Source: an uncultured Acidobacteriota bacterium (lineage in GTDB: Bacteria; Acidobacteriota; UBA6911). From it: a stretch of 64,000 bases of DNA. The notes under the pieces were generated by a model. That model ran no database searches, had not been told where the DNA came from, and saw nothing but the letters and a program-made list of their open reading frames with translations. The position numbers were made by a program, and so were the translations under genes. Shown piece by piece: positions 1 through 64,000 of this stretch (within the stretch, counting starts at the first letter, position 1; every line of letters begins with the position of its first letter). The stretch covers positions 320,001 through 384,000 of the forward strand of contig CAWJKZ010000019.1 of assembly GCA_963843575.1 (NCBI GenBank), read 5' to 3'.

Positions 1-54
1 AACAGATCATGCGAAATCAAATTGCTTCTTATCTTTGGATCTCTTATCCCTGCA

Positions 55-912
55 ATGAAGAAGTATCATAACATTTATTTGCCCGTTAGCCGGTTCTTTG
101 CTTTCATAGTCAGTGTGTTGCAGGCTTTCAGACGCAATCAGGGTCTCTTGCTGGCCGGCGCTATCGCTTATTATACCCTGCTGTCAATTGTGCCCTCGTC
201 GATCCTCGCCCTCATTGTGCTTTCACATTATATCGATGAGAGCCTGTTATTTCATACCCTGGCGACATATATAGAAATGATGATACCGGGCTATGCAACT
301 ACATTGACTGAGCAAGTGCGGGTATTTCTTGAACACGGCAACTCGGTCGGGAGTGTTGTATTTCTCGCTATGCTTTTTTTTAGTTCCATTGCCTTTACCG
401 TGCTCGAAAGCGCCATGGCAGTGATCTTTTTTCATCGTGTCAGAACTCAACGCCGTCACTTTCTCCTGTCCGCAATTATTCCTTACGTGTATATGTTTTT
501 AATCGGCGTCGGTATCCTGCTGGTGTCGTTTATTGCGGGTGCCATAGAAACACATAGCGGGGGGCAGTTAGTCGTATTTCGATGGGTTCTCAGCCTTGAG
601 GGCCCTTCCATTGCTGCACTGTATGTAATCGGGATACTCGGTGAGGTGTTGTTGCTGACTTCCTTCTACCTGGTCATGCCCGTTGTGCGCATCACGTTCC
701 GGCACGCTCTGATGGGAGGGACGATCGCGACGGCATTATGGGAGATCACCCGCCGTGTGCTGGTCTGGTATTACTCGGTCCTCTCTTCGGTCAATTTGAT
801 CTACGGTTCGTTTGCCACGTCAGTGGTGGCCCTGCTCAGCATAGAGGCGATAGCCGTTATTGTTTTGCTGGGGGCCCAAGTCATTGCAGAGCTTGAGCGC
901 AGAAAAGCCTAA
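55..912 (+). CDS. YihY/virulence factor BrkB family inner-membrane protein
   Basis: Multi-TM ORF with LAGAIAYYTLLSIVP and C-terminal YGSFATSVVALL...LLGAQV, typical of YihY; ATG at 55 preferred over TTG at 22. Confidence 0.85.
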   Translation: MKKYHNIYLPVSRFFAFIVSVLQAFRRNQGLLLAGAIAYYTLLSIVPSSILALIVLSHYIDESLLFHTLATYIEMMIPGYATTLTEQVRVFLEHGNSVGSVVFLAMLFFSSIAFTVLESAMAVIFFHRVRTQRRHFLLSAIIPYVYMFLIGVGILLVSFIAGAIETHSGGQLVVFRWVLSLEGPSIAALYVIGILGEVLLLTSFYLVMPVVRITFRHALMGGTIATALWEITRRVLVWYYSVLSSVNLIYGSFATSVVALLSIEAIAVIVLLGAQVIAELERRKA

Positions 913-1312
913 GGTCATCATTTGCGGGCGTATGGTGACGATTCTCAGCCAACCCGCAAGTTCGCCATAGTTGGTCGGTTAGAGTCGGAAACGACCCTCT
1001 ATTTCGCCACAACCGCGGCCGCGCGGGAGTGCAACCGCGCGCCAGGTTTCAAGGCGACGCACTGCCGTTTGCGGGCGAAATGTGTCTGCAGCACTGCCGC
1101 ACTGTTCCGGGAACGTCAACAAAGTCCGATCAGCATCTCCGTGCCTCGCGGGAGGATCTCGTAGGAGGGTGACCATCGGTTCTCAGCTAGTTACCGATGA
1201 CGACAGCAACACCCATATCGACCGGTCAGGTGCTGCTGGAACCGCTTATAGGCGTAGAGGCCGCGGGCCGAGTCGCCCACGAAGACGGAAAGCGCGGTTT
1301 CCGGGACTGCGG

Positions 1313-1377
1313 TGAGCAGTTCTGAACATAGCGTTGAGCAATATTGAACTGTGGAATAAATTGTAATCCTATATCGT
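1313..1377 (+). promoter_or_regulatory. Tandem-box promoter, site A (DUF883 operon)
   Basis: TGAGCAGTTCTGAAC (1313) and TGAGCAATATTGAAC (1335), 22 bp apart; TATCGT 22 nt after box 2. Confidence 0.75.
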
Positions 1378-1436
1378 GTTTCCGTGCTTTGGAATCTGGA
1401 AAATTCTATCTTTCGATCTGCAGAAATGGAGCGACT

Positions 1437-1724
1437 ATGGATACTCTAGGTGAAAAGGATAGTGAGCGGTTCGGCAAGCGTGCGGCAGGCAGCATTGGCA
1501 GCGCTGTTGATTTAGCAGGCCAGAAGTTGGATGCTGCGGTTGATTACGTAGAGAGTGCGAAGCAAAACGTCCAGCACACTCTGGATAGAGTGCGCCAAGA
1601 CGGGTGGAAGGGAGCCCAAACAAGGTTGATGGAATATACCCGTCGTGAACCTGCTACTGCTTTGCTGATCGCAATCGGCACCGGTGTGATTGTAGGGTGG
1701 TTAACGAAAAAGACCCGAGGGTAG
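1437..1724 (+). CDS. DUF883/ElaB/YqjD-like tail-anchored stress protein
   Basis: Helical N-terminus and C-terminal YTRREPATALLIAIGTGVIVGWL anchor; GGAG upstream of ATG 1437. Confidence 0.75.
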   Translation: MDTLGEKDSERFGKRAAGSIGSAVDLAGQKLDAAVDYVESAKQNVQHTLDRVRQDGWKGAQTRLMEYTRREPATALLIAIGTGVIVGWLTKKTRG

Positions 1725-1728
1725 GTAG

Positions 1729-2160
1729 ATGAGCGCAGGTGCTGAGGTAAATCCCCCTCATGCCGAATCGTCACGTTCCCAACTCCCGTCCCTTTTTAAC
1801 AGATTTGGCGATCAATTACTTAGGCTGTTCGACACCCACCTTGCCCTCTTCAAAGCTGAGTTCAAGGGAGCCGTTAAGATTTATGCAAAGCACCTCATCT
1901 TAACGATTTCTGCCGCGCTGGTTGCGATGGTGGGATTCTTTTTCCTGAGTGTGGGGCTTGTACTCTGGGTCGATGCACACATTAACAATGTGGGCATTTC
2001 ATTCGGTTGCGTGGGAGGGGCTTACCTGACGATCGGTGTCCTAACAGCCCTGGCGGCAGCAAGGAGAGTAACCAATCAGGCTCCCGTCTTTAATCAGACG
2101 CTGGAAGAACTGGAGAGCGACCAACAATGGATAAAGACAGAGACTCAAGCGGCCAGGTAA
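1729..2160 (+). CDS. Holin-like (YhjD/DUF1469-type) membrane protein
   Basis: LFDTHLALFKAEF, two TM helices, C-terminal QTLEELESDQQWIK; sits between DUF883 and DUF3618 genes. Confidence 0.75.
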   Translation: MSAGAEVNPPHAESSRSQLPSLFNRFGDQLLRLFDTHLALFKAEFKGAVKIYAKHLILTISAALVAMVGFFFLSVGLVLWVDAHINNVGISFGCVGGAYLTIGVLTALAAARRVTNQAPVFNQTLEELESDQQWIKTETQAAR

Positions 2161-2546
2161 ACTCAAAGCAAGAACTGCAGCGGGAGTTGGAGAGAACACG
2201 GCAGTCCATGTCGGATACACTGGGTGAAATCGAAGGGGAAATCTCTGACGCCTTTGACTGGCGAACTTATGTCAGAAGGCACCCGGGAGCTTTTTTGATC
2301 GGAGGCGGAGCACTTGGTTTCATCATCGGCCGTACCATCACAGGATCCGGATACCCTGCGAACGTAAGGAGCGGTCATCATCAGGGCGGCGCCTTTGAAG
2401 GGACCATGGATCAATCGCCTAAGCTCCTTTCCGAAGATTCGAGCATCCGTAGGGTTATTGACATGACCGCCTCGGCGCTGCTTGCACAGTTGGTCCCGAT
2501 TGTGTCTTCCAAGTTGAGAAACCTTCTTGGGATTCACCCCGGTTGA
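2127..2546 (+). CDS. DUF3618-domain protein
   Basis: ELQRELERTRQSMSDTLGEI and DWRTYVRRHPGAFLIGGGALGF motifs; overlaps previous gene. Confidence 0.7.
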   Translation: MDKDRDSSGQVNSKQELQRELERTRQSMSDTLGEIEGEISDAFDWRTYVRRHPGAFLIGGGALGFIIGRTITGSGYPANVRSGHHQGGAFEGTMDQSPKLLSEDSSIRRVIDMTASALLAQLVPIVSSKLRNLLGIHPG

Positions 2547-2582
2547 GCTTCGAGGTGGCGAATCGATTCAGGACGCAGAACA

Positions 2583-2726
2583 ACACGGGCGCGAATGAAA
2601 AACAAAAGCCAAAACAGAACGCAGATCCCGCGGATCCAACGGATTCACGCGGATCGACCGCATCCTGTCGCCAGGTCGATCTGTTGGGATCCGCGCGCAT
2701 CCGCGTCCTGAACAAAATACGTTAGC
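2583..2726 (+). repeat. Palindromic MITE/REP-like element, family 1 (CGCGGAT ~9-nt units), copy 1
   Basis: CAAAAGCCAAAACAGAACGCAGAT...ATCCGCGCGCATCCGCGTCCTGAA; closely matches the reverse complement of 48576-48722 and the copies at 31099 and 60843. Confidence 0.8.
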
Positions 2727-2760
2727 TGTTGCAGGGCGCGGGTCCGAGGGTCGGCGCGCG

Positions 2761-2847
2761 CTATCTGCGCCAACGTGAGTATCCCCAACCGCCGCCACCG
2801 ATCAAAAACAACACGACAATAATGATGATCAAAGTTTCCGTTGACAT
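2761..2847 (-). CDS. 28-aa single-TM microprotein MSTETLIIIIVVLFLIGGGGWGYSRWRR
   Basis: Manual translation (below ORF-track cutoff); GGGAGAG RBS just upstream of ATG; downstream of promoter site B. Confidence 0.75.
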   Translation of the reverse strand: MSTETLIIIIVVLFLIGGGGWGYSRWRR

Positions 2848-2981
2848 GTCTCTCCCATCCTTGCGTAACTCATGATTGTTCATTAGCGTCTGTAAACCAT
2901 GCCGCGCAAACGGACTTCACCGTGACAGGACCCCGCTGGTGCGGTCATCTCGCTCCCGTCCGGCATCCGAGGCACGGCTCC

Positions 2982-3046
2982 TTTATACTCAGAAGGTTGT
3001 GGCGTGTCAGTTCAGTATGGCTCACACATATGGTCTATTTTGCTCA
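2982..3046 (-). promoter_or_regulatory. Tandem-box promoter, site B (microprotein; divergent from cgs)
   Basis: Minus strand TGAGCAAAATAGACC, then TGAGCCATACTGAAC 22 bp later, then CTGACA-N17-TATAAA. Confidence 0.8.
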
Positions 3047-3291
3047 TCGCATTTAGGGTTGTTGGAAAACCCCGGGCAAAGGCACCGGGCTCTTCTGTTC
3101 CGCCCCCCTCCGGGGCTCCGGGACGAAGTGAATGGATCGAGTTCTGTCCGGCTGTTACGGCCGCTAGCGACCGGTTTCCGCAAAACCGCAACGGTCAAGC
3201 GAGAATGGCCAGAGGAAGAACTGTCCAAAAGCGTCGTGTCCCGGTTGCGCTCCGGTTCGATAAGAGTTAGCTTTCAAATGAGGAGAACAGC

Positions 3292-6200
3292 TTGAAGGTG
3301 AGCGAGCCAGATCTTAGGCAACCTGCTGCATTATGTGGCAACCCTCCACGGAAAGGACCCGACGCAAGAATTACGGCGGCGACGAGCCACCGTTGCGATC
3401 GGAACTGTTCAGCAGCGACCAGATGGAGCAGCACGGCAAGGCCCTGGCGGGTTCGCATCAGGTGGGTTCGGGACACGCACCGGACCAACTCCTGACACGC
3501 CTGGCAGAGAATGAAGGGGTGCTCATCGAGGTTCGCAACCTGCTGCTGGAGCCGGTCGAGACGAAGCGCCAGATGACGCCGGCCGGAGAATGGCTGCTGG
3601 ACAACTTCTATCTGATCGAGGAGCAGATTCGCACGGCCAAGAGGCATCTGCCCAAGGGATACAGCCGGGAATTGCCGCGCCTGGTGAACGGCCCATCCGC
3701 CGGACTTCCGCGCGTGTACGACATCGCGCTGGAGACGATCTCGCACGGCGATGGACGGGTGGATTCGGAAAGTCTCAGCAGCTTCGTGGCAGCCTACCAG
3801 TCGGTCAGTGCCCTGAATCTGGGCGAATTGTGGGCAATCCCCATCATGCTCCGCCTGGCGTTGATCGAAAATCTCCGCCGCGTGGGAGCCCGACTGGGCG
3901 CCGGCAGAATCTATCGAAACCAGGCCGACCATTGGGCCGGCCGGATGACGGAGATCGCCGAGAAGGACCCGAAGAGTCTGATCCTCGTGACCGCGGATAT
4001 GGCGCGGTCCAGTCCGCCGATGGTGAGCTCGTTCGTCGCGGAGTTTGCGCGCCGTTTGCAGGGACAGAGCCCCGCGCTGGCATTGCCGCTTACCTGGATC
4101 GAGCAGCGACTCTCCGAGTCCGGCCTGACGATCGATCAGCTGGTTCAGTCGGAACACCAGCAACAGGCCGCCGACCAGGTCTCGCATCAGCAACAGCATC
4201 GGCAGCCTCCGATTTCTGGGAGCGATGGACTGGCGAGAGTTCGTCGAGACGCTGAGCGTTGTCGACCAGGTTCTTCGTGAGGATGCCGGCGGAGTCTACG
4301 GCAAGATGGATTTTGCCACCCGCGACCGCTACCGTCACGCCGTGGAGAAAATAGCGAAGAGCAGCCCTCTATCCGAAGATGCTGTGGCGCGCAAGGCCAT
4401 CCAGTTAGCCCGCGAAGGCGCAGCCAACAAAGGGAGTCTCGATCGAGAGGCCCATGTCGGATTCTACCTGATCGACAAGGGCGTGCCGCAGCTCGAACGA
4501 GCTGTGAAGGCGCGCCTGTCTATTGCGAGAAACTGTTCGGCGAATGAGCAGTCGGTTTCCTCTGCTCCTCTATCCAGGCACCATCACGCTGATCACAGCG
4601 ATACTGTCCGCGGGCTTGTTGGCGAAGGCGCATGCCGGCGGGTTGCATGGTTGGGCGCTCGCTCTGGTCGGAATCCTGACGCTTCTGTGCTCAAGTCATC
4701 TGGCGGTCGCGCTGGTGAATTGGCTGGTGACGCTGCTGGTGACGCCGCATCCGCTGCCGCGCATGGACTTCTCCGGAGGAATTCCGCCGGAATCCCGCAC
4801 CCTGGTCGTGATCCCGACGATGCTCACGAGTTCTCAGAATGTCGAGGATCTTGTCGAGGCGCTTGAAGTCCGCTTCCTGGCCAATCGGGATGAAAACCTG
4901 CACTTCGGCCTGCTGACCGATTTCCGAGACGCCCACGAGGAAACGATTCCGGAGGATGAGCCGCTGCTGCGGCTTGCCGAGAAGAGAATCAGGGAGCTGA
5001 ATGAAAAGTATGGAGGTGCGAAGATGCGACACCTTCTTTCTTTTTCATCGCCCGCGCCGATGGAATCCCCGGGAGCGGCGGTGGATGGGTTACGAGCGCA
5101 AGCGAGGAAAACTCGCGGAATTGAATTCTCTCTTGCGCGGCGGTTCGAGGGAGCGTTTCTCGACCGTGGTCGGTGAAACTGCAGTCTTATCAAACGTGAA
5201 GTACGTGATCACGCTCGACACGGATACGCAACTGCCGCGCGATTCGGCGCGGCAGTTTGTGGGAGCCATGGAGCACCCGCTGAATCGGGCGCGGTACTGC
5301 CACGACAAGCAGCGTGTCTGTGAGGGGTATGGCATTCTTCAGCCGCGTGTGGCCGTGAGCCTGCCGGGCACCAACCGGTCCAGGTATGCGCGGCTGTTTG
5401 GCAGCGAGCCGGGCATCGATCCTTACACGCGCGCAGTCTCCGATGTTTACCAGGACTTGTTCGGTGAAGGCTCGTTCATCGGCAAAGGCATTTATGATGT
5501 GGATGCATTTGAGCTGGCGCTCAACGGCCGCTTTCCCGAGAACCGCATCCTCAGCCACGACCTTCTCGAAGGGTGTTACGCGCGGGCGGGGCTGATGAGC
5601 GACGTGCAGTTGTATGAGGAATATCCATCCCGCTACAGCGCCGACGTGAGCCGCCGGCACCGCTGGATTCGCGGAGACTGGCAGATTGCCCGGTGGTTGC
5701 TGCCGCGCGTCCCCGGTCCAGGCGGGCGCCGTCAAAAGAACCCGCTCTCGGGATTGTCCCTGATGGAAGATCTTCGACAATCTGCGGCGCAGTCTCGTGC
5801 CTCGGCATTGACACTCCTGCTGCTCCTGGGCTGGATGTTCCTGTCACCTGTCTGGCTGTGGTCATTGTCGGTGACCGGCAATCATCCTGATTCCTTCCTT
5901 GATTGGATCCATTCTGGAGATCGCTCGAAAACCGGCTGATGTGCTGCTGAGTCAGCACATCGCAGGCTGCACTGCGATCGGCAGGCCGGCACCTGGCTCA
6001 GGCAGCGTTTATGCTCGTGTGCCTGCCCTACGAAGCATTCTTCAGCCTGGATGCGATCGTACGAACGGCGGTAAGGATGTTTGTCACACGCAGGCGACTC
6101 CTGGAATGGAGTCCGTCGACCGATCCCGACCGCAATACCCGCTCGAGCCTTTTCGCCTCTTGCCGCTCGATGTGGATCGCGCCCTTCTTGGCCACCGCGG

Positions 6201-9200
6201 CAGGAATCTATCTGGCGCTTTCGAGACCTGCCGCGCTAGCCACCTCCGTCCCCATACTGGGTCTCTGGTTTGCCTCTCCTGCCATCGCCTGGTGGATCAG
6301 CCGGCCGCTTGCGCGCCGGGAGGCGAGGCTGACGGCTGAACAGATCGTCTTTCTCCGCAAGCTCTCCCGAAAGATCTGGGCGTTCTTCGAGACTTTTGTC
6401 GGCCCGGAAGACCATTGGCTGCCGCCCGACAACTTTCAGGAGCATCCGGTTGAAGTCGTGGGACATCGCACGTCGCCGACCAATATGGGACTTGCACTGC
6501 TCGCAAATCTGTCCGCATACGACTTCGGCTATATCCCGGCCGGACAGCTCATCGTGCGCACGGGGAATGCATTCGATACGATGGAGGGCCTGGAGCGGTA
6601 CAGAGGCCACTTCTACAACTGGTACGACACACAGTCTTTGAAACCGCTGTTGCCGGCCTACGTTTCGTCGGTGGACAGCGGAAACCTCGCGGGCCTCCTG
6701 CTGACATTGCGGCCAGGTCTGCTCGAGCTTCCCGATCACAGGATCCTGGCGCCGCGCTTTTTTGACGGACTCGGCGACACGCTGAGAATCCTGGTGGACG
6801 CTGCGGGAGAAGCCGCTCCGGCGGCGCTGGCCCGACTGCAGAGGGATCTGGACGACGCATTGTCTTCCAGGCCGACAACGCTTGATGCGGCGCGGCAGTG
6901 TCTCGGCCGGCTGGCAAAATCCGCCGCGGCGGTGGAGCGCAGCCTCGAGGCTCGATCCCGGGAGCCAGGCACGTGGTGGGCGAATGCCCTTGCCCGGCAA
7001 TGCCAGGGAGCACTCGATGATCTGATGTTTCTGGCTCCTTGGACATCTCTGTCGCCCCCGAAGAACCCGGCCAGCGAGATCTCCGGTCTCGACGAGATTC
7101 CCACCCTGCGCGAACTGGCAGGATTTGAGGCGAAGCTGCTGCCGGCGATCGAGCGCCGGCTCCTGTCGGCGGGCAATCCAGAGGAGAAGCGCATGGCTCG
7201 GCGGAGCTTCGACCCTCCATCATTGAAGCAAGCCGACGCGCCCAAGAGAGGATTGCGTCCATTGAAAGGCTCGCACTGCGCTCGGTCGAACTCTCCCATA
7301 TGGAGTATGACTTCCTGTACGACAAGGCCCGTCATTTATTGGCGATCGGATACAACGTTTCCGCGCACCGGCGCGATTCGAGTTACTACGATCTGTTGGC
7401 TTCGGAAGCGAGATTGGCCAGTTTTGTAACGATAGCCCAGGGACAGCTGCCTCAGGAGAGCTGGTTTGCCCTGGGGCGTCTGCTCACTACCGCCGGCGGA
7501 GATCCGATCCTGCTTTCGTGGGGCGGATCGATGTTCGAGTATCTCATGCCACTGCTGGTAATGCCGACCTACGAGAACACGCTGCTCGACCAGACCTGCA
7601 AAGCGGCGGTGGACCGGCAGATTGAGTATGGGAGGACACGCGGGGTGCCCTGGGGCATTTCGGAATCCGGCTACAATGCGGTCGACGTCCATCTCAACTA
7701 TCAGTACCGGGCGTTTGGCGTACCCGGCCTGGGACTCAGACGAGGGCTGGCCGAGGATTTGGTCATTGCACCGTATGCGTCAGCATTGGCGCTGATGGTG
7801 GCGCCCGAGGAGGCGTGCCTCAATCTGCAGCGACTCGCCGCCGACGGCTTTGAAGGAAGATACGGCTTCTATGAAGCCATCGACTACACGCCGTCGCGTC
7901 AACCACGCGGTCAATCGAGTGCCGTGGTCCGGTCGTTCATGGCACACCACCAGGGCATGAGCTTGCTGGCACTGGCGTATCTGCTCCTGGACCGCCCGAT
8001 GCAGAAGCGATTCGAGTCGGATCCGTTGTTCCAGGCGACCATGCTGTTGCTCCAGGAGCGCATTCCAAAGGCGACGGCGTTCTTCTCGCAGGCTGCCGAG
8101 CTTTCCGACTTGCGTAGGATCTCCAACGGCACGGAAACGCCGATCCGCGTCTTCAGCAGCCCCGACACTCCGATACCGGAGGTGCAGTTGCTGTCAAATG
8201 GCAGATACCACGTGATGGTCACGAACGCGGGCGGAGGATACAGCCGCTGGAAGAATCTCGCGGTCACACGCTGGCGGGAAGACAGCACCTGCGACAACTG
8301 GGGCATGTTCTGCTACATCCGCGACGCAACCAGCGGGGATGTCTGGTCCACGGCATATCAGCCGACGCGCAAAGGATCGGAGAAGTACGAGGCGATTTTT
8401 TCGGAGGCGCGCGCGGAGTTCCGTCGCCGGGACCACGACATCGAGACACATACGGAGATCGCAGTCTCACCTGAGGATGACATCGAGCTGCGCCGGATTA
8501 CCGTTACCAACCGTTCCCGGACCCGCAGGGTGATCGAACTGACGAGCTATGCGGAAGTCGTTCTCGCGTCGCCTGCAGGCCGACGCACTGCATCCGGCGT
8601 TCAGCAATCTCTTTGTTCAGACCGAGATTATCAGCCGGCAGAGGGCGATCCTGTGCACCCGCCGGCCGCGCTCGCTCGACGAGCCGACGCCATGGATGTT
8701 TCACCTTCTCGCGCGTCCAGGGCGCGGACATTGGGGAGATATCCTATGAGACCGACCGCTTGCAGTTCATCGGCAGGGGAAACACCGTCGCCGACCCGCA
8801 AGCGATGCGCGGTTCTGCGGACGCTCTCCGGCAGCCAGGGATCCGTTCTCGATCCGATTGTCGCGATCCGATACCGGATCACACTCGATCCGGAAGAATC
8901 GGCGTCGGTGAATGTCGTCTCCGGCATCGGTGAAACCCGGGACGAGTGCCTGGGGCTGGTTGAGAAATACCAGGACCGGCGTCTGGCGGATCGTGTCTTT
9001 GAACTTGCCTGGACGCATGGCCAGGTGGTCCTGCGGCAGCTCAACGCCACGGAAGCCGACGCGCAACTCTATGGACGCCTGGCCAGCTCCATCCTCTACG
9101 CCAATTCCTCTCTGCGCGCCGACCCGAGCGTCCTCATAAAAAACCGCCGAGGGCAATCCGGTCTGTGGGGCTACTCCATTTCCGGCGATTTGCCGATCGT

Positions 9201-12009
9201 GCTGCTGCGGATTGGAGACCCGGCTAATATCGATCTCGTGCGCCAGCTCGTCCAGGCGCACGCGTACTGGCGCCTGAAAGGATTGTCGGTCGACCTGGTG
9301 ATCTGGAACGAAGATCATGCCGGCTACCGGCAACTGCTCCACGACCAGATCATGGGGCTGATCGCCGCAGGCATCGAAGCCAACGTGACAAATCGGCCGG
9401 GCGGCATTTTTGTCAGAGCCGCGGAGCAAATATCGAACGAGGATCGCATGTTGCTCGAGTCGGTCGCTCGCGCCATCATCACCGACAGTCGAGGATCGCT
9501 GGCAGACCAGATCAATCATCACCGCCCCGCGGAAGCACCACGTCCCGCGCCTTATGCCGAGGCGAACCAGCCATAGCGAGCCCCCGGCGGTGCCTGCGCT
9601 GCCTCGCCGCGATCTGATCTTTTTCAACGGGCTGGGCGGATTCACGCTCCGATGGACGCGAGTATGTAATCACGACCGCGCCCGGGCAGGTGACGCCGGC
9701 CCCGTGGGTCAATGTCCTGGCGAATCCGCTGTTCGGAACCGTAGTCTCGGAAAGCGGCTCTGCCTGCACCTGGAGCGAGAATGCCCACGAGTTCCGCCTC
9801 ACTCCCTGGAACAACGACCCCGTGAGCGATTCGAGCGGAGAGGCTTTTTACATCCGCGACGAAGAAAGGGGGCACTTCTGGTCCCCAACGCCGCTGCCGA
9901 GCCGCGGAGCGACGCCTTACGCCAGCCGGCACGGATTCGGGTACAGCGTCTTCGAGCACACCGAGCGCGGCATCCGCTCGGATCTTACGGTTTTCGTGGC
10001 CCTGGACGCGCCGATCAAGTTCACGGTGTTGAAGGTGCGAAACGAGTCCGGCCGATCCCGCCGGCTCTCTGCGACGGGATATGTGGAATGGGTGCTGGGA
10101 GACCTGCGGCCGAAATCGACCATGCACGTGGTCACCGAAGTCGACCCAGCAGCGGAGCGCTCTTCGCGCGGAATCCCTACAACACGGAGTTTGCGGATCG
10201 GGTTGCCTTTTTCGACGTGGACGATGCCATTCGAACCGTCAGTTGCGACCGGACGGAGTTCCTGGGGCGTAACGGCACGCTTCGGAGTCCGGCAGCCATG
10301 TTTCGGGTGCGGCTTTCCGGGAAAATGGGAGCCGCGCTGGACCCCTGTGCCGCGGTGCAGGTTCCATTCGAGCTTGCCAACGGCGAAGAGCGTGAGTTCA
10401 TCTTCAGGCTCGGAGCCGGGCGAGACGCCGAAGACGCCGGCAAGCTGGCAAATCGCTTCCGCGGAGCCGCCGCGGCGCATGGCGCGCTCGAAGCGGTGTG
10501 GCAGTACTGGAAACGCACGCTGGGCGCCGTGCATGTGGAAACCCCGGACGAGTCCCTCAATGTCCTGACCAACGGCTGGCTCCTGTACCAGACTCTCGCG
10601 TGTCGTCTCTGGGCGCGAAGCGCATTCTACCAGCCGGGTGGAGCCTTCGGTTTTCGCGATCAGTTGCAGGATGTAATGGCGCTCATCCACGCCGAGCCTC
10701 GCCTTGTGCGCGAGCACCTGCTCCGCGCCGCGGCACATCAGTTCCGGGACGGAGATGTCCAGCATTGGTGGCATCCCCCGTCGGACCGGGGCGTGCGCAC
10801 GCACTGTTCGGATGACTACCTCTGGCTGCCGTTGGCAACCTGCCGCTACGTTCTGAATACTGGAGATACCGGGGTGTTGGATGAATCTGTCCACTTCCTC
10901 GAAGGACGCCAGGTAAACGCCGACGAGGACTCGTATTACGATCTGCCCGGCCGGTCCGAGGAAGCGGACAGCCTGTACGGACACTGTGTGCGAGCGATCA
11001 AGCGGGGCCTCAGATTTGGCGAGCACGGCCTGCCGCTTATCGGCTCCGGCGATTGGAACGACGGCATGAACCTTGTCGGCGAACATGGCAAGGGCGAAAG
11101 CGTCTGGTTGGGATTCTTCCTCTATGAAGTGCTCATGCGCTTCACTGAAGTCGCCCGCAAGCGGGGCGACGCCTCCTTCGCCGATCGCTGCCGGAGCGAG
11201 GCGGCTCAAGTGCGCCGGAACATCGAGCAGAATGGCTGGGATGGCGCGTGGTACCGCCGCGCATACTTCGACGACGGCTCGCCGCTTGGCTCGGCGAGCA
11301 ACCCCGAGTGTCAGATCGATTCGGTTGCGCAAAGCTGGTCTGTCCTGTCCGGAGGAGGCGATGCCGAACGCTCGCGCATGGCGATGGAAGCGGTGGACAA
11401 GCGTCTGGTTCGCCGGGACCATGCGCTGATCCAACTCCTGGACCCGCCGTTCGACAAGTCGAATTTGAATCCCGGCTACATAAAAGGGTACGTCCCGGGC
11501 GTGAGAGAGAATGGCGGACAGTACACGCATGGGGCGATCTGGGCGTCGATGGCTTTCGCCGCCTTGGGCGACAGCCGGCGCGCTTGGGAACTATTTGGCA
11601 TCATCAATCCGGTGAACCACTCGAAATCTCCGGAGGGAATTGCCGACCTACAAGGTGGAACCGTATGTCGTCGCGGCCGACGTATACGCGCTCTCGCCGC
11701 ACACAGGCCGCGGTGGCTGGACCTGGTACACGGGCTCGGCCGGGTGGATGTACCGGCTGATCGTGGAATCACTCCTGGGGCTGCGGTTGGAAGTGGACAA
11801 GCTGCACCTTGCTCCGTGCCTTCCCGCGGATTGGAAGGAGTTCAAGGTCCATTACCGGTATCGGGAGACTGTCTATCACATCTCCGTCCTGCAAACGCGC
11901 GCGGTGAAGGGCCGGACAGACCGTGACCGTCGATGGCATCGAGCGAGACGACAATGTCATTCCCCTTGTCGATGACCGTCAGGAGCACTCGGTCGAGGTG
12001 AGAACATAG
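3292..12009 (+). CDS. cgs: Cyclic beta-1,2-glucan synthase (Cgs/NdvB/ChvB; GT84 plus GH94-like domains), split by many frameshifts
   Basis: Consecutive ORF pieces give [116 protein letters not shown] in the expected order; stop TAG 12007-12009; start approximate. Confidence 0.9.
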
Positions 12010-12101
12010 CCGCACCGTGCATGGCGCACGATGCTCCAGGCTGCGCTCGACTGCCCGCAGAGGTCATCGAGACTCACTAATCGGTTCACCGGCCTGTATC
12101 T

Positions 12102-12167
12102 CGAGATTCTTCGAGCCTTCCAGTCTCGGAGGTTACGCAAGCCTACCTCTAAAACCCGAAGGCTCAA
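12102..12167. repeat. Family 2 ~9-nt-periodic repeat (CCTCSAAG/CTCGAAG units), inverted pair
   Basis: Reverse complement AACCTCCGAGACTGGAAGGCTCGAAGAATCTCG resembles 41843-41878 and 61735-61808. Confidence 0.6.
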
Positions 12168-12243
12168 TACAGTCTGAACGGTCCGCAACATCATCGGTTC
12201 ATTGGTTGAGGTAGGAGTCTCGAAGCTCACCAGTAACGGGTCC

Positions 12244-12585
12244 TCAGGCGTCGGCTATTTTAACCTTGGCGTCCGGGCTGGTTCCTTTGATGACAACCTT
12301 CACAGCATCTTCCATCGGGTCTTTGAAGGGAACCTCGATCCGGAGCAGGCCGTGCTCGTAGGTCGCTTCTGCTTTGACGGGTTTCACCGGCCAGCCTAAA
12401 GCCAGTGCCGAAACATACTCGACGTCCCTTGCCGGCGCTGTCAGGTGAATGCTGTCTTCCAGGATCTTCACATCGATGCTCTCTGTTGGCGCTCCCGGGA
12501 TGGCGAACTCTACTACCAGCTTGTTGGTCTCCGCGTCCGCATACGCCACCGTATTTGGCGCAACCTTGATTCGATATTCCGACAT
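12244..12585 (-). CDS. Hsp20/alpha-crystallin small heat-shock protein
   Basis: VEFAIPGA...IDVKILEDSIHLTA...AEATYEHGLLRIEVPF; AGAGAGGG RBS before ATG 12585. Confidence 0.85.
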   Translation of the reverse strand: MSEYRIKVAPNTVAYADAETNKLVVEFAIPGAPTESIDVKILEDSIHLTAPARDVEYVSALALGWPVKPVKAEATYEHGLLRIEVPFKDPMEDAVKVVIKGTSPDAKVKIADA

Positions 12586-12741
12586 CCTGATACCCTCTCT
12601 TTTCACCAATGTCATTGATTTCATTGAAACAGGCACAATTGATCTTCTGAAACGACCCCCCGCAAAATGAGTTTTCCGGTCCTTCGAAGACGCTATGGTC
12701 CCGCCTCCGCTTTCCCGCCAGATCATTAAAGAAGCACTTAA

Positions 12742-12806
12742 TGCATACCATCATGGCCCTTCGGTGTAAGTTCACTACTGATCACAGGTATGGTCAAAAC
12801 AGCTCA
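12742..12806 (-). promoter_or_regulatory. Tandem-box promoter, site C (hsp20)
   Basis: Minus strand TGAGCTGTTTTGACC and TGATCAGTAGTGAAC 22 bp apart; TATGCA 22 nt after box 2. Confidence 0.75.
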
Positions 12807-12819
12807 TTTAGAACTGCAG

Positions 12820-12884
12820 TGAGCCATTTTGACCGTTGTTCTGATCAATAGCGAACTGACATAGGATATCCACAAGGGTATATA
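12820..12884 (+). promoter_or_regulatory. Tandem-box promoter, site D (Gln-rich protein)
   Basis: TGAGCCATTTTGACC (12820), TGATCAATAGCGAAC (12842), then CTGACA-N17-TATATA. Confidence 0.8.
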
Positions 12885-13030
12885 TAGAGTGCCTCCAGGA
12901 TCTGGTGGGAGGCGGACGACAGAAGTGAGAAGTTGTCTGTTTCCTACGCTGTTTGTCGTGCTCCTCGGCGCATTGCATTCCGGGGGGGCTGCATTTCATG
13001 GAGCAAGCGGATTATTAGAGGAGGGGGACA

Positions 13031-14296
13031 ATGAGAGTTATCTCGAATCGGGTTGTGTTGGTGGTTGCGATTGTCATATTGTCGTTGTCGGGAATGAGTG
13101 CGCTAACCAACGCGCAGGAAGATCAAAAACAAAAGCAAAAAAAGGAGGTACAAAAGCAGCAGAACCCCAAGCAGCAGCAGCAAAAACAACAGCTCGACAA
13201 AAAAGAGCAGCAGGCAGCGCAGCAACAAAGGGTCCAGCAACAGCAGCAAGGGAAAAACAAGCAGCAGCAGCAAGCCCAGCAGCTGGCCGAGCAGCAGCGG
13301 AATCTGCAGCAGCAGCAGGAGCAGAACAGGCAGCAGCAGCTGGCGCAGCAACAGCAGATCCAGCAACAGCAGCGGCTAGCCCAGCAGGAGCGGAATCTGC
13401 AACTGCAGCGGCAGCAGCAGGAGCAGAACAGGCAGCAGCAGCTGTCACAGCAACAGCAGGTCCAGCAACAGCAGCGGCTAGCCCAGCAGGAGCGGAATCT
13501 GCAACTGCAGCGGCAGCAGCAGGAGCAGAACAGGCAGCAGCAGCTGGCGCAGCAACAGCAGATCCAGCAACAGCAGCGGCTCGCCCAGCAGGAGCGGAAT
13601 CTGCAACTGCAGCGGCAGCAGCAGGAGCAGAACAGGCAGCAGCAGCAAGACCGGAACTGGCAAACACAGCGTACGCAGCAGCAACAGGAGCGTCTCTCAC
13701 AACAACGTCAGCAGCAACTCATTGAACAGCAGCAGCAACGCATGACGCAGTACCGTCAACATGTGGACCAGGAGCAGCGTCTCGCCCCACAGCGTATAGA
13801 ACAGCTTCAGCAGCAAAATCGGATGGCGCAATACCGTTTTCAACAACAGTACTTAGAGCGTATGCGTCAACAGCAAATGCGTTTCCAGAACGATCTCAAC
13901 CATGATTATTCCCGTGATCCGTTTTTCTACACGGCTCCGAGCTATCGATACAATCGTGGCGGCACCTACTACGAGACAAATCAATACGGCGTAGATTTGC
14001 TCCGGAAGGCCGTGAACTACGGTTACGCAGAAGGCTACAGGGCCGGACAGGCAGACCGGTCGGATCGCTGGCGTTCCAGCTACCAGGACTCCTACGCCTA
14101 TCAGGATGCAAACTACGGTTATGCCGGCTATTACGTGGACCAGGACGCTTACAACTACTACTTTCGCGAGGGCTTCCGTCGGGGATATGAAGATGGCTTC
14201 GCGCGCCGCTATCAATATGGTCGCTATTCAAACGGTAACTATAGCATCCTCGACAACATCTTAGGGGGAATTCTCACCCTATCGTCGCTTCGCTGA
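13031..14296 (+). CDS. Secreted glutamine-rich repeat protein with Tyr/Gly-rich C-terminal domain
   Basis: Signal peptide, long region about half Gln, C-terminal GYAEGYRAGQAD and YFREGFRRGYEDG; GAGGAGG RBS. Confidence 0.8.
   Translation: MRVISNRVVLVVAIVILSLSGMSALTNAQEDQKQKQKKEVQKQQNPKQQQQKQQLDKKEQQAAQQQRVQQQQQGKNKQQQQAQQLAEQQRNLQQQQEQNRQQQLAQQQQIQQQQRLAQQERNLQLQRQQQEQNRQQQLSQQQQVQQQQRLAQQERNLQLQRQQQEQNRQQQLAQQQQIQQQQRLAQQERNLQLQRQQQEQNRQQQQDRNWQTQRTQQQQERLSQQRQQQLIEQQQQRMTQYRQHVDQEQRLAPQRIEQLQQQNRMAQYRFQQQYLERMRQQQMRFQNDLNHDYSRDPFFYTAPSYRYNRGGTYYETNQYGVDLLRKAVNYGYAEGYRAGQADRSDRWRSSYQDSYAYQDANYGYAGYYVDQDAYNYYFREGFRRGYEDGFARRYQYGRYSNGNYSILDNILGGILTLSSLR
13290..13645 (+). repeat. Intragenic 102-bp (34-aa) tandem repeat, about 3.5 copies
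   Basis: CGGCT(A/C)GCCCAGCAGGAG recurs at 13373, 13475 and 13577. Confidence 0.9.
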
Positions 14297-14479
14297 GAAG
14301 AAAAACGGTGGTGTCCTGAATCAGCGCCTGGCTCCATAGATCAAGAACAATAAGTGGGAGCCGGGCGCGCCACGTTTCGTCCCGCCATGTGACCGCGCGG
14401 CGCGCCGGCCCGCCTTTGGGCGGCATCGCAAAGTCGCGACGCGCGCACAGCGGCGTCATGTAGCGGGTATTCCTTGTAG

Positions 14480-15235
14480 CTACGTGCTGCTTCGCATCCA
14501 GTTCTTGAGAATGTCGATGGGAACCGGGAAGACCACTGTCGTATTTTTCTCTACACCGATTTCGGTCAAGGTCTGCAGGTAGCGTAACTGAAGAGCTACC
14601 GGCTCCGTGTCTATGATGCCGGCGGCTTCCGCCAGTTTTGCCGCAGCCAGGCACTCCCCGTCCGCGTGGATGATCTTGGCTCTTTTCTCGCGCTCGGCTT
14701 CGGCCTGCTTGGCCATGGCACGCTGCATTTCCTGGGGCAGATCGACCTGCTTGACCTCCACGAGACTTACCTTGATCCCCCACGCGTCGGTGTGCTGATC
14801 GAGAATTGCCTGGAGCTTGACATTGAGTGTCTCTCGCCGGCTAAGCAAATCGTCCAAATCGACCTGGCCGAGAACCGAGCGCAAGGTCGTTTGCGCCAGT
14901 TGCGAGGTTGCGTAGAGATAATTCTCGACCTCCACGACGGCCCGAGGCGCATTCATGACCCTGAAATAGATGATCGCATTAACCTTCAGGGAAACGTTGT
15001 CGCGGGAAATGATGTCTTGGGGCGGCACTTCCAGGGTTACGGTGCGCAGACTGACCCGGACCATCCTGAAGACAGGCCAGAATATGAATACCAATCCTGG
15101 GCCCAGGGCCTCTGGCAGAAGACGGCCAAGCCTGAAGGCCACGCCGCGTTCGTATTCCTTGAGGATGTTTATCGTGCTCCAGACATAGAGAACGACAACG
15201 GCTATTCCAAAGAGCCAAAACATCGTAGGATCCAT
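14480..15235 (-). CDS. SPFH/slipin (stomatin-like) protein
   Basis: [44 protein letters not shown]. Confidence 0.92.
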
Positions 15236-15434
15236 GATTGCCTCTGAGCAACAATGCTATCGGGTTGGCTACACAAAAAAGAACCTGCAATTCGTCGAAT
15301 TCGTCCGCTCTTGAGTTCAAAGGTGAAGTCCGGGTGGTTTGGAGATTACACGGAGGCCGTAGCACAGGCCAACGGCGGCGCGCGGTCGGCTTTGCGTGCC
15401 CGGAGGGTGCGACTCCCCTCAATTCATCCGACCT

Positions 15435-15800
15435 TCATGCCGATTTGTCCGTCACAGCCCTCGGGGCGAAGCCTGCAACCGCTGCCTGCTCATTGTCATA
15501 AACCTGGAACACGGTCAAGAGCTTCGTGATTACCAGGAGTTCCCTTATTTTCCTGGTGAGGTTCAGGAGTTTTAGCTCCCCGCCCTCTTTCGTGACCGTC
15601 GTGTACGTTCTAACCAGCTCACCAATGCCCGAGCTGTCGACATAGTTCACGTCCGTCAAGTTCAGTACGACCTTCTTTCCACCATTCGCCAGAAGGTCGC
15701 TGATGGTGTGTCGAATGTTCGCCGTGGCTTCACCCAGGGTGATCTTACCGCTGATGTCCAGAACATGAACATCCCCAACCGCACGTGCGTGTATCTCCAT
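15435..15800 (-). CDS. STAS-domain anti-sigma-factor antagonist
   Basis: VVLNLTDVNYVDSSGIGELV with the phosphorylatable Ser; AAGGAG RBS before ATG 15800. Confidence 0.9.
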   Translation of the reverse strand: MEIHARAVGDVHVLDISGKITLGEATANIRHTISDLLANGGKKVVLNLTDVNYVDSSGIGELVRTYTTVTKEGGELKLLNLTRKIRELLVITKLLTVFQVYDNEQAAVAGFAPRAVTDKSA

Positions 15801-15843
15801 ACCTGTTTCTCTCCTTGTCTGCGAGTCCGTCGTATCCGCCGTC

Positions 15844-16737
15844 TCAGTGATATGCGGGCGTCGTTTTGTGCCGGAATTCGTCAACGCTCGATGAGTTCGG
15901 CACGCCTGCTCTTGGTCGCTTTACCTTGCTCGCAAGGCCTACCGCCTCGAGGGCACAGATGAGGTACCACCCAATGTCAGTCTGCCACCACCGCAGACCG
16001 AGGCGCGCCGATCCGGCGTTTTTGTGGTGATTTCTGTGCCAGTTTTCGCCCCACGCCGTCAATTGCAGCGGTCCGAGCCACCAGACGTTCATGCTGGAGT
16101 CCCCTTCAGTGGAGCGGCCCAGGTGAGTCAGACTGTTGACGAGACTCTGCATGTGCAGCGAATAGACCAGACGAATTGCGCCCAGCCAGAAGAAACCCTG
16201 CCATCCGAGCACGAGACCACAGCAGAGGGATAGCAGGATCACGGGAACTTCAGCAAAGGTCCAAATCTTGTACTCCCGGCGAGTCAACTCCGGGCACCAC
16301 CTTTTCCTGTCCGCCGGAGCTGACTGGTAAAGCCAGCGCAAGTGCGCCCACCAGAAGCCCCCCTGCTTAGGACTGGAGATGTCTTCCGGGGTATCCGTGC
16401 GTGCGTGATGCAGCCGGTGGTAGGCAACCCAACTGGCCGGCGCTCCCGAGCCGTTGAACATGGTCCAGAAAATAAGCAGGTGCTCAACGGCCTTGTTCAT
16501 CCTGAGAGTGCGGTGCGCCAGCATTCGATGGTAACAGACCGTCGTACCGAACCCGCCAAAGGCTGTGAGCAGGAGGGTTATGCCCAGAACCCGCATGCTG
16601 GGGAGGGGAAAGAGAATGAGACCGGCCAAAGCCAGGACGTGAATCAGCACCAGATAAAGAGCAACCCCCATCTTACCTCGGGCAGGCCTCCAGAAGGGCT
16701 GTTCCCACGGCCGAACCGCGTTAGTGGTCTTGTACAT
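15844..16737 (-). CDS. Acyl-lipid/acyl-CoA delta-9-type fatty acid desaturase
   Basis: His boxes HRMLAH, HRLHH, HRNHH; GFWWAH and WWQTDIGW. Confidence 0.88.
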   Translation of the reverse strand: MYKTTNAVRPWEQPFWRPARGKMGVALYLVLIHVLALAGLILFPLPSMRVLGITLLLTAFGGFGTTVCYHRMLAHRTLRMNKAVEHLLIFWTMFNGSGAPASWVAYHRLHHARTDTPEDISSPKQGGFWWAHLRWLYQSAPADRKRWCPELTRREYKIWTFAEVPVILLSLCCGLVLGWQGFFWLGAIRLVYSLHMQSLVNSLTHLGRSTEGDSSMNVWWLGPLQLTAWGENWHRNHHKNAGSARLGLRWWQTDIGWYLICALEAVGLASKVKRPRAGVPNSSSVDEFRHKTTPAYH

Positions 16738-16795
16738 GCATGCTCCGGCTTTGTGCGAGTTCCCGCATTCGGCTCGCCAAGGCCCCTGACAATAC

Positions 16796-16860
16796 TCATT
16801 ACCCCGACGCGATTGGCCTGTCAGTTCATTACGGCTCAGTCGTATGGTCAAAATTGCTCA
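16796..16860 (-). promoter_or_regulatory. Tandem-box promoter, site E (desaturase-STAS-slipin)
   Basis: Minus strand TGAGCAATTTTGACC, TGAGCCGTAATGAAC 22 bp later, then CTGACA-N17-TAATGA. Confidence 0.8.
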
Positions 16861-16913
16861 TCGCGGTTTCATGAGGGCAAGTGCCGTGCTTATTGCGGCC
16901 CCGGATCTCAGGG

Positions 16914-16969
16914 GGCGCCGGGCATGCCTCCGGGCGGCGGCATGAGCGATATGTGCTGAACCGGCCGCG
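16914..16969 (+). pseudogene. Orphan groEL 3'-end fragment
   Basis: 50/56 nt identical to 25187-25242; reads APGMPPGGGMSDMC* versus [14 protein letters not shown]; followed by hairpin GGGACTGCC-GCCG-GGCAGTCCC (16986-17007). Confidence 0.85.
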
Positions 16970-17177
16970 GCAGGTGTCGCTGTTGGGGACTGCCGCCGGG
17001 CAGTCCCAGGAGTTTCGCCCCGGGGCCTCTAGCCGGATCGCTCACGTCCGGTTTTCAGTCCCGTGGCTTTCCCCCAAATCGGCAGCGAGGACGGCAGGTC
17101 AACAGCCCATTGCGGCCCTCTCGCCAAGTCCAAAAACGCCTGCAGTGCCTTGGTCCCTGCTGAGGCGCGCCAACCGA

Positions 17178-17242
17178 TGAGCAGTTTTGACCGGAAGCGT
17201 GAGCAAAATGGAACATACGCGCCAATGACCCATCGGTAATAT
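17178..17242 (+). promoter_or_regulatory. Tandem-box promoter, site F (zf-HC2 / radical SAM)
   Basis: TGAGCAGTTTTGACC (17178), TGAGCAAAATGGAAC (17200); TAATAT 22 nt after box 2. Confidence 0.75.
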
Positions 17243-17268
17243 CCTCTCATTAGGTCGCCGGAGGCATT

Positions 17269-17493
17269 ATGGGCGCATGCAGTTTTGACCGGTTGTTGCA
17301 GTTCATCAACGAGCGGTTGGACCTGGACGGGCAGCTTGAGGTCTACGATCACCTTGACCAATGCCCTATTTGCCGTGATGCCGTTTGCCAGCTTTTTCGT
17401 GAGCGGGATGGAGCATTCGAAACGGCAGCAGAATCTCCGGGCTGCGTACAGATGATCGCGGACGTTCTTGCAGGCATGGCGTGCCAGGCTTGA
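17269..17493 (+). CDS. Stand-alone zf-HC2 (anti-sigma-type zinc finger) small protein
   Basis: HLDQCPIC (HxxxCxxC) plus an N-terminal Cys; GGAGG RBS. Confidence 0.7.
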   Translation: MGACSFDRLLQFINERLDLDGQLEVYDHLDQCPICRDAVCQLFRERDGAFETAAESPGCVQMIADVLAGMACQA

Positions 17494-17582
17494 GGTTCAA
17501 GCCTGTGGTGCTCGAAGATACGCCTGGGACAATGGCACTTTCGGGTCGGGCCCCAGACACATATGCAGAATCCGAAGCTGTA

Positions 17583-19572
17583 ATGGAGCAAGCCCCGGCT
17601 AAGCGAATTGCGTGCAAACGCCTGACCGTAGTCCTGATCAAGCCCTCCAAGTATGATGACGAAGGCTACGTCATTCGTCATTTCCGTGGCGTCCTGCCAA
17701 GCAACACGCTGGCTTGCCTTTCGAGCCTCACCGAAGATCTGAAGCGCCGCAGGGTGCTTGGCCGCAAACTCGAAATAAGGATCCGAATCTTCGATGATAC
17801 GGTCCAGCCGATCCCTGTCGACAGGATCATTCGTTCCAACAAACTCCCTCGAAACCGGACGGTCGTCGCCCTGGTCGGTGTTCAATCCAACCAGTTTCCT
17901 CGCGCTGCCGACCTGGCCCGCCGCTTTCGTGCGGGAGGGCTGCAGGTCCTTATCGGAGGATTTCACGTCAGCGGCATCCTGGCTCTGTTTTCGGAAATCA
18001 GGCCTGAAATCCAGGAATTGATCGATCTCGGTGTCACCGTGGTGAAAGGTGAGGTGGAGGAGACGTGGGGAGATATTCTCGAGGATGCACTCCACGACAG
18101 GCTCAAACCGATCTACGACTTTCTGGACAGGAAGCCCGATCTCTCCGACAAGCCCGTGCCGATGATCCATCGCTCCTACCTGAAGCGCTTCATCACTTCA
18201 AATTTCGGTACGATCGACTGCGGCCGCGGCTGCCCCTACAACTGCAGCTTCTGCACGATCATTAACGTGCAGGGGCACAAAGTGCGCTTCCGGTCCGTTG
18301 AGACGCTGACCAGCGCCATTCGCGAAAACTATCATCGGCATGGCATCGACTACTACTTCTTCACCGACGACAACTTCGCACGGAATGCCTGCTGGCGTGA
18401 GGTTTTCGAAATGCTGGCACGCCTGCGAGCTGAAGAGGACATTTCCATCCGCTTCATGATCCAGGTGGACACACAGTCCTACAAGATCCCGGATTTCGTC
18501 GAGCTGGCTTCTCGCGCCGGCTGCACCCAGGTTTTCATCGGGATGGAGAGCATCAATCCGAGAAACCTGAAAGCCGCGGGCAAGGCCCAGAACAAGGTGC
18601 AGGAGTACAGGGAGATGATCGCGGCGTGGCATGCGGCAAAGATCGCCACGCACATCGCCTACATCATCGGTTTCCCGTTCGACACTCCCGAATCGGTTGA
18701 AGAGGACGTAAACAGCCTGAAGCAGGAACTCGGGGTGGAGCAGGTATCATTTTTCATGCTGACTGCCTCTGCCCGGCTCGCAGGATCACGCGCGCATGGT
18801 GCGCGCCGGGGAGTACATGGATCCCGATCTGAACACGTATGATTCCTTCCATGAGACCACGCGGCACCCGAACTTCGCTCCCGGTGAGTGGTATGCCACG
18901 TACCGGAAAGCCTGGCGGAGCTTCTACTCCTTTGATTACATGCGGCACGTCCTGGCGAACGCCAATCCCGAGAATTACTGGAATATCCTCCGCAATTTCA
19001 TCTGGTACAAGAACTCCGTGCAAATCGAGGGCGGCCATCCGATGATCCATGGGTTGTTCCGCATGAAAGACCGCACAGACCGCCGCCCTGGATTTCCCAT
19101 CGAATCACGTCTCAGGCACTTTGTGCGGCGTTTTCGCGATGTGCGCAGTCTCGCGCGGAAGTGGATCGCGCTGGTGCTGGAGATGGAGGAGCTTTGGCTG
19201 CAAACGCGCATCCGCAGCAAGGCCGAGCTCCGTCTTATATTCGAGTTGAAGCGGGCGCGCGAGGAGGTCAACCGCAACTTGCGGACGGCCGAACTGCAGA
19301 TCGCTCATTACCGGGCGAAAGTTCATGTGCCGGAGCTGCGCGTACCCTCCAGGCTGTCGTTGGCTTTCCGGGACCTCAATCTCGATCTGGCAAAACGGGT
19401 GACCTACTCCCGGGCGGATCTCCAAGTGTTTTGGAACAGGACCTGGAAAAGGTGGCGCCGCCGGCAGATCCTCCTCATTCGCCCGCACAGGGTATTCCTG
19501 AATTTTCTTCGCGACGCCGAGTTGCTGTTGCTGTTTGCAGTAGCGCTTCTGCGTGCCGAACAGCACTCTTGA
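17583..19572 (+). CDS. B12-binding radical SAM protein (one frameshift near 18770)
   Basis: GRGCPYNCSFC (CxxxCxxC), FFTDDNF, VFIGMES, YIIGFPFDT; the TPLPGS motif spans the frameshift into ORF 18796..19572. Confidence 0.85.
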
Positions 19573-19635
19573 GCCACACCCCGGCCGGCTGACCGTGAAG
19601 GGCCGGTCCGGATTTGATCAAGAACGCAACCTTAA

Positions 19636-19782
19636 GGGCTCGCGCAAGAATTATTTCACATTTTGCTGACGGTTCCCGAGCCAACAGATCATGCAGCAAC
19701 TAACGATAGGAGATTGCTATTGACGGAGCCGTCAGCCCTCCGGGGCGCGGCGCCACAATGTGAACTTATTTCTTGCGCGAAC
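19636..19782. mobile_element. Putative MITE, family 3 (TIR GGGYTCGCGCAAGAA...TTCACAT)
   Basis: Left GGGCTCGCGCAAGAATTATTTCACATT, right AATGTGAACTTATTTCTTGCGCGAAC; internal CTGACGGTTCC/GGAGCCGTCAG stem; related ends at 26276, 46136, 59293. Confidence 0.65.
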
Positions 19783-19820
19783 GTATTCTTGGGATGGAGC
19801 TGGTCACCGATTGACAACAG

Positions 19821-20127
19821 CAGAACGCGGATCTTCGCGGATTTTACGGATTCACGCGGATCGGCCGCGCCCGGCATTCCTCCCCGAGGGCCGGCGCTTC
19901 GCGCCGATGCATCAAAGCCCGGCTCCCGCAGGAAAGCGCGCGGTTGGAAGGATGCCGCTTCGATTCAAGGTCCACGTTTTCCTGCAGGAGCCGGGCTTTG
20001 ATGCGTGCCAAAGGCAGCCCTCGGGGAGGAATGCCGGGCGCGGCCTGCCAGCAGGCAGCAATCCGCGTGTATCCGCGCAAATCCGCGTCCTGGAATCGTC
20101 AGCGTATTTCTGAACACGAGTACTAAG
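19821..20127 (+). repeat. Family 1 element with nested long inverted repeats
   Basis: Perfect 29-bp IR (19863-19891/20017-20045) and 26/27 IR (19909-19935/19978-20004) inside CGCGGAT arms; ends GTACTAAG. Confidence 0.8.
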
Positions 20128-20131
20128 CTGA

Positions 20132-20196
20132 TGAGCAATATTGCCCAGGCCGGTGATCAGTACTGCACTGACACGCGCCCCATCCGAAGCTATAAA
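20132..20196 (+). promoter_or_regulatory. Tandem-box promoter, site G (VWA-sortase)
   Basis: TGAGCAATATTGCCC (20132), TGATCAGTACTGCAC (20154), then CTGACA-N17-TATAAA. Confidence 0.8.
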
Positions 20197-20287
20197 GACA
20201 TGTGCTTCGAGCTGTCCGCCGGACAGGGCTCAGCACGTCAGATTGGGACTAAACCTTCAGTAGGGGAATGCACGGGGAGGTGAGGTC

Positions 20288-21313
20288 GTGCGGGTTGCGG
20301 TTGTTCTGAGTTCCCGGGCTTACGCAAGGAGGAAGGGTGCCGTCGCACACCTGTGTCTGGCCGCATTATATTCCCTGATCATTTTACCCGGCATTGCGCG
20401 CGCTCAAGAGGCGCCGCCGTCGCAGAGCCAGAGCTGCCAAGGGGACCAGTATACGATAAGTGTGAGCGTTGACATGGTGGTCCTGAACGCGACTGTGGTG
20501 AATCGCAAAGGGGAGCTCGTTTCGGGACTCGGCCAGGGAGACTTTCGGGTTTACGAGGACGGACTCCTCCAAGAGGTTACGTCGTTCAGCCACGAAGACA
20601 TCCCGGTCACGGTCGGCCTGGTCGTCGACAACAGTGGAAGCATGCGGTCCAAGCGCCCCGAAGTCATTTTCGCGGCATTGGCGTTTGCCCGCTCCAGCAA
20701 TGCGGAAGACCAGATGTTCGTGGTCAGTTTCAACGAAAGCGTTTCGTTCGGCCTGCCAGACGACACGCCGTTTACGGATAAGGAGGCTCAACTGAAGGCC
20801 GCCCTGTCCAGGATTGCCGCAAACGGCAAGACGGCCCTCTACGACGCCGTGGCTGCTGCACTCGAACACCTAAAAAAGGGAAATCGGGACAAGAAGGTGC
20901 TGATCGTGATTAGTGATGGAGGCGACAACGCCAGCACGCGCAAACTTGCAGAGATCATGGCCATGGCGGCCCAGTCCGATGCCATCGTCTACACGATTGG
21001 TGTCTTCGATGAGACTGATCCCGACCGCAACCCGGGTGTGCTCAAGCAGCTTGCAAAGACCACGGGTGGCCAGGCTTTCTTTCCCGAATCTGTTAAGGAA
21101 GTCTTCCCTATTTGCAACCAGATCGCTCGTGACATTCGCAACCAGTACTCCCTCGCGTACCTGCCCAAGAATGTGAAGCAGGACGGGACTTATCGGGTCA
21201 TACAGGTAGATGCCGGGACGCCGGGCCGCAAACGTTTGTCCGTCCGCACCCGGGCCGGGTACTATGCACCACTAACACCTGAACGAGTTACGGGAGCCGG
21301 AGCGGTCCCATGA
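20288..21313 (+). CDS. VWA domain protein (acidobacterial VWFA-related type)
   Basis: MIDAS DNSGS, TALYDA, VISDGGDNAS, QYSLAY, VRTRAGYYAP; signal peptide; start uncertain. Confidence 0.9.
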   Translation: MRVAVVLSSRAYARRKGAVAHLCLAALYSLIILPGIARAQEAPPSQSQSCQGDQYTISVSVDMVVLNATVVNRKGELVSGLGQGDFRVYEDGLLQEVTSFSHEDIPVTVGLVVDNSGSMRSKRPEVIFAALAFARSSNAEDQMFVVSFNESVSFGLPDDTPFTDKEAQLKAALSRIAANGKTALYDAVAAALEHLKKGNRDKKVLIVISDGGDNASTRKLAEIMAMAAQSDAIVYTIGVFDETDPDRNPGVLKQLAKTTGGQAFFPESVKEVFPICNQIARDIRNQYSLAYLPKNVKQDGTYRVIQVDAGTPGRKRLSVRTRAGYYAPLTPERVTGAGAVP

Positions 21314-21984
21314 AGATCCGAATTGAGGAGAGGCGACCTCTTCCGAGGCGAAATAATGTCTTCCTTTGTTGGGGCCGGCGCCTCCTTTTTCTCATCGGCG
21401 CCCTGGCGGTGGGGTACGTCAGCTTCGCTTTCGTCGATGCGAGGCTTTATCAGGCCGCTCAAGCCCGGCGATTTCAACAGGAATTGGACAGCTTGAGAGC
21501 CTCTGCCGGCAGCGAACCCACTCCCCGGTCGCCCCTGCTTCCGCCCGCCGCGAACCATGCGAGAGCTGATATCCCCGGCATCTCCGGGCGAGGAGACTCC
21601 TCGTTGGGGCGGATCGAGATAAAAACCATCGGCCTTGCGGCGATGATCCTCGAAGGTACCGATGGACGAACTCTGCGACACGCGGTAGGGCATATTCCCG
21701 GCACTCCGCTTCCGGGCCAGCAGGGGAATGTGGCCCTCACGGGGCACCGGGACACTTTTTTCAGGCCCTTGCACAATGTCCATAGGGATGACGAAATTAC
21801 CCTGACAACATTGGCAGGAATCTACCGTTATCGAGTGGACTCGACCCGAGTGGTCGAACCCGAGGACACCGAAGTGCTGGCTGATTCCAGCGATGCAGTC
21901 CTCACCCTGGTGACCTGTTATCCGTTTTATTATGTAGGCCCCGCACCCAGGAGATTTGTCGTTCGCGCCAGCCTGATTCATTGA
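21310..21984 (+). CDS. Class D sortase
   Basis: N-terminal TM; catalytic His (GHRDTFF), Cys (LTLVTCYPF), Arg (APRRFVV); ATGA overlap with VWA gene. Confidence 0.92.
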   Translation: MKIRIEERRPLPRRNNVFLCWGRRLLFLIGALAVGYVSFAFVDARLYQAAQARRFQQELDSLRASAGSEPTPRSPLLPPAANHARADIPGISGRGDSSLGRIEIKTIGLAAMILEGTDGRTLRHAVGHIPGTPLPGQQGNVALTGHRDTFFRPLHNVHRDDEITLTTLAGIYRYRVDSTRVVEPEDTEVLADSSDAVLTLVTCYPFYYVGPAPRRFVVRASLIH

Positions 21985-22018
21985 TTCGCCCCTGCAGCCG
22001 AGTTCGCCTCGCTTCGAG

Positions 22019-22084
22019 TGAGCTCTTTTGACCACACCGGCGAGCAATACTGAACTGACGAGTGCTGCGTCCCGAGGGTATAAA
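22019..22084 (+). promoter_or_regulatory. Tandem-box promoter, site H (microprotein, exported protein, possibly groESL)
   Basis: TGAGCTCTTTTGACC (22019), CGAGCAATACTGAAC (22041), then CTGACG-N18-TATAAA. Confidence 0.8.
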
Positions 22085-22193
22085 TATAGAGCTTCCAGCC
22101 TACATCTGGAGGACGGGCGGCCTGTCGACGGATCTTCTTTTCATCCTCTGGATCCCGAACTATCGGTGTGAGGTGTCGCGAAAGGAGGGAATT

Positions 22194-22334
22194 GTGTCGC
22201 AAAACCATGGAGACAAAGCCAGGTTTGCCAAACAACGGCAAAGCAAGGTTCTCAGGCGGAAGCATATTCGAGAATGGACGAAGGCACTGAAGCTCGAAAA
22301 CATAGCGAGGACGATTCAGGCCGAGCCCCAGTAG
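22194..22334 (+). CDS. 46-aa basic microprotein MSQNHGDKARFAKQRQSKVLRRKHIREW...
   Basis: Strong AAAGGAGG RBS before GTG 22194; downstream of site H. Confidence 0.6.
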   Translation: MSQNHGDKARFAKQRQSKVLRRKHIREWTKALKLENIARTIQAEPQ

Positions 22335-22418
22335 GCGGGGGACTGCGGTCCAATGCCCGGCGCTCGGACGCACGTCGTTTTTGACGCGTCGTGAGGTCAC
22401 ATCGTAAGGAGGCCCCCA

Positions 22419-23108
22419 ATGATTAATGCTCGAGGTTTCTTGATCTCCATTATTTTGACCGTGCTTGCCACGCCTTTGATTTATGCTCAAGACCTTTCGA
22501 GCTACCGGGGGTTCCAACTGGGAATGAACCTGCTCGCGGTGGCCAAACAGGCGAACGTGAAACCCTCGGAGGCCAAGGTGATTTACCAGCGGCCCGCGGT
22601 CATTCAGGAACTGGAATGGCTGCCGCAGGGCTCCTACGGTGCTCCCGTTCAAGGGGATCCGGTCAAGGAGGTTCTGTTCAGCTTCTATAACGGCGAGCTC
22701 TATCGAATTGTGGTCAATTACGATCAGGACAGGACCCAGGGCCTGACCGACGCGGACATGATCGAAGGCATTTCGACAAAGTACGGAACGCCAATCACCC
22801 CTGTTGCTGAGATCATCAGTTCTTCTCCGTCGCAAGTCTACAGCGACAGCGAAAAGGTCATAGCGCGATGGGAAGACACGAACTACTCGCTCAATCTCTT
22901 CCGTTTCTCTTACGGGCTTGCCCCGGGAATGCTGGTTTTCTCCAAACGGCTGGATGCCCTTGCCCAGGTAGCCATCACCCAGGCGATTCGTATGAACGAA
23001 CAAGAGGCGCCACAACGGGAGGTTGACCGTTTGAAAAAGCAGGATCAGGAGAAGAATGCCGCGGGGCAGAAGGTCAGGCCGGCGAACAAGGCGAATTTTC
23101 GTCCCTGA
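22419..23108 (+). CDS. Exported hypothetical protein
   Basis: TAAGGAGG RBS; signal peptide ending IYA-QD; C-terminal ANKANFRP. Confidence 0.75.
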   Translation: MINARGFLISIILTVLATPLIYAQDLSSYRGFQLGMNLLAVAKQANVKPSEAKVIYQRPAVIQELEWLPQGSYGAPVQGDPVKEVLFSFYNGELYRIVVNYDQDRTQGLTDADMIEGISTKYGTPITPVAEIISSSPSQVYSDSEKVIARWEDTNYSLNLFRFSYGLAPGMLVFSKRLDALAQVAITQAIRMNEQEAPQREVDRLKKQDQEKNAAGQKVRPANKANFRP

Positions 23109-23254
23109 TGGCACCTGTCCGTTTCAGTGATAATGACAACCTGATTGCGGCGGTTCGGCGCTGCTCCTGAACGCCATCAGCCGGGGTCGGGAATCGGCAG
23201 AGAATTTTGGTGGAAACACCGCTAACGTAGTTTCATAGGAATGGAGACTTGGGA

Positions 23255-23551
23255 ATGAAAACGAGACCATTGCACGATCGGGTACTTTTGAGGCGGATTG
23301 AAGAGAAGGAAGAGGTCAAGGGCGGGATCATCATTCCGGACACGGCGAAAGAGAAACCGATGGAAGGAGAGGTGATATCGGTAGGCCCGGGAAAGATCAT
23401 GGAAGACGGCAAGCGGTCGCCAATGGACGTGAAGGCAGGAGATCGGGTGCTGTTCGGGAAGTACGCGGGGACGGAGATCAAGATTGATGACAAGGAGTAC
23501 ATCATCATGCGGGAGGAAGAGCTCCTCGCGGTACTCAAGAAGGAGAAGTAG
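23255..23551 (+). CDS. groES: Co-chaperonin GroES
   Basis: [33 protein letters not shown]. Confidence 0.97.
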
Positions 23552-23600
23552 ACGCTTCTGCAGCACCGGGAAGTCAAATCGAAGGGAAGATAAGGAGTGA

Positions 23601-25232
<1,632 letters not shown>

Positions 25233-25292
25233 ACCGGTCGCGAAGCACCAGGGGCGCCAGGCGTTTTTTCGCTCGAGCTGAAACAGCCGCGG

Positions 25293-26226
25293 TCATTCGC
25301 TCGCCCTGAGCAATCCCTGGTGCCGCAGCCAGTTGGCACAAGCCTGCGTCCAGGTGGAGCATGGATGGTCGCTTGGGCGGACACCGAAGTCGTGGGCGGC
25401 CGTTGCGTAGACGTGCAACTCCGCCGGGATGCCGGCTCGCTTCAGGGCCAGGTACATGACCACGCTGTGATCGGGGTCGCTGATGATGTCGTCCCCGCCG
25501 TGCACCAGAAAGATCGGGGCTGTTCCCGGCCGGGATGCGCAGGCCGGGAGCGAGCTCATCCTTGTCCTTGGCCTTCAGATAGCCCGAATAGCACAGGATG
25601 GCGAAATCGGGCCGGCAACTGATCTTGTCGATGTCGTCGACCGGCTCGTAGGTCCGCTTCTCGAAGCCGATGGCCGTCGCCAGGGCCAGATGTCCGCCCG
25701 CCGAGAAGCCGACGATGCCGATTCGCTGCGGGTCGATTCCCCACTCCTCGGCCTTGCTCCGCACCAGGCTGACGGCCCGCTGGGCATCCTGGAGCGGGCG
25801 CCGCGCCGGCTCGCCCTTGGGCTCATCGGGCCGGCGCGGCACCCGGTACTTGAGGATGATGCCGGTCACGCCCAGCGAATTCAGCCAGGCAGCGACCTCC
25901 TCGCCTTCCAGTTGCCAGTAGAGGTTCCAGTAGCCGCCCCCGGGACAGATCAGCACCGCGGTCCCGGTGTCCTTGTCCTTCGCCGGCCGATAGATCGTGA
26001 TGGTCGGTCTGCTGACGTTGGTCACCATCCTGGTCGGCTCCGTGACCTCGACCTGCTTGCGGTCCAGCTTCGGCGACATCACGACCTTCTCCTCGCCGAT
26101 GTTGCCGACCTCATCCGGGACCTGGCCCGGCCAGAGCTCCACGACCAGCGGCTTGTCCTGCGCGAGCACCGGTCCGCCGGTACACAAGCCGGCGATGATC
26201 AAGAGCCGCGATGCCAATCGCCTCAT
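25293..26226 (-). CDS. Exported alpha/beta hydrolase (acetyl-xylan esterase/BD-FAE-like; one frameshift near 25525)
   Basis: CPGGGY, GFSAGGHLA nucleophile motif; the other frame supplies FLVHGGDD and AELHVY...HDFG. Confidence 0.85.
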
Positions 26227-26275
26227 GGTGCCCCCTTCGTTGACGGAGATCATCGTCGAGGAGCGGCAACGCCCC

Positions 26276-26308
26276 AGATGTGAAATGATTCTTGCGCGAG
26301 CCCTAAGC
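26276..26308 (-). mobile_element. Solo family 3 MITE end
   Basis: ATGTGAAATGATTCTTGCGCGAGCCCTAAG matches the reverse complement of the TIR at 19636. Confidence 0.6.
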
Positions 26309-26377
26309 CCACCGCGAGAGCAATGGACCGAGGATACAGCAGCCCCAGACCTCGGTCAACGATTGCACTGCTGCTCG

Positions 26378-26457
26378 AGGACGCGGATCAACGCGGAGAA
26401 ACGCGGATCAGAACTGACGATCCGACCTGCCGGCGTTTATCGGTTTTCATCCGCGTG
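26378..26457. repeat. Degenerate family 1 element
   Basis: AGGACGCGGATCAACGCGGAGAAACGCGGATC...ATCCGCGTG. Confidence 0.55.
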
Positions 26458-26591
26458 CCACCATGCTTTTCCGCTGCTACCAGGCGCCCCGGTCAGGAAA
26501 CCTGGTGAAATCCTGCCGGAGTTGTTTATAGTGGGCGGACGGAAGGCGCCCGACCTGCGCCCGATTGCGCGCTCAAGAAGCGGGGAACACC

Positions 26592-28640
26592 ATGAAAAGT
26601 CGTGCGTTGATCTTCGTGATTGCGTTCGGGGCGAGCGTCGTTGCGCAGGACGTGCCCCGGGCCAAGTGGATTGAAGGCGGACTCATCGATGCGGGAGGCA
26701 CGCACGAACCCACGATCTTCGTGGTCCGACGCGGCGGGCAACGGCTCGATGCGCGCGAGCAGAACGACCTCGCCGAGAGTGAAGACACGTTGCGCCGGCT
26801 GAAGGAGCAGGGCGTCGAAGTCTTTCACACCCATCTCTACAAGGGCTTCGGCATGGCGGCCGAGAGGCCCGGTATGGAGCAGACCAGACACACGGCGGAA
26901 ATCGCACACCGTCTCGGCCTCAAGGTCGACACGTACATCCAGTGGAACACCATGATGTACGAGACCTTTTTCGCCGAGGAGCCGCGGGCCCAAAACTGGA
27001 TCCAGCGCGACGCGCGCGGCCGGCCCATTCTGCTGACCTACGGATATCAGCAGTCCTACCGCTATCGCCCCTGCTTCGCAAACCAAGAGTACCTAGATTA
27101 CCTCAAGAAAATAGTCCGATACGCGGTCGAGGACGTCAAAACCGACTTCATTCATTTCGACAACTTCGACCTCAATCCCGAGCCCGACTCCTGTCACGAC
27201 GAGGCCTGCACGCGCGGATTCCGCGCGTACCTGAAGCAGAAGTACACGCCGGCGGAACGGACAGAACGCCTTGGGTTCGAGAACGTCGACTTCGTCAATC
27301 CGCCCGAGTGGAACGAGCCCAACCCGCCGGCGCGGATGCAGGTGATCTACGATCCCGTCATTCAGGAGTGGATCGACTATCGCTGCCAGGTCATGGCAGA
27401 CGCCCTGCGGCAGATGGCGGTTTATGCCAAGTCCCTGAATTCGGAAGTTGTGATCGAGGTTAACCCGCACGGCATCACCGGGGGCAACCGGGCCTGGGAA
27501 GCAGGGATCGATCACTCTCGCATTCTCAAGTCGACCCAGGCTTTCTGGACCGAGGAATCGGTCGATCCCGGTTTTGCCCCCGATGGACGGCTGCTTTCAC
27601 ACATCCGGAGCTACAAGCTGGCGCGGACCTATCGGAATGTGCTGATGACCTACATCTCCGACAATCCGGTCGCGATGGCGGAGGCGCTGGCGTTCAATCA
27701 GACCATTGGGTTCGCGGGCACCGCCCCGTTGCGCGCCGAGATGCTGCGCTACATCGACTTTTACAGGAGGAATCGGGAGCTGTTCACGGGCTCGCAGGAC
27801 CTGGCGAACGTCGCGGTCCTGCGTTCTTATCCGTCGATTACCTACAACCAGCGGAACGTCCAGCTCGCGACTATCCTGGTCGAGCAGGCGCTGATTCAGG
27901 GACGGATTCCCTTCGACCTGATCTTCGATGAGCACCTCGCGGACCTCGCGAAATACAAGGTACTGGTACTGCCCGACACGGAATGCCTCAGCGACGCGCA
28001 ACTGGCGTCGATCCGGAAGTTCGTCGCCGGCGGGGGAGGGCTGGCGGCCACGGGGCTGGCGGGTCGCTATGACCAGTGGCGGAGATTGCGTGTCGTGCCG
28101 GGCTTGAACGGGTTGATCGACGGCCAGCCTGCGGCGCGGGACTACGAAGAAGAGGTGGCGTCGGCCGAGGTCGGAGGCGCACCGGTGCGCAAGGAGTTTG
28201 AGAAGGGGCGCGTCGTCTATATCCCGGCGGTTCGCTTCGACGGCAAGCTCCCGGAGTTCGGCAAATATTTCCAGGTCGATCCCCGTTTCTGGAAGCTGCC
28301 GAAGAATGCCGGGGACATCACGGACGGCGTGCGGTGGGCAGCCCGGGGCGACATCCCGATGGAGGTGAGCGGACCGTCGTACCTGGTGGCGAACGCGGTC
28401 GAACAGCCCCAAAAGCGTAGCCTGATCGTGCACCTCGTAAACTACAATGCCGGGAAGGCGCCCCTGCCGGATCCGGTCGGGATCACGTGCCGGATTCCGG
28501 CGGGCCAAAAGGCCAAGGGACTCCGGGTCTACTCGCCGGACGCGGCCGGGCCCCGGTCGGTCGAGATGAAGAGCGAGGGTTCGAAGGTCAGCTTTACCGT
28601 TGCAGTGAAGACCTATTCCGTGGCGGTGATAGAGTGGTGA
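26592..28640 (+). CDS. Exported glycoside-hydrolase-like protein with GH42-type trimerisation (GATase-like) domain
   Basis: Signal peptide; barrel-like region (FIHFDNF, EWIDYRC); IPFDLIFDEHLADLAKYKVLVLPDTECLSDAQLASIRKFVAGGGGL; C-terminal VHLVNY. Confidence 0.65.
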   Translation: MKSRALIFVIAFGASVVAQDVPRAKWIEGGLIDAGGTHEPTIFVVRRGGQRLDAREQNDLAESEDTLRRLKEQGVEVFHTHLYKGFGMAAERPGMEQTRHTAEIAHRLGLKVDTYIQWNTMMYETFFAEEPRAQNWIQRDARGRPILLTYGYQQSYRYRPCFANQEYLDYLKKIVRYAVEDVKTDFIHFDNFDLNPEPDSCHDEACTRGFRAYLKQKYTPAERTERLGFENVDFVNPPEWNEPNPPARMQVIYDPVIQEWIDYRCQVMADALRQMAVYAKSLNSEVVIEVNPHGITGGNRAWEAGIDHSRILKSTQAFWTEESVDPGFAPDGRLLSHIRSYKLARTYRNVLMTYISDNPVAMAEALAFNQTIGFAGTAPLRAEMLRYIDFYRRNRELFTGSQDLANVAVLRSYPSITYNQRNVQLATILVEQALIQGRIPFDLIFDEHLADLAKYKVLVLPDTECLSDAQLASIRKFVAGGGGLAATGLAGRYDQWRRLRVVPGLNGLIDGQPAARDYEEEVASAEVGGAPVRKEFEKGRVVYIPAVRFDGKLPEFGKYFQVDPRFWKLPKNAGDITDGVRWAARGDIPMEVSGPSYLVANAVEQPQKRSLIVHLVNYNAGKAPLPDPVGITCRIPAGQKAKGLRVYSPDAAGPRSVEMKSEGSKVSFTVAVKTYSVAVIEW

Positions 28641-29905
28641 ACTGGATATTGCGTTTGCTCGCGATCCTGCTGCTTCTCGCGCCGGCAGCCATGCCCGCGT
28701 CGCAGACCGTTCGTGTGGATCACCGGGTTTTTTCCGGCCTGCACGAGATGGACGGCAACTGGGCGGCGCTTTATGCGGCGAGTGACGGGAAGGTTTATGC
28801 CGGACTGGCCTATCACGGCGGTGACGGCCACCTGGTCTACTATGATTCGAAGACGGACCGGCTGCACGATGTCGGGAACCTGACCGAGCTGTGCGGCGAG
28901 TCTGAAGTGAGACGTGGTCCGCAGTCCAAGATTCACGCCAAGTTCGGCGAAGGCAAGGACGGGCGTATCTACTTCGGGACGCACGCCGGCTTGTGGTGGA
29001 ACTACGCGCGCTTCGCCACGAAAGAGGGATACCCAGGCGCGCACTGGATGGCCTTCGACCCGAAGTCCGGCCGTGTCGAGGACTTCGGGCTGGGCGCCAG
29101 AAACGAAGGGATCAACACCGGCGCGTATGATCCGTTGTTCAACCGCATCTACGGCCTCACGCACCCGCGTGGCCACTTCGTGTACTACGACGTCGCCGCG
29201 CGCCGCGCCGTCGACAAGGGGCGCATCAACAACTTCGAGTCGATCTGCCGCACGCTCGGGATCGACGACGAGGGTAACGTGTACGGCAGTTTCGGACAGG
29301 GCGAGGTGTTTCGCTACAATCCCCGTGCGGACGAGATCGAGGAGCTCCCGGTGCGGCTTCCCATCCGCGCGAAAGGGACGTCGCTCGGGCGCGACTACCT
29401 GAAGTCCGAGACCGCCTGGCGCACGGTGGTGTGGGACCGGCCAACGCGCCAGTTCTTTGGCGTGGAGGAAAGCGCCACCATCCTCTTTTCGTTCAATCCC
29501 CGCAACAATGAGGTGCGCCGTCTCGGGCAGCTGTCGATCCCCGCGTTCGACGAGAGCCGTGACATACCCTACGCGACCTTGAGCCTGGCGCTCGGCCACG
29601 ACAGGAAGCTCTATTACGGTGCGGCGGGGCGCGAATTCGATTACGGCGGAAGCGCAGAGGCGGCGACCTCGCACCTGATCACCTGGGACCTGGACTCCGG
29701 TCGCAGAGAAGACCTGGGCGAAATGCTGCTGGCGGACGGCAGGCGGGTCCTCGGCACCAACGCGGCCGATACCGGCCCGGACGGAACGATCTACCTGGTC
29801 GGCGCCATAGAAGTGCGGCCTGAAGCGGGGAAACCCTTGGAGGCTGCAGGAAAGGTCGGCGGCGTGTACTACCGGCTTGCGCTGCTCATCTATCGAGGGC
29901 GGTGA
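28637..29905 (+). CDS. Exported beta-propeller-like protein
   Basis: GTGA coupling; signal peptide; repeated DGKVYAG/DGRIYFG/DGTIYLVG blades. Confidence 0.65.
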   Translation: MNWILRLLAILLLLAPAAMPASQTVRVDHRVFSGLHEMDGNWAALYAASDGKVYAGLAYHGGDGHLVYYDSKTDRLHDVGNLTELCGESEVRRGPQSKIHAKFGEGKDGRIYFGTHAGLWWNYARFATKEGYPGAHWMAFDPKSGRVEDFGLGARNEGINTGAYDPLFNRIYGLTHPRGHFVYYDVAARRAVDKGRINNFESICRTLGIDDEGNVYGSFGQGEVFRYNPRADEIEELPVRLPIRAKGTSLGRDYLKSETAWRTVVWDRPTRQFFGVEESATILFSFNPRNNEVRRLGQLSIPAFDESRDIPYATLSLALGHDRKLYYGAAGREFDYGGSAEAATSHLITWDLDSGRREDLGEMLLADGRRVLGTNAADTGPDGTIYLVGAIEVRPEAGKPLEAAGKVGGVYYRLALLIYRGR

Positions 29906-29909
29906 TGCC

Positions 29910-31085
29910 ATGCTGAAGCTGCGGAGGTGCCACTGGCGGCTCGGACTGCTGATCGTTCTGTGCTCGCGGCCGGCCGCGGCACAACGGGAGCCCGGATACG
30001 ATCACTCGGTGGTCAAGCAGGTGCGGATCGATCTGCGCGACCTGGGGTACCCCCCGGTGGATGTTATCCCGGCAGACGAATCCGCCATCCGGGCGCTGGC
30101 GGTCGCGCCGGATGGCACCCTCTATGGCGCTACGAGCGGGAGACGCAGCCATTTGTTCCAACTCGATCCGGTGCACGGGTACGTGCTTCCGCTCGGGTTT
30201 TTCGAGGGTGTATCGGCGGTGGAAGGGGCGCTCGTGATCTCGCGCACCGGCGACGTCTATGTCGGAACCGTGCCGGGCGGGCACCTGTTGAAGTATGCGC
30301 GGCCGAGGCCCGGGTCCGAGGCCGTGCCGCAGGTGCTGAAGCCGTTGCCGGTAGTCGATCTGGGCGCACCGCTTGCCGGCGACAGCATCTCGGCGCTGGC
30401 GATCGATCGCGAGCGCGATACGATCTACGGCCTGACCAGGCCCAACGGAGCCTTTTTCAGCTATGCCATCGACGGCGGACGCTTCGCCGTGCACGGCAAG
30501 GTCGCCGAACACGACATGCCGGGTGAGAAGTTCGAAGCCGGGAAGAACATCGGTCGGGCGATCGCAGTCGATGCAGACGGCAACGCCTTCACCTCCGGCG
30601 AGGGCGGGTCGCTGTTCCGGTACTCCAGCTCCTCCGGTTCACTGCTCAAGCTGGAGGTCACGGTGCCGGGGGTGCCCGGTCGGGAACCCTACAACCGTGT
30701 GGATGCGTGGGCGGTGGGGAGTGACGGGGCCATCCTCTACGGAGGCTCTTCCGACGGCTACCTGTTTCGGCTTGACCCCCGGGAGCTGCGCGTCCGGAAC
30801 CTCGGCAAGCCGCTCAACCGGTATCGCATCCGCGCGCTGGTGCTGGCCCGGAACGGAAAGCTCTACGGCGTGGGCGGCGACGACGACGAAATGGCGCAAC
30901 TCTTCGGTTACGACCCGGCGGGCGGGACCTATGAACTCCTGGGAATGATCGATGTGAACCGCCGCCCCTACTATTCCTGGCAGGCCTACGTCATCGACTG
31001 CGCCGCACTCGGAAGCGACGGCATCGTTTACCTCGGGCAAAGCGAGCGCAAGTCGAGACTCTACCTCTACTACCCCGAACCCTGA
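29910..31085 (+). CDS. Exported beta-propeller-like protein
   Basis: Signal peptide; repeated IRALAVAPDGTLYG / IRALVLARNGKLYG blades. Confidence 0.65.
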   Translation: MLKLRRCHWRLGLLIVLCSRPAAAQREPGYDHSVVKQVRIDLRDLGYPPVDVIPADESAIRALAVAPDGTLYGATSGRRSHLFQLDPVHGYVLPLGFFEGVSAVEGALVISRTGDVYVGTVPGGHLLKYARPRPGSEAVPQVLKPLPVVDLGAPLAGDSISALAIDRERDTIYGLTRPNGAFFSYAIDGGRFAVHGKVAEHDMPGEKFEAGKNIGRAIAVDADGNAFTSGEGGSLFRYSSSSGSLLKLEVTVPGVPGREPYNRVDAWAVGSDGAILYGGSSDGYLFRLDPRELRVRNLGKPLNRYRIRALVLARNGKLYGVGGDDDEMAQLFGYDPAGGTYELLGMIDVNRRPYYSWQAYVIDCAALGSDGIVYLGQSERKSRLYLYYPEP

Positions 31086-31098
31086 CCGGACGGGTCCA

Positions 31099-31200
31099 CA
31101 ACACGGGCGATGAAAGACAAAAGCCAAAACAGAACGCAGATTCCGCGCGCATCCGCGTCCTGAAAAATACGTTGGCGTATTTGTGAACATCGGTACTAAG
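31099..31200 (+). repeat. Family 1 element, internally collapsed copy
   Basis: Same left flank as 2583 copy joined directly to CCGCGCGCATCCGCGTCCTGAAAAATACG...GTACTAAG. Confidence 0.8.
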
Positions 31201-31217
31201 TCCGCTGGGAAAGGCAA

Positions 31218-32579
31218 ATGGCCAAACGCTCGATCATGCCGCTTGCAGCTGAAACCTCGCCGGTCGCGGCGCCGAAGCATCTGCTGCGGGTGCTGGGCGT
31301 GAGTTTCGGGTTGGCCGTCACGATCGGCAATACGATCGGCATGGGCATCCTGAGGACGCCCGGGGAGGTCGCGACCCGCTTGCCCAACGCGTTTCTGTTC
31401 ATGGCCGTGTGGTTGGCAGGCGGAGTGTTCGCCTTGCTGTGCGTGCTGTCCATCGCGGAAATCGCCACCATGCTGCCGCGCTCCGGCGGCCATTACGTCT
31501 TCGCACATCACGCGTTCGGTGATTATCCCGGATTCCTCGCCGGCTGGGCCGACTGGCTTTCCACCTGTGGCGCCATGGCACTGGTCTCGATGACCGTCGG
31601 CGAGTATACGGGGCTGCTGTTTCCTCGGCTGCTCGGCTATGACAAGTATATTGCGACCACCGTGGTGGTGGTGTTCGCACTGCTTCAATGGCGCGGCATA
31701 CGCTGGGGGAGCGGGGCGCAGCAGATCACGGCGTTCTTCAAGACACTCGCATTTCTGGCGCTGGTGGCGGCGTGCTTCCTGTTCGCCGGTCGCACCGCAT
31801 CCACGGCTGATGCCGTCGCCAGAACTCCGGCGGGCTTGGGCTGGTTTGTCGCGATCGTCGTCTCGCTGGGTGCCGTCATCTACACCTACGACGGCTGGCA
31901 GGGAATCATCTATTTTTCGGAGGAGGTGCACAACCCGGCGCACGACATCCCCCGCTCGATGTTCGGGGGCGCGTGCGCGGTTATCATCATCTATGTGCTC
32001 GTGAACCTGGCCGTGCTCCAGATCATGCCGATCACGCACATGGCGGGCGATACGCTGCCGCTGGGCACGGCGATGAAGCTCGTCTGGGGAGCACACGCAG
32101 ACACCGTGGTTCAGGTGGTGGTCATCATCTCTCTGCTGAGCGCAATCAACGCGTATCAGTTGATGTGCTCTCGTGTGCTGTATTCCATGAGTCGCGACGG
32201 ACTGATGCTGAGCATGACAGATCGCGTCAACCGGGGCGGCACGCCGACTGCGAGCCTGCTGTTTACTTCGGCGGCGGGAATCGCTCTGATCGCCAGCGGC
32301 ACCATCAACCGGTTGATCGCCTACGTGGCATTCTTCTTCGTGTTTCTCTACATACTGGATCTGCTGGCGGTGGTGCTGTTGCGCCGCCGGGAGCCGGAGC
32401 GACCGCGACCCTACCGCGTTCCGGGATATCCATGGACAACTCTGACGGCGCTGTGCGCGTCCCTGGCATTTCTTATAGGTGCAATCCTCGGCGACACGCG
32501 CAACAGCCTGTCCGCTGTCCTGGTCCTGGCTCTCAGTTATCCAGCGTTCCTGATCGTTCGTGCGGTGCGACGGCGATAA
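31218..32579 (+). CDS. APC-family amino acid permease
   Basis: GNTIGMGILRTPG, PRSGGHY, YTYDGW, LRRREPERPRPYRVPGYP; about 12 TMs. Confidence 0.92.
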   Translation: MAKRSIMPLAAETSPVAAPKHLLRVLGVSFGLAVTIGNTIGMGILRTPGEVATRLPNAFLFMAVWLAGGVFALLCVLSIAEIATMLPRSGGHYVFAHHAFGDYPGFLAGWADWLSTCGAMALVSMTVGEYTGLLFPRLLGYDKYIATTVVVVFALLQWRGIRWGSGAQQITAFFKTLAFLALVAACFLFAGRTASTADAVARTPAGLGWFVAIVVSLGAVIYTYDGWQGIIYFSEEVHNPAHDIPRSMFGGACAVIIIYVLVNLAVLQIMPITHMAGDTLPLGTAMKLVWGAHADTVVQVVVIISLLSAINAYQLMCSRVLYSMSRDGLMLSMTDRVNRGGTPTASLLFTSAAGIALIASGTINRLIAYVAFFFVFLYILDLLAVVLLRRREPERPRPYRVPGYPWTTLTALCASLAFLIGAILGDTRNSLSAVLVLALSYPAFLIVRAVRRR

Positions 32580-32949
32580 CGGGGAACCACGGGAAGGTCG
32601 TGGTTGACCCGTACCATACGGAATTCTGCTTTCTCTTGGCCTCGGGATACCGGGCGCCGTTACGATCTGATGCGACTACGTTGAATTAGGCGAAGCGGAG
32701 TGTGGAGGTCCGCCGCCCAGGTGAGATCTCCGCGATGAGGCTAGGCATCACTTGGCCAGGCAGGGCTCGAGCTGGTCAGAACCGCCGCCGCTCGATGGGC
32801 GACGCTATCGCCGGCAATCGCGCGATTTTGAAGGCTTCCGGGCCATGGCCAAGTGAGCGGCGACCGCTTGCCGTTTCGGGAGAATTTGGCTTCCGCGGGA
32901 CCTGTTTCGCGGGTATTGTGGAAGCGAAAATCGTAGCCGGAGAGGATAC

Positions 32950-34056
32950 ATGAGCAGGCCCATCGAACGAATTTCCATAAACACTGGCGGCGGCGACGCT
33001 CCGGGGCTGAACGCGGTTATCCAGTCCACGGTCTACGCTGCCGGCCGCCTCGGTTGGAAGGTCTTCGGCATCCGTGAAGGCTATGACGGATTCCTGTTTC
33101 CCGAGCGCTACCCGGATGGCGGACTGGTGGAGCTGGACGCGTCCAAGGTCGAGGGCATCGGCCACCTGGGCGGAACCATCCTGGGGAGCACCAACCGGGG
33201 AAACCCGTTCAGGGCCCTCGAAAAGACGGCGGACGGCAGCGTGCGCGAGGTGGACAGGTCCAGCGAAGTCCTGGAGGCCTTCCGCAGGCACCGGATCGAC
33301 GCGCACATCGCTGTGGGCGGCGACGGGAGCCTCACGATCGCCCTCGAGCTGCACCGCAAGGGACTCCATCTGATCGGCGTTCCCAAGACGATCGACAACG
33401 ACCTGCAGGCCACCGCCTCCACGTTCGGGTTCAGCTCGGCGGTGTCCTTCGCTACGGAATGCCTCGACCGGCTGCACACGACCGCGCAGGCACATCGCAG
33501 GGTGATGGTGGTGGAGGTCATGGGGCGCTACGCCGGGTGGATTGCGCTGCACAGCGGCATCGCCGGCGAAGCGGACGCGATCCTCATCCCCGAGATCCCA
33601 TATGACCTCGGCAAGGTGACCACTCACCTGAAGAGAAAGATCTGCCCGGTCCAGCAGTATGCGATCGTGGTCGTTGCGGAGGGGGCAAAGCCCGCGGGCG
33701 GAGCTGTGACCGTGAAGAGCCGCGAACCCGGGAGAGTGGAAAGGCTGGGCGGCGTCGGCGAGATCGTGGCCCACGAATTGAGCCGGCAGGGAGGATTTGA
33801 AACGCGCGCCGTGGTGCTGGGCCACCTGCTGCGAGGCGGGTCACCCAATGCCTCGGATCGAATTCTCGGGCTGAGTTTCGGAGCGGCGGCTGTGCACGCG
33901 CTCAAAGAAGGGCAGGATGGCATCATGGTCGCACTGAACCCGCCCCGGATCGATTTCGTCCCCCTGGAGGAGGCGGTCAGCAGCATCCGCACCGTGCCGC
34001 CGAACGGCGAACTCGTGACCGCCGCGCGGGCGCTGGACATCAGCTTCGGCGACTGA
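32950..34056 (+). CDS. pfkA: 6-phosphofructokinase (PfkA family, ATP-type GGDGS)
   Basis: TGGGDAPGLN, GGTILG, GGDGS, PKTIDND, EVMGRYAGW. Confidence 0.93.
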   Translation: MSRPIERISINTGGGDAPGLNAVIQSTVYAAGRLGWKVFGIREGYDGFLFPERYPDGGLVELDASKVEGIGHLGGTILGSTNRGNPFRALEKTADGSVREVDRSSEVLEAFRRHRIDAHIAVGGDGSLTIALELHRKGLHLIGVPKTIDNDLQATASTFGFSSAVSFATECLDRLHTTAQAHRRVMVVEVMGRYAGWIALHSGIAGEADAILIPEIPYDLGKVTTHLKRKICPVQQYAIVVVAEGAKPAGGAVTVKSREPGRVERLGGVGEIVAHELSRQGGFETRAVVLGHLLRGGSPNASDRILGLSFGAAAVHALKEGQDGIMVALNPPRIDFVPLEEAVSSIRTVPPNGELVTAARALDISFGD

Positions 34057-34248
34057 AGGACTGTGAAGCCTCCGCAACTCCGGAAACACCTGCGCCCCGA
34101 CACCGGCGACATGCCCGAAGCCGTTCTGGCGGCACAATCCTAGTCCTCGGTGACTGTGTTTTCTCGGACGCGGATGGTGAAACGGTGGGGGGTGTCCCCG
34201 TGCAGGGTTGTGACAGCGTCAGGATTATCAAGTAACTGTGCGGTGGCG

Positions 34249-34284
34249 CGGAGGCCGGGCATCGCGCCCGGCCTCCGGTTTTTC
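34249..34284 (+). terminator. Probable intrinsic terminator between convergent pfkA and osmC-like genes
   Basis: Stem CGGAGGCCGGGC/GCCCGGCCTCCG followed by GTTTTT. Confidence 0.55.
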
Positions 34285-34325
34285 CCGGGGCGTGGGCGGG
34301 CCGCCCCCGCCCACGAAACCAGGCT

Positions 34326-34904
34326 TTACCGGCTTGTGCGCTCGCTCACCTCGAGCCTGGCGTCGATGCGGACCGGGCGCGAGAGGTTGTAGAAGTTCGG
34401 CGACGTCTTCATGACGTTCTCGTGAATCTCCTGGAATTGCTCGCGCGTGCCGTTGCCCTGGATCCGGACCGTGTAGCGGATGCTGTCGTATCCCGGCTTT
34501 ACGTTCTCGTCGAGCCCGAGGAAACCGCGCAGGTCGAGCGCCCCCTCGGTCTCGATCTCGAGCTTCTCGAGGGTGATGCCGTGCACGGCGGCCCCGGCCA
34601 CGTATCCCACCATGACGCAGGCGTTGAGCGCCGCCATAAGCAGCTCCTGTGGATTCGGGGCGGTGTTCTGGCCCAGCAACTCGAGCGGCTCGTCGGCGTT
34701 TATCCTGAAACTCCGCGGGACTCTCGCCCCGCCGATCGTGTAGGACTCGACCACCGCCTCGCTGCGGGCCTGGCCGCGCCATTCGCTCTTGACCCGGAAT
34801 TCGACCATTCCCTTGGACGGGTCCTGCCCGACGGTTCGGACGACCTCCTGAAGGGCATCCAGGTCCAGGCCGTTCACGCGGTTTGCGGTCTTTACTGCGG
34901 TCAT
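34326..34904 (-). CDS. OsmC-family protein
   Basis: NGLDLDAL, ADEPLELLGQNTAPNPQELLMAALNAC, LDLRGFLGL, TSPN. Confidence 0.88.
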   Translation of the reverse strand: MTAVKTANRVNGLDLDALQEVVRTVGQDPSKGMVEFRVKSEWRGQARSEAVVESYTIGGARVPRSFRINADEPLELLGQNTAPNPQELLMAALNACVMVGYVAGAAVHGITLEKLEIETEGALDLRGFLGLDENVKPGYDSIRYTVRIQGNGTREQFQEIHENVMKTSPNFYNLSRPVRIDARLEVSERTSR

Positions 34905-35001
34905 GTCGTTTCTCCGTGAAGTAGGTGTTTTGGGTCTACCACTAGCGACGCACTGCCTTCGGGCCGTGCGCGCATCGGGGAATCGGGAACTCGGCGATTC
35001 C

Positions 35002-35913
35002 TCAACAGAAGGCCGGCGACAACTCTTCCACCTTCGCTCGCGCCGAGGGGTGGAGGTCTTCCAGGGTCGCCAGGAAGTTCCGGTGTGTCATGCCGGAGCC
35101 CAGATAAGTCCACCGGATGGCTTGTTTCTGGACGTCGGTGAACTCCTCGCGCTCGCCGTCGCTGAGCGTGCGTCCGGCGGCCCGCTCGAGACCTTCCAGG
35201 TCGAACCGGACCTGCTGCATGAGGCCGCCGTCGAGCAGAGCTCCGATTTCGAGATACTCGTCGAGCGCCGTTTCGACCTCGGTGTCGCCGCACGTTCCGC
35301 GGAGCGCCTCGATCATCAGCGTGTCCAGCTTGGCGTGCTGCGCCTCTTCCATCCAGTGGTGTTTCAGGAGGCTCTTGAATTGGGGGTCGAGGTTGTCGTT
35401 GGTCTGCACGCTGTCCAGATAGTGGCGCTGCGTCATCCACTCGATGTGGGCGATGGTGAGCGCCACGGCCAGCGGGTGGTGCGCCAGCACCGCCTGCGCT
35501 ATCTCGCGCGGCGGGCCGATCACCTGGCACTCGTTGCCGAAACCAGCCAGGAATTCCTGCCGGAAGCACTTGAAGAGGTGGATGTGTTTGGCCTCCTCCC
35601 CGGCGAAGCGCAGCAACGCCCGCACCCTGTAGTCGTCGCCGTTCAGCTCGGGACGGGTGTGATCCAGCACGAACGGCAGGATGAATTCCTCGACCAGACC
35701 GAATGTGTACAGGTAACCGTGTCCCCGGATCTGGTTCAGGATCAGTTTCTCGGTGGCGCTCAGGAACGAAAGCGGCTCCACGCGTGCCAAGGACTCGGGC
35801 AGGAAAGGTTTCGTGAAATCGAGGGTCCTCCCCCCCCCGATGAGGTCTTCCACGCGCCAGTTAACCTTCTCCGAGGCGGCCAGCGCACCCTGGTAAGTGA
35901 ATTGGTGATTCAT
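35002..35913 (-). CDS. Ferritin-like diiron protein (AurF-like/diiron oxygenase)
   Basis: VEEFI, EEAKH, IEW, EEAQH: two ExxH motifs with upstream Glu ligands; GGAGG RBS. Confidence 0.75.
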   Translation of the reverse strand: MNHQFTYQGALAASEKVNWRVEDLIGGGRTLDFTKPFLPESLARVEPLSFLSATEKLILNQIRGHGYLYTFGLVEEFILPFVLDHTRPELNGDDYRVRALLRFAGEEAKHIHLFKCFRQEFLAGFGNECQVIGPPREIAQAVLAHHPLAVALTIAHIEWMTQRHYLDSVQTNDNLDPQFKSLLKHHWMEEAQHAKLDTLMIEALRGTCGDTEVETALDEYLEIGALLDGGLMQQVRFDLEGLERAAGRTLSDGEREEFTDVQKQAIRWTYLGSGMTHRNFLATLEDLHPSARAKVEELSPAFC

Positions 35914-35978
35914 TTCGCCCCTCCTTTTTCGCGTTCGGCCTCTCTTGGCCTCTGACACTGGAAATCTTGTGGCAGGAC

Positions 35979-36031
35979 CGTGTGAACCTGCGTTTGAAGC
36001 TCAGTGGAAATTGATCTAAAATTCGTGTGAA
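35979..36031 (-). promoter_or_regulatory. Direct repeats with ~11-bp period, candidate SARP operator
   Basis: Minus strand TTCACACG-aat-TTTAGATC-aat-TTCCACTG-agc-TTCAAACG-cagg-TTCACACG. Confidence 0.5.
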
Positions 36032-36069
36032 TTCCCCCTCCCGAGAATTCCGCCGAAACTGGAAAAGCC

Positions 36070-39000
36070 ATGCCGGAACCCGCACAGCTGTCCGTACGAC
36101 TGCTGGGAGAGCTCGAGATCGCGCGCGGCTCCCGGCGCGTCCAACTGCCGCAGTCAAAGAAGACGCGGGCCTTGCTCGGGTACCTGGTGGCTACGAGGCG
36201 GCCGCACCGGCGCGAACGACTATGCGAGCTGCTCTGGGACGTGACGGACGACCCGCGGGGGGCGCTGCGCTGGAGCCTGAGCCGGTTGCGCACCCTGGTG
36301 AATGAACCCGGCAGATGCAGGATCCTGGCGGATCGCAACAGCGTCGCATTCCAGCCCGAAGACGCGGCGATCGACCTTTCCGAGCTGCGCGAATCGCTGG
36401 CGGGCGGGATCGACGACAGACCCGTGCAGGAGCTGGAAAGGCTTGCCGCCATGTTCCGCGGGGAGTTCCTCGAGGGGCTCGACCTGGCGGACTTTCACCA
36501 TTTCCACTCCTGGTGCATCGCGGAGCGCGAACAGGCACGGACGGCACACGCCGCGGTGCTCGGCGCGCTGATAGGGCGTCTCTCGTCCAGGCCGCAGGAC
36601 GCCCTACCACACGCACGCGTGCTCGCGCGCATCGACCCGCTCAGCGAGAGGGCGCACGCGGACCTGGTCCGGCTGCTCGCCGCAGCAGGGAAGCGTGCGG
36701 AGGCGGAGCAGCAACAGGCCGCCTCCGCCCGGCTCTTGAAGGAGATGGGGGTGGCCCCCTCCGGGGAGCTCGAGGAGGCGCGCAGGCTGCTCGTCGTGCG
36801 GGTCCCGGCCACGCGCGCGGAACGGGTCTCGTCCGCAGCGGCGGCCGAGCCATCGGAGCCGGAGGAATCCATCGGGCCGTCGTCGTTCCATGCAGCAGAG
36901 CTTGTCGGTCGTGGGACTGAGCGTGAGCGCCTCCTCTCGGCGCTTGCCGACGTCAGCGCGCGACGCCGCGAGCGCATTCTCCTGGTGACGGGCGAGCCCG
37001 GGATCGGCAAGACCCGGCTGGCCGGCGAACTCGTGGCGGAAGTCCACCGCTTGGGCGGCACCGTGCTGGACGGCCGTGCCTATGAGGCGGAGAAGACCAG
37101 GCCGTACGGTCCGTGGACCGAGGCGCTGGGGTGCCTGCCGGCCTCCAGCATCGGGAGCACGCTCGGCGCGGATCTGGCGGCGTTGCTGCCGGACCTGCCC
37201 TACCACGACGGGGACCAACGCGGCCGCGACCGGACGTTCGCGGCCGTGGTTGAGCTCGTTGCGGCCCGCGCCCACAGCGCCCCGCCGGTGCTCCTCTTCC
37301 TGGACGACCTGCAGTGGTGCGACGAGGCGTCCGCGGCGCTGCTGCACTACGTGGTGCGGATGAGCCGCCATCGCGCGGTGCTCGTGGCCCTGGGGGCGCG
37401 CGAGGGGGAGTTGCCGGACAACGGTCCCGTGCAGCGGCTCCTGCTCAGCCTGCGCCGCGACGGGCTGCTCGATGAGGTCCGGCTGCTGCCGTTGAGCCGC
37501 GACGACACTTCCCGGCTGGCGCGCTCGCTGGCCCCGGACGCGGATGGGGAGTTCGTCCACAGCCTCAGCGCGGGCAACCCGCTGCTGGCCCTGGAAGCCG
37601 CCCGCTGTCTCCCACGCCGCCGGGACACGCTGCCGCCGACGCTCTCGAACCTGGTGAGGGAGCGCATCGGAGGCCTGCCGGCGGGAACCCTGGACGTGCT
37701 GCGCTGGTGCGCAGTGCTGGGCCAGACCTTCAGCCTCGCCGTCGTCGCCGAGCTGGCCCGCGCGGGCGCCGACGATCTGGTTTCGGCGCTCGAAACCCTC
37801 GAGCGCCGCGCCCTGCTGATCGGGACAGCGAAGCCGGCGCCGCGCGGCCCGGAGTACGCCTTCGCGCACGGCATCGTCCGGCAGGTGGTCTACGCCGACC
37901 TGTCCGAGCCGCGGCGGCGGCTCATGCACCTTCAGGTGGCCCGGTGCCTGAACGGCATGCCCGACAGGTGCGAGGGGCTGGCCGAGGAGATCGCCCGCCA
38001 CGCGGCCCTGGGCGGGGACGCGGCGATGGCGGCAAAGGCGTGCGTCGCGGCCGCCCGGCGCTGCCTGCGCGTCTTCGCCAATACCGAGGCCGAAACCTTC
38101 GCCCGCCGCGGCATCCACTACGCGGAGCAGCTCGGCGGGGCCGAACGCCTGCAGCGCCTGCTCGAGCTGGTACACGTGCGGATCGTCGCGCGACGGCCCG
38201 AAGCGGGCGACGACGCCATAAGGGAGATCGAACAGCTCGCCGAACTCGCCCTGGACCACAGCTGCGCCGAACACGCGCGCCTCGGCTTTCACATCCTCGG
38301 GTACCTGCACTGGGAACGGGGGGAGTGGCGCGACGCCGAACGCCACATGCTGCGCGCGGAACAGATCAGCCGGTCGTCCGGCGACAGGGAGCGGGTGATC
38401 GCCATGGCCGAAGCGGCGCGCTGCCTGACGCTGCTCGAGCGCGACCTCGGCAGGGCGGAGTCCCTGGTGCTGCAGGCCGGCGCACTCTCGGCCACGCTCG
38501 ACGTGAGGCCTGCCGCCATCCCCGACGCGGAGGGAATGCTGCGCCTGCACGAGGGCGTGCTCGACGAGGCGGCGTCGCTGTTCGAGCAGGCGCGCCTGCT
38601 GGCCCGCGCCGACGGAAACCGACTCGATGAGTTCCACGCGCTCGAACACCTGGTCATGGTCGAGCTTCAGCGCCAGGACTACGCCCTCGCTCTGCAGCTG
38701 GGCGAGGAGCTCATCAGGCTGGGCGCCAGGCTGCGCGAAGGGAGCGAAGCACCTTTCGCCCGGGCCCTCGCGGCCCTGTCGGGGCGTGCACTCGGTTGCG
38801 CGGGCGCCCGCGAGAACCTGGAACAGGCACTCGGGGAGTTGCGCGCCTCCGACGCGAAACACCGGCTCGCCTACGTGCTGACCCGCGCCGCCGCCGGCGA
38901 CCTCTCGGCAGGCGAGCCCTGGCTCGCCCGCCGGCGCGCCTCCGAAGCCCTGCCGATCGCGCGCGCCCTCAAGCGCCCCAGCGAAATCGCCCTCGCCCTC

Positions 39001-39135
39001 GTCGTGCTCGTGCAGGCCGCTTCCGCCCTGAAGGATGGCAAGGGGCGGGCGCGGTTCGTCGCCGAACTGCGGCGGCAACCCCTGCTCGGGGTCTCCCACG
39101 CCGTGCGCGGGGCCGTGGAGGCTCTGCCCCGCTGA
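36070..39135 (+). CDS. SARP/AfsR-like regulator (wHTH-BTAD, AAA ATPase, TPR-like)
   Basis: LLGELEI, RERLCELLW, DPLSERAH, Walker A GEPGIGKT, Walker B LFLDDLQW. Confidence 0.9.
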   Translation: MPEPAQLSVRLLGELEIARGSRRVQLPQSKKTRALLGYLVATRRPHRRERLCELLWDVTDDPRGALRWSLSRLRTLVNEPGRCRILADRNSVAFQPEDAAIDLSELRESLAGGIDDRPVQELERLAAMFRGEFLEGLDLADFHHFHSWCIAEREQARTAHAAVLGALIGRLSSRPQDALPHARVLARIDPLSERAHADLVRLLAAAGKRAEAEQQQAASARLLKEMGVAPSGELEEARRLLVVRVPATRAERVSSAAAAEPSEPEESIGPSSFHAAELVGRGTERERLLSALADVSARRRERILLVTGEPGIGKTRLAGELVAEVHRLGGTVLDGRAYEAEKTRPYGPWTEALGCLPASSIGSTLGADLAALLPDLPYHDGDQRGRDRTFAAVVELVAARAHSAPPVLLFLDDLQWCDEASAALLHYVVRMSRHRAVLVALGAREGELPDNGPVQRLLLSLRRDGLLDEVRLLPLSRDDTSRLARSLAPDADGEFVHSLSAGNPLLALEAARCLPRRRDTLPPTLSNLVRERIGGLPAGTLDVLRWCAVLGQTFSLAVVAELARAGADDLVSALETLERRALLIGTAKPAPRGPEYAFAHGIVRQVVYADLSEPRRRLMHLQVARCLNGMPDRCEGLAEEIARHAALGGDAAMAAKACVAAARRCLRVFANTEAETFARRGIHYAEQLGGAERLQRLLELVHVRIVARRPEAGDDAIREIEQLAELALDHSCAEHARLGFHILGYLHWERGEWRDAERHMLRAEQISRSSGDRERVIAMAEAARCLTLLERDLGRAESLVLQAGALSATLDVRPAAIPDAEGMLRLHEGVLDEAASLFEQARLLARADGNRLDEFHALEHLVMVELQRQDYALALQLGEELIRLGARLREGSEAPFARALAALSGRALGCAGARENLEQALGELRASDAKHRLAYVLTRAAAGDLSAGEPWLARRRASEALPIARALKRPSEIALALVVLVQAASALKDGKGRARFVAELRRQPLLGVSHAVRGAVEALPR

Positions 39136-39142
39136 GTGGGTC

Positions 39143-39248
39143 AGTGGGTCCGGGCTTCAGCCCGGACGTCTTTAGAACCGTGCCATACAGTAAAGCTTGC
39201 GCCGCATAGCGACCGCAAACGGCGTCCGGGCTGAAGCCCGGACCCACT
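39143..39248. repeat. REP doublet (REPIN-like), family 4
   Basis: Perfect 26-bp IR AGTGGGTCCGGGCTTCAGCCCGGACG (39143-39168 / 39223-39248); each arm is itself a hairpin. Confidence 0.85.
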
Positions 39249-39304
39249 TGTGTTTTAGAGTAGCTCTTTATATAATAAAGTACTTTGCCAATATAGGAGC
39301 CCAT

Positions 39305-40549
39305 ATGACCAAACGCATCGCTGCCATCGCGTTCATCTTCGTCTGCACCTCCGCGGCCTGGGGGATTCTCGGCGCTACGATGTTCGCACGCACGTACTCG
39401 TCGGATTCATCCCTGCGGGGAAGGGTGCAGTCCTCCTGGGGCGCACCCCAGGTCCAGCGCCCGCCCGTCGCCTCCTGGACGGATTGCATCCGCAAGACGG
39501 TGGAAAAGGTCGAAGACGGCAAGAAGGTCGTCAGCACGACTGCCGAGAGCGTTTCGCGCCGCCTGCCGCTCGAAGCGAGCGACATCACGGCAGACCTGCA
39601 CCTCGACTACAGGCAGAAGGGCCTCCTCTGGTACAGCACCTACCAGGTAGGCTTTTCCGGTTCGTACACCTTCCGCAACGACACCGCGGCGCGGCAGTGG
39701 GTGACTTTCACCCTCGAACTCCCGGCGGCGCAGACGATCTACGACAACCTGGAGATGTCTGTCGGGGACCAGCTGCTGGAGATCTCCAACAGTGGCGGCA
39801 AGGCGTACGCCCGGGCGTATCTGCCGCCGTCGGGTTCCGACGTTCTCCGCGTCCGGTACCGGTCGCAGGGCGTCGATAGCTGGGCCTACAACTTCGGATC
39901 CGAGATCTCGCAGGTGCGCAATTTCCGGCTCCGGGTCCTCACCGATTTCAGGGGAATGGATTTTGCCGAGAACACGCTTTCGCCTACCGGGAAACGCGAG
40001 ACCCCGGCCGGCTGGGACCTGACCTGGGCCTACACAAATCTCCTCTCCGGCTACCAGATCGGGATCCGCATGCCCGAAAAGCTGCAACCTGGCCCGCTGG
40101 CCGGGCGCATCAGCCTCTTCGCGCCGGTGTCGCTGCTGTTCTTCTTCTTCCTGCTGTTCGTGATCGCCACGCTGCGTCGGGTCGACCTCCACCCGATGAA
40201 CTATTTCTTCCTGGCGGCGGCGTTCTTCTCGTTCCACCTGCTGCTCGCATACCTGGTCGACCACGTCTCCATTCACGCGGCCTTCGTGATCTCGGCCGCA
40301 ACCTCGATCGTCCTCGTGGTCAGCTACCTGAGGCTGGTGGTCGGGTTGCGCTTCGCCCTGGTCGAGGCGGGCCTGATGCAGATCTGCTACCTGGTGCTCT
40401 TTTCCTACGCCTTCTTCTTCGAGGGCTACACCGGGCTGGCGATCACGATCGGGGCGGTGATGACGCTCTTCGTCGTGATGCAATTGACCGGCAGAATCCG
40501 CTGGTCCGAGAGATTCTCGAGCCCGCGGCCGGGGCTGGAGCGCGCCTGA
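39305..40549 (+). CDS. CreD-family inner-membrane protein
   Basis: N-terminal TM, periplasmic domain, six C-terminal TMs with LHPMNY and VVMQLTGRIRW. Confidence 0.75.
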   Translation: MTKRIAAIAFIFVCTSAAWGILGATMFARTYSSDSSLRGRVQSSWGAPQVQRPPVASWTDCIRKTVEKVEDGKKVVSTTAESVSRRLPLEASDITADLHLDYRQKGLLWYSTYQVGFSGSYTFRNDTAARQWVTFTLELPAAQTIYDNLEMSVGDQLLEISNSGGKAYARAYLPPSGSDVLRVRYRSQGVDSWAYNFGSEISQVRNFRLRVLTDFRGMDFAENTLSPTGKRETPAGWDLTWAYTNLLSGYQIGIRMPEKLQPGPLAGRISLFAPVSLLFFFFLLFVIATLRRVDLHPMNYFFLAAAFFSFHLLLAYLVDHVSIHAAFVISAATSIVLVVSYLRLVVGLRFALVEAGLMQICYLVLFSYAFFFEGYTGLAITIGAVMTLFVVMQLTGRIRWSERFSSPRPGLERA

Positions 40550-40690
40550 GCGGCCCGGCCCTCGTGTCGCCACCTTTTCCCCGGGGCGCGCGGAAGCGCG
40601 CCAGCCGGGGTGGCGGCAGAAGGAGGGCATATTCGCGGGCGGCAGGCCGTGGTAGACTCGGTTCCCGGTCAAGGTGCAAAGGAGTGCGTT

Positions 40691-41818
40691 ATGGCAACTG
40701 CATCCGTGGCTGCCGCCCAGAAGGTCACCGCCGCAGCCCCCGGGCTCCCTCTCGGCAACCCGCTCTCTCACCGGCTCACGTCCCTCGATGCCTATCGCGG
40801 CTTCATCATGCTGCTCCTGGTCTCCAGCGGTTTCGGCTTTGGGTCGCTGGAGGCTTATCCGGGCCTTGCCTGGCTCGCGAGACAGGTGGATCACGCGGAA
40901 TGGACGGGGTGCACGTTCTGGGACCTCATCCAGCCCGCGTTCACGTTCATGGTCGGGATGGCGATGCCTTTCTCCCTCGGGCGCCGGAAAGCCGCAGGCG
41001 CAACCTCCGGGGAATTGCTGCGGCACGTCCTCTGGCGCGCGTTCGTCCTGATCCTGCTGAGCAACATCCTCTCGAACTTCAACTCGAGGGGAGTGCCGCG
41101 GCTTCAGCTGATCAACGTGCTCTGCCAGGTCGCCTTCGGCTACGTCATCTGCTTCGCCGTGTACCAGCTCAGGTTCCTTTGGCAGGCGGTGACCGCGGCC
41201 GGTCTGTTGGTGGGCTATTGGGCGCTCTTCGCCGCGTTCCCCGGTCCCGAGGGGGCGTTCTCGCAGACGGGGAACATCGGCCAGGTCATCGATCAGGCGG
41301 TGCTGGGGTACAACTACTCGGGCTATTACACGACCATCAACTTCATCGGCAATTCGATCACGATCATCTTCGGGATGTGGGCGGGAACGCTCGTTCTTCG
41401 CCCCGGCACGCACGCCCACCGGATAAAGGTGCTGGCCCTCTGCGCGCTGGCGGGGTTTGCCCTGGGACTCGCACTCGAGCCCTTCAACCCGATGGTCAAG
41501 CGCCTCTGGACGGCGTCTTTCACCTTCTTCAGCGCGGGATGGGTGCTGGTGATGCTGCTGGCGTTCTACTGGATCGTGGAGGTCAAGCGCATCGACCGGT
41601 GGACGTTCCCGTTCATCGTGCTGGGGACGAACTCGATATTCATCTACTCGTTTTCCCAGGTTCTGCACGGTTGGCTCCAACACGGCATCGGGGTGTTCAC
41701 CCGCAACTTCGAGTTCCTCGGGCCCACGGGAGCCATCCCCCTGAACCTGTTGACGCTCGCGGCGATGTGGTACATGTGCTACTGGCTCTACCGCCGCAGG
41801 ATATTCTTCAAGATCTGA
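40691..41818 (+). CDS. Heparan-alpha-glucosaminide N-acetyltransferase-like (NagX/DUF5009) membrane protein
   Basis: RLTSLDAYRG, HAEWTGCTFWDLIQPAF, KRLWTASF, GTNSIFIY, LYRRRIFFKI. Confidence 0.88.
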   Translation: MATASVAAAQKVTAAAPGLPLGNPLSHRLTSLDAYRGFIMLLLVSSGFGFGSLEAYPGLAWLARQVDHAEWTGCTFWDLIQPAFTFMVGMAMPFSLGRRKAAGATSGELLRHVLWRAFVLILLSNILSNFNSRGVPRLQLINVLCQVAFGYVICFAVYQLRFLWQAVTAAGLLVGYWALFAAFPGPEGAFSQTGNIGQVIDQAVLGYNYSGYYTTINFIGNSITIIFGMWAGTLVLRPGTHAHRIKVLALCALAGFALGLALEPFNPMVKRLWTASFTFFSAGWVLVMLLAFYWIVEVKRIDRWTFPFIVLGTNSIFIYSFSQVLHGWLQHGIGVFTRNFEFLGPTGAIPLNLLTLAAMWYMCYWLYRRRIFFKI

Positions 41819-41842
41819 TGGAGGGAGGCTTCTGTAGAACTC

Positions 41843-41878
41843 ACCTCCAAGGCTCGAAGGACTCCAAGGATCTCAAAG
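41843..41878 (+). repeat. Family 2 repeat
   Basis: ACCTCCAAGGCTCGAAGGACTCCAAGGATCTCAAAG. Confidence 0.6.
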
Positions 41879-41905
41879 CTCGGTTGGGCTTGCGAAGGAG
41901 CTCGA

Positions 41906-43639
41906 ATGCGGACCCATCAGGTGCTGCTGTGGACTCTGCTGTTGTGCCCCTCCATGCTCGGCGCCGATCTCCCCGGCCGCTATTTCACGCTGCTCGACGC
42001 CGGCGCGGCGCAGGTGGAAAAGCGTCTTTCGGCCGAACCGGGCGCCGATCTCGCGGCGCTTGAGGTGCGCCCGGGTTGGCGCCATTTCCCATACGCCATT
42101 CTCGCGCCCGCGGTCCTGTTCGCGCAGCGGCACCCGCAGAACGCGCGTTACCGCGATCCCGCGCTCCTCGGACTCGCCGTGCGCATCGGGGATCTCCTGG
42201 CGAGCGAAAACGAAAAGGGCGTGTACGAGCCCCGGCTGGACAGCGACTGGGACACTTACATGTGGCTCGAGGCGTACCGCCTTCTCGAGCGGGACCTGGG
42301 GGCGGAACGGCGCGCGCGCTGGAGGCGCGAGATCGAAAAGAACGTGGCCCTGCTGGTGCCGGAGACCAAGGAGCGGCTCGATTTCCCGTGGTACCACTCC
42401 CCCTTCATCGGCACCTCGCCCAACCACTATGCCCAGTGGGCCTCCATCCTCCATTTTGCCGGGCGGGTGTTCGGCAACCGCGAATGGGAGCAGCTGGGCG
42501 CCGCCGTGCTGCGCCGGTTCGCCACCGTGGAACAGTCCCCCGACGGCTATTGGGGGGAGCACAACAACTCCGGTCCCACCCCGGGATACAACCACCTGAC
42601 GCTGACGGCGCTTGCCCTCTACTACGAGTACACACGCGATCCCGCCGTGCTGCCCGCGTTGCGCAGGGCGGCGGAGTTCCACATCAATTACACCTATCCC
42701 GACGGAACAACGGTGGAGCTCCTCAACGACAGAAACCGCTACTGGGGGGTCAGCGCGTGGGGACAGTTCGCCTTTACGAATTTCGCCGAGGGTCGACGCT
42801 ACGCGGAGTTCCTGACCGGTTTCTTCCGCCCCGACGACCTCCCGATGGACGTGCTGGGCAGGCTTGCGCAGGATGCCCTCTACTATCACGCGGGACCCGC
42901 GAAACCGATCCCGCAGGACCTCCCGCGTTACCGCCACCGGATGACGGTGCCTGCCGGGATCCGCAAGTCGGGGGCATGGACCGTCGCCCTGTCGGGGCTG
43001 ATGAGCACCCAGGCCGTCAACAACCAGTTCTATCTGGACCGGCAGTCGTGCCTGAGCGTGTTTCATCAGCAGCTCGGGCTGATCATCACGGGCGCGAACT
43101 CCAAGCGACAACCGGAACTGGCCACGTTCTCCGAACGCCTCCTGGGCCAGACGTTCCACCTGCCGGTGAGCACGCGCCTGCAGATGGACGAGAGTGTGGA
43201 CAGGCTCTCGCTCGCGTACAACACCTTCTTCAGCGACCTCTACATCCCGGTCCCCGCCGGGGACGAGCTGTCGTTCCGGTTCGCCATCACGGGAAAGGGG
43301 AGCCCGTCTCAGGATCCGCGCCTCACCCTTCAGCTTTGCCTCAAGCCGGGTGAGCGTCTTGAAACGGGTGCCGGGAAGGTCCTGACGGTCGGGCCCGAGC
43401 ACGTCGAGTTGTCCCCGGAAGACCTGGGCGGCTCGATCCGGCATCACGGCTGGACGCTCAAGACCGACGCTGCTGCCCGGCTGGTCTGGCCTGTCTTCCC
43501 GTTCAACCCGTACGCGAACGCACCGGAGAAGGACCTGAAACACGCGGTCGCCGCCCTGTGGGTCCCGCTGACGTTGAAGGACGGAAAGTACATCAGGCCC
43601 GGCGAGCAGGAAATCCGGTTCGCCCTACAGGCCCGCTGA
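41906..43639 (+). CDS. Exported hypothetical protein, possibly (alpha/alpha)-toroid plus beta-sandwich (lyase/heparinase-like layout)
   Basis: Signal peptide; TSPNH and QSPDGYWGEH helical region; beta-rich C-terminus. Fold is inference. Confidence 0.55.
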   Translation: MRTHQVLLWTLLLCPSMLGADLPGRYFTLLDAGAAQVEKRLSAEPGADLAALEVRPGWRHFPYAILAPAVLFAQRHPQNARYRDPALLGLAVRIGDLLASENEKGVYEPRLDSDWDTYMWLEAYRLLERDLGAERRARWRREIEKNVALLVPETKERLDFPWYHSPFIGTSPNHYAQWASILHFAGRVFGNREWEQLGAAVLRRFATVEQSPDGYWGEHNNSGPTPGYNHLTLTALALYYEYTRDPAVLPALRRAAEFHINYTYPDGTTVELLNDRNRYWGVSAWGQFAFTNFAEGRRYAEFLTGFFRPDDLPMDVLGRLAQDALYYHAGPAKPIPQDLPRYRHRMTVPAGIRKSGAWTVALSGLMSTQAVNNQFYLDRQSCLSVFHQQLGLIITGANSKRQPELATFSERLLGQTFHLPVSTRLQMDESVDRLSLAYNTFFSDLYIPVPAGDELSFRFAITGKGSPSQDPRLTLQLCLKPGERLETGAGKVLTVGPEHVELSPEDLGGSIRHHGWTLKTDAAARLVWPVFPFNPYANAPEKDLKHAVAALWVPLTLKDGKYIRPGEQEIRFALQAR

Positions 43640-43695
43640 TCGGGCAGTGGGCGGGGGCGGCCCGCCCCGGCCCCGGGGGGAACGAGGGATGAAGC

Positions 43696-43724
43696 GGGCC
43701 GCGTCGAGCCGCCGCGGCCCACGT
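43696..43724. repeat. 29-bp hairpin repeat identical to 49052-49080
   Basis: GGGCCGCGTCGAGCCGCCGCGGCCCACGT at both sites. Confidence 0.85.
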
Positions 43725-43725
43725 G

Positions 43726-45516
43726 TCACCGCCCGAGCCCGAAGCGCGAGAGCAGGCCGTCGACCATGTCGGTAATCTTGAACTGTCCGAGCAGATCTTC
43801 GAGCCGGGACAGGCCTGTGGCGGCGGAGAAGCGGCGGAATAGGTCGGCCGCCTCGAATGCTCGGTGCACGCCGGCGATTTCAAAAAAATGCGGGCGGCCG
43901 AGGCGATAGAGGTCGGCGTCGAGACGTTTCCACGGCTCAAACTGCGGCGGTTCCTGGAGGGGCCAGATCTCGGCGCGCCCTCCGGCGGAGCCTTCGCGGT
44001 CGAGGATCGCGTTGGCTGCGCGGCGGCCGGCCTCGCAGGCACTCTCCATCGAGGCGATGTCGGTGTGGGTCCGCACGTAGTCGGAGGCGAAGCAGAGGTT
44101 GGGAACTGCGCTCGCGGCTTCCGGGCGCACTGCCCAAGAGCCTGGGGGATGGATCAGTAGACGCGAGCGGTTCACAGGCGGCGGGCCGGCCGAGTAATCG
44201 AGGTCGTCGTCCAGGTGCCAGGAGTGCAGCAGCTCGTCGGTGAGCGTCTGCTGGTCGGCGCGACGGCCGTTGAGGGCCGCCTTGAGCTGCCACCACACCT
44301 CGGCCTGGATCTCGTCCCTGGTGCAGTCGCGCGCCTTCTTGCGCACGCACGTCCCTTCCTTGTCCCATTCCGATATATCCACCGAGATCAGGCCGCCGAC
44401 GTCGCCCTTGCCGTAATGGCGACGGAACAGACCCACCGTCTCGGTCCAGAACTGCGGCTGCGAGATCGCCGTCAGCGCCCACGGCGAGTCCGGGAAAACG
44501 ATGTGGCCCCGCGCCAGCGGCACGTCCTCGTAGAGGTAGAACTGGATCCCGACCATCCAGGAGACGAGTTGGTCGATCCTGGCCGTGCGCAGGCGCTCGC
44601 ACTGGGGGTCGAGCGCCCCCAGGTCCGCCGACATGAGCTCCTGGGCGGCGTCGATGGGCACGGCCAGCACGTAATGGTCCCCTGCGACATGCAGCCCCCC
44701 CGCAAACCGGGCGCCCGCGACGCGGCCGCCGGCGGCCTCGAGGCCGGTGCAGGTCTCGCCCGGGTGGAAGCGCACGCCGAGTGCCCGCAAGTGCTCCGTC
44801 CACGGGTCGATCCACATCTCGCTGGTCGGACCGCCCATGGTGCGGTCGTTGGCGACGCCCGTGGCGGCAAAGTCGAGCAGCAGCTGCATCGACGTGACTC
44901 CGATGGTTCGGGCGTTGCCGTTGCGGGCGTCCATCGCGACGAGCATCCTGGGAATCCCGCTTGCCCGGCTCTGGCACCTCGCGGAGTACCCGTCGCCGCC
45001 CAGGAATTTCCACCACGACATGTGTTCGTACTCGCCGAGCCGCCGGTCGTCGGATGACGAAATGAACTGGAGGACCTTGAGGCCGAAAAGGCCGGCGTCG
45101 GCCTGGTCGAAGCCGAGTTGCTGAAACAGGAGCTGGGCCGCCTCGAGCAGTTCGTACGGTCGGACCAGGACGCGGCGGTGAAAGCGCGACCACGTGCCGC
45201 CGTCGATCAGTGCGACGGCAGCCTCGGTGCAGGGGCGCAGTCGGCCGTCGACGCGGCCGTCTGCGTGGCCGCCCACGGGCGTGCGCGCCATGGTGTCGAC
45301 GACGTGGCGGTAGAAACGCGGGTAGAAGCGAAAGCCGTGCTCGCCGGGGAGGTCGCGGCGGCCCCCCGTTCCAGTCTCGGGCACCGGCTGCGAGCGCGCC
45401 TTGCCGCCCCACGCGGCGAGCCTCTCGAAGACGTGGACCTCGAACCCGCGCTCGGCGAGTTCGTGCGCCGCGGTCAGGCCCCCGATCCCGCCGCCGATCA
45501 CGATCACCTTGGCCAT
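43726..45516 (-). CDS. FAD-dependent oxidoreductase (amine oxidase/carotenoid desaturase-like superfamily)
   Basis: GGGIGGLTAAHEL, GGKARS, GEHGFRFYP, C-terminal SMESACEAGRRAANAIL. Confidence 0.85.
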   Translation of the reverse strand: MAKVIVIGGGIGGLTAAHELAERGFEVHVFERLAAWGGKARSQPVPETGTGGRRDLPGEHGFRFYPRFYRHVVDTMARTPVGGHADGRVDGRLRPCTEAAVALIDGGTWSRFHRRVLVRPYELLEAAQLLFQQLGFDQADAGLFGLKVLQFISSSDDRRLGEYEHMSWWKFLGGDGYSARCQSRASGIPRMLVAMDARNGNARTIGVTSMQLLLDFAATGVANDRTMGGPTSEMWIDPWTEHLRALGVRFHPGETCTGLEAAGGRVAGARFAGGLHVAGDHYVLAVPIDAAQELMSADLGALDPQCERLRTARIDQLVSWMVGIQFYLYEDVPLARGHIVFPDSPWALTAISQPQFWTETVGLFRRHYGKGDVGGLISVDISEWDKEGTCVRKKARDCTRDEIQAEVWWQLKAALNGRRADQQTLTDELLHSWHLDDDLDYSAGPPPVNRSRLLIHPPGSWAVRPEAASAVPNLCFASDYVRTHTDIASMESACEAGRRAANAILDREGSAGGRAEIWPLQEPPQFEPWKRLDADLYRLGRPHFFEIAGVHRAFEAADLFRRFSAATGLSRLEDLLGQFKITDMVDGLLSRFGLGR

Positions 45517-45554
45517 GTTCCCCTCCCGTTTCCGAAGGCGCGCCTCACTCGCCG

Positions 45555-47510
45555 TCAGACGGACCGGCCTCTTCCTTTGCGCCACATGAGGTCGACGGCC
45601 AGTGCCGCCATGAAGGCGGCGCCTGCGAGCCCGAGGGCCGCGGCCACCCAGCCGCCGAGGTGTTCCGAGGACGCCGAGAGCGCGCTCGCCAGTACGGCGA
45701 AGCCCCCCGTGAGTCCCAGCGCGAGCCGCCGGCCCGCGCGGCGCACCGTTTCTTCGAGCGACGAAGCGCGGAGGCTCATGTCCGGCTTCTGGCCCGGCCG
45801 CGCGCCGATCAGCCCCTCCAGGCCTTCCACGATGCGCATCGCCCGGAGCCTCGTTTTCTGGATTTGGTGAAAGATCGTTCTGACGTCGCTCCCGGCGACC
45901 ACCCTCCGCAGAAAGTCCCGCACGAGAAAGCGCCCGGCGACATCGAACGCGTCAAGCTCGGGATCGAGCTGCGCGGCCGAAAGCTGCATCTGAGCGAGCG
46001 CCTTCGCGGTGAGGGCGAGCGAAGCCGGCAGCGGCACGCGGTGGCGGTACGACACGTTGATCATCTCCTGCATTACCGGGCCGAGCTGGATTTTTCCCGC
46101 GGACACGCCGCGGTACTTATCGAGCAGCTGACGAAGTTCTTGCGCGAACCCTAAGTACGTGCGATGTGTCACCTGCCAAAGCATCAAGGTACTTCGGTCA
46201 GGAGTCGGCGTCCGCTGCCAGAGGCGATCCCAACAGGGTCATCACCTCGCGAAGCCCTGGTCGACCTCCCGACCGTGCGAGATCCAGGAGTTGAGACGCT
46301 CCTCGGCAGGCTGCCACATGAGGTTGCCGGGGTGGGGATTTGTTTGAAAGAACCGGACGACCAGGATCTGCTTGCAGAAGGACTCGATCGGCTGCCTCGG
46401 ACCTCGCTCCGGAGCTCCCGCCGGGATTGCGTCGACGGGCCGCCTCATACGTCCTGCATGACGAGCAGACGGGAGGTGGAAAAGTCCGTGTAGACCGCGG
46501 GAACCGCCAGACGCGGGAAGTCGGCGAGCGCGCCGCGCAGGCGTTCGGCGTTGCCGGCCTCCAGCCGGAAATCGCGCTCTTGAGCAGGGACGTCGACGGT
46601 GGCTTGAACACGGCCGGCAAGTCGATCCGGTCCCGCGCCTCGACCTTCCTGGCGAAAAATTCGAGCAGGGCGAGGTCCTGCCTGTTCAGCGTGTTCGCCT
46701 CGGGGCGCTGGATCTTGACCGCAACCATTTCTCCGCTCGCAGGAGGGCCGGTGCACGTGGGCGATCGTCCAGGTAATCCTCGACACCAGGTAGAGCGTTT
46801 TGAGCGTAGTTTCACGGGACGCCCAAGTCGCCGCCATGATGCGGATCGCGCGGTCCGCGGAGTTGCGCGACCCGGTCGTACTGGGCGAGTGCGGGATGAA
46901 CTCGGGTGGGAGCAGGTCCGGGCGAGTCGAGAGGAGGTGTGTTCTCGGCAATAGTGGGGCCGACCACTTCGAGCGCGGATCGAGGCGCTGGCGCCGGGGC
47001 GCCGTTGCACTCCCAGATCGGTTTCGGGAACCCGTCCGCGCCCGTACCGGTGAAAAAACGGCCTCTGCGCAGGATATCCGGCAGGCGGCGGCCGCCCGAG
47101 CGCCCGCGGGACCCCGAGGACCAGCTCCTGGGGAGGCGGCTTCATCTCCTCGGCAGCGTGGTGCTCCACGTGGCCGAGCGTAGTGGGTGCGCTGGGAATC
47201 CCGGGCAGGAACGGCGTGCGGCTTTCCATCCCGGCGTGTCGAGCCAGGAAGCGTCGACTCCGTCCTCCTCGGCCGCGCGCACGATCGCCATGGCGGGATC
47301 GTGGTCGACGACGACCCTGCCGCGCCCGCGTTCTCCCGCAATCGAGCGCACGTGCCGGAGGAGATCGTCGGTGCCGGCCGCCGCCTGGGTCTCGGCTGTC
47401 CTGGTAGATGGGGGGATCACTGGACCACGTGTAGGTAGGCACGAAGCGATCGGAAGCTCGCCGCCCATCGGACCGCAGGCTCGGCCGTCTCCGACCGGTC
47501 AGTCCTCGTA
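45555..47510 (-). pseudogene. Degraded USP-domain/AarF(UbiB, ABC1) kinase fusion
   Basis: Fragments in shifting frames: TDRSETAEPAVRWAA and DPAMAIVRAAEEDGVD (USP); LSTRPDLLPPEFI, VAVKIQRP, DFRLEAGN, RLLVMQDV, PHPGNLM (ABC1); intact C-terminus in 45555..46135. Confidence 0.7.
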
Positions 47511-47511
47511 C

Positions 47512-47830
47512 ACGTCGGGGTAGAAAACCTGGGCCGCGAGCGCTTCCCAGCCGCCGGTCGAGCCGCCGTACATGAAGCGGGCCCACCCTTGGCCGATGGC
47601 GCGGAAACGTCTTCTCGATATAGGGAATCAGCTCGTAGGTGATGGCGTCGCCGTAGGGCCCGAGGTTGGCCGAGTTCACGGCATAGGAGTCGTCGTAATA
47701 CGGATTGGCATGCTGGATTTCCACGATCAGCATGCGGGGGAAGCCGGGACCGGTCGAGTCCTTGGAGAACTCGTCGGCCGCTCTGCTCGAGCGGTTGTAT
47801 CCCGCGACGGTGGAAACGCCGTCGCTGATC
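47512..47830 (-). pseudogene. Internal fragment of an esterase-like alpha/beta hydrolase
   Basis: QHANPYYDDSYAVNSANLGPYGDAITYELIPYIEK then, frameshifted, YGGSTGGWEALAAQVFYPD (GxSxG). Confidence 0.7.
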
Positions 47831-48575
47831 GGGCGTCAGTGGGAGGCGGTCGCCGTCGCGGCAGGCCTCTAAATCGGCGGCGCAAGACCGGTGGTCTGAT
47901 CCAGAGTACCGGTTTCCGCGAGATCGTCGACAGCTTTCGGGGCACTTCGCCCAGAGAATGCGCGTCCCGCTGCTCTGCCGCTCACCTTCCGAGGATATGC
48001 CACCGGAGGCTGTTTGACGTACCGCCTCCCGCGGTCGGTGATATCGAAGCGATAACGCGGTCCGACGTGGCCTCCCCGGCACTCGTCAGATCCGACCTTG
48101 CAGGCTGGGGGCTGCCCTACAGTTTCTTGCGTGCGACGCCGACGTGCCGGACCATCGGCAGTTTTAAGCGGGCCGCGCGCGAGGCGCGGCCGATCGCCTG
48201 CTCGTCGCCGCCCCGATGGGGGCAGGGCGGAGGAATGCTGAGCAAGGAAACCTTCATCCGACCCCTTCCAGAGCTTTCCGGGAGCGCACCAGGCCGTCGA
48301 TGACGGCCGCTTGTCGCGGCTGCCGGGTCGTCCGGGATCCCGGGCCGGAGATGCTCGTCCGCTGAAATCGATAATCGGCACCGTTCGTCGAGCGGCTCCG
48401 GCCGCTCATTGAGGGCGCGCAGCGGATGTCGTAAGTGACGGCTGCCGGCGGGCGGGCATCTCCGGTGTGGCCGCTCCTCGACAGTGTCACAACATCGCCT
48501 GCGTCGGGGCGACCTCGCACTGCCGATCGAGCGTCGCGCCAAAAGGTGAACTCATCGGTGCGCGATCCCTGTCCT

Positions 48576-48722
48576 GATGTTCACAAATACGCCAACCCAT
48601 ATTTTCAGGACGCGGATGCTCGCGGATCCCCACGGATCGACTTGGCGACAGGCGGCGGTCGATCCGCGTGTCCGTGGATCCGCGGAATCTGCGTTCTGTT
48701 TTGGCTTTTGTTTTTCATAAGC
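48576..48722 (-). repeat. Family 1 element, reverse copy
   Basis: Reverse complement closely matches 2583-2726 and the tail of 31099-31200. Confidence 0.85.
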
Positions 48723-48762
48723 GCACGCCATGGTTTTGAGGCGATTCGATGGCTTCGGGGTC

Positions 48763-49029
48763 CTAGTACCTCCAGCTCTTGGGGTCCGCGCCGGGCGGAG
48801 CGCTCTTGAGTATGCGATCGACGATCTTGGGGGCATGCATCTGATGGTACCGCAGCCTCGAGATGGCATTCGGGAGGGTGTGGTCGCCGTTCCAGCAGTG
48901 TTCTGCGCGGTCTCCGTAGTCCACTTCTCCCTCGTAGGGAGGGTCGGTCGTGCGCTTCAGGAAATCCTCGACCAGGTAGACGGCGTTGTTGAGGTAGTAG
49001 TAGTCCATGTCGCGGACATAGGTGTGTAC
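48763..49029 (-). pseudogene. C-terminal fragment of the same esterase-like family
   Basis: HTYVRDMDYYYLNNAVYLVEDFL...AEHCWNGD...SWRY*; no N-terminal part upstream. Confidence 0.6.
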
Positions 49030-49051
49030 TGCGGGGTTGACGGAAGCGTTG

Positions 49052-49080
49052 GGGCCGCGTCGAGCCGCCGCGGCCCACGT
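49052..49080. repeat. 29-bp hairpin repeat identical to 43696-43724
   Basis: Exact match; lies just past the GH15 stop codon. Confidence 0.85.
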
Positions 49081-49083
49081 CTT

Positions 49084-51498
49084 TTACCGGTCCACGCTGC
49101 GGGGGCGGGTGACGCCGACGTCGTAGTCCACGCCCTCCCATTGATGCCGGGCTCTCCACCGGAACGTGAACCGCACCGGGGCGCGCTGGGTCCGCGGGAC
49201 GGCGATGTCCGCGAACTCGATGCCGAGCGCGGTCGGGGAAGATGCCGAGTCGTTGACCGTCGTCCAGTCGTCGAGCGACCAGCGCAACGTGAACGCCTCG
49301 ACCGCCTGCACGCGCAAAACCATCCCCGGCTCCACCCAGCGCGGCCGCCGGCTGGACTTCCATATCTCGAGCCCGCGGCCCCGGGAGCCGTCACGGTAGC
49401 GCGCGGCCACCTCGGGGATGAAGTCGAACACGCGCCCGTCGTGGACCGAACGGAGCAGCTTGATGTACTCCGCGTGCGCCCACGTCAACGGCATCGCCGC
49501 CGTGGTGGGCCGGCCCAGGAACATGTGATGTTCCGGCCGGTCGGGTTCGTCCCAGACCTGTTCGGGAAGCAGACCGGTGTCGGAAGCGAACTTCTCCATC
49601 GCTTCCACATAGGCTGCGACGTCGCGTCCTGCGGCGAGTTCGTAATGGGCCCTCTCCCCGGTCAGCAGCGGCCACGCCCGGCCCTTCCCCCAACCCACAT
49701 ACGGGGCGCCGTCGTCGCCCTGCCCGTAGCCGTCGTGATTGTAGCGGTGCCAGCATGGGCCGAACGGGGTTTCGACCCTCAACACCGCATCCACGACGCG
49801 CAGGGAATCGACGATCAGGGGGTCATCGGCCTTCCTGATCCCGTAACGGACCAGTTCGAGGAAGCCGGGGTCCACGATCTCGCTGGCCCGAAACCGGTAC
49901 TGCTCGCCCGGAGGGCGGTTGGCAAGCGTCAGCCAACCCTCGTCGGGATCCTCGTTGGGATAGGGATCGTCGACGTCGAGCGGCAGGATCCGGATGAAGT
50001 GTCTCCGGATGCCCGGGACCAGGCTCCCGCGCTCCGTCGCCATCCAGCGTTCGATGCGGCTCTCCAGAAAATCCGCGTAATCTTCGAGGAACTGAGCGGT
50101 CGGGGCGTCCTGCCTCTCGCGGAAGAAACACGCCGCGCACACCAGCGCCGCGATGCAGGCCGCCATGGTGGACGGGGAGTAGCCGCTCGCCTCCTCCCAC
50201 CGCTCCTGGTCGGTCGCCGGACCGTGCCGCACGAGGTACCCCGCCGCCCGTTGCACCAGCACGAACGGGTCGAAGTTCTCCAGGGCGTCCTCCTGTTTGA
50301 GGCGCCACGCGAGCAGAATCGGGTAGGCGACCTCGTCCAGCTGAATGCCGCCCCAGTACTTTCTGCCGTCCACCCAGAAGTTCTGCGGCAGCCTGCCGTC
50401 CGCGGGCTGGCCCGCCGCCAGGTAGATGAGCGCGCGCAACGGCGTCGACTTGTTGCCCGCGGCGAGCAGCCCCATCGCCGTGTTGACCAGGTCGCGCGTC
50501 CACACGAGGTGGTACCCCCCCTGGTCCTCGTCCCTCTTCGCCTCCCCCCACGGGATCGAGAGCGAGGCGATGAATGCCCCGGGATACGTCTTGTCTTCGT
50601 GCGCGAGCAGCACGCTGTAGCTGCCGTGATAGAGCTTGCCGCCGTCCTGCGAGCTCTCCTTGAGCGGCAGCATCCGGCGCGAGGCGCGGCTCCATTGTTC
50701 CTGGAAGCGGCGGTGATGCTGCTCGAACGGAATCGCGAGCGACTGCAGCAGTGCCGTGACGGCACTCGACAGGCTGTCGCCGAAGGCCAGCCCAAGGGTG
50801 AATTCGCCCCCGCTCTCAGGGACCACTTCGGCCGTAAGGGCGATGTTCCCGTCGGGTGCCTGATCGAACTCCCAGTCCATCCGGTAGTCGCCGGCCAGGT
50901 CGGTCCACCCGTCGCTCCGGCCGACATACCCGCACGAAAGCTTCGAGAACGGCACGCTGGCGGCGACGGCAAGCCACGTGCCGGCCTTTTCGGCAGCCAG
51001 CACCGGGCGCCCGCCAACGTCCATGACGAATCCGTTGTTGCCCCACCCGCCCGTTTCCAGGTGCGGCGCACAGAGGACATAGAATCGCAGGCGTCCGAGC
51101 GTGTCGGGGTTGCCGTTGATCCTGGTGTGCTGCAGCAGACAGGGAAAGTGCGGGTGAGTGATCACATCCTTGACGATTTCGTATTGCCCGCCCGGGTCCG
51201 AGTTCGTGATCCTGAAACAGAGCGCATGGTCCGACGATCGGTCGACCCGATGGGTCAGGTGCCGCTTCTCCTCGTGAAAGAAAGTCTCGCCGTCCGTGAT
51301 CAGGTACTGCAGATCACGGATCTGCGGCCGGTCCACCGTCGGGTAGAACACTTCGGTGACGACGCCGTGGAAAATCGTGAACCAGACCCTGCTGTCCCCA
51401 GAATACGCCGTGCCGACGCCGTCCTTGTTCCCGTGCGTCCACCTCGGCTCGATCCCCGGCTTGCCGAAAGCAAACCGGTTCCCGCGTATTTCCGCCAT
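49084..51498 (-). CDS. GH15 glucan 1,4-alpha-glucosidase/glucodextranase-like
   Basis: KDGVGTA, GAFIASLSIPWG, YHLVWTRD, QERWEE, GRAWPLLTGERAHY, LLPEQVWD, PLTWAHAEY. Confidence 0.92.
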   Translation of the reverse strand: MAEIRGNRFAFGKPGIEPRWTHGNKDGVGTAYSGDSRVWFTIFHGVVTEVFYPTVDRPQIRDLQYLITDGETFFHEEKRHLTHRVDRSSDHALCFRITNSDPGGQYEIVKDVITHPHFPCLLQHTRINGNPDTLGRLRFYVLCAPHLETGGWGNNGFVMDVGGRPVLAAEKAGTWLAVAASVPFSKLSCGYVGRSDGWTDLAGDYRMDWEFDQAPDGNIALTAEVVPESGGEFTLGLAFGDSLSSAVTALLQSLAIPFEQHHRRFQEQWSRASRRMLPLKESSQDGGKLYHGSYSVLLAHEDKTYPGAFIASLSIPWGEAKRDEDQGGYHLVWTRDLVNTAMGLLAAGNKSTPLRALIYLAAGQPADGRLPQNFWVDGRKYWGGIQLDEVAYPILLAWRLKQEDALENFDPFVLVQRAAGYLVRHGPATDQERWEEASGYSPSTMAACIAALVCAACFFRERQDAPTAQFLEDYADFLESRIERWMATERGSLVPGIRRHFIRILPLDVDDPYPNEDPDEGWLTLANRPPGEQYRFRASEIVDPGFLELVRYGIRKADDPLIVDSLRVVDAVLRVETPFGPCWHRYNHDGYGQGDDGAPYVGWGKGRAWPLLTGERAHYELAAGRDVAAYVEAMEKFASDTGLLPEQVWDEPDRPEHHMFLGRPTTAAMPLTWAHAEYIKLLRSVHDGRVFDFIPEVAARYRDGSRGRGLEIWKSSRRPRWVEPGMVLRVQAVEAFTLRWSLDDWTTVNDSASSPTALGIEFADIAVPRTQRAPVRFTFRWRARHQWEGVDYDVGVTRPRSVDR

Positions 51499-51576
51499 GG
51501 GGAATATCTTATCGCGTAGGTCAATATCCGCGTGCACCCGCGAAAATCCGCGTCCCACTTAGAATAAAAATCATGC

Positions 51577-51615
51577 TTGACAGTATGAAATCATGGTGAT
51601 ATCACAATGATAACA
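51577..51615 (+). promoter_or_regulatory. Sigma70-type promoter overlapped by three TGAWAWCA boxes
   Basis: TTGACA (51577)-N17-TATCAC; TGAAATCA 51586, TGATATCA 51597, TGATAACA 51608. Confidence 0.7.
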
Positions 51616-51631
51616 AACCGGAGGAACGGCG

Positions 51632-52501
51632 ATGCTGAGCGAAAAGGTGATCAGGGGCGTTTCGGGTTGGCTGATGGTGTTCGTGCTTTTGGCCGCGATG
51701 ATGGCGTCGGTCTGGTGGCTGGTTTCGTCGATTCGGGCGGAAGCACCGGTCCCGGTGGTCGCGTCGATCCTTCTGCTGTTGGTCGAAGGGGTCTGCTGGG
51801 CCGGGTTGACGGTGGTCAACCCGAACGAAGCCAAGGTGGTTCAGCTGTTCGGCGTCTATCGCGGGTCCATCAAGGAGCAGGGCTTCTGGTGGGTCAACCC
51901 GCTGACCTCGAGGCGCACGGTGTCGTTGCGCGTGAGGAACTTCGAGAGTTCCCACCTCAAGGTCAACGACCACGACGGGAATCCGATCGAAATCGCCGCG
52001 GTGGTCGTGTGGCGCGTGGTCGAGACGGCGGAGGCGGTTTTCCACGTGGATGACTACGAACACTTCGTCCACGTGCAGAGCGAATCTGCGTTGCGGAACC
52101 TGGCGACCAGCTATTCCTACGACGCGCACGAGGAGGGGCAGCTGTCGCTGCGGATGTCGGCGGGCGAGATCGCGCATCGTCTGCGGGAAGAGATCCAGGA
52201 GCGGCTGACCAAGGCCGGGGTGGAGGTGATCGAGGCCCGGATCAGCCACCTCGCGTATGCGCCGGAGATCGCGAACGCGATGCTGCGCCGGCAGCAGGCG
52301 AGTGCGATCATCGCGGCCCGCCAGAAGATCGTGGAAGGGGCGGTGGGGATGGTGGAGATGGCGCTGGACCTGCTGAACGCGAAGAACGTGGTTCATCTGG
52401 ATGAGGAGCGGAAGGCTGCGATGGTAAGCAACCTCCTCGTCGTGCTCTGCAGCGACCGGGATGCCCAGCCCGTGGTCAACACGGGGACGCTCTATCAGTA
52501 G
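51632..52501 (+). CDS. SPFH/band 7 domain protein
   Basis: [47 protein letters not shown]. Confidence 0.92.
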
Positions 52502-52542
52502 TCGTCGGCGACGGCCGGGGCTGCAGTCGAGGTGAGGTAAGC

Positions 52543-52764
52543 ATGGCCGAGAGGAAGCCCTTCCTGTTGCGCCTGTCGCCCGAGACGCACGAAGCTCTCC
52601 AGCGGTGGGCGGACTCGGAACTGCGCAGCCTGAATGCTCAGATCGAGTTCCTGCTGCGGCGCGCGCTCCAGGAGGCGGGACGCCTGCCGGGCGGGGAGCC
52701 GCGGGATGACGCGGGCCGGGGGGCGGGGAAGGGCGGATCGCCCGGAAGGTCCGGGCGCAGGTAG
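52543..52764 (+). CDS. Arc-like ribbon-helix-helix DNA-binding protein
   Basis: KPFLLRL...LQRWADSELRSLNAQIEFLLRRAL. Confidence 0.88.
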   Translation: MAERKPFLLRLSPETHEALQRWADSELRSLNAQIEFLLRRALQEAGRLPGGEPRDDAGRGAGKGGSPGRSGRR

Positions 52765-52828
52765 GGCGGATACGACGGGCTTCAGAGGAGCCGCCCGTGG
52801 AGCGGCCACAATCTGCGGAGAGTTGAGC

Positions 52829-53665
52829 ATGGATGCCCGAACGCGGTTGAAGAAACTGGCGGCAGGCTGGCGTCCGCCGGGCGAGCTCGAGCGCTCCCGG
52901 CCCCGCGAGCTGCGGTTGAGGCCGGCCGGCTTCGCGCTGATCGTGCTGGCGGCGTTGATGGCGGCGGGTTCACTGGCTTCAGGTGTGCTGCTCTATTTGA
53001 AGGCGTCGGCCGATCACGAGGCGCGGCGGCAGGTGATGGATTCCGGCCGGGACACGGTCGGGAAGGTCGTGCGCCGCTTTGCGAGGCGATCGGGCGACAA
53101 GCGTCGCTATTTCATCGACTACGAGTACCAGGCGGGCGACCGGGTCTTTGCGGGGCGGGTCGAGGTGGGGCGCCGGGGCTGGCAGGAACTCGATGCGGGC
53201 GTCCCTGTCCCGGTGCGCTATCTCCCCTCAGCCCCGGCACGCCACGTCGTCGTCGGGCGCTCCGGAGGCTTGACGCCCCTGTGGCTGCCGTACCTCGTCG
53301 CCGGGGGCCTGGCGCTGGGGGCCTGGCGGATCACCCGGCCGCTCGTGTCGCAGCGTATCCTGCTGGCGGAAGGGCGGCCGGCGCCGGCGATCGTCACCCG
53401 TCACGAGAAGACCAAGCACGGCGTCGTGGCGCATTTCGTCTTCCAGCTCATGAGCGGGGCGGCTGCGGAGGGGAAGACCGGTCCGCGCAGGAAACCGCCG
53501 GAACTGGACAGCATCCTGTGCGTCTTGTACCTGCCGGACCGCAAGCAACGCCACGGAACTTACCCGTTGTCACTGGTCAAGACGGCCGCGGGCGCCCCCG
53601 CGTTTTTGGAGTGCGGCGGCTCGACGCCGCTTTCCTCAGGCGGCGCCTCGGCGCCGCCGCGCTGA
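52829..53665 (+). CDS. DUF3592-like membrane protein
   Basis: TM, YFIDYEYQAG...VPVRYLPSAP, second TM, repeated module; the tail runs through a REP. Confidence 0.6.
   Translation: MDARTRLKKLAAGWRPPGELERSRPRELRLRPAGFALIVLAALMAAGSLASGVLLYLKASADHEARRQVMDSGRDTVGKVVRRFARRSGDKRRYFIDYEYQAGDRVFAGRVEVGRRGWQELDAGVPVPVRYLPSAPARHVVVGRSGGLTPLWLPYLVAGGLALGAWRITRPLVSQRILLAEGRPAPAIVTRHEKTKHGVVAHFVFQLMSGAAAEGKTGPRRKPPELDSILCVLYLPDRKQRHGTYPLSLVKTAAGAPAFLECGGSTPLSSGGASAPPR
53608..53633 (+). repeat. GGAG-type REP, family 5
   Basis: GGAGTGCGGCGGCTCGACGCCGCTTT; also at 57799 and 59060. Confidence 0.8.
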
Positions 53666-53889
53666 TGTTTACAGAGTCAGCTTCGCGCGCAGGAAAGAAA
53701 CGCAGCCGGGCACCTGGGCCTCGCTCAAACCGTGGAGCAGGAGCGGCCCCTTGAAACCGCAGGTGCGCAGCAAGGCGAGATACCGGTCGTAGTCGAGTTT
53801 GCCCTCGCCTGCGGCCGCCGGCTGCAGCCGGCATCGTTTTCGTCTGCGGATTGGAGCATGGCTGATTGTCCCCTGCCGAGAACCTTGGG

Positions 53890-54597
53890 TTACCTGCCCG
53901 GTTCACTTCCCCGGGAGCGTTTCAGCCTGTCTCTGAAACGTGCCCGCCAGCCTTCGGACAGCGGTTTCAGCCCGACGGCCGCGCGCAGGTCGCGGACATC
54001 GTCTTCGGAGCAGTCTTCGGCAAAGTAGAGCTGGACCGAACGGCTGATGCTCAGCGAGTTCTCCTCCCGGCCGACGCACTCGATGGCATCCCCGGCCCCG
54101 ATGTCCCCCTCACGCAAGACGGCCAGGTAAAACCCCGTGCGCCCGCTGGCGAGGAATCGGCGGGGCATGTCTTCGCGTCCGAATTTGATGCCCAGCTTGT
54201 AGCAGGGCAGCCTCGGCTGCGTCACCATCACCTCGGCGGAACCGATCCGGAAGCGGTCCCCGATCCACACCGTCGACTCGTCGAGACCGTGGGTGGTGAG
54301 GTTCTCGCCGAACATCCCCCACGGCCAGCCTGGAGAGGAGAGTTCCACCCGCCAGAAATCGTAGTGCTCGTCCGGGTAGGCGTATGCCGCCTTGACGGCC
54401 CCGCCATGGACCGACAGGTCGGCCTGCCCGTCGCCCTCGAAATTGAGGGTGCGCAGCGTGAGCCGGCTCCGGACCGCCTCCTTGAAGATGCCGGTGGTGA
54501 TTGTCTTTCCGCCCCACTCGATTTCGCGCGGCAGTCCCGTGTTGACGGAGACGACCCGGCCCTGCGGAGGTCGGTTTGGCTGAGGTTCTGCGCTCAT
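53890..54597 (-). CDS. MOSC-domain protein (YiiM-like)
   Basis: TTGIFKE, GDGQADLSVHGG, FGENLT, QPRLPCYKL, RTGFY. Confidence 0.92.
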   Translation of the reverse strand: MSAEPQPNRPPQGRVVSVNTGLPREIEWGGKTITTGIFKEAVRSRLTLRTLNFEGDGQADLSVHGGAVKAAYAYPDEHYDFWRVELSSPGWPWGMFGENLTTHGLDESTVWIGDRFRIGSAEVMVTQPRLPCYKLGIKFGREDMPRRFLASGRTGFYLAVLREGDIGAGDAIECVGREENSLSISRSVQLYFAEDCSEDDVRDLRAAVGLKPLSEGWRARFRDRLKRSRGSEPGR

Positions 54598-54815
54598 ATG
54601 AGAAAGATGATAGCACCATTCTGTGCGGCGGTTCCTCCGCGGAACCCCTCGGCGGCGGGCCGCGCCGGACTGCCGTTGGACCGCAAAGGAAGGTGAACCG
54701 ACGCCATGTGCTTTTGAGACCGCGGCGGGGCTGAAAGCCCGTTTCTGCTTGAGCGCGAATTCTTTCGCGAATCGTGCTAGGCTGAGCTCACAACTTCGAA
54801 CGCGAGAGGTCGGCC

Positions 54816-56207
54816 ATGAACGATCCCACCAAAGCTCAGACTACCCGTCGTGAATTCATCAAGACCACCGGCAAGTTGGCCGCGGGCACGGCCCTGGCCA
54901 ACGTCGCCCTCCCACACGTCCACGCCGCCGGCAGCGACCTGATCCGGATCGCGCTGATCGGCGCCGGCGGACGGGGCAGCGGAGCCGCCCAGAACGCGTT
55001 GTCGGTCAAGCGCGGCCCCGTCAAGCTGGTCGCCGTCGGCGACGTATTTGGCGAGCGGCTGCAGAAAACCCTGAGCGGGCTGCAGCAGAAGTTCGCCGGC
55101 CAGACCGACGTGCCGCCGGATCGGCAGTTTATCGGCTTCGACGCCTACAAGAACGCCATGGACTGCCTGAAGCCGGGCGACATCGCGATCTTCGCCACGC
55201 CGCCGGCGTTCCGCTGGGTGCACTTCTCCTACGCGATCGAAAAGGGCCTCAACGTCTTCATGGAAAAGCCGGTGACCGCGGACGGCCCGACCAGCAAGCG
55301 CATGCTCAAGCTCGGCGAAGACGCCTCGGCCAAGAACCTCAAGGTGGGAGTGGGTTTGATGTCGCGTCACAGCCGGGCGCTCCAGGAACTGGCCAAGCGT
55401 GTTCACGACGGCGAGATCGGCGACATCATCCTGCAGCGTGGCTACCGCATGCACGGGCCCGGGGGATTCTTCCTCTCCCTCCCGAAACCGGCCGGCATCA
55501 GCGACCTGCTCTACCAGGTGCAGCGCTTTCACAGTTTCATCTGGGCGAGCGGCGGCAACTTCAGCGACTTCTACATTCACCTGGTCGATCACCTCGGCTG
55601 GATGAAGAACGCCTGGCCGGTGCGGGCACAGGCCGTGGGTGGCCGCCACTACCGGCAGAGTCCGGAAGGGATCACCTACGTCGACCAGAATTTCGACGTC
55701 TATTCGGTGGAATACACCTACGCCGACGGGACGAAGTTCTATTTCGACGGGAGGTGCATCACGGGGTGCCAGCAGATCTACGCCAGCTACCTCCACGGCA
55801 CCAAGGGGATGGGGATTGCTTCGAAGAGCGGCGACTGCGGGATGCCTTCCAGCCTGTACAAGAGCCAACTGCCGTCGCCCGCAGACATGCTCTGGGAATC
55901 CGAGGTCGCCGAGGACGAGCGGAACCCGTACCAGAACGAATGGAACGACCTGCTGGACGCCATCCGGGACGACAAGCCCTACAACGAGGTGGCGCGCGGC
56001 GTCGAGGCCAGCCTTGTGGCGAGCATGGGGCGAATGTCCGCCCACACCGGCCGGGAAATCACGTTCGAGGAGATGCTGAACTGCGATCACGAAATGGCGC
56101 CGGGCCTGGACAAGCTGACGATGGACTCGCCCGCCCCGCTGCCCCCGGATGCCAACGGGCGATACCCCGTCCCGCAGCCCGGGATCGTGACCGAGCGCGA
56201 GTACTGA
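54816..56207 (+). CDS. Tat-exported Gfo/Idh/MocA oxidoreductase
   Basis: TRREFIK twin-Arg signal, IGAGGRGSGA, ATPPAFR, MEKPV. Confidence 0.9.
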   Translation: MNDPTKAQTTRREFIKTTGKLAAGTALANVALPHVHAAGSDLIRIALIGAGGRGSGAAQNALSVKRGPVKLVAVGDVFGERLQKTLSGLQQKFAGQTDVPPDRQFIGFDAYKNAMDCLKPGDIAIFATPPAFRWVHFSYAIEKGLNVFMEKPVTADGPTSKRMLKLGEDASAKNLKVGVGLMSRHSRALQELAKRVHDGEIGDIILQRGYRMHGPGGFFLSLPKPAGISDLLYQVQRFHSFIWASGGNFSDFYIHLVDHLGWMKNAWPVRAQAVGGRHYRQSPEGITYVDQNFDVYSVEYTYADGTKFYFDGRCITGCQQIYASYLHGTKGMGIASKSGDCGMPSSLYKSQLPSPADMLWESEVAEDERNPYQNEWNDLLDAIRDDKPYNEVARGVEASLVASMGRMSAHTGREITFEEMLNCDHEMAPGLDKLTMDSPAPLPPDANGRYPVPQPGIVTEREY

Positions 56208-56257
56208 GGCGAAACCGTCAGCCGGAAAGGAGCCATTCACGACGTTCGTGCAGGGAT

Positions 56258-57778
56258 TCACCGCTTCAGCCGCGCGGGTTTCAAGGTCCACGCCTGCAGC
56301 CGCGCGAGCTCCATGACCGCCGGGGCGCGAAATCCTTCCGGGAAGATCACCCAATCCCAGAGACTGCCCGAGTCCTGTGCCACGTATTTGGCTGCAGTGA
56401 ACGTGCCGGGCATTATCCGGACCTGTTCCGGGTGGCGGCCCTTTTCGGCGGTTTCCTCCAGTAGCGCGGCGATGGTGGCCAGGTATGTCTCCGGCGGGAT
56501 CGGCACCGCGCCCAGCCAGACTTCGTCGGGCACGCGCCGGCGGCTGCGGCAAAAGCCGTCGACGTCTGCGACCGTTGCGGCGAAAGACGCCCAGGGGACG
56601 GTCCGGGGCGGGGCGGGGCGGCCGGACACGGCGAACGGCCGGGCGGGCCCGTCCAGGGCGCTTATCGTGACGTAGCCGTCCGCCTGCTTGCCCGGGTCCG
56701 AGCGCTTCATCGCCTCCTGCTGCAGCAGCCAGAAGACCTCCGCGGCGGAGACCGACAGGCCGTCGAGCTGCTGAAACGTCACGCCGGAACCGACCCCGCG
56801 CGCGAGGGTCCGGATCTCGTCGTTGCCGAAGCGGTGCTCCGCGGCTGGATCGGCGTAGAGCTGCTTCAGGTCGGACGCGGTTACGAACCGGACGCCCGGC
56901 AGCTCTTTGATGAAACGGACATACTGCTCGAAGTCCGCGAACCCCTTTTCGACCGCCGCGGCCGGCTTGGTCGGTGGAAGCTTCCAGTCTTCCGGCGGCG
57001 GGTTGTTCCCGCGGCTGAAATTCACCCCGTCCCAGAATTCCTTGTGGACGAACTCGCACGGGTGGTAGTAGATGCTGAGCGTCCCGCCGCCGCGGGCCCG
57101 CACGGCCTCCCGGGCCTTCAGAAATTGCTGCCGGGCGTTGGCCAGGTTTTGCGCCCCGTCGAGGTCCAGCCGCACGACGGCCTCGCCGAGGTTGAACACG
57201 TTCAGCATCCCGCCGTAGAAAAAGGGCTGGCCGTTCAACCCGACGTGCCTGGCTTCGTCCAGATACATCGTGATGCCGAGGCTTCGAAGCGCGGGGTATG
57301 CCTGTGGCGCCCAGGAGCTGCCTGGCTGGCCGTAGCACACCGGGACCGTTCCGAAAATCCTGCGCACGTCGGCGGCGCCGGAGCCTTCGCGCCGCAGGAA
57401 CTCGGCGATGCCGTCATCCCAGCCCGCATCGCCCAGGTAGACCGCGACGGTCGGCTGCCGGCTGTGCCAGTTGGAGTGGTAACCGATGTCGTGCTTCTGC
57501 AGCGCACGGATCACGTCGGTCCGGCCGCGCCGCTCGAGCACACGCGCTTTTTCGCCCACGACCTTGAAGGTGGCCCGGACGTCGAGGCGCGTCAGTATCT
57601 CGGCCAGCCGCTTCGCAGCGTCGTCGCTCTGGGGCAGGATGTAGTCTTCCGTGTCGAACCACAAGGTGACATAAACGGGCGCGGCTGCGTCCTGCGCCCC
57701 GAGGCCACGCGGGGCCACGCAGCAGAGGAGCGGCAGCAACGCGAGCAGCAGGGCGAATTTCCGCCAACCTGAACTCAT
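56258..57778 (-). CDS. Exported polysaccharide-deacetylase-like (NodB fold) protein
   Basis: Signal peptide; TLWFDTED, ATFKVVGE, IGYHSNWH, YYHPCEF. Confidence 0.7.
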   Translation of the reverse strand: MSSGWRKFALLLALLPLLCCVAPRGLGAQDAAAPVYVTLWFDTEDYILPQSDDAAKRLAEILTRLDVRATFKVVGEKARVLERRGRTDVIRALQKHDIGYHSNWHSRQPTVAVYLGDAGWDDGIAEFLRREGSGAADVRRIFGTVPVCYGQPGSSWAPQAYPALRSLGITMYLDEARHVGLNGQPFFYGGMLNVFNLGEAVVRLDLDGAQNLANARQQFLKAREAVRARGGGTLSIYYHPCEFVHKEFWDGVNFSRGNNPPPEDWKLPPTKPAAAVEKGFADFEQYVRFIKELPGVRFVTASDLKQLYADPAAEHRFGNDEIRTLARGVGSGVTFQQLDGLSVSAAEVFWLLQQEAMKRSDPGKQADGYVTISALDGPARPFAVSGRPAPPRTVPWASFAATVADVDGFCRSRRRVPDEVWLGAVPIPPETYLATIAALLEETAEKGRHPEQVRIMPGTFTAAKYVAQDSGSLWDWVIFPEGFRAPAVMELARLQAWTLKPARLKR

Positions 57779-57798
57779 TTGTCCATTCCTCCAACTTT

Positions 57799-57981
57799 GG
57801 AGTGCGGCGGCTCGACGGCTCGACGCCGCTTTCACTTACGCCCCAGAGCCGGAATGCCAGGCGCCTCGGCGCCCCAGCAGGACGCGGATTTTCACGGATT
57901 TCACGAATTAACGCGGCCTGTCACCAAGTCAACATCCGCGTGAATCAGCGCAAATCCGCGTCCTGGAATCGTTAGCGTATT
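57799..57981. repeat. Family 5 REP (with 8-bp internal duplication) plus family 1 element
   Basis: GGAGTGCGGCGGCTCGACGGCTCGACGCCGCTTT; CAGGACGCGGATTTTCACGGAT...ATCCGCGTCCTGGAATCGTTAGCGTATT. Confidence 0.75.
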
Positions 57982-58135
57982 CATCGAATCGCGACCCTGC
58001 CGTGCAGCCAAGCTCCGACGCCGGTGATTCTACACCCGATCGGGGCGCGTCCCGGGTTCAGTCTGTGTTGAAGCCGAGGCTCCGCACTGCACTTCGGTGT
58101 AGAATCGCGCTGCACAAAACGAAAGGGGCTGGAAA

Positions 58136-59029
58136 ATGGATTATCGACGCACGGCCGTACTGGTCGCATCATTTCTGGCTGCAACGGCAGGCCTGATGTG
58201 CGGGCAGGAGCAGGCAAGGCCAATCGCCGAGCTGAGGCGCATGGAGCCGCAGGTCGGCACCATGGACAACAGCGGCAGGAAGACAGGCCGCGGCATAGTC
58301 TGGGCGGAATCGAGCGGGCCCGTCGTGGCGGAGTTTGCCAGGGCATGCGACACGGCCGTCATACCGGTCGGCTGCGTGGAGATGCACGGGCCGCACAATC
58401 CCACCGGGACCGACTCGATTAACGTCGAGCGGATCTGCCGGCTCGCCGCGGTGCAGGAGCCGTTCATCATCCTGCCGACGATCTACTACAACATCAACGA
58501 CCAGATGATGAGCTACCCGGGCACGATCTCGATACCCCATCGAGTCCTGATCGACACCTGGCGGGCGATTTTCAAAGAGTGTGCGCGCAACGGCTTCAAG
58601 CGCATCGTGCCGGTGTGCGGGCACGGCGGGTCGCAGGAGCCCCTCATCGTCGCGCAGGCCGAGGTCCTGCAGGAATCCTACGAAGGGGTGCCCGTCGATT
58701 ACCAGGTGTTCCGCATAGAGACCTTCGGGATGGCAGAGCCCGCGGCCCTCGGTGGCCACGGGGGAGGCGGTGAGACTGCCCGCGTCATGGACGCGTTGCC
58801 GGGCCTGGTCGACCTAGCAAAGGCGACGGGTGAAGGTCCCAACATCAGACCGGTCGCGAGTCCCGCGGATTATCGCATTCCCTGGATCCGGAACGTGCCG
58901 AAGGGCTACCAGGGGCGCCCGGAGCTCGCCACACGGGAACTGGGCGAGAAGCTCAACCGGGAACTCGCCGCGAAGCTTGTGGAAATCATCCGCAAGATCA
59001 AGGCTGTCGACCTGAAGACGAGCCCCTAA
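58136..59029 (+). CDS. Creatininase-family amidohydrolase with signal-like N-terminus
   Basis: PVGCVEMHGPHNPTGTD, YPGTISI, GHGGS, HGGGGETA. Confidence 0.85.
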   Translation: MDYRRTAVLVASFLAATAGLMCGQEQARPIAELRRMEPQVGTMDNSGRKTGRGIVWAESSGPVVAEFARACDTAVIPVGCVEMHGPHNPTGTDSINVERICRLAAVQEPFIILPTIYYNINDQMMSYPGTISIPHRVLIDTWRAIFKECARNGFKRIVPVCGHGGSQEPLIVAQAEVLQESYEGVPVDYQVFRIETFGMAEPAALGGHGGGGETARVMDALPGLVDLAKATGEGPNIRPVASPADYRIPWIRNVPKGYQGRPELATRELGEKLNRELAAKLVEIIRKIKAVDLKTSP

Positions 59030-59059
59030 ACGGTGTTTCTCTTGGCGGAAACTGATTGG

Positions 59060-59378
59060 GGAGTGCGGCGGCTCGACGCCACCACAGGCCGAGGTCGCAG
59101 GGTCGCATCTCGCGATTCGGCGCGGCGCCGAGGCGCCGCACTCCAGATTACTTCAGTTCGTCCGGATTGAACGTCAACATCTCGAAGACCCTTCAGACAG
59201 TGCGCAGGCGACTCAAAATCCCTCGGACGCGGATGAACGCTGGCAAGGCTCGACGGGGCGCCCCGTCGAGCTTTGCACACGGATCAAAGCAAACTTAGGG
59301 TTCGCGCAAGAATGAGTTCACATTTTGGCGCGAGCCCTAAGCTACAACGTAAATCCGCGAGAATCCGCGTTCCAGGAA
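59060..59378. repeat. Composite REP/MITE cluster (families 5, 1 and 3)
   Basis: GGAG REP pair 59060-59144; GGACGCGGAT...ATCCGCGTTCC arms enclosing hairpin GCTCGACGGGGCGCCCCGTCGAGC and minimal MITE CTTAGGGTTCGCGCAAGAATGAGTTCACATTTTGGCGCGAGCCCTAAG. Confidence 0.75.
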
Positions 59379-59502
59379 GTTTGCACGATCCCCAGTGTCT
59401 GAATCGCAGATGCGGCCGCGGCCCACTTGGCATTTCGAATGCCGCCGTGTTAGTTTCGTGCGCTTGTGTGCAGCACCTCACCCCTGCGAGCGAGTGGTGT
59501 AA

Positions 59503-60843
59503 ATGGACGACAACCCTGTTCGCCTCAGGCGTGTTCTCGGTCTGTGGGACCTGATTTTCTACGGGATTGTCCTCATACAGCCGATTGCGCCGGTCGGTAT
59601 ATTCGGAGTAGCTGCCGGAATCTCGCGCGGGCACGTTTCGACCACCCTCGTGATTGCGATGTTCGCCATGATGTTGACCGCCTACAGCTACGGGCAGATG
59701 TCGATTCTGTACCCGACGGCGGGATCGGCGTACACCTACGTGGGACGGGGTCTCAATCTGCACCTCGGGTTTCTGACCGGTTGGGCGATGCTTCTCGACT
59801 ATCTCATCATTCCGGTCATCAATGTGATCTACCTGGCTCTGACGATCCGGCGGCTGGCGCCCGAAGTCCCCTACGTCGTCTGGGTCGCGGTAACGGCCAC
59901 TGTCCTCACTCTCATGAATCTCCAGCGCGTGCGGTTCACCGCGCGCACCAATCAGGCGATGCTTGCCGTCATGAGCGTCGTTATCCTTGCATTTGTCGTG
60001 CTTGCGGTTCGCTTCCTGTTCCGCGCCGCCGGATGGACCGGCTTGTTCTCGGTCCAGCCGTTCTATGATCCGGCTACCTTCGACCTGGGAAGCCTCGCGA
60101 CGGCAACTTCACTTGCGGCGCTCACATACATCGGCTTCGACGGAGTGACCACGCTTGCCGAAGAGGTGGAAGACCCGAAGCGCAATGTCCCACGGGCCAC
60201 TGTTCTGGTCTGCCTGTTTACCGGGCTGCTCAGTACCCTCGAGATTTACCTCGCCCAACGTGTCTGGCCCGACTACGGGACGTTTCCAAATCCCGAGACC
60301 GCCTTCCTCGACGTATGCGGCCGAATCGGCGGACCCCTGATGTTTCAGGCCATGGCGGCGATTCTCATCGTCGCCTGTTTCGGGAGCGGTCTGGCCGGCC
60401 AGCTCGGAGCCGCGCGTCTTCTTTTTGGCATGGGTCGGGATCGCGTGATCCACCCCGTGTTCGGAAAGCTGGGAGCACGCTCCGGTATCCCCGTCTGGAA
60501 CGTCGTCTTGATCGGCTTACTGACGCTGGCCGGAGCACTGCTGATCAATTACGAGAGGGCCGCTGAACTGCTCAATTTCGGGGCGTTCCTGGCTTTCATG
60601 GGCGTAAACCTGGCCATGGCCCGGAAGCGCTATTTCGGTGCCCCCCGCGACAGCCGGGCTATATGGAGTTCACTTGTCGTCCCCGGTACGGGATTCCTGT
60701 TCTGCGCCGTGATCTGGCTCAGCCTGCCAATACCGGCGAAGATCGCAGGTGGGGGTTGGCTGGTTGCGGGCATTATCTACCAGGCATTGAAGACACATGG
60801 CTTCAGGATCAAGCCTCCGGCAGTCGATTTCACCGAGGGCTGA
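59503..60843 (+). CDS. APC-family permease (putrescine importer PuuP-like)
   Basis: LGLWDLIFYG, PTAGSAYTY, YIGFDGVTTLAEE, LNFGAFLAFMGVN. Confidence 0.9.
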   Translation: MDDNPVRLRRVLGLWDLIFYGIVLIQPIAPVGIFGVAAGISRGHVSTTLVIAMFAMMLTAYSYGQMSILYPTAGSAYTYVGRGLNLHLGFLTGWAMLLDYLIIPVINVIYLALTIRRLAPEVPYVVWVAVTATVLTLMNLQRVRFTARTNQAMLAVMSVVILAFVVLAVRFLFRAAGWTGLFSVQPFYDPATFDLGSLATATSLAALTYIGFDGVTTLAEEVEDPKRNVPRATVLVCLFTGLLSTLEIYLAQRVWPDYGTFPNPETAFLDVCGRIGGPLMFQAMAAILIVACFGSGLAGQLGAARLLFGMGRDRVIHPVFGKLGARSGIPVWNVVLIGLLTLAGALLINYERAAELLNFGAFLAFMGVNLAMARKRYFGAPRDSRAIWSSLVVPGTGFLFCAVIWLSLPIPAKIAGGGWLVAGIIYQALKTHGFRIKPPAVDFTEG

Positions 60844-60972
60844 ACAGAACGCGGATTCCGCGGATCCAACGGATTCACGCGGAATGCCGGGCGCCGGCCT
60901 GTCGCTCCGTGTGGATCCGCGCGCATCCGCGTCCTGAAAAATACGATAGCGTATTGGCAAACATCAGTACTT
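60843..60972 (+). repeat. Family 1 element
   Basis: AACAGAACGCGGATTCCGCGGATCCAACGGATTCACGCGGA...ATCCGCGCGCATCCGCGTCCTGAAAAATACG...AACATCAGTACTT. Confidence 0.85.
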
Positions 60973-61183
60973 ACGCGATCAGAGTCTTGTTTCACCGACT
61001 TTCTGGATCCACTCGCGGGCCCACTCCACCGAGCCCCAATTCAGATCCATGGCAGTGCCGTAATTTGAGGGGGGGGCGGCTCAACTTCATCCCCGATTCG
61101 TTTTGTGGCATCGCTGTCCCTCTTCCAGCTGTTCTGGTTTGCGCCCGCCCGCGGCGGGCAGAGTACGAAGTGGCAGCGAGTGG

Positions 61184-61639
61184 TCAGGGTTTGCCGGCCC
61201 CGCAGTCGCACGCCGGGCACCCCTTGTCGAAAACCACCCGCCACTTTCCGTCCGGTTCGCGGCGCCACACGGAGTTGAAGGTGCCCGTGCGCTTGCCGGA
61301 CGCGTCGAACACCGGCCCGCTCGACAGGCCGAGCGTCCCGTTTGCGAGCACCTCGACCGTCTCGGGCTTCCACGAGAAGGGCGCGACGGCCCCTTCATAG
61401 AAGGTTTTCCAACCCTCTCGCACCGCATCGCGCCCGCGCAGGGGGCCGCGGCCCAGGAACACGGCGTCGTCTGCGACAAAGCTCGCGAAAGCCGCGAGAT
61501 CGCGCCTGGCCATCGTCTCGGCAAACGCCGCCTCGGCGGTGCGCACCTGCTCGACGAGCTCGGACTGAGTTTGTGCGGCCACGGGTCGCGGCGCGAGCAG
61601 TCCCATGGCGAAGAGAGCCAGAAAGGTCGAAATACCCAT
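61184..61639 (-). CDS. Exported NTF2-like (DUF4440/SnoaL-like) protein
   Basis: Signal peptide; AEAAFAETMARRD, FSWKPETVEV, FNSVWRREPDGKWRVVFDKG. Confidence 0.85.
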   Translation of the reverse strand: MGISTFLALFAMGLLAPRPVAAQTQSELVEQVRTAEAAFAETMARRDLAAFASFVADDAVFLGRGPLRGRDAVREGWKTFYEGAVAPFSWKPETVEVLANGTLGLSSGPVFDASGKRTGTFNSVWRREPDGKWRVVFDKGCPACDCGAGKP

Positions 61640-61734
61640 GATGGGAGTCCGGGTTTGGGGTGAAGTATCCACGGCATATGCCGCACTGTGTCGTTCGAGT
61701 GTACTGCCGCTTGTTTTCAAGCTCCGGAGCGCAG

Positions 61735-61808
61735 CGAGATTCTTGGAGAACCTTCGAGTCTTCGAGGTTTGCTTTTTTTACCTCCAAGGGGCTCTAAGAT
61801 TTTCAAAG
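61735..61808. repeat. Family 2 repeat, inverted pair
   Basis: CGAGATTCTTGGAGAACCTTCGAGTCTTCGAGGTT and ACCTCCAAGGGGCTCTAAGATTTTCAAAG. Confidence 0.6.
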
Positions 61809-62192
61809 CGGGGGCGCGGCACCCCGAGACGCCAAGTCGCGCATGAACTAATGTCGCTCTGTATAGTCGTGGACGTCGAGACAGTGTAGCAGGAATTGTC
61901 GTCTCAGCACCCACATACTCGCGGTCCGGCGCCGCCCCGGGAACGGATCAACCCGGGTAGTTGGCAATTCGAATCTTGCCATGCTAGGGTTGAACCAGTC
62001 CCGGGCGCGAAACCCCGGGCGATATGTATCGGAGGCCGGGAAGTGAATCCGTCCGGTACCTGTACCACGTGTCCGGCCGGACGTCCGCGCCGCGGTGCAG
62101 CGCAAAAAGTCGGCGGAGCTGACGCACGCAGGATCATCCGCTGCGAGGCAGGTCCCGCCCGCCCCCGGCGGGGCCTCTTCCGTGCAGCCTGT

Positions 62193-63681
62193 ATGAAACA
62201 AGGAAGGTCGCAACCGGTGGTGTTTCTGCGAGGCAACTGGCGGGGAATCCTGCTTTCCGCAGCAATCACGTTCTGCTCGTCGCCCTCGATGGCGGATGGG
62301 GGACCCCAGGCACCGCCGGTCCCCGATCTGGTGCCCGCCGAGCGGATCAACCTGGAGGACTTCGAACCCGCCGTCCGGGACCAGGTCAGCCGGCATTACG
62401 ACGAAGCACGCACAAAAGCCCAACGATGCCGCTGCCGTTGGAAAGCTCGGGATGATGTTCCACGTTTACGGCAGGTACGAGCTGGCCGACGACCTGCTAT
62501 CTTCGCGCCCGCGCGCTGGACCCCCGCTCGTTCCGCTGGCCGTATTACCTGGCCATCGTCGAAACGGCGCTCGGCAAGAATGACCAGGCCCTCGGCCCAT
62601 GTCCGTGACGCTCTCGGCGATCGACGGGGGCTACGCCCCTGCCCGGATCCGGCTGGCCCAGCTGCTGTTGGATTCCGGAGACGCCGAACAAAGCGCGAAG
62701 ATCTACCGTTCGGTCATCGCTCAGAACAAGAACCTCGCGACCGCTCACTTCGGCCTCGGGCAGGTGCTCGCGGCGCGGTCGGACTGGCAGGCTGCCATCG
62801 ATTCCTACCGCCGGGCCTGCGAGATCGCGGCAAACTATGCCGCCGCCCACTACGGCGCTCGGGATGGCTTACAGGAACACGGGTGACATGGCGAAGGCTC
62901 GCGAGCATCTCCAGCGCTACCAAGTCCTGAAGCAGAGCCAAGCAGCCCTCCGAAGATGCTCTGATGGACGAGGTGACGGCTCTCTATTCCGGGGGCCTCA
63001 CCCGCTTCGCGCAAGGTTCCGTCCTGTTTCAGCAGGGCAAGACCAAGGAGGCCATCCAGGAGTTTGAGGGCGCCCTCGAGGTGAACCCGCGACTCGTCAT
63101 GGCCCACATCAACCTGATCGCGCTTTACGGTCAGCTGAACCAGCCCGAGAAAGCCGAGGCGCATTTCAAGGCTGCGGTCGAGCTCGACCCGGGCTGGGTC
63201 GAGAGCTACTTCAACTGGGGATTCTTCCTGGCCCAGCACGGCAGGAAGACCGAGGCGGTCGAGCTATTTCAGAAGGCAGTCGAGGTCAACCCGAACTATC
63301 CCGAGGCGCGCGTCCAGCTCGGCATCCTGCTCGACGACGCGGGGCAGCCGGCAGCGGCCTCCGCCCACTACCTGCGTGCGCTGGAAATTAACCCCGGCCA
63401 CAGGCAGGCGCATTACTTCCTCGGGCGCAGCCTGCTTGCGCCAGGGGAAGGTGAAGGAGGCAATCCAGCACCTGCTCCAGACGACGCTCGTGGAGGACAC
63501 CTGGACTCCTGCCTGTCTGCAGGCCGTCGCCATCGCCTACGAGCGGAGCGGTAACCGGGAACGGGCCGTGCACTTCCTTCGCGAGGCCAGGCAACGCGCA
63601 CTGACGCTCCGGATGCAGGACATGGTTTCGCAGCTTCAACGGGACATCGACAGGCTCGCTTCGGAGGCCCACCGACCTTGA
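62193..63681 (+). CDS. Exported tetratricopeptide-repeat protein (several frameshifts)
   Basis: Consecutive frames give TPR motifs (AHFGLGQVL, EAIQEFEGALEVNP, YFNWGFFLAQ, AHYFLG); start approximate. Confidence 0.8.
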
Positions 63682-64000
63682 ACACGTGGCCCGCGAAACC
63701 TCGCTGCAATCGGCCTGTCGTACACGCGCTCCTCAGCCTCATGATTCTGCGGGCAGCGGCCCTTGCGGGCGCGGACGCGCCGGCGGTCGACGGCGGTGCC
63801 GTTTCAGGATGCAGCGGAGGAGACCGGACTCCGGTTCCGGCACTTCATCGGGGCCACCGGTTCGTACTTCGTCCCGGAGATTTTCGGTTCGGGAATCGCA
63901 GTCCTGGATTACGACGGGGACGGCGATCTCGATGTGTACATCCTGCAGGGCACGATCCTCGACAAGACAAAGTCTCTCAAGGACTCCCTCTTCCCGCCGC
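63678..64000 (+). CDS. CRTAC1/ASPIC-UnbV (FG-GAP repeat) protein, 5' part
   Basis: Manual translation: signal peptide, then (after a frameshift) TGLRFRHFIGATGSYFVPEIFGSGIAVLDYDGDGDLDVY; runs off the window. Confidence 0.8.
   Translation, partial: MNTWPAKPRCNRPVVHALLSLMILRAAALAGADAPAVDGGAVSGCSGGDRTPVPALHRGHRFVLRPGDFRFGNRSPGLRRGRRSRCVHPAGHDPRQDKVSQGLPLPA

Follow-up and report, generated by a model that had tools for sequence, protein, structure and literature searches.

What reads the eight promoters that share one fixed arrangement of boxes in this stretch of soil-acidobacterial DNA, the 64-kb window analysed here? The preliminary description had proposed an undescribed regulon and, as its reader, an unknown CRP/FNR-like activator whose dimers bind as a phased pair. 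Site geometry and the genes neighbouring such sites in other genomes support that proposal as far as sequence can, and no published description of this motif or regulon was found in the literature searched. In our reading, which we hold to be probable rather than secure, the eight sites are promoters of a stress- or dormancy-type regulon run by a clade-specific CRP/FNR activator, with two dimers at each. Their recurring architecture points to an undescribed acidobacterial stress-response switch.

Eight promoters of one design

All eight sites were found at the positions and on the strands first reported. Each consists of two 15-bp boxes separated by 7 bp, with box starts 22 bp apart in every case; all are intergenic and directed toward the adjacent ORF (Table 1). 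A TA-initiated hexamer lies 22 nt past box 2 in seven sites and 23 nt past it at 22019, and CTGAC(A/G) follows the boxes in five (3046-, 12820+, 16860-, 20132+ and 22019+), the remaining three carrying CTGTGG, CTTACA and CATACG at the -35 position. Pitch, orientation, hexamers and -35 elements had thus been described correctly. Promoters 3 and 4 are back to back, with 13 bp between their box 1 copies. The three genes of unit 5 (14480..16737) would form one operon, judging from their common strand and spacing only.

Table 1. Promoters and downstream units in the window. Bits are leave-one-out scores.
Feature	Position	Strand	Details
Promoter 1 (site 1313+)	1313..1377	+	box 1 1313-1327, box 2 1335-1349; weak -35 CTGTGG 1349-1354; -10 TATCGT 1372-1377; 40.8 bits
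Unit 1	1437..2546	+	three ORFs
95-aa protein	1437-1724	+	no family match; relatives in L051, L052 and L118, 60-69% identity
Holin-X-like membrane protein	1729-2160	+	PF07332
139-aa protein	2127-2546	+	weak DUF3618 match
Promoter 2 (site 3046-)	2982..3046	-	box 1 3032-3046, box 2 3010-3024; -35 CTGACA 3005-3010; -10 TATAAA 2982-2987; 38.4 bits
Unit 2 first gene, tiny membrane protein MSTETLIIIIVVLFLIGGGGWGYSRWRR	2761..2847	-	no family match
Promoter 3 (site 12806-)	12742..12806	-	box 1 12792-12806, box 2 12770-12784; -35 CTTACA; -10 TATGCA 12742-12747; 54.5 bits
Unit 3, Hsp20-like small heat-shock protein, 113 aa	12244..12585	-	PF00011, 21.1 bits vs cutoff 20.8
Promoter 4 (site 12820+)	12820..12884	+	box 1 12820-12834, box 2 12842-12856; -35 CTGACA 12856-12861; -10 TATATA 12879-12884; 31.8 bits
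Unit 4, 421-aa A-rich protein	13031..14296	+	no family match
Promoter 5 (site 16860-)	16796..16860	-	box 1 16846-16860, box 2 16824-16838; -35 CTGACA 16819-16824; -10 TAATGA 16796-16801; 45.2 bits
Unit 5, fatty-acid desaturase	15844-16737	-	
Unit 5, STAS anti-sigma-factor antagonist	15435-15884	-	TIGR00377, 69.3 bits vs cutoff 53.45
Unit 5, SPFH/Band-7 protein	14480-15235	-	
Promoter 6 (site 17178+)	17178..17242	+	box 1 17178-17192, box 2 17200-17214; weak -35 CATACG; -10 TAATAT 17237-17242; 32.3 bits
Unit 6, 74-aa zf-HC2-like protein (HxxxCxxC)	17269-17493	+	PF13490 E 0.0028, below cutoff
Unit 6, B12-type radical SAM protein	17481-18842	+	
Promoter 7 (site 20132+)	20132..20196	+	box 1 20132-20146 (near-palindrome), box 2 20154-20168; -35 CTGACA 20168-20173; -10 TATAAA 20191-20196; 35.2 bits
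Unit 7, acidobacterial-type VWA protein	20288-21313	+	TIGR03436, 216.9 bits vs cutoff 81.25
Unit 7, class D-like sortase	21310-21984	+	
Promoter 8 (site 22019+)	22019..22084	+	box 1 22019-22033, box 2 22041-22055 (CGAGC); -35 CTGACG 22055-22060; -10 TATAAA 22079-22084, 23-nt gap; 41.3 bits
Unit 8, 46-aa basic protein	22194-22334	+	no family match
Unit 8, 229-aa protein	22419-23108	+	no family match
groES	23249-23551	+	downstream of unit 8, same strand
groEL	23607-25232	+	downstream of unit 8, same strand

A 37-bp position weight matrix (PWM) was built from the eight sites and scored leave-one-out, with 100 Markov-1 random windows as background. Chance occurrence, a doubt raised with the preliminary description, is not borne out: all eight sites scored 31.8-54.5 bits, whereas no random window exceeded 10.7 bits, and the next-best place in the window, at 9.2 bits, was the reverse strand of a genuine site. 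A single-box PWM trained only on sites of other genomes (threshold at least 11 bits) gave 18 matches in the window, whereas random windows averaged 1.18 and never exceeded 3. Because 16 of the matches belong to the eight sites and the other two (4253+, 22726-) are weak, there are no clear lone boxes, and there is nothing past 22.1 kb, as the preliminary description had it; neither PWM scan of the 64-kb window gave a further tandem site.

Conservation and content of the proposed regulon

A scan of species-representative genomes, of the kind suggested at the outset, gave at least 134 loci with the motif. Approximately 127 look genuine among the matches listed, nearly all of them from Terriglobia/Acidobacteriota MAGs, and the proposed regulon is conserved across many Terriglobia (Acidobacteriota). 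Conservation at 18 positions is by construction, since the retrieval pattern fixed them. The matches listed contained 135 unique exact-pattern sites, and in the 128 kept for position counts the query-free positions A6, T8, T11 and G22 are conserved at 88%, 89%, 94% and 87%, and G39, A40 and C41 of the -35 region at 98%, 95% and 97%. The conserved, though unconstrained, features are T-rich box centres, TGACAC past box 2 and GGTATAA 22 nt on. Of 21 box pairs outside the search pattern, 19 kept the 22-bp spacing. Among the matches listed, the gap between box 2 and the -10 was 22 nt in 120 and 23 nt in 22 of 160 external sites, the hexamer was TATAAA, TATAAG or TATAAC in 103 of the 160, and a G preceded the -10 at -2 in 95 and at -1 in 81 of 121 sites.

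Judged from their predicted products, the downstream genes are of general-stress type. First downstream ORFs elsewhere include CsbD, BON, YtxH, YflT-like, dodecin, Cpn10, ferritin-like and Ysc84 proteins, together with OmpA-family, BrkB, STAS, receiver, B12-radical-SAM and GGDEF-EAL proteins. In the window, Hsp20, holin-X-like, desaturase, STAS and SPFH proteins join this list, and small membrane proteins are also found downstream of sites. The L051 and L118 relatives of the 95-aa protein of unit 1 are each the first ORF past a site, and G-rich mini-proteins of the unit 2 kind lie downstream of sites in L009 and L039. The Hsp20-like protein of unit 3 has an 85% identical relative in L059, approximately 290 nt downstream of a site and behind a short membrane-protein ORF; the 421-aa protein of unit 4 has an 80% identical relative behind a site in L040/L041, and relatives of the unit 8 proteins lie behind a site in L020.

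A CRP/FNR-type candidate and its predicted binding

When all ORFs in the 2 kb around sites were clustered without bias, the family met most often was a single CRP/FNR subfamily carrying cNMP_binding and HTH_Crp_2 domains (25 of 80 loci among the matches listed); tblastn against the loci plus 2-kb flanks picked up CRP-like genes in 26 of 80, again among the matches listed. A same-orientation site lies 11-430 bp past the stop of 16 of the 22 distinct CRP-like genes, and seven of the 22 are inside a motif-driven unit. The gene is directly motif-driven in L021, L047 and L072, lies behind a receiver gene in motif-driven units of L016, L069 and L029, and follows a zf-HC2 gene, the orthologue of that in unit 6, in the motif-driven unit of L025. 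Of 19 full-length copies, 18 share the recognition helix GTTRSRVSHFMNKF, which fits a single conserved DNA motif. The nucleotide-binding cassette has R-M/I-A where the cAMP-binding type has R-S/T, and the protein falls under every NCBIfam subfamily cutoff (eg 52.5 bits vs a CRP cutoff of 266); among solved structures, CRP-Mt and GlxR are closest to it in sequence (E ~2e-18). No CRP-like gene or remnant was found within the 64-kb window, in line with the preliminary description. The CRP-like genes could be mere targets, since island clustering makes any island gene a frequent neighbour.

The core promoter would be of the sigma-70 type, cTGACA-N17-TATAAn, mostly with GG in front, and two 16-bp boxes of the CRP type (5-N6-5), exactly 22 bp apart, lie directly upstream of it. 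Box 2 and CTGACA share one base, the last of the former and the first of the latter, and 17 nt separate CTGACA from the -10. If transcription starts approximately 7 nt past the hexamer, as predicted, the midpoint of box 2 would fall at -41.5 and that of box 1 at -63.5. E. coli class II CRP/FNR promoters have a 16-bp 5-N6-5 site at -41.5, overlapping the -35 and bound by a dimer, and 22 bp is approximately one CRP footprint; box, pitch and predicted position match this class. The likeliest binder would be the CRP/FNR-family regulator with the above helix, encoded outside the window, its two dimers sitting on one face of the DNA. The box 2 dimer may activate in class II fashion, assisted cooperatively by the upstream dimer. 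Positive autoregulation is likely because the regulator gene is itself motif-driven in relatives, and the receiver-domain protein often encoded ahead of it is a possible signal input.

As in TGTGA-N6-TCACA of E. coli CRP/FNR, T-G stands at positions 1-2 and C-A at 15-16, but the half-sites are TGAGC with GACC or GAAC rather than TGTGA/TCACA, the orientation is consistently asymmetric and the -35 is near consensus. A second upstream dimer is also found in E. coli class III promoters, but known E. coli cases use about -61.5 alone or -90 and beyond, whereas the second dimer predicted here would be fixed at -63.5, abutting the first. In classical class II promoters the -35 is poor; the core here, unlike theirs, is near the sigma-70 consensus, which leaves room for repression or a dedicated sigma factor.

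Family members in other phyla show comparable features. In the excerpt of PMC8465061 available, SdrP (TTHA1359) of Thermus thermophilus is a CRP-family protein that probably activates stress-response genes in class II fashion; its sites adjoin or overlap the -35 and have one half-site that is more selective. SdrP reads AWTGTRA-N6-TYACAWT with VRETVTK, compared with TGAGC-N6-GAMC and the stretch TRSRVSH here; it belongs to a different phylum, and that excerpt describes no obligate tandem pair, whereas the sites here are tandem pairs (PMC8465061). For Cmr (Rv1675c) and CRP-Mt of M. tuberculosis, an excerpt of PMC5758884 gives positions 2, 3, 14 and 15 as a shared core and assigns specificity to positions 4 and 13, an illustration of how motifs shift between CRP paralogues. 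The sites it describes are single and 16 bp long, many of them intragenic, in contrast to the strictly promoter-proximal tandem pairs with other motif letters found here (PMC5758884). Cmr targets overlap a dormancy regulon, according to part of PMC4705688. DdrI of Deinococcus radiodurans, a CRP-family protein, binds DNA without cAMP in the portion of PMC11253593 consulted; our candidate also has no canonical Ser/Thr after the cassette arginine.

Other readings of the element

The preliminary description had taken the boxes for 5-N6-5 dyads. The 16-mer at 20132 is, as it had claimed, one base change short of a perfect palindrome, but as a class the boxes are only pseudo-palindromic, symmetric at G2/C15, C5/G12 and the A/T centre, with positions 3-4 (AG) and 13-14 (AC/AA) conserved yet asymmetric. 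The element might instead be read as four head-to-tail repeats (TGAGC, TGACC, TGAGC, TGAAC at offsets 1, 11, 23 and 33) by a response regulator of the OmpR/PhoB, NarL or LytTR type, with the CRP-like genes mere members of the regulon. We regard this as unlikely, while giving it some weight. On box sequence alone the direct repeat (TGAGC/TGACC, 10-bp offset) fits slightly better than a clean dyad, matching four of five half-site positions rather than three, and some variant boxes are perfect direct repeats (TGAGC..TGAGC), although, judged by eye, perfect dyads (TGAGC..GCTC) are about as frequent. In PhoB-type activation tandem repeats typically abut or replace the -35, and the tandem pho boxes of PhoB/PhoP, which replace it, have a regular 11-bp period. 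The present sites resemble pho boxes in having four short repeats over approximately 44 bp that end at the -35, 22 bp per pair, but their offsets are 10/12/10. Motif-driven units repeatedly contain receiver-domain proteins (L007, L016, L069, L056), but the recurrent ones have no detectable DNA-binding domain, and no winged-helix (OmpR/PhoB-type), GerE or LytTR protein was found among the annotated recurrent neighbours in a scan of cluster representatives and first ORFs past sites. The BTAD/AAA_16 protein of the window (36070-39135) has no detectable N-terminal winged helix, and 14 kb separate it from the last site.

It is rather doubtful that the boxes are operators of a repressor, CRP-like or other, which would obstruct sigma region 4 or the alpha-CTD and block a strong core until stress releases it. 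Such a core, near consensus (G39/A40/C41 at 95-98%, 17-nt spacer, TATAAn), should need little help, and box 2 shares one base with the -35. Against this, the register of box and -10 is very strict (the 22-nt gap in 120 of 160, among the matches listed), as is the box pitch; strict placement is typical of activators that touch RNA polymerase, while repressors tolerate variable placement. Moreover, the three window promoters with poor -35 elements (CTGTGG, CTTACA, CATACG) keep full boxes. The presence of regulator genes in motif-driven units suits positive feedback, yet regulators commonly repress their own genes as well.

Recognition of the whole 65-bp element by a dedicated alternative sigma or sigma-associated protein, with no transcription factor, is highly improbable. 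The -35 and -10 are better conserved than is usual in a set of housekeeping promoters, the G ahead of the -10 in most sites gives GGTAT, which recalls sigma-B-type -10 elements, and the regulon includes STAS and zf-HC2 proteins, partners of sigma-factor switches. But the annotated families that recur near sites include no sigma-factor gene, the boxes are sized and spaced as two sites for dimeric HTH proteins would be, and we know of no sigma that reads 37 bp upstream of a -35.

Finally, eight similar 65-bp stretches inside 22 kb could stem from a dispersed repeat or a mobile promoter cassette rather than from independent selection, but this is effectively refuted because similarity is confined to the boxes (pairwise identity 0.76-0.80), the -35 (0.66) and the -10 (0.50), against only 0.27-0.38 in spacers and flanks (0.27-0.30 in the flanks and the 17-nt spacer), and the architecture precedes unrelated genes in approximately 65 assemblies among the matches listed.

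Tandem boxes in the window

The window has a G+C content of 62.7% and contains no N. The eight sites claimed in the preliminary description were all recovered at the same coordinates and on the same strands (see table); as had been reported, all are intergenic and point at the neighbouring open reading frame (ORF). The starts of the two 15-bp boxes are exactly 22 bp apart at 8/8 sites, a TA-initiated hexamer lies 22 nt past box 2 at seven sites and 23 nt past it at 22019, and the CTGAC(A/G) -35 ascribed to five sites is present after box 2 in 5/8. The consensus of the eight sites is TGAGC-AaTTTT-GACC for box 1 (15 bp, followed by 7 bp) and TGAkC-nnTAnT-GAAC for box 2. The -35 hexamer shares its first base with the end of box 2 and is followed by a 17-nt spacer and the -10, which gives the core a sigma-70-type layout. 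On the assumption of a start some 7 nt past the -10, the centres of boxes 2 and 1 would fall at -41.5 and -63.5, respectively, as proposed earlier. ECF and sigma-54 promoters (GAAC-N16-17-CGT and GG-N10-GC, respectively) were rejected; GAAC stands 22 nt before TATAAn, with a TGACA -35 between. A third box was not found upstream of box 1, where there is only a weak composition bias from -8 to -1.

All 16 window boxes have the layout of a CRP/FNR-type operator, ie a 16-bp site with two 5-bp half-sites and 6 bp between them (TGAGC-N6-GAMCa), and the same half-site layout is seen in 160 sites from other genomes. Positions T1/A16 (box 1), G2/C15, C5/G12 and the A/T centre are symmetric, whereas positions 3-4 (AG) and 13-14 (AC/AA) are conserved but asymmetric. 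True palindromes are a minority; box 1 at 20132 is one base change short of one. The box is only pseudo-palindromic, and its orientation is constant at every promoter.

Leave-one-out PWM scores for the 37-bp core ranged from 31.8 to 54.5 bits. The next-best position in the window reached 9.2 bits, on the opposite strand of a true site, and the maximum over 100 Markov-1 random windows was 10.7 bits. A single-box PWM, trained solely on sites from other genomes and used at a threshold of at least 11 bits, gave 18 matches in the window, compared to 1.2 expected by chance. Of these, 16 correspond to the boxes already described and two are weak, so the boxes occur only as pairs. Neither the tandem nor the single-box PWM found a clear site beyond 22.1 kb, where none had been seen previously. 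In pairwise comparison the eight sites share 0.76-0.80 identity across the boxes, 0.66 across the -35 and 0.50 across the -10, and 0.27-0.38 across the spacers and flanks. The sites are independently maintained; a dispersed repeat or mobile element was rejected, as the similarity does not run through the flanks and spacers. The motif-driven genes of the window form a compositionally distinct 'stress island'.

Promoters, genes and other features in the window and in loci (L numbers) found by the species-representative genome scan
Location	Strand	Feature	Remarks
1313	+	Promoter 1	95-aa protein (1437-1724), holin-X-like membrane protein, DUF3618-like protein
3046	-	Promoter 2	28-aa G-rich membrane protein
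12806	-	Promoter 3	Hsp20-like protein
12820	+	Promoter 4	421-aa A-rich protein
16860	-	Promoter 5	Desaturase, then STAS anti-sigma antagonist and SPFH protein
17178	+	Promoter 6	zf-HC2-like mini-protein and B12-type radical SAM enzyme (17481-18842)
20132	+	Promoter 7	Acidobacterial-type VWA protein and sortase
22019	+	Promoter 8	Two proteins without assigned family; groES-groEL next on same strand
12770-12856		Promoters 3 and 4, back to back	Four boxes within 87 bp; 13 bp between box 1 copies, box 1 centres 29 bp apart
1-23000		Part holding all eight sites	G+C 0.49-0.63 per kb, versus mostly 0.60-0.74 in 23000-64000; third-position G+C also lower
3333-11926	+	Cyclic-beta-1,2-glucan-synthase-like region	Six overlapping ORFs in different frames; GT2, glucoamylase-like, GH94 supersandwich and GH94 catalytic domains; no motif site facing it
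23249-25232	+	groES-groEL	141-bp gap after the 22019 unit, same strand; no tandem boxes
36070-39135	+	BTAD plus AAA_16 (SARP/AfsR-like) regulator	1021 aa; G+C 0.69-0.74; no motif link found
12889-12915; 20201-20237		GTGCYTC-like stretch (examples)	5-11 nt after -10
L021:1231-2789	+	Tandem CRP-like paralogue pair	60-77% identical
L047:2092-4003	+	Tandem CRP-like paralogue pair	60-77% identical
L047:329-622	-	Cpn10 gene	Directly behind a 45-bit site
L025:459-770	+	Radical-SAM-like stretch	Resembles N-terminal ~100 aa of window protein 17481-18842; adjoins CRP-like gene, without remaining enzyme
L047:1027-1302	-	Radical-SAM-like stretch	As L025:459-770
L016:2845-3441	-	Receiver-domain protein, ~200 aa	C-terminal half without assigned domain
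L069:2372-2995	-	Receiver-domain protein, ~200 aa	As L016
L056:98-775	+	Receiver-domain protein, ~200 aa	As L016
L029		Receiver-domain protein, ~200 aa	As L016

Sites and downstream genes in other genomes

In line with the recommendation to scan beyond the window, a species-representative genome collection was searched with the pattern TGAGC-N6-GACC-N7-TGAKC-N6-GAAC, which 5/8 window sites match. The pattern occurs in at least 134 loci. Among the matches listed, 116/134 are labelled Acidobacteria, Acidobacteriota, Terriglobia or Acidobacteriaceae (hand count), 10 come from three MAGs labelled Acidimicrobiia or Acidimicrobiaceae, and 8 carry other labels. Arithmetic on the collection size gives approximately 35 expected chance matches. 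Seven loci with no TGAC and no TATAA downstream (L004, L011, L033, L034, L081, L085 and L093) were dropped by eye as chance, and the remaining listed loci represent about 65 assemblies (hand count).

In the 128 exact-pattern sites kept, positions left free by the query are conserved both within the boxes and spacer (A6 88%, T8 89%, T11 94%, G22 87%) and downstream (G39 98%, A40 95%, C41 97%). Addition of 32 sites found by PWM only gave a set of 160, of which 120 have 22 nt between box 2 and the -10 and 22 have 23 nt; the 22-nt gap, shared by 7/8 window sites, would put the centre of box 2 near -41.5, judged from the predicted -10, as in class II promoters. The hexamer is TATAAA, TATAAG or TATAAC in 103/160, and is preceded by G at position -2 in 95/121 sites and at position -1 in 81/121. 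Of 21 box pairs outside the search pattern, 19 are 22 bp apart and two are 36 bp apart. Divergent site pairs in other loci are 98-263 bp apart, compared to 13 bp for promoters 3 and 4. Several contigs carry many sites inside 10-30 kb, a clustering like that of the window; L040-L043 and L116-L118 lie on one such contig. The regulon is conserved across many uncultured soil Acidobacteria. Real-looking sites also occur in MAGs labelled Acidimicrobiia/Acidimicrobiaceae, Gammaproteobacteria and Desulfomonilaceae (L005, L006, L009, L050-L052, L058, L062, L063, L073, L076 and L084), and L051/L052 hold a 60% identical relative of the 95-aa protein gene behind promoter 1. These labels could be due to mislabelling, mis-binning or gene transfer.

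For the other genomes, 94 first downstream ORFs were scanned, taken as the longest ORF starting 60-420 nt after the site. Their families include CsbD, BON, YtxH, YflT-like, dodecin, Cpn10, ferritin-like, Ysc84 and PG_binding_1, together with OmpA-family, BrkB, STAS, receiver domains, B12-radical-SAM, GGDEF-EAL, GTP cyclohydrolase I and glycosyltransferases. Many match no family, Q/H-rich secreted proteins among them. Sites in other genomes precede relatives of several window genes (50-85% identity). The TIGR03436 match of the window, at 216.9 bits, is consistent with DNA of acidobacterial origin. The general-stress and stationary-phase regulons of other bacteria have a comparable gene content, and the motif-driven genes here would appear to serve a stress response.

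The CIRCE/HrcA operator, TTAGCACTC-N9-GAGTGCTAA, has no match in the window with up to 3 mismatches and is absent before groES. Since a Cpn10 gene lies directly behind a site in L047, the window groES-groEL may be expressed by readthrough from promoter 8, or from some other promoter. The glucan-synthase-like region may represent a single giant gene interrupted by frameshifts or assembly errors. The radical-SAM-like stretches of L025 and L047 suggest that the N-terminal part of the enzyme is a separable small domain, or that these are gene remnants.

A candidate CRP-like regulator

A CRP/FNR-family gene was found directly behind a site in two loci, L021 and L047. Used as tblastn queries, these genes matched relatives (46-77% identical) in 26/80 loci that include 2-kb flanks and in 3/54 short ones. 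The window has none by the same method, and the best match in a search for a gene or remnant had an E value of 0.066, in line with the preliminary description, which had seen no such regulator there. The one strong match obtained there falls in an over-long L025 ORF, whose N-terminal extension is radical-SAM-like.

When every ORF of 80 aa or longer in the 80 loci (1066 in total) was clustered to avoid bias, the CRP-like family was the most widespread near sites (25/80 loci). Its antisense shadow ORFs appear to account for the second-largest cluster (16 loci) and for two smaller clusters (10 and 6 loci). The Ysc84 family follows with 13 loci, and then three clusters of 11-12 loci, namely the DUF3300 family, Q-rich secreted proteins, and the cluster of L001:2174-3199:+, which may be a shadow frame. 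After removal of overlapping-locus duplicates and one single-linkage artefact, 22 distinct CRP-like genes were left. A site lies 11-430 bp after the stop codon, in the same orientation, in 16 of them, and seven are inside a site-headed unit: directly behind the site (the second copy of L021, the first copy of L047, and L072), behind a receiver-domain gene (L016, L069 and L029) or behind a zf-HC2 gene (L025). For most of the remainder the upstream DNA lies beyond the 2-kb flanks. Several MAGs have more than one CRP-like copy. In several motif-driven units the ~200-aa receiver gene immediately precedes the CRP-like gene, and the receiver protein is a possible phosphorylation input to the CRP-like regulator.

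Of the 19 full-length copies, 18 share the recognition helix GTTRSRVSHFMNKF, as expected if all copies read one motif; the second copy of L021 has a divergent helix, RSQIRR. The copies in L021, L047 and L072 contain the superfamily domains PF00027 and PF13545, and the nearest solved relatives of the family are GlxR and mycobacterial CRP (CRP-Mt), with E values of about 2e-18. None of the named NCBIfam subfamily cutoffs (CRP, FNR, NtcA, FixK, LdrP, YeiL, PtrA) is reached; the best scores are 52.9 bits for LdrP (cutoff 300) and 52.5 bits for CRP (cutoff 266). The arginine aligned with the first CRP recognition residue (R-E-T-V in relatives) is kept, and the next glutamate is replaced by serine. 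That arginine reads the G of TG in CRP, and TG is retained in the tandem-box motif. The phosphate-binding cassette does not match the cAMP type, G-E...R-S/T: G-E and R are kept, and the residue after R is mostly M or I, with T in few. GEGC, conserved cysteine included, is invariant in the cassette of the 19 aligned proteins. With the usual Ser/Thr lost and GEGC invariant, cAMP is not an obvious ligand, and the sequences hint at some other ligand or at a redox signal. The family is very frequent in environmental data: of 8000 candidate clusters (90% identity) that were scored, at least 7970 reached E <= 1e-40. Its nearest Atlas clusters are mostly Acidobacteriota.

Proposed mode of action and comparison with known systems

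In the best-supported reading, two dimers of the candidate CRP-like protein would sit on one face of the DNA, 22 bp being about two helical turns and about one CRP footprint. The proximal dimer would contact RNA polymerase from -41.5 and the distal dimer would stabilise the proximal one. The CRP/FNR-like activator binding as two phased dimers, as first put forward, gains independent but indirect support from the gene-neighbour association and the strict geometry, with this family as its candidate binder. Against a simple two-dimer picture, the box is a pseudo-palindrome of constant orientation, a class II promoter would rarely have so good a -35, and a direct-repeat reading of the box (TGAGC/TGACC, 10-bp offset) fits one position more than the dyad. 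Among variant boxes, perfect dyads and perfect direct repeats occur at similar low frequencies, which favours neither reading.

An OmpR/PhoB-type alternative was also raised in the preliminary description. The repeat offsets are 10/12/10 rather than a regular 10-11 bp. The alternative is weakened further because the receiver proteins recurring near sites show no DNA-binding domain match, and no winged-helix/Trans_reg_C family is found among the annotated recurrent neighbours, in the subset of ORFs scanned. Binding of the boxes by a different, repeat-reading regulator is considered unlikely. The BTAD/AAA_16 protein of the window was rejected as a direct-repeat binder, as its N-terminus (window 36070-36500) has no winged-helix match at E <= 0.01 and its gene is 14 kb away, in DNA of different composition.

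For the paired CRP-type dimers, activation is favoured because the box-to-box and box-to-(-10) registers are strict, and because three window promoters with a poor -35 still keep full boxes; on the same grounds we regard repression as improbable. A dedicated sigma factor working without a separate regulator can be given hardly any weight. Heterodimers, or a distinct paralogue at each box, would be allowed by the conserved asymmetry together with the tandem paralogue genes of L021 and L047. A broader proposal, possible but offered tentatively, is that Terriglobia would control general stress and dormancy through paralogous, cAMP-independent CRP-like regulators and no alternative sigma factor. 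These would act solely as two abutting dimers (-63.5 and -41.5) on a rigid 65-bp module in fixed asymmetric orientation, with positive autoregulation and receiver gating.

The architecture would work like a class II/III CRP/FNR promoter. The closest functional analogue that we could document is SdrP of Thermus thermophilus, a CRP-family protein and likely class II activator of stress genes, whose sites abut the -35 and show asymmetric half-site selectivity (PMC8465061). Its motif is AWTGTRA-N6-TYACAWT and its recognition stretch VRETVTK (PMC8465061). In mycobacterial Cmr and CRP, paralogue specificity is set by positions 4 and 13 within the 16-mer (PMC5758884). The tandem-box system is set apart by its motif letters, its recognition helix, its phylum and an obligate abutting pair whose pitch is fixed at 22 bp. 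A full-text literature search of freely accessible main texts found no account of the motif, in agreement with the novelty claimed for it, of tandem -41.5/-63.5 sites, or of a CRP-type stress regulon in Acidobacteria. In the main text of the 2013 CRP/FNR survey (PMC3590769), the terms Acidobacteria, tandem and TGAGC are all absent. We conclude that this is a new regulon and promoter variant, of a regulatory kind already known.

Acidobacteria are among the most abundant soil bacteria and are hard to grow; the literature searched yielded no stress regulon or regulator motif described for them. The motif, at about 45 bits, allows stress-type regulons to be called directly in MAGs, and marks small proteins of no known family as stress-related through shared control. 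With a concrete candidate regulator family in hand and a promoter architecture that is rigid and testable, the switch into persistence in a major soil phylum becomes directly testable. Activation by two abutting CRP-type dimers, if true, would extend a well-studied family by an unusual architecture.

Compared with shuffled sequences, the initial 45 nt of the predicted transcripts show only a slight gain in folding (mean z -0.45, with 29% at z < -1), and the 5' end is paired in 81 of 144 predicted leaders from external sites. Some leaders have neat 5'-terminal hairpins, eg GCCUCC...GGAGGC at 12820+, but a conserved leader hairpin was rejected, the folding signal being too weak. The GTGCYTC-like stretch near +1 is real but only 50-65% conserved, partly through orthology; it was seen in the window sites and in 144 external ones, and positions 5-7 after the -10 are G in 51%, T in 62% and G in 65%.
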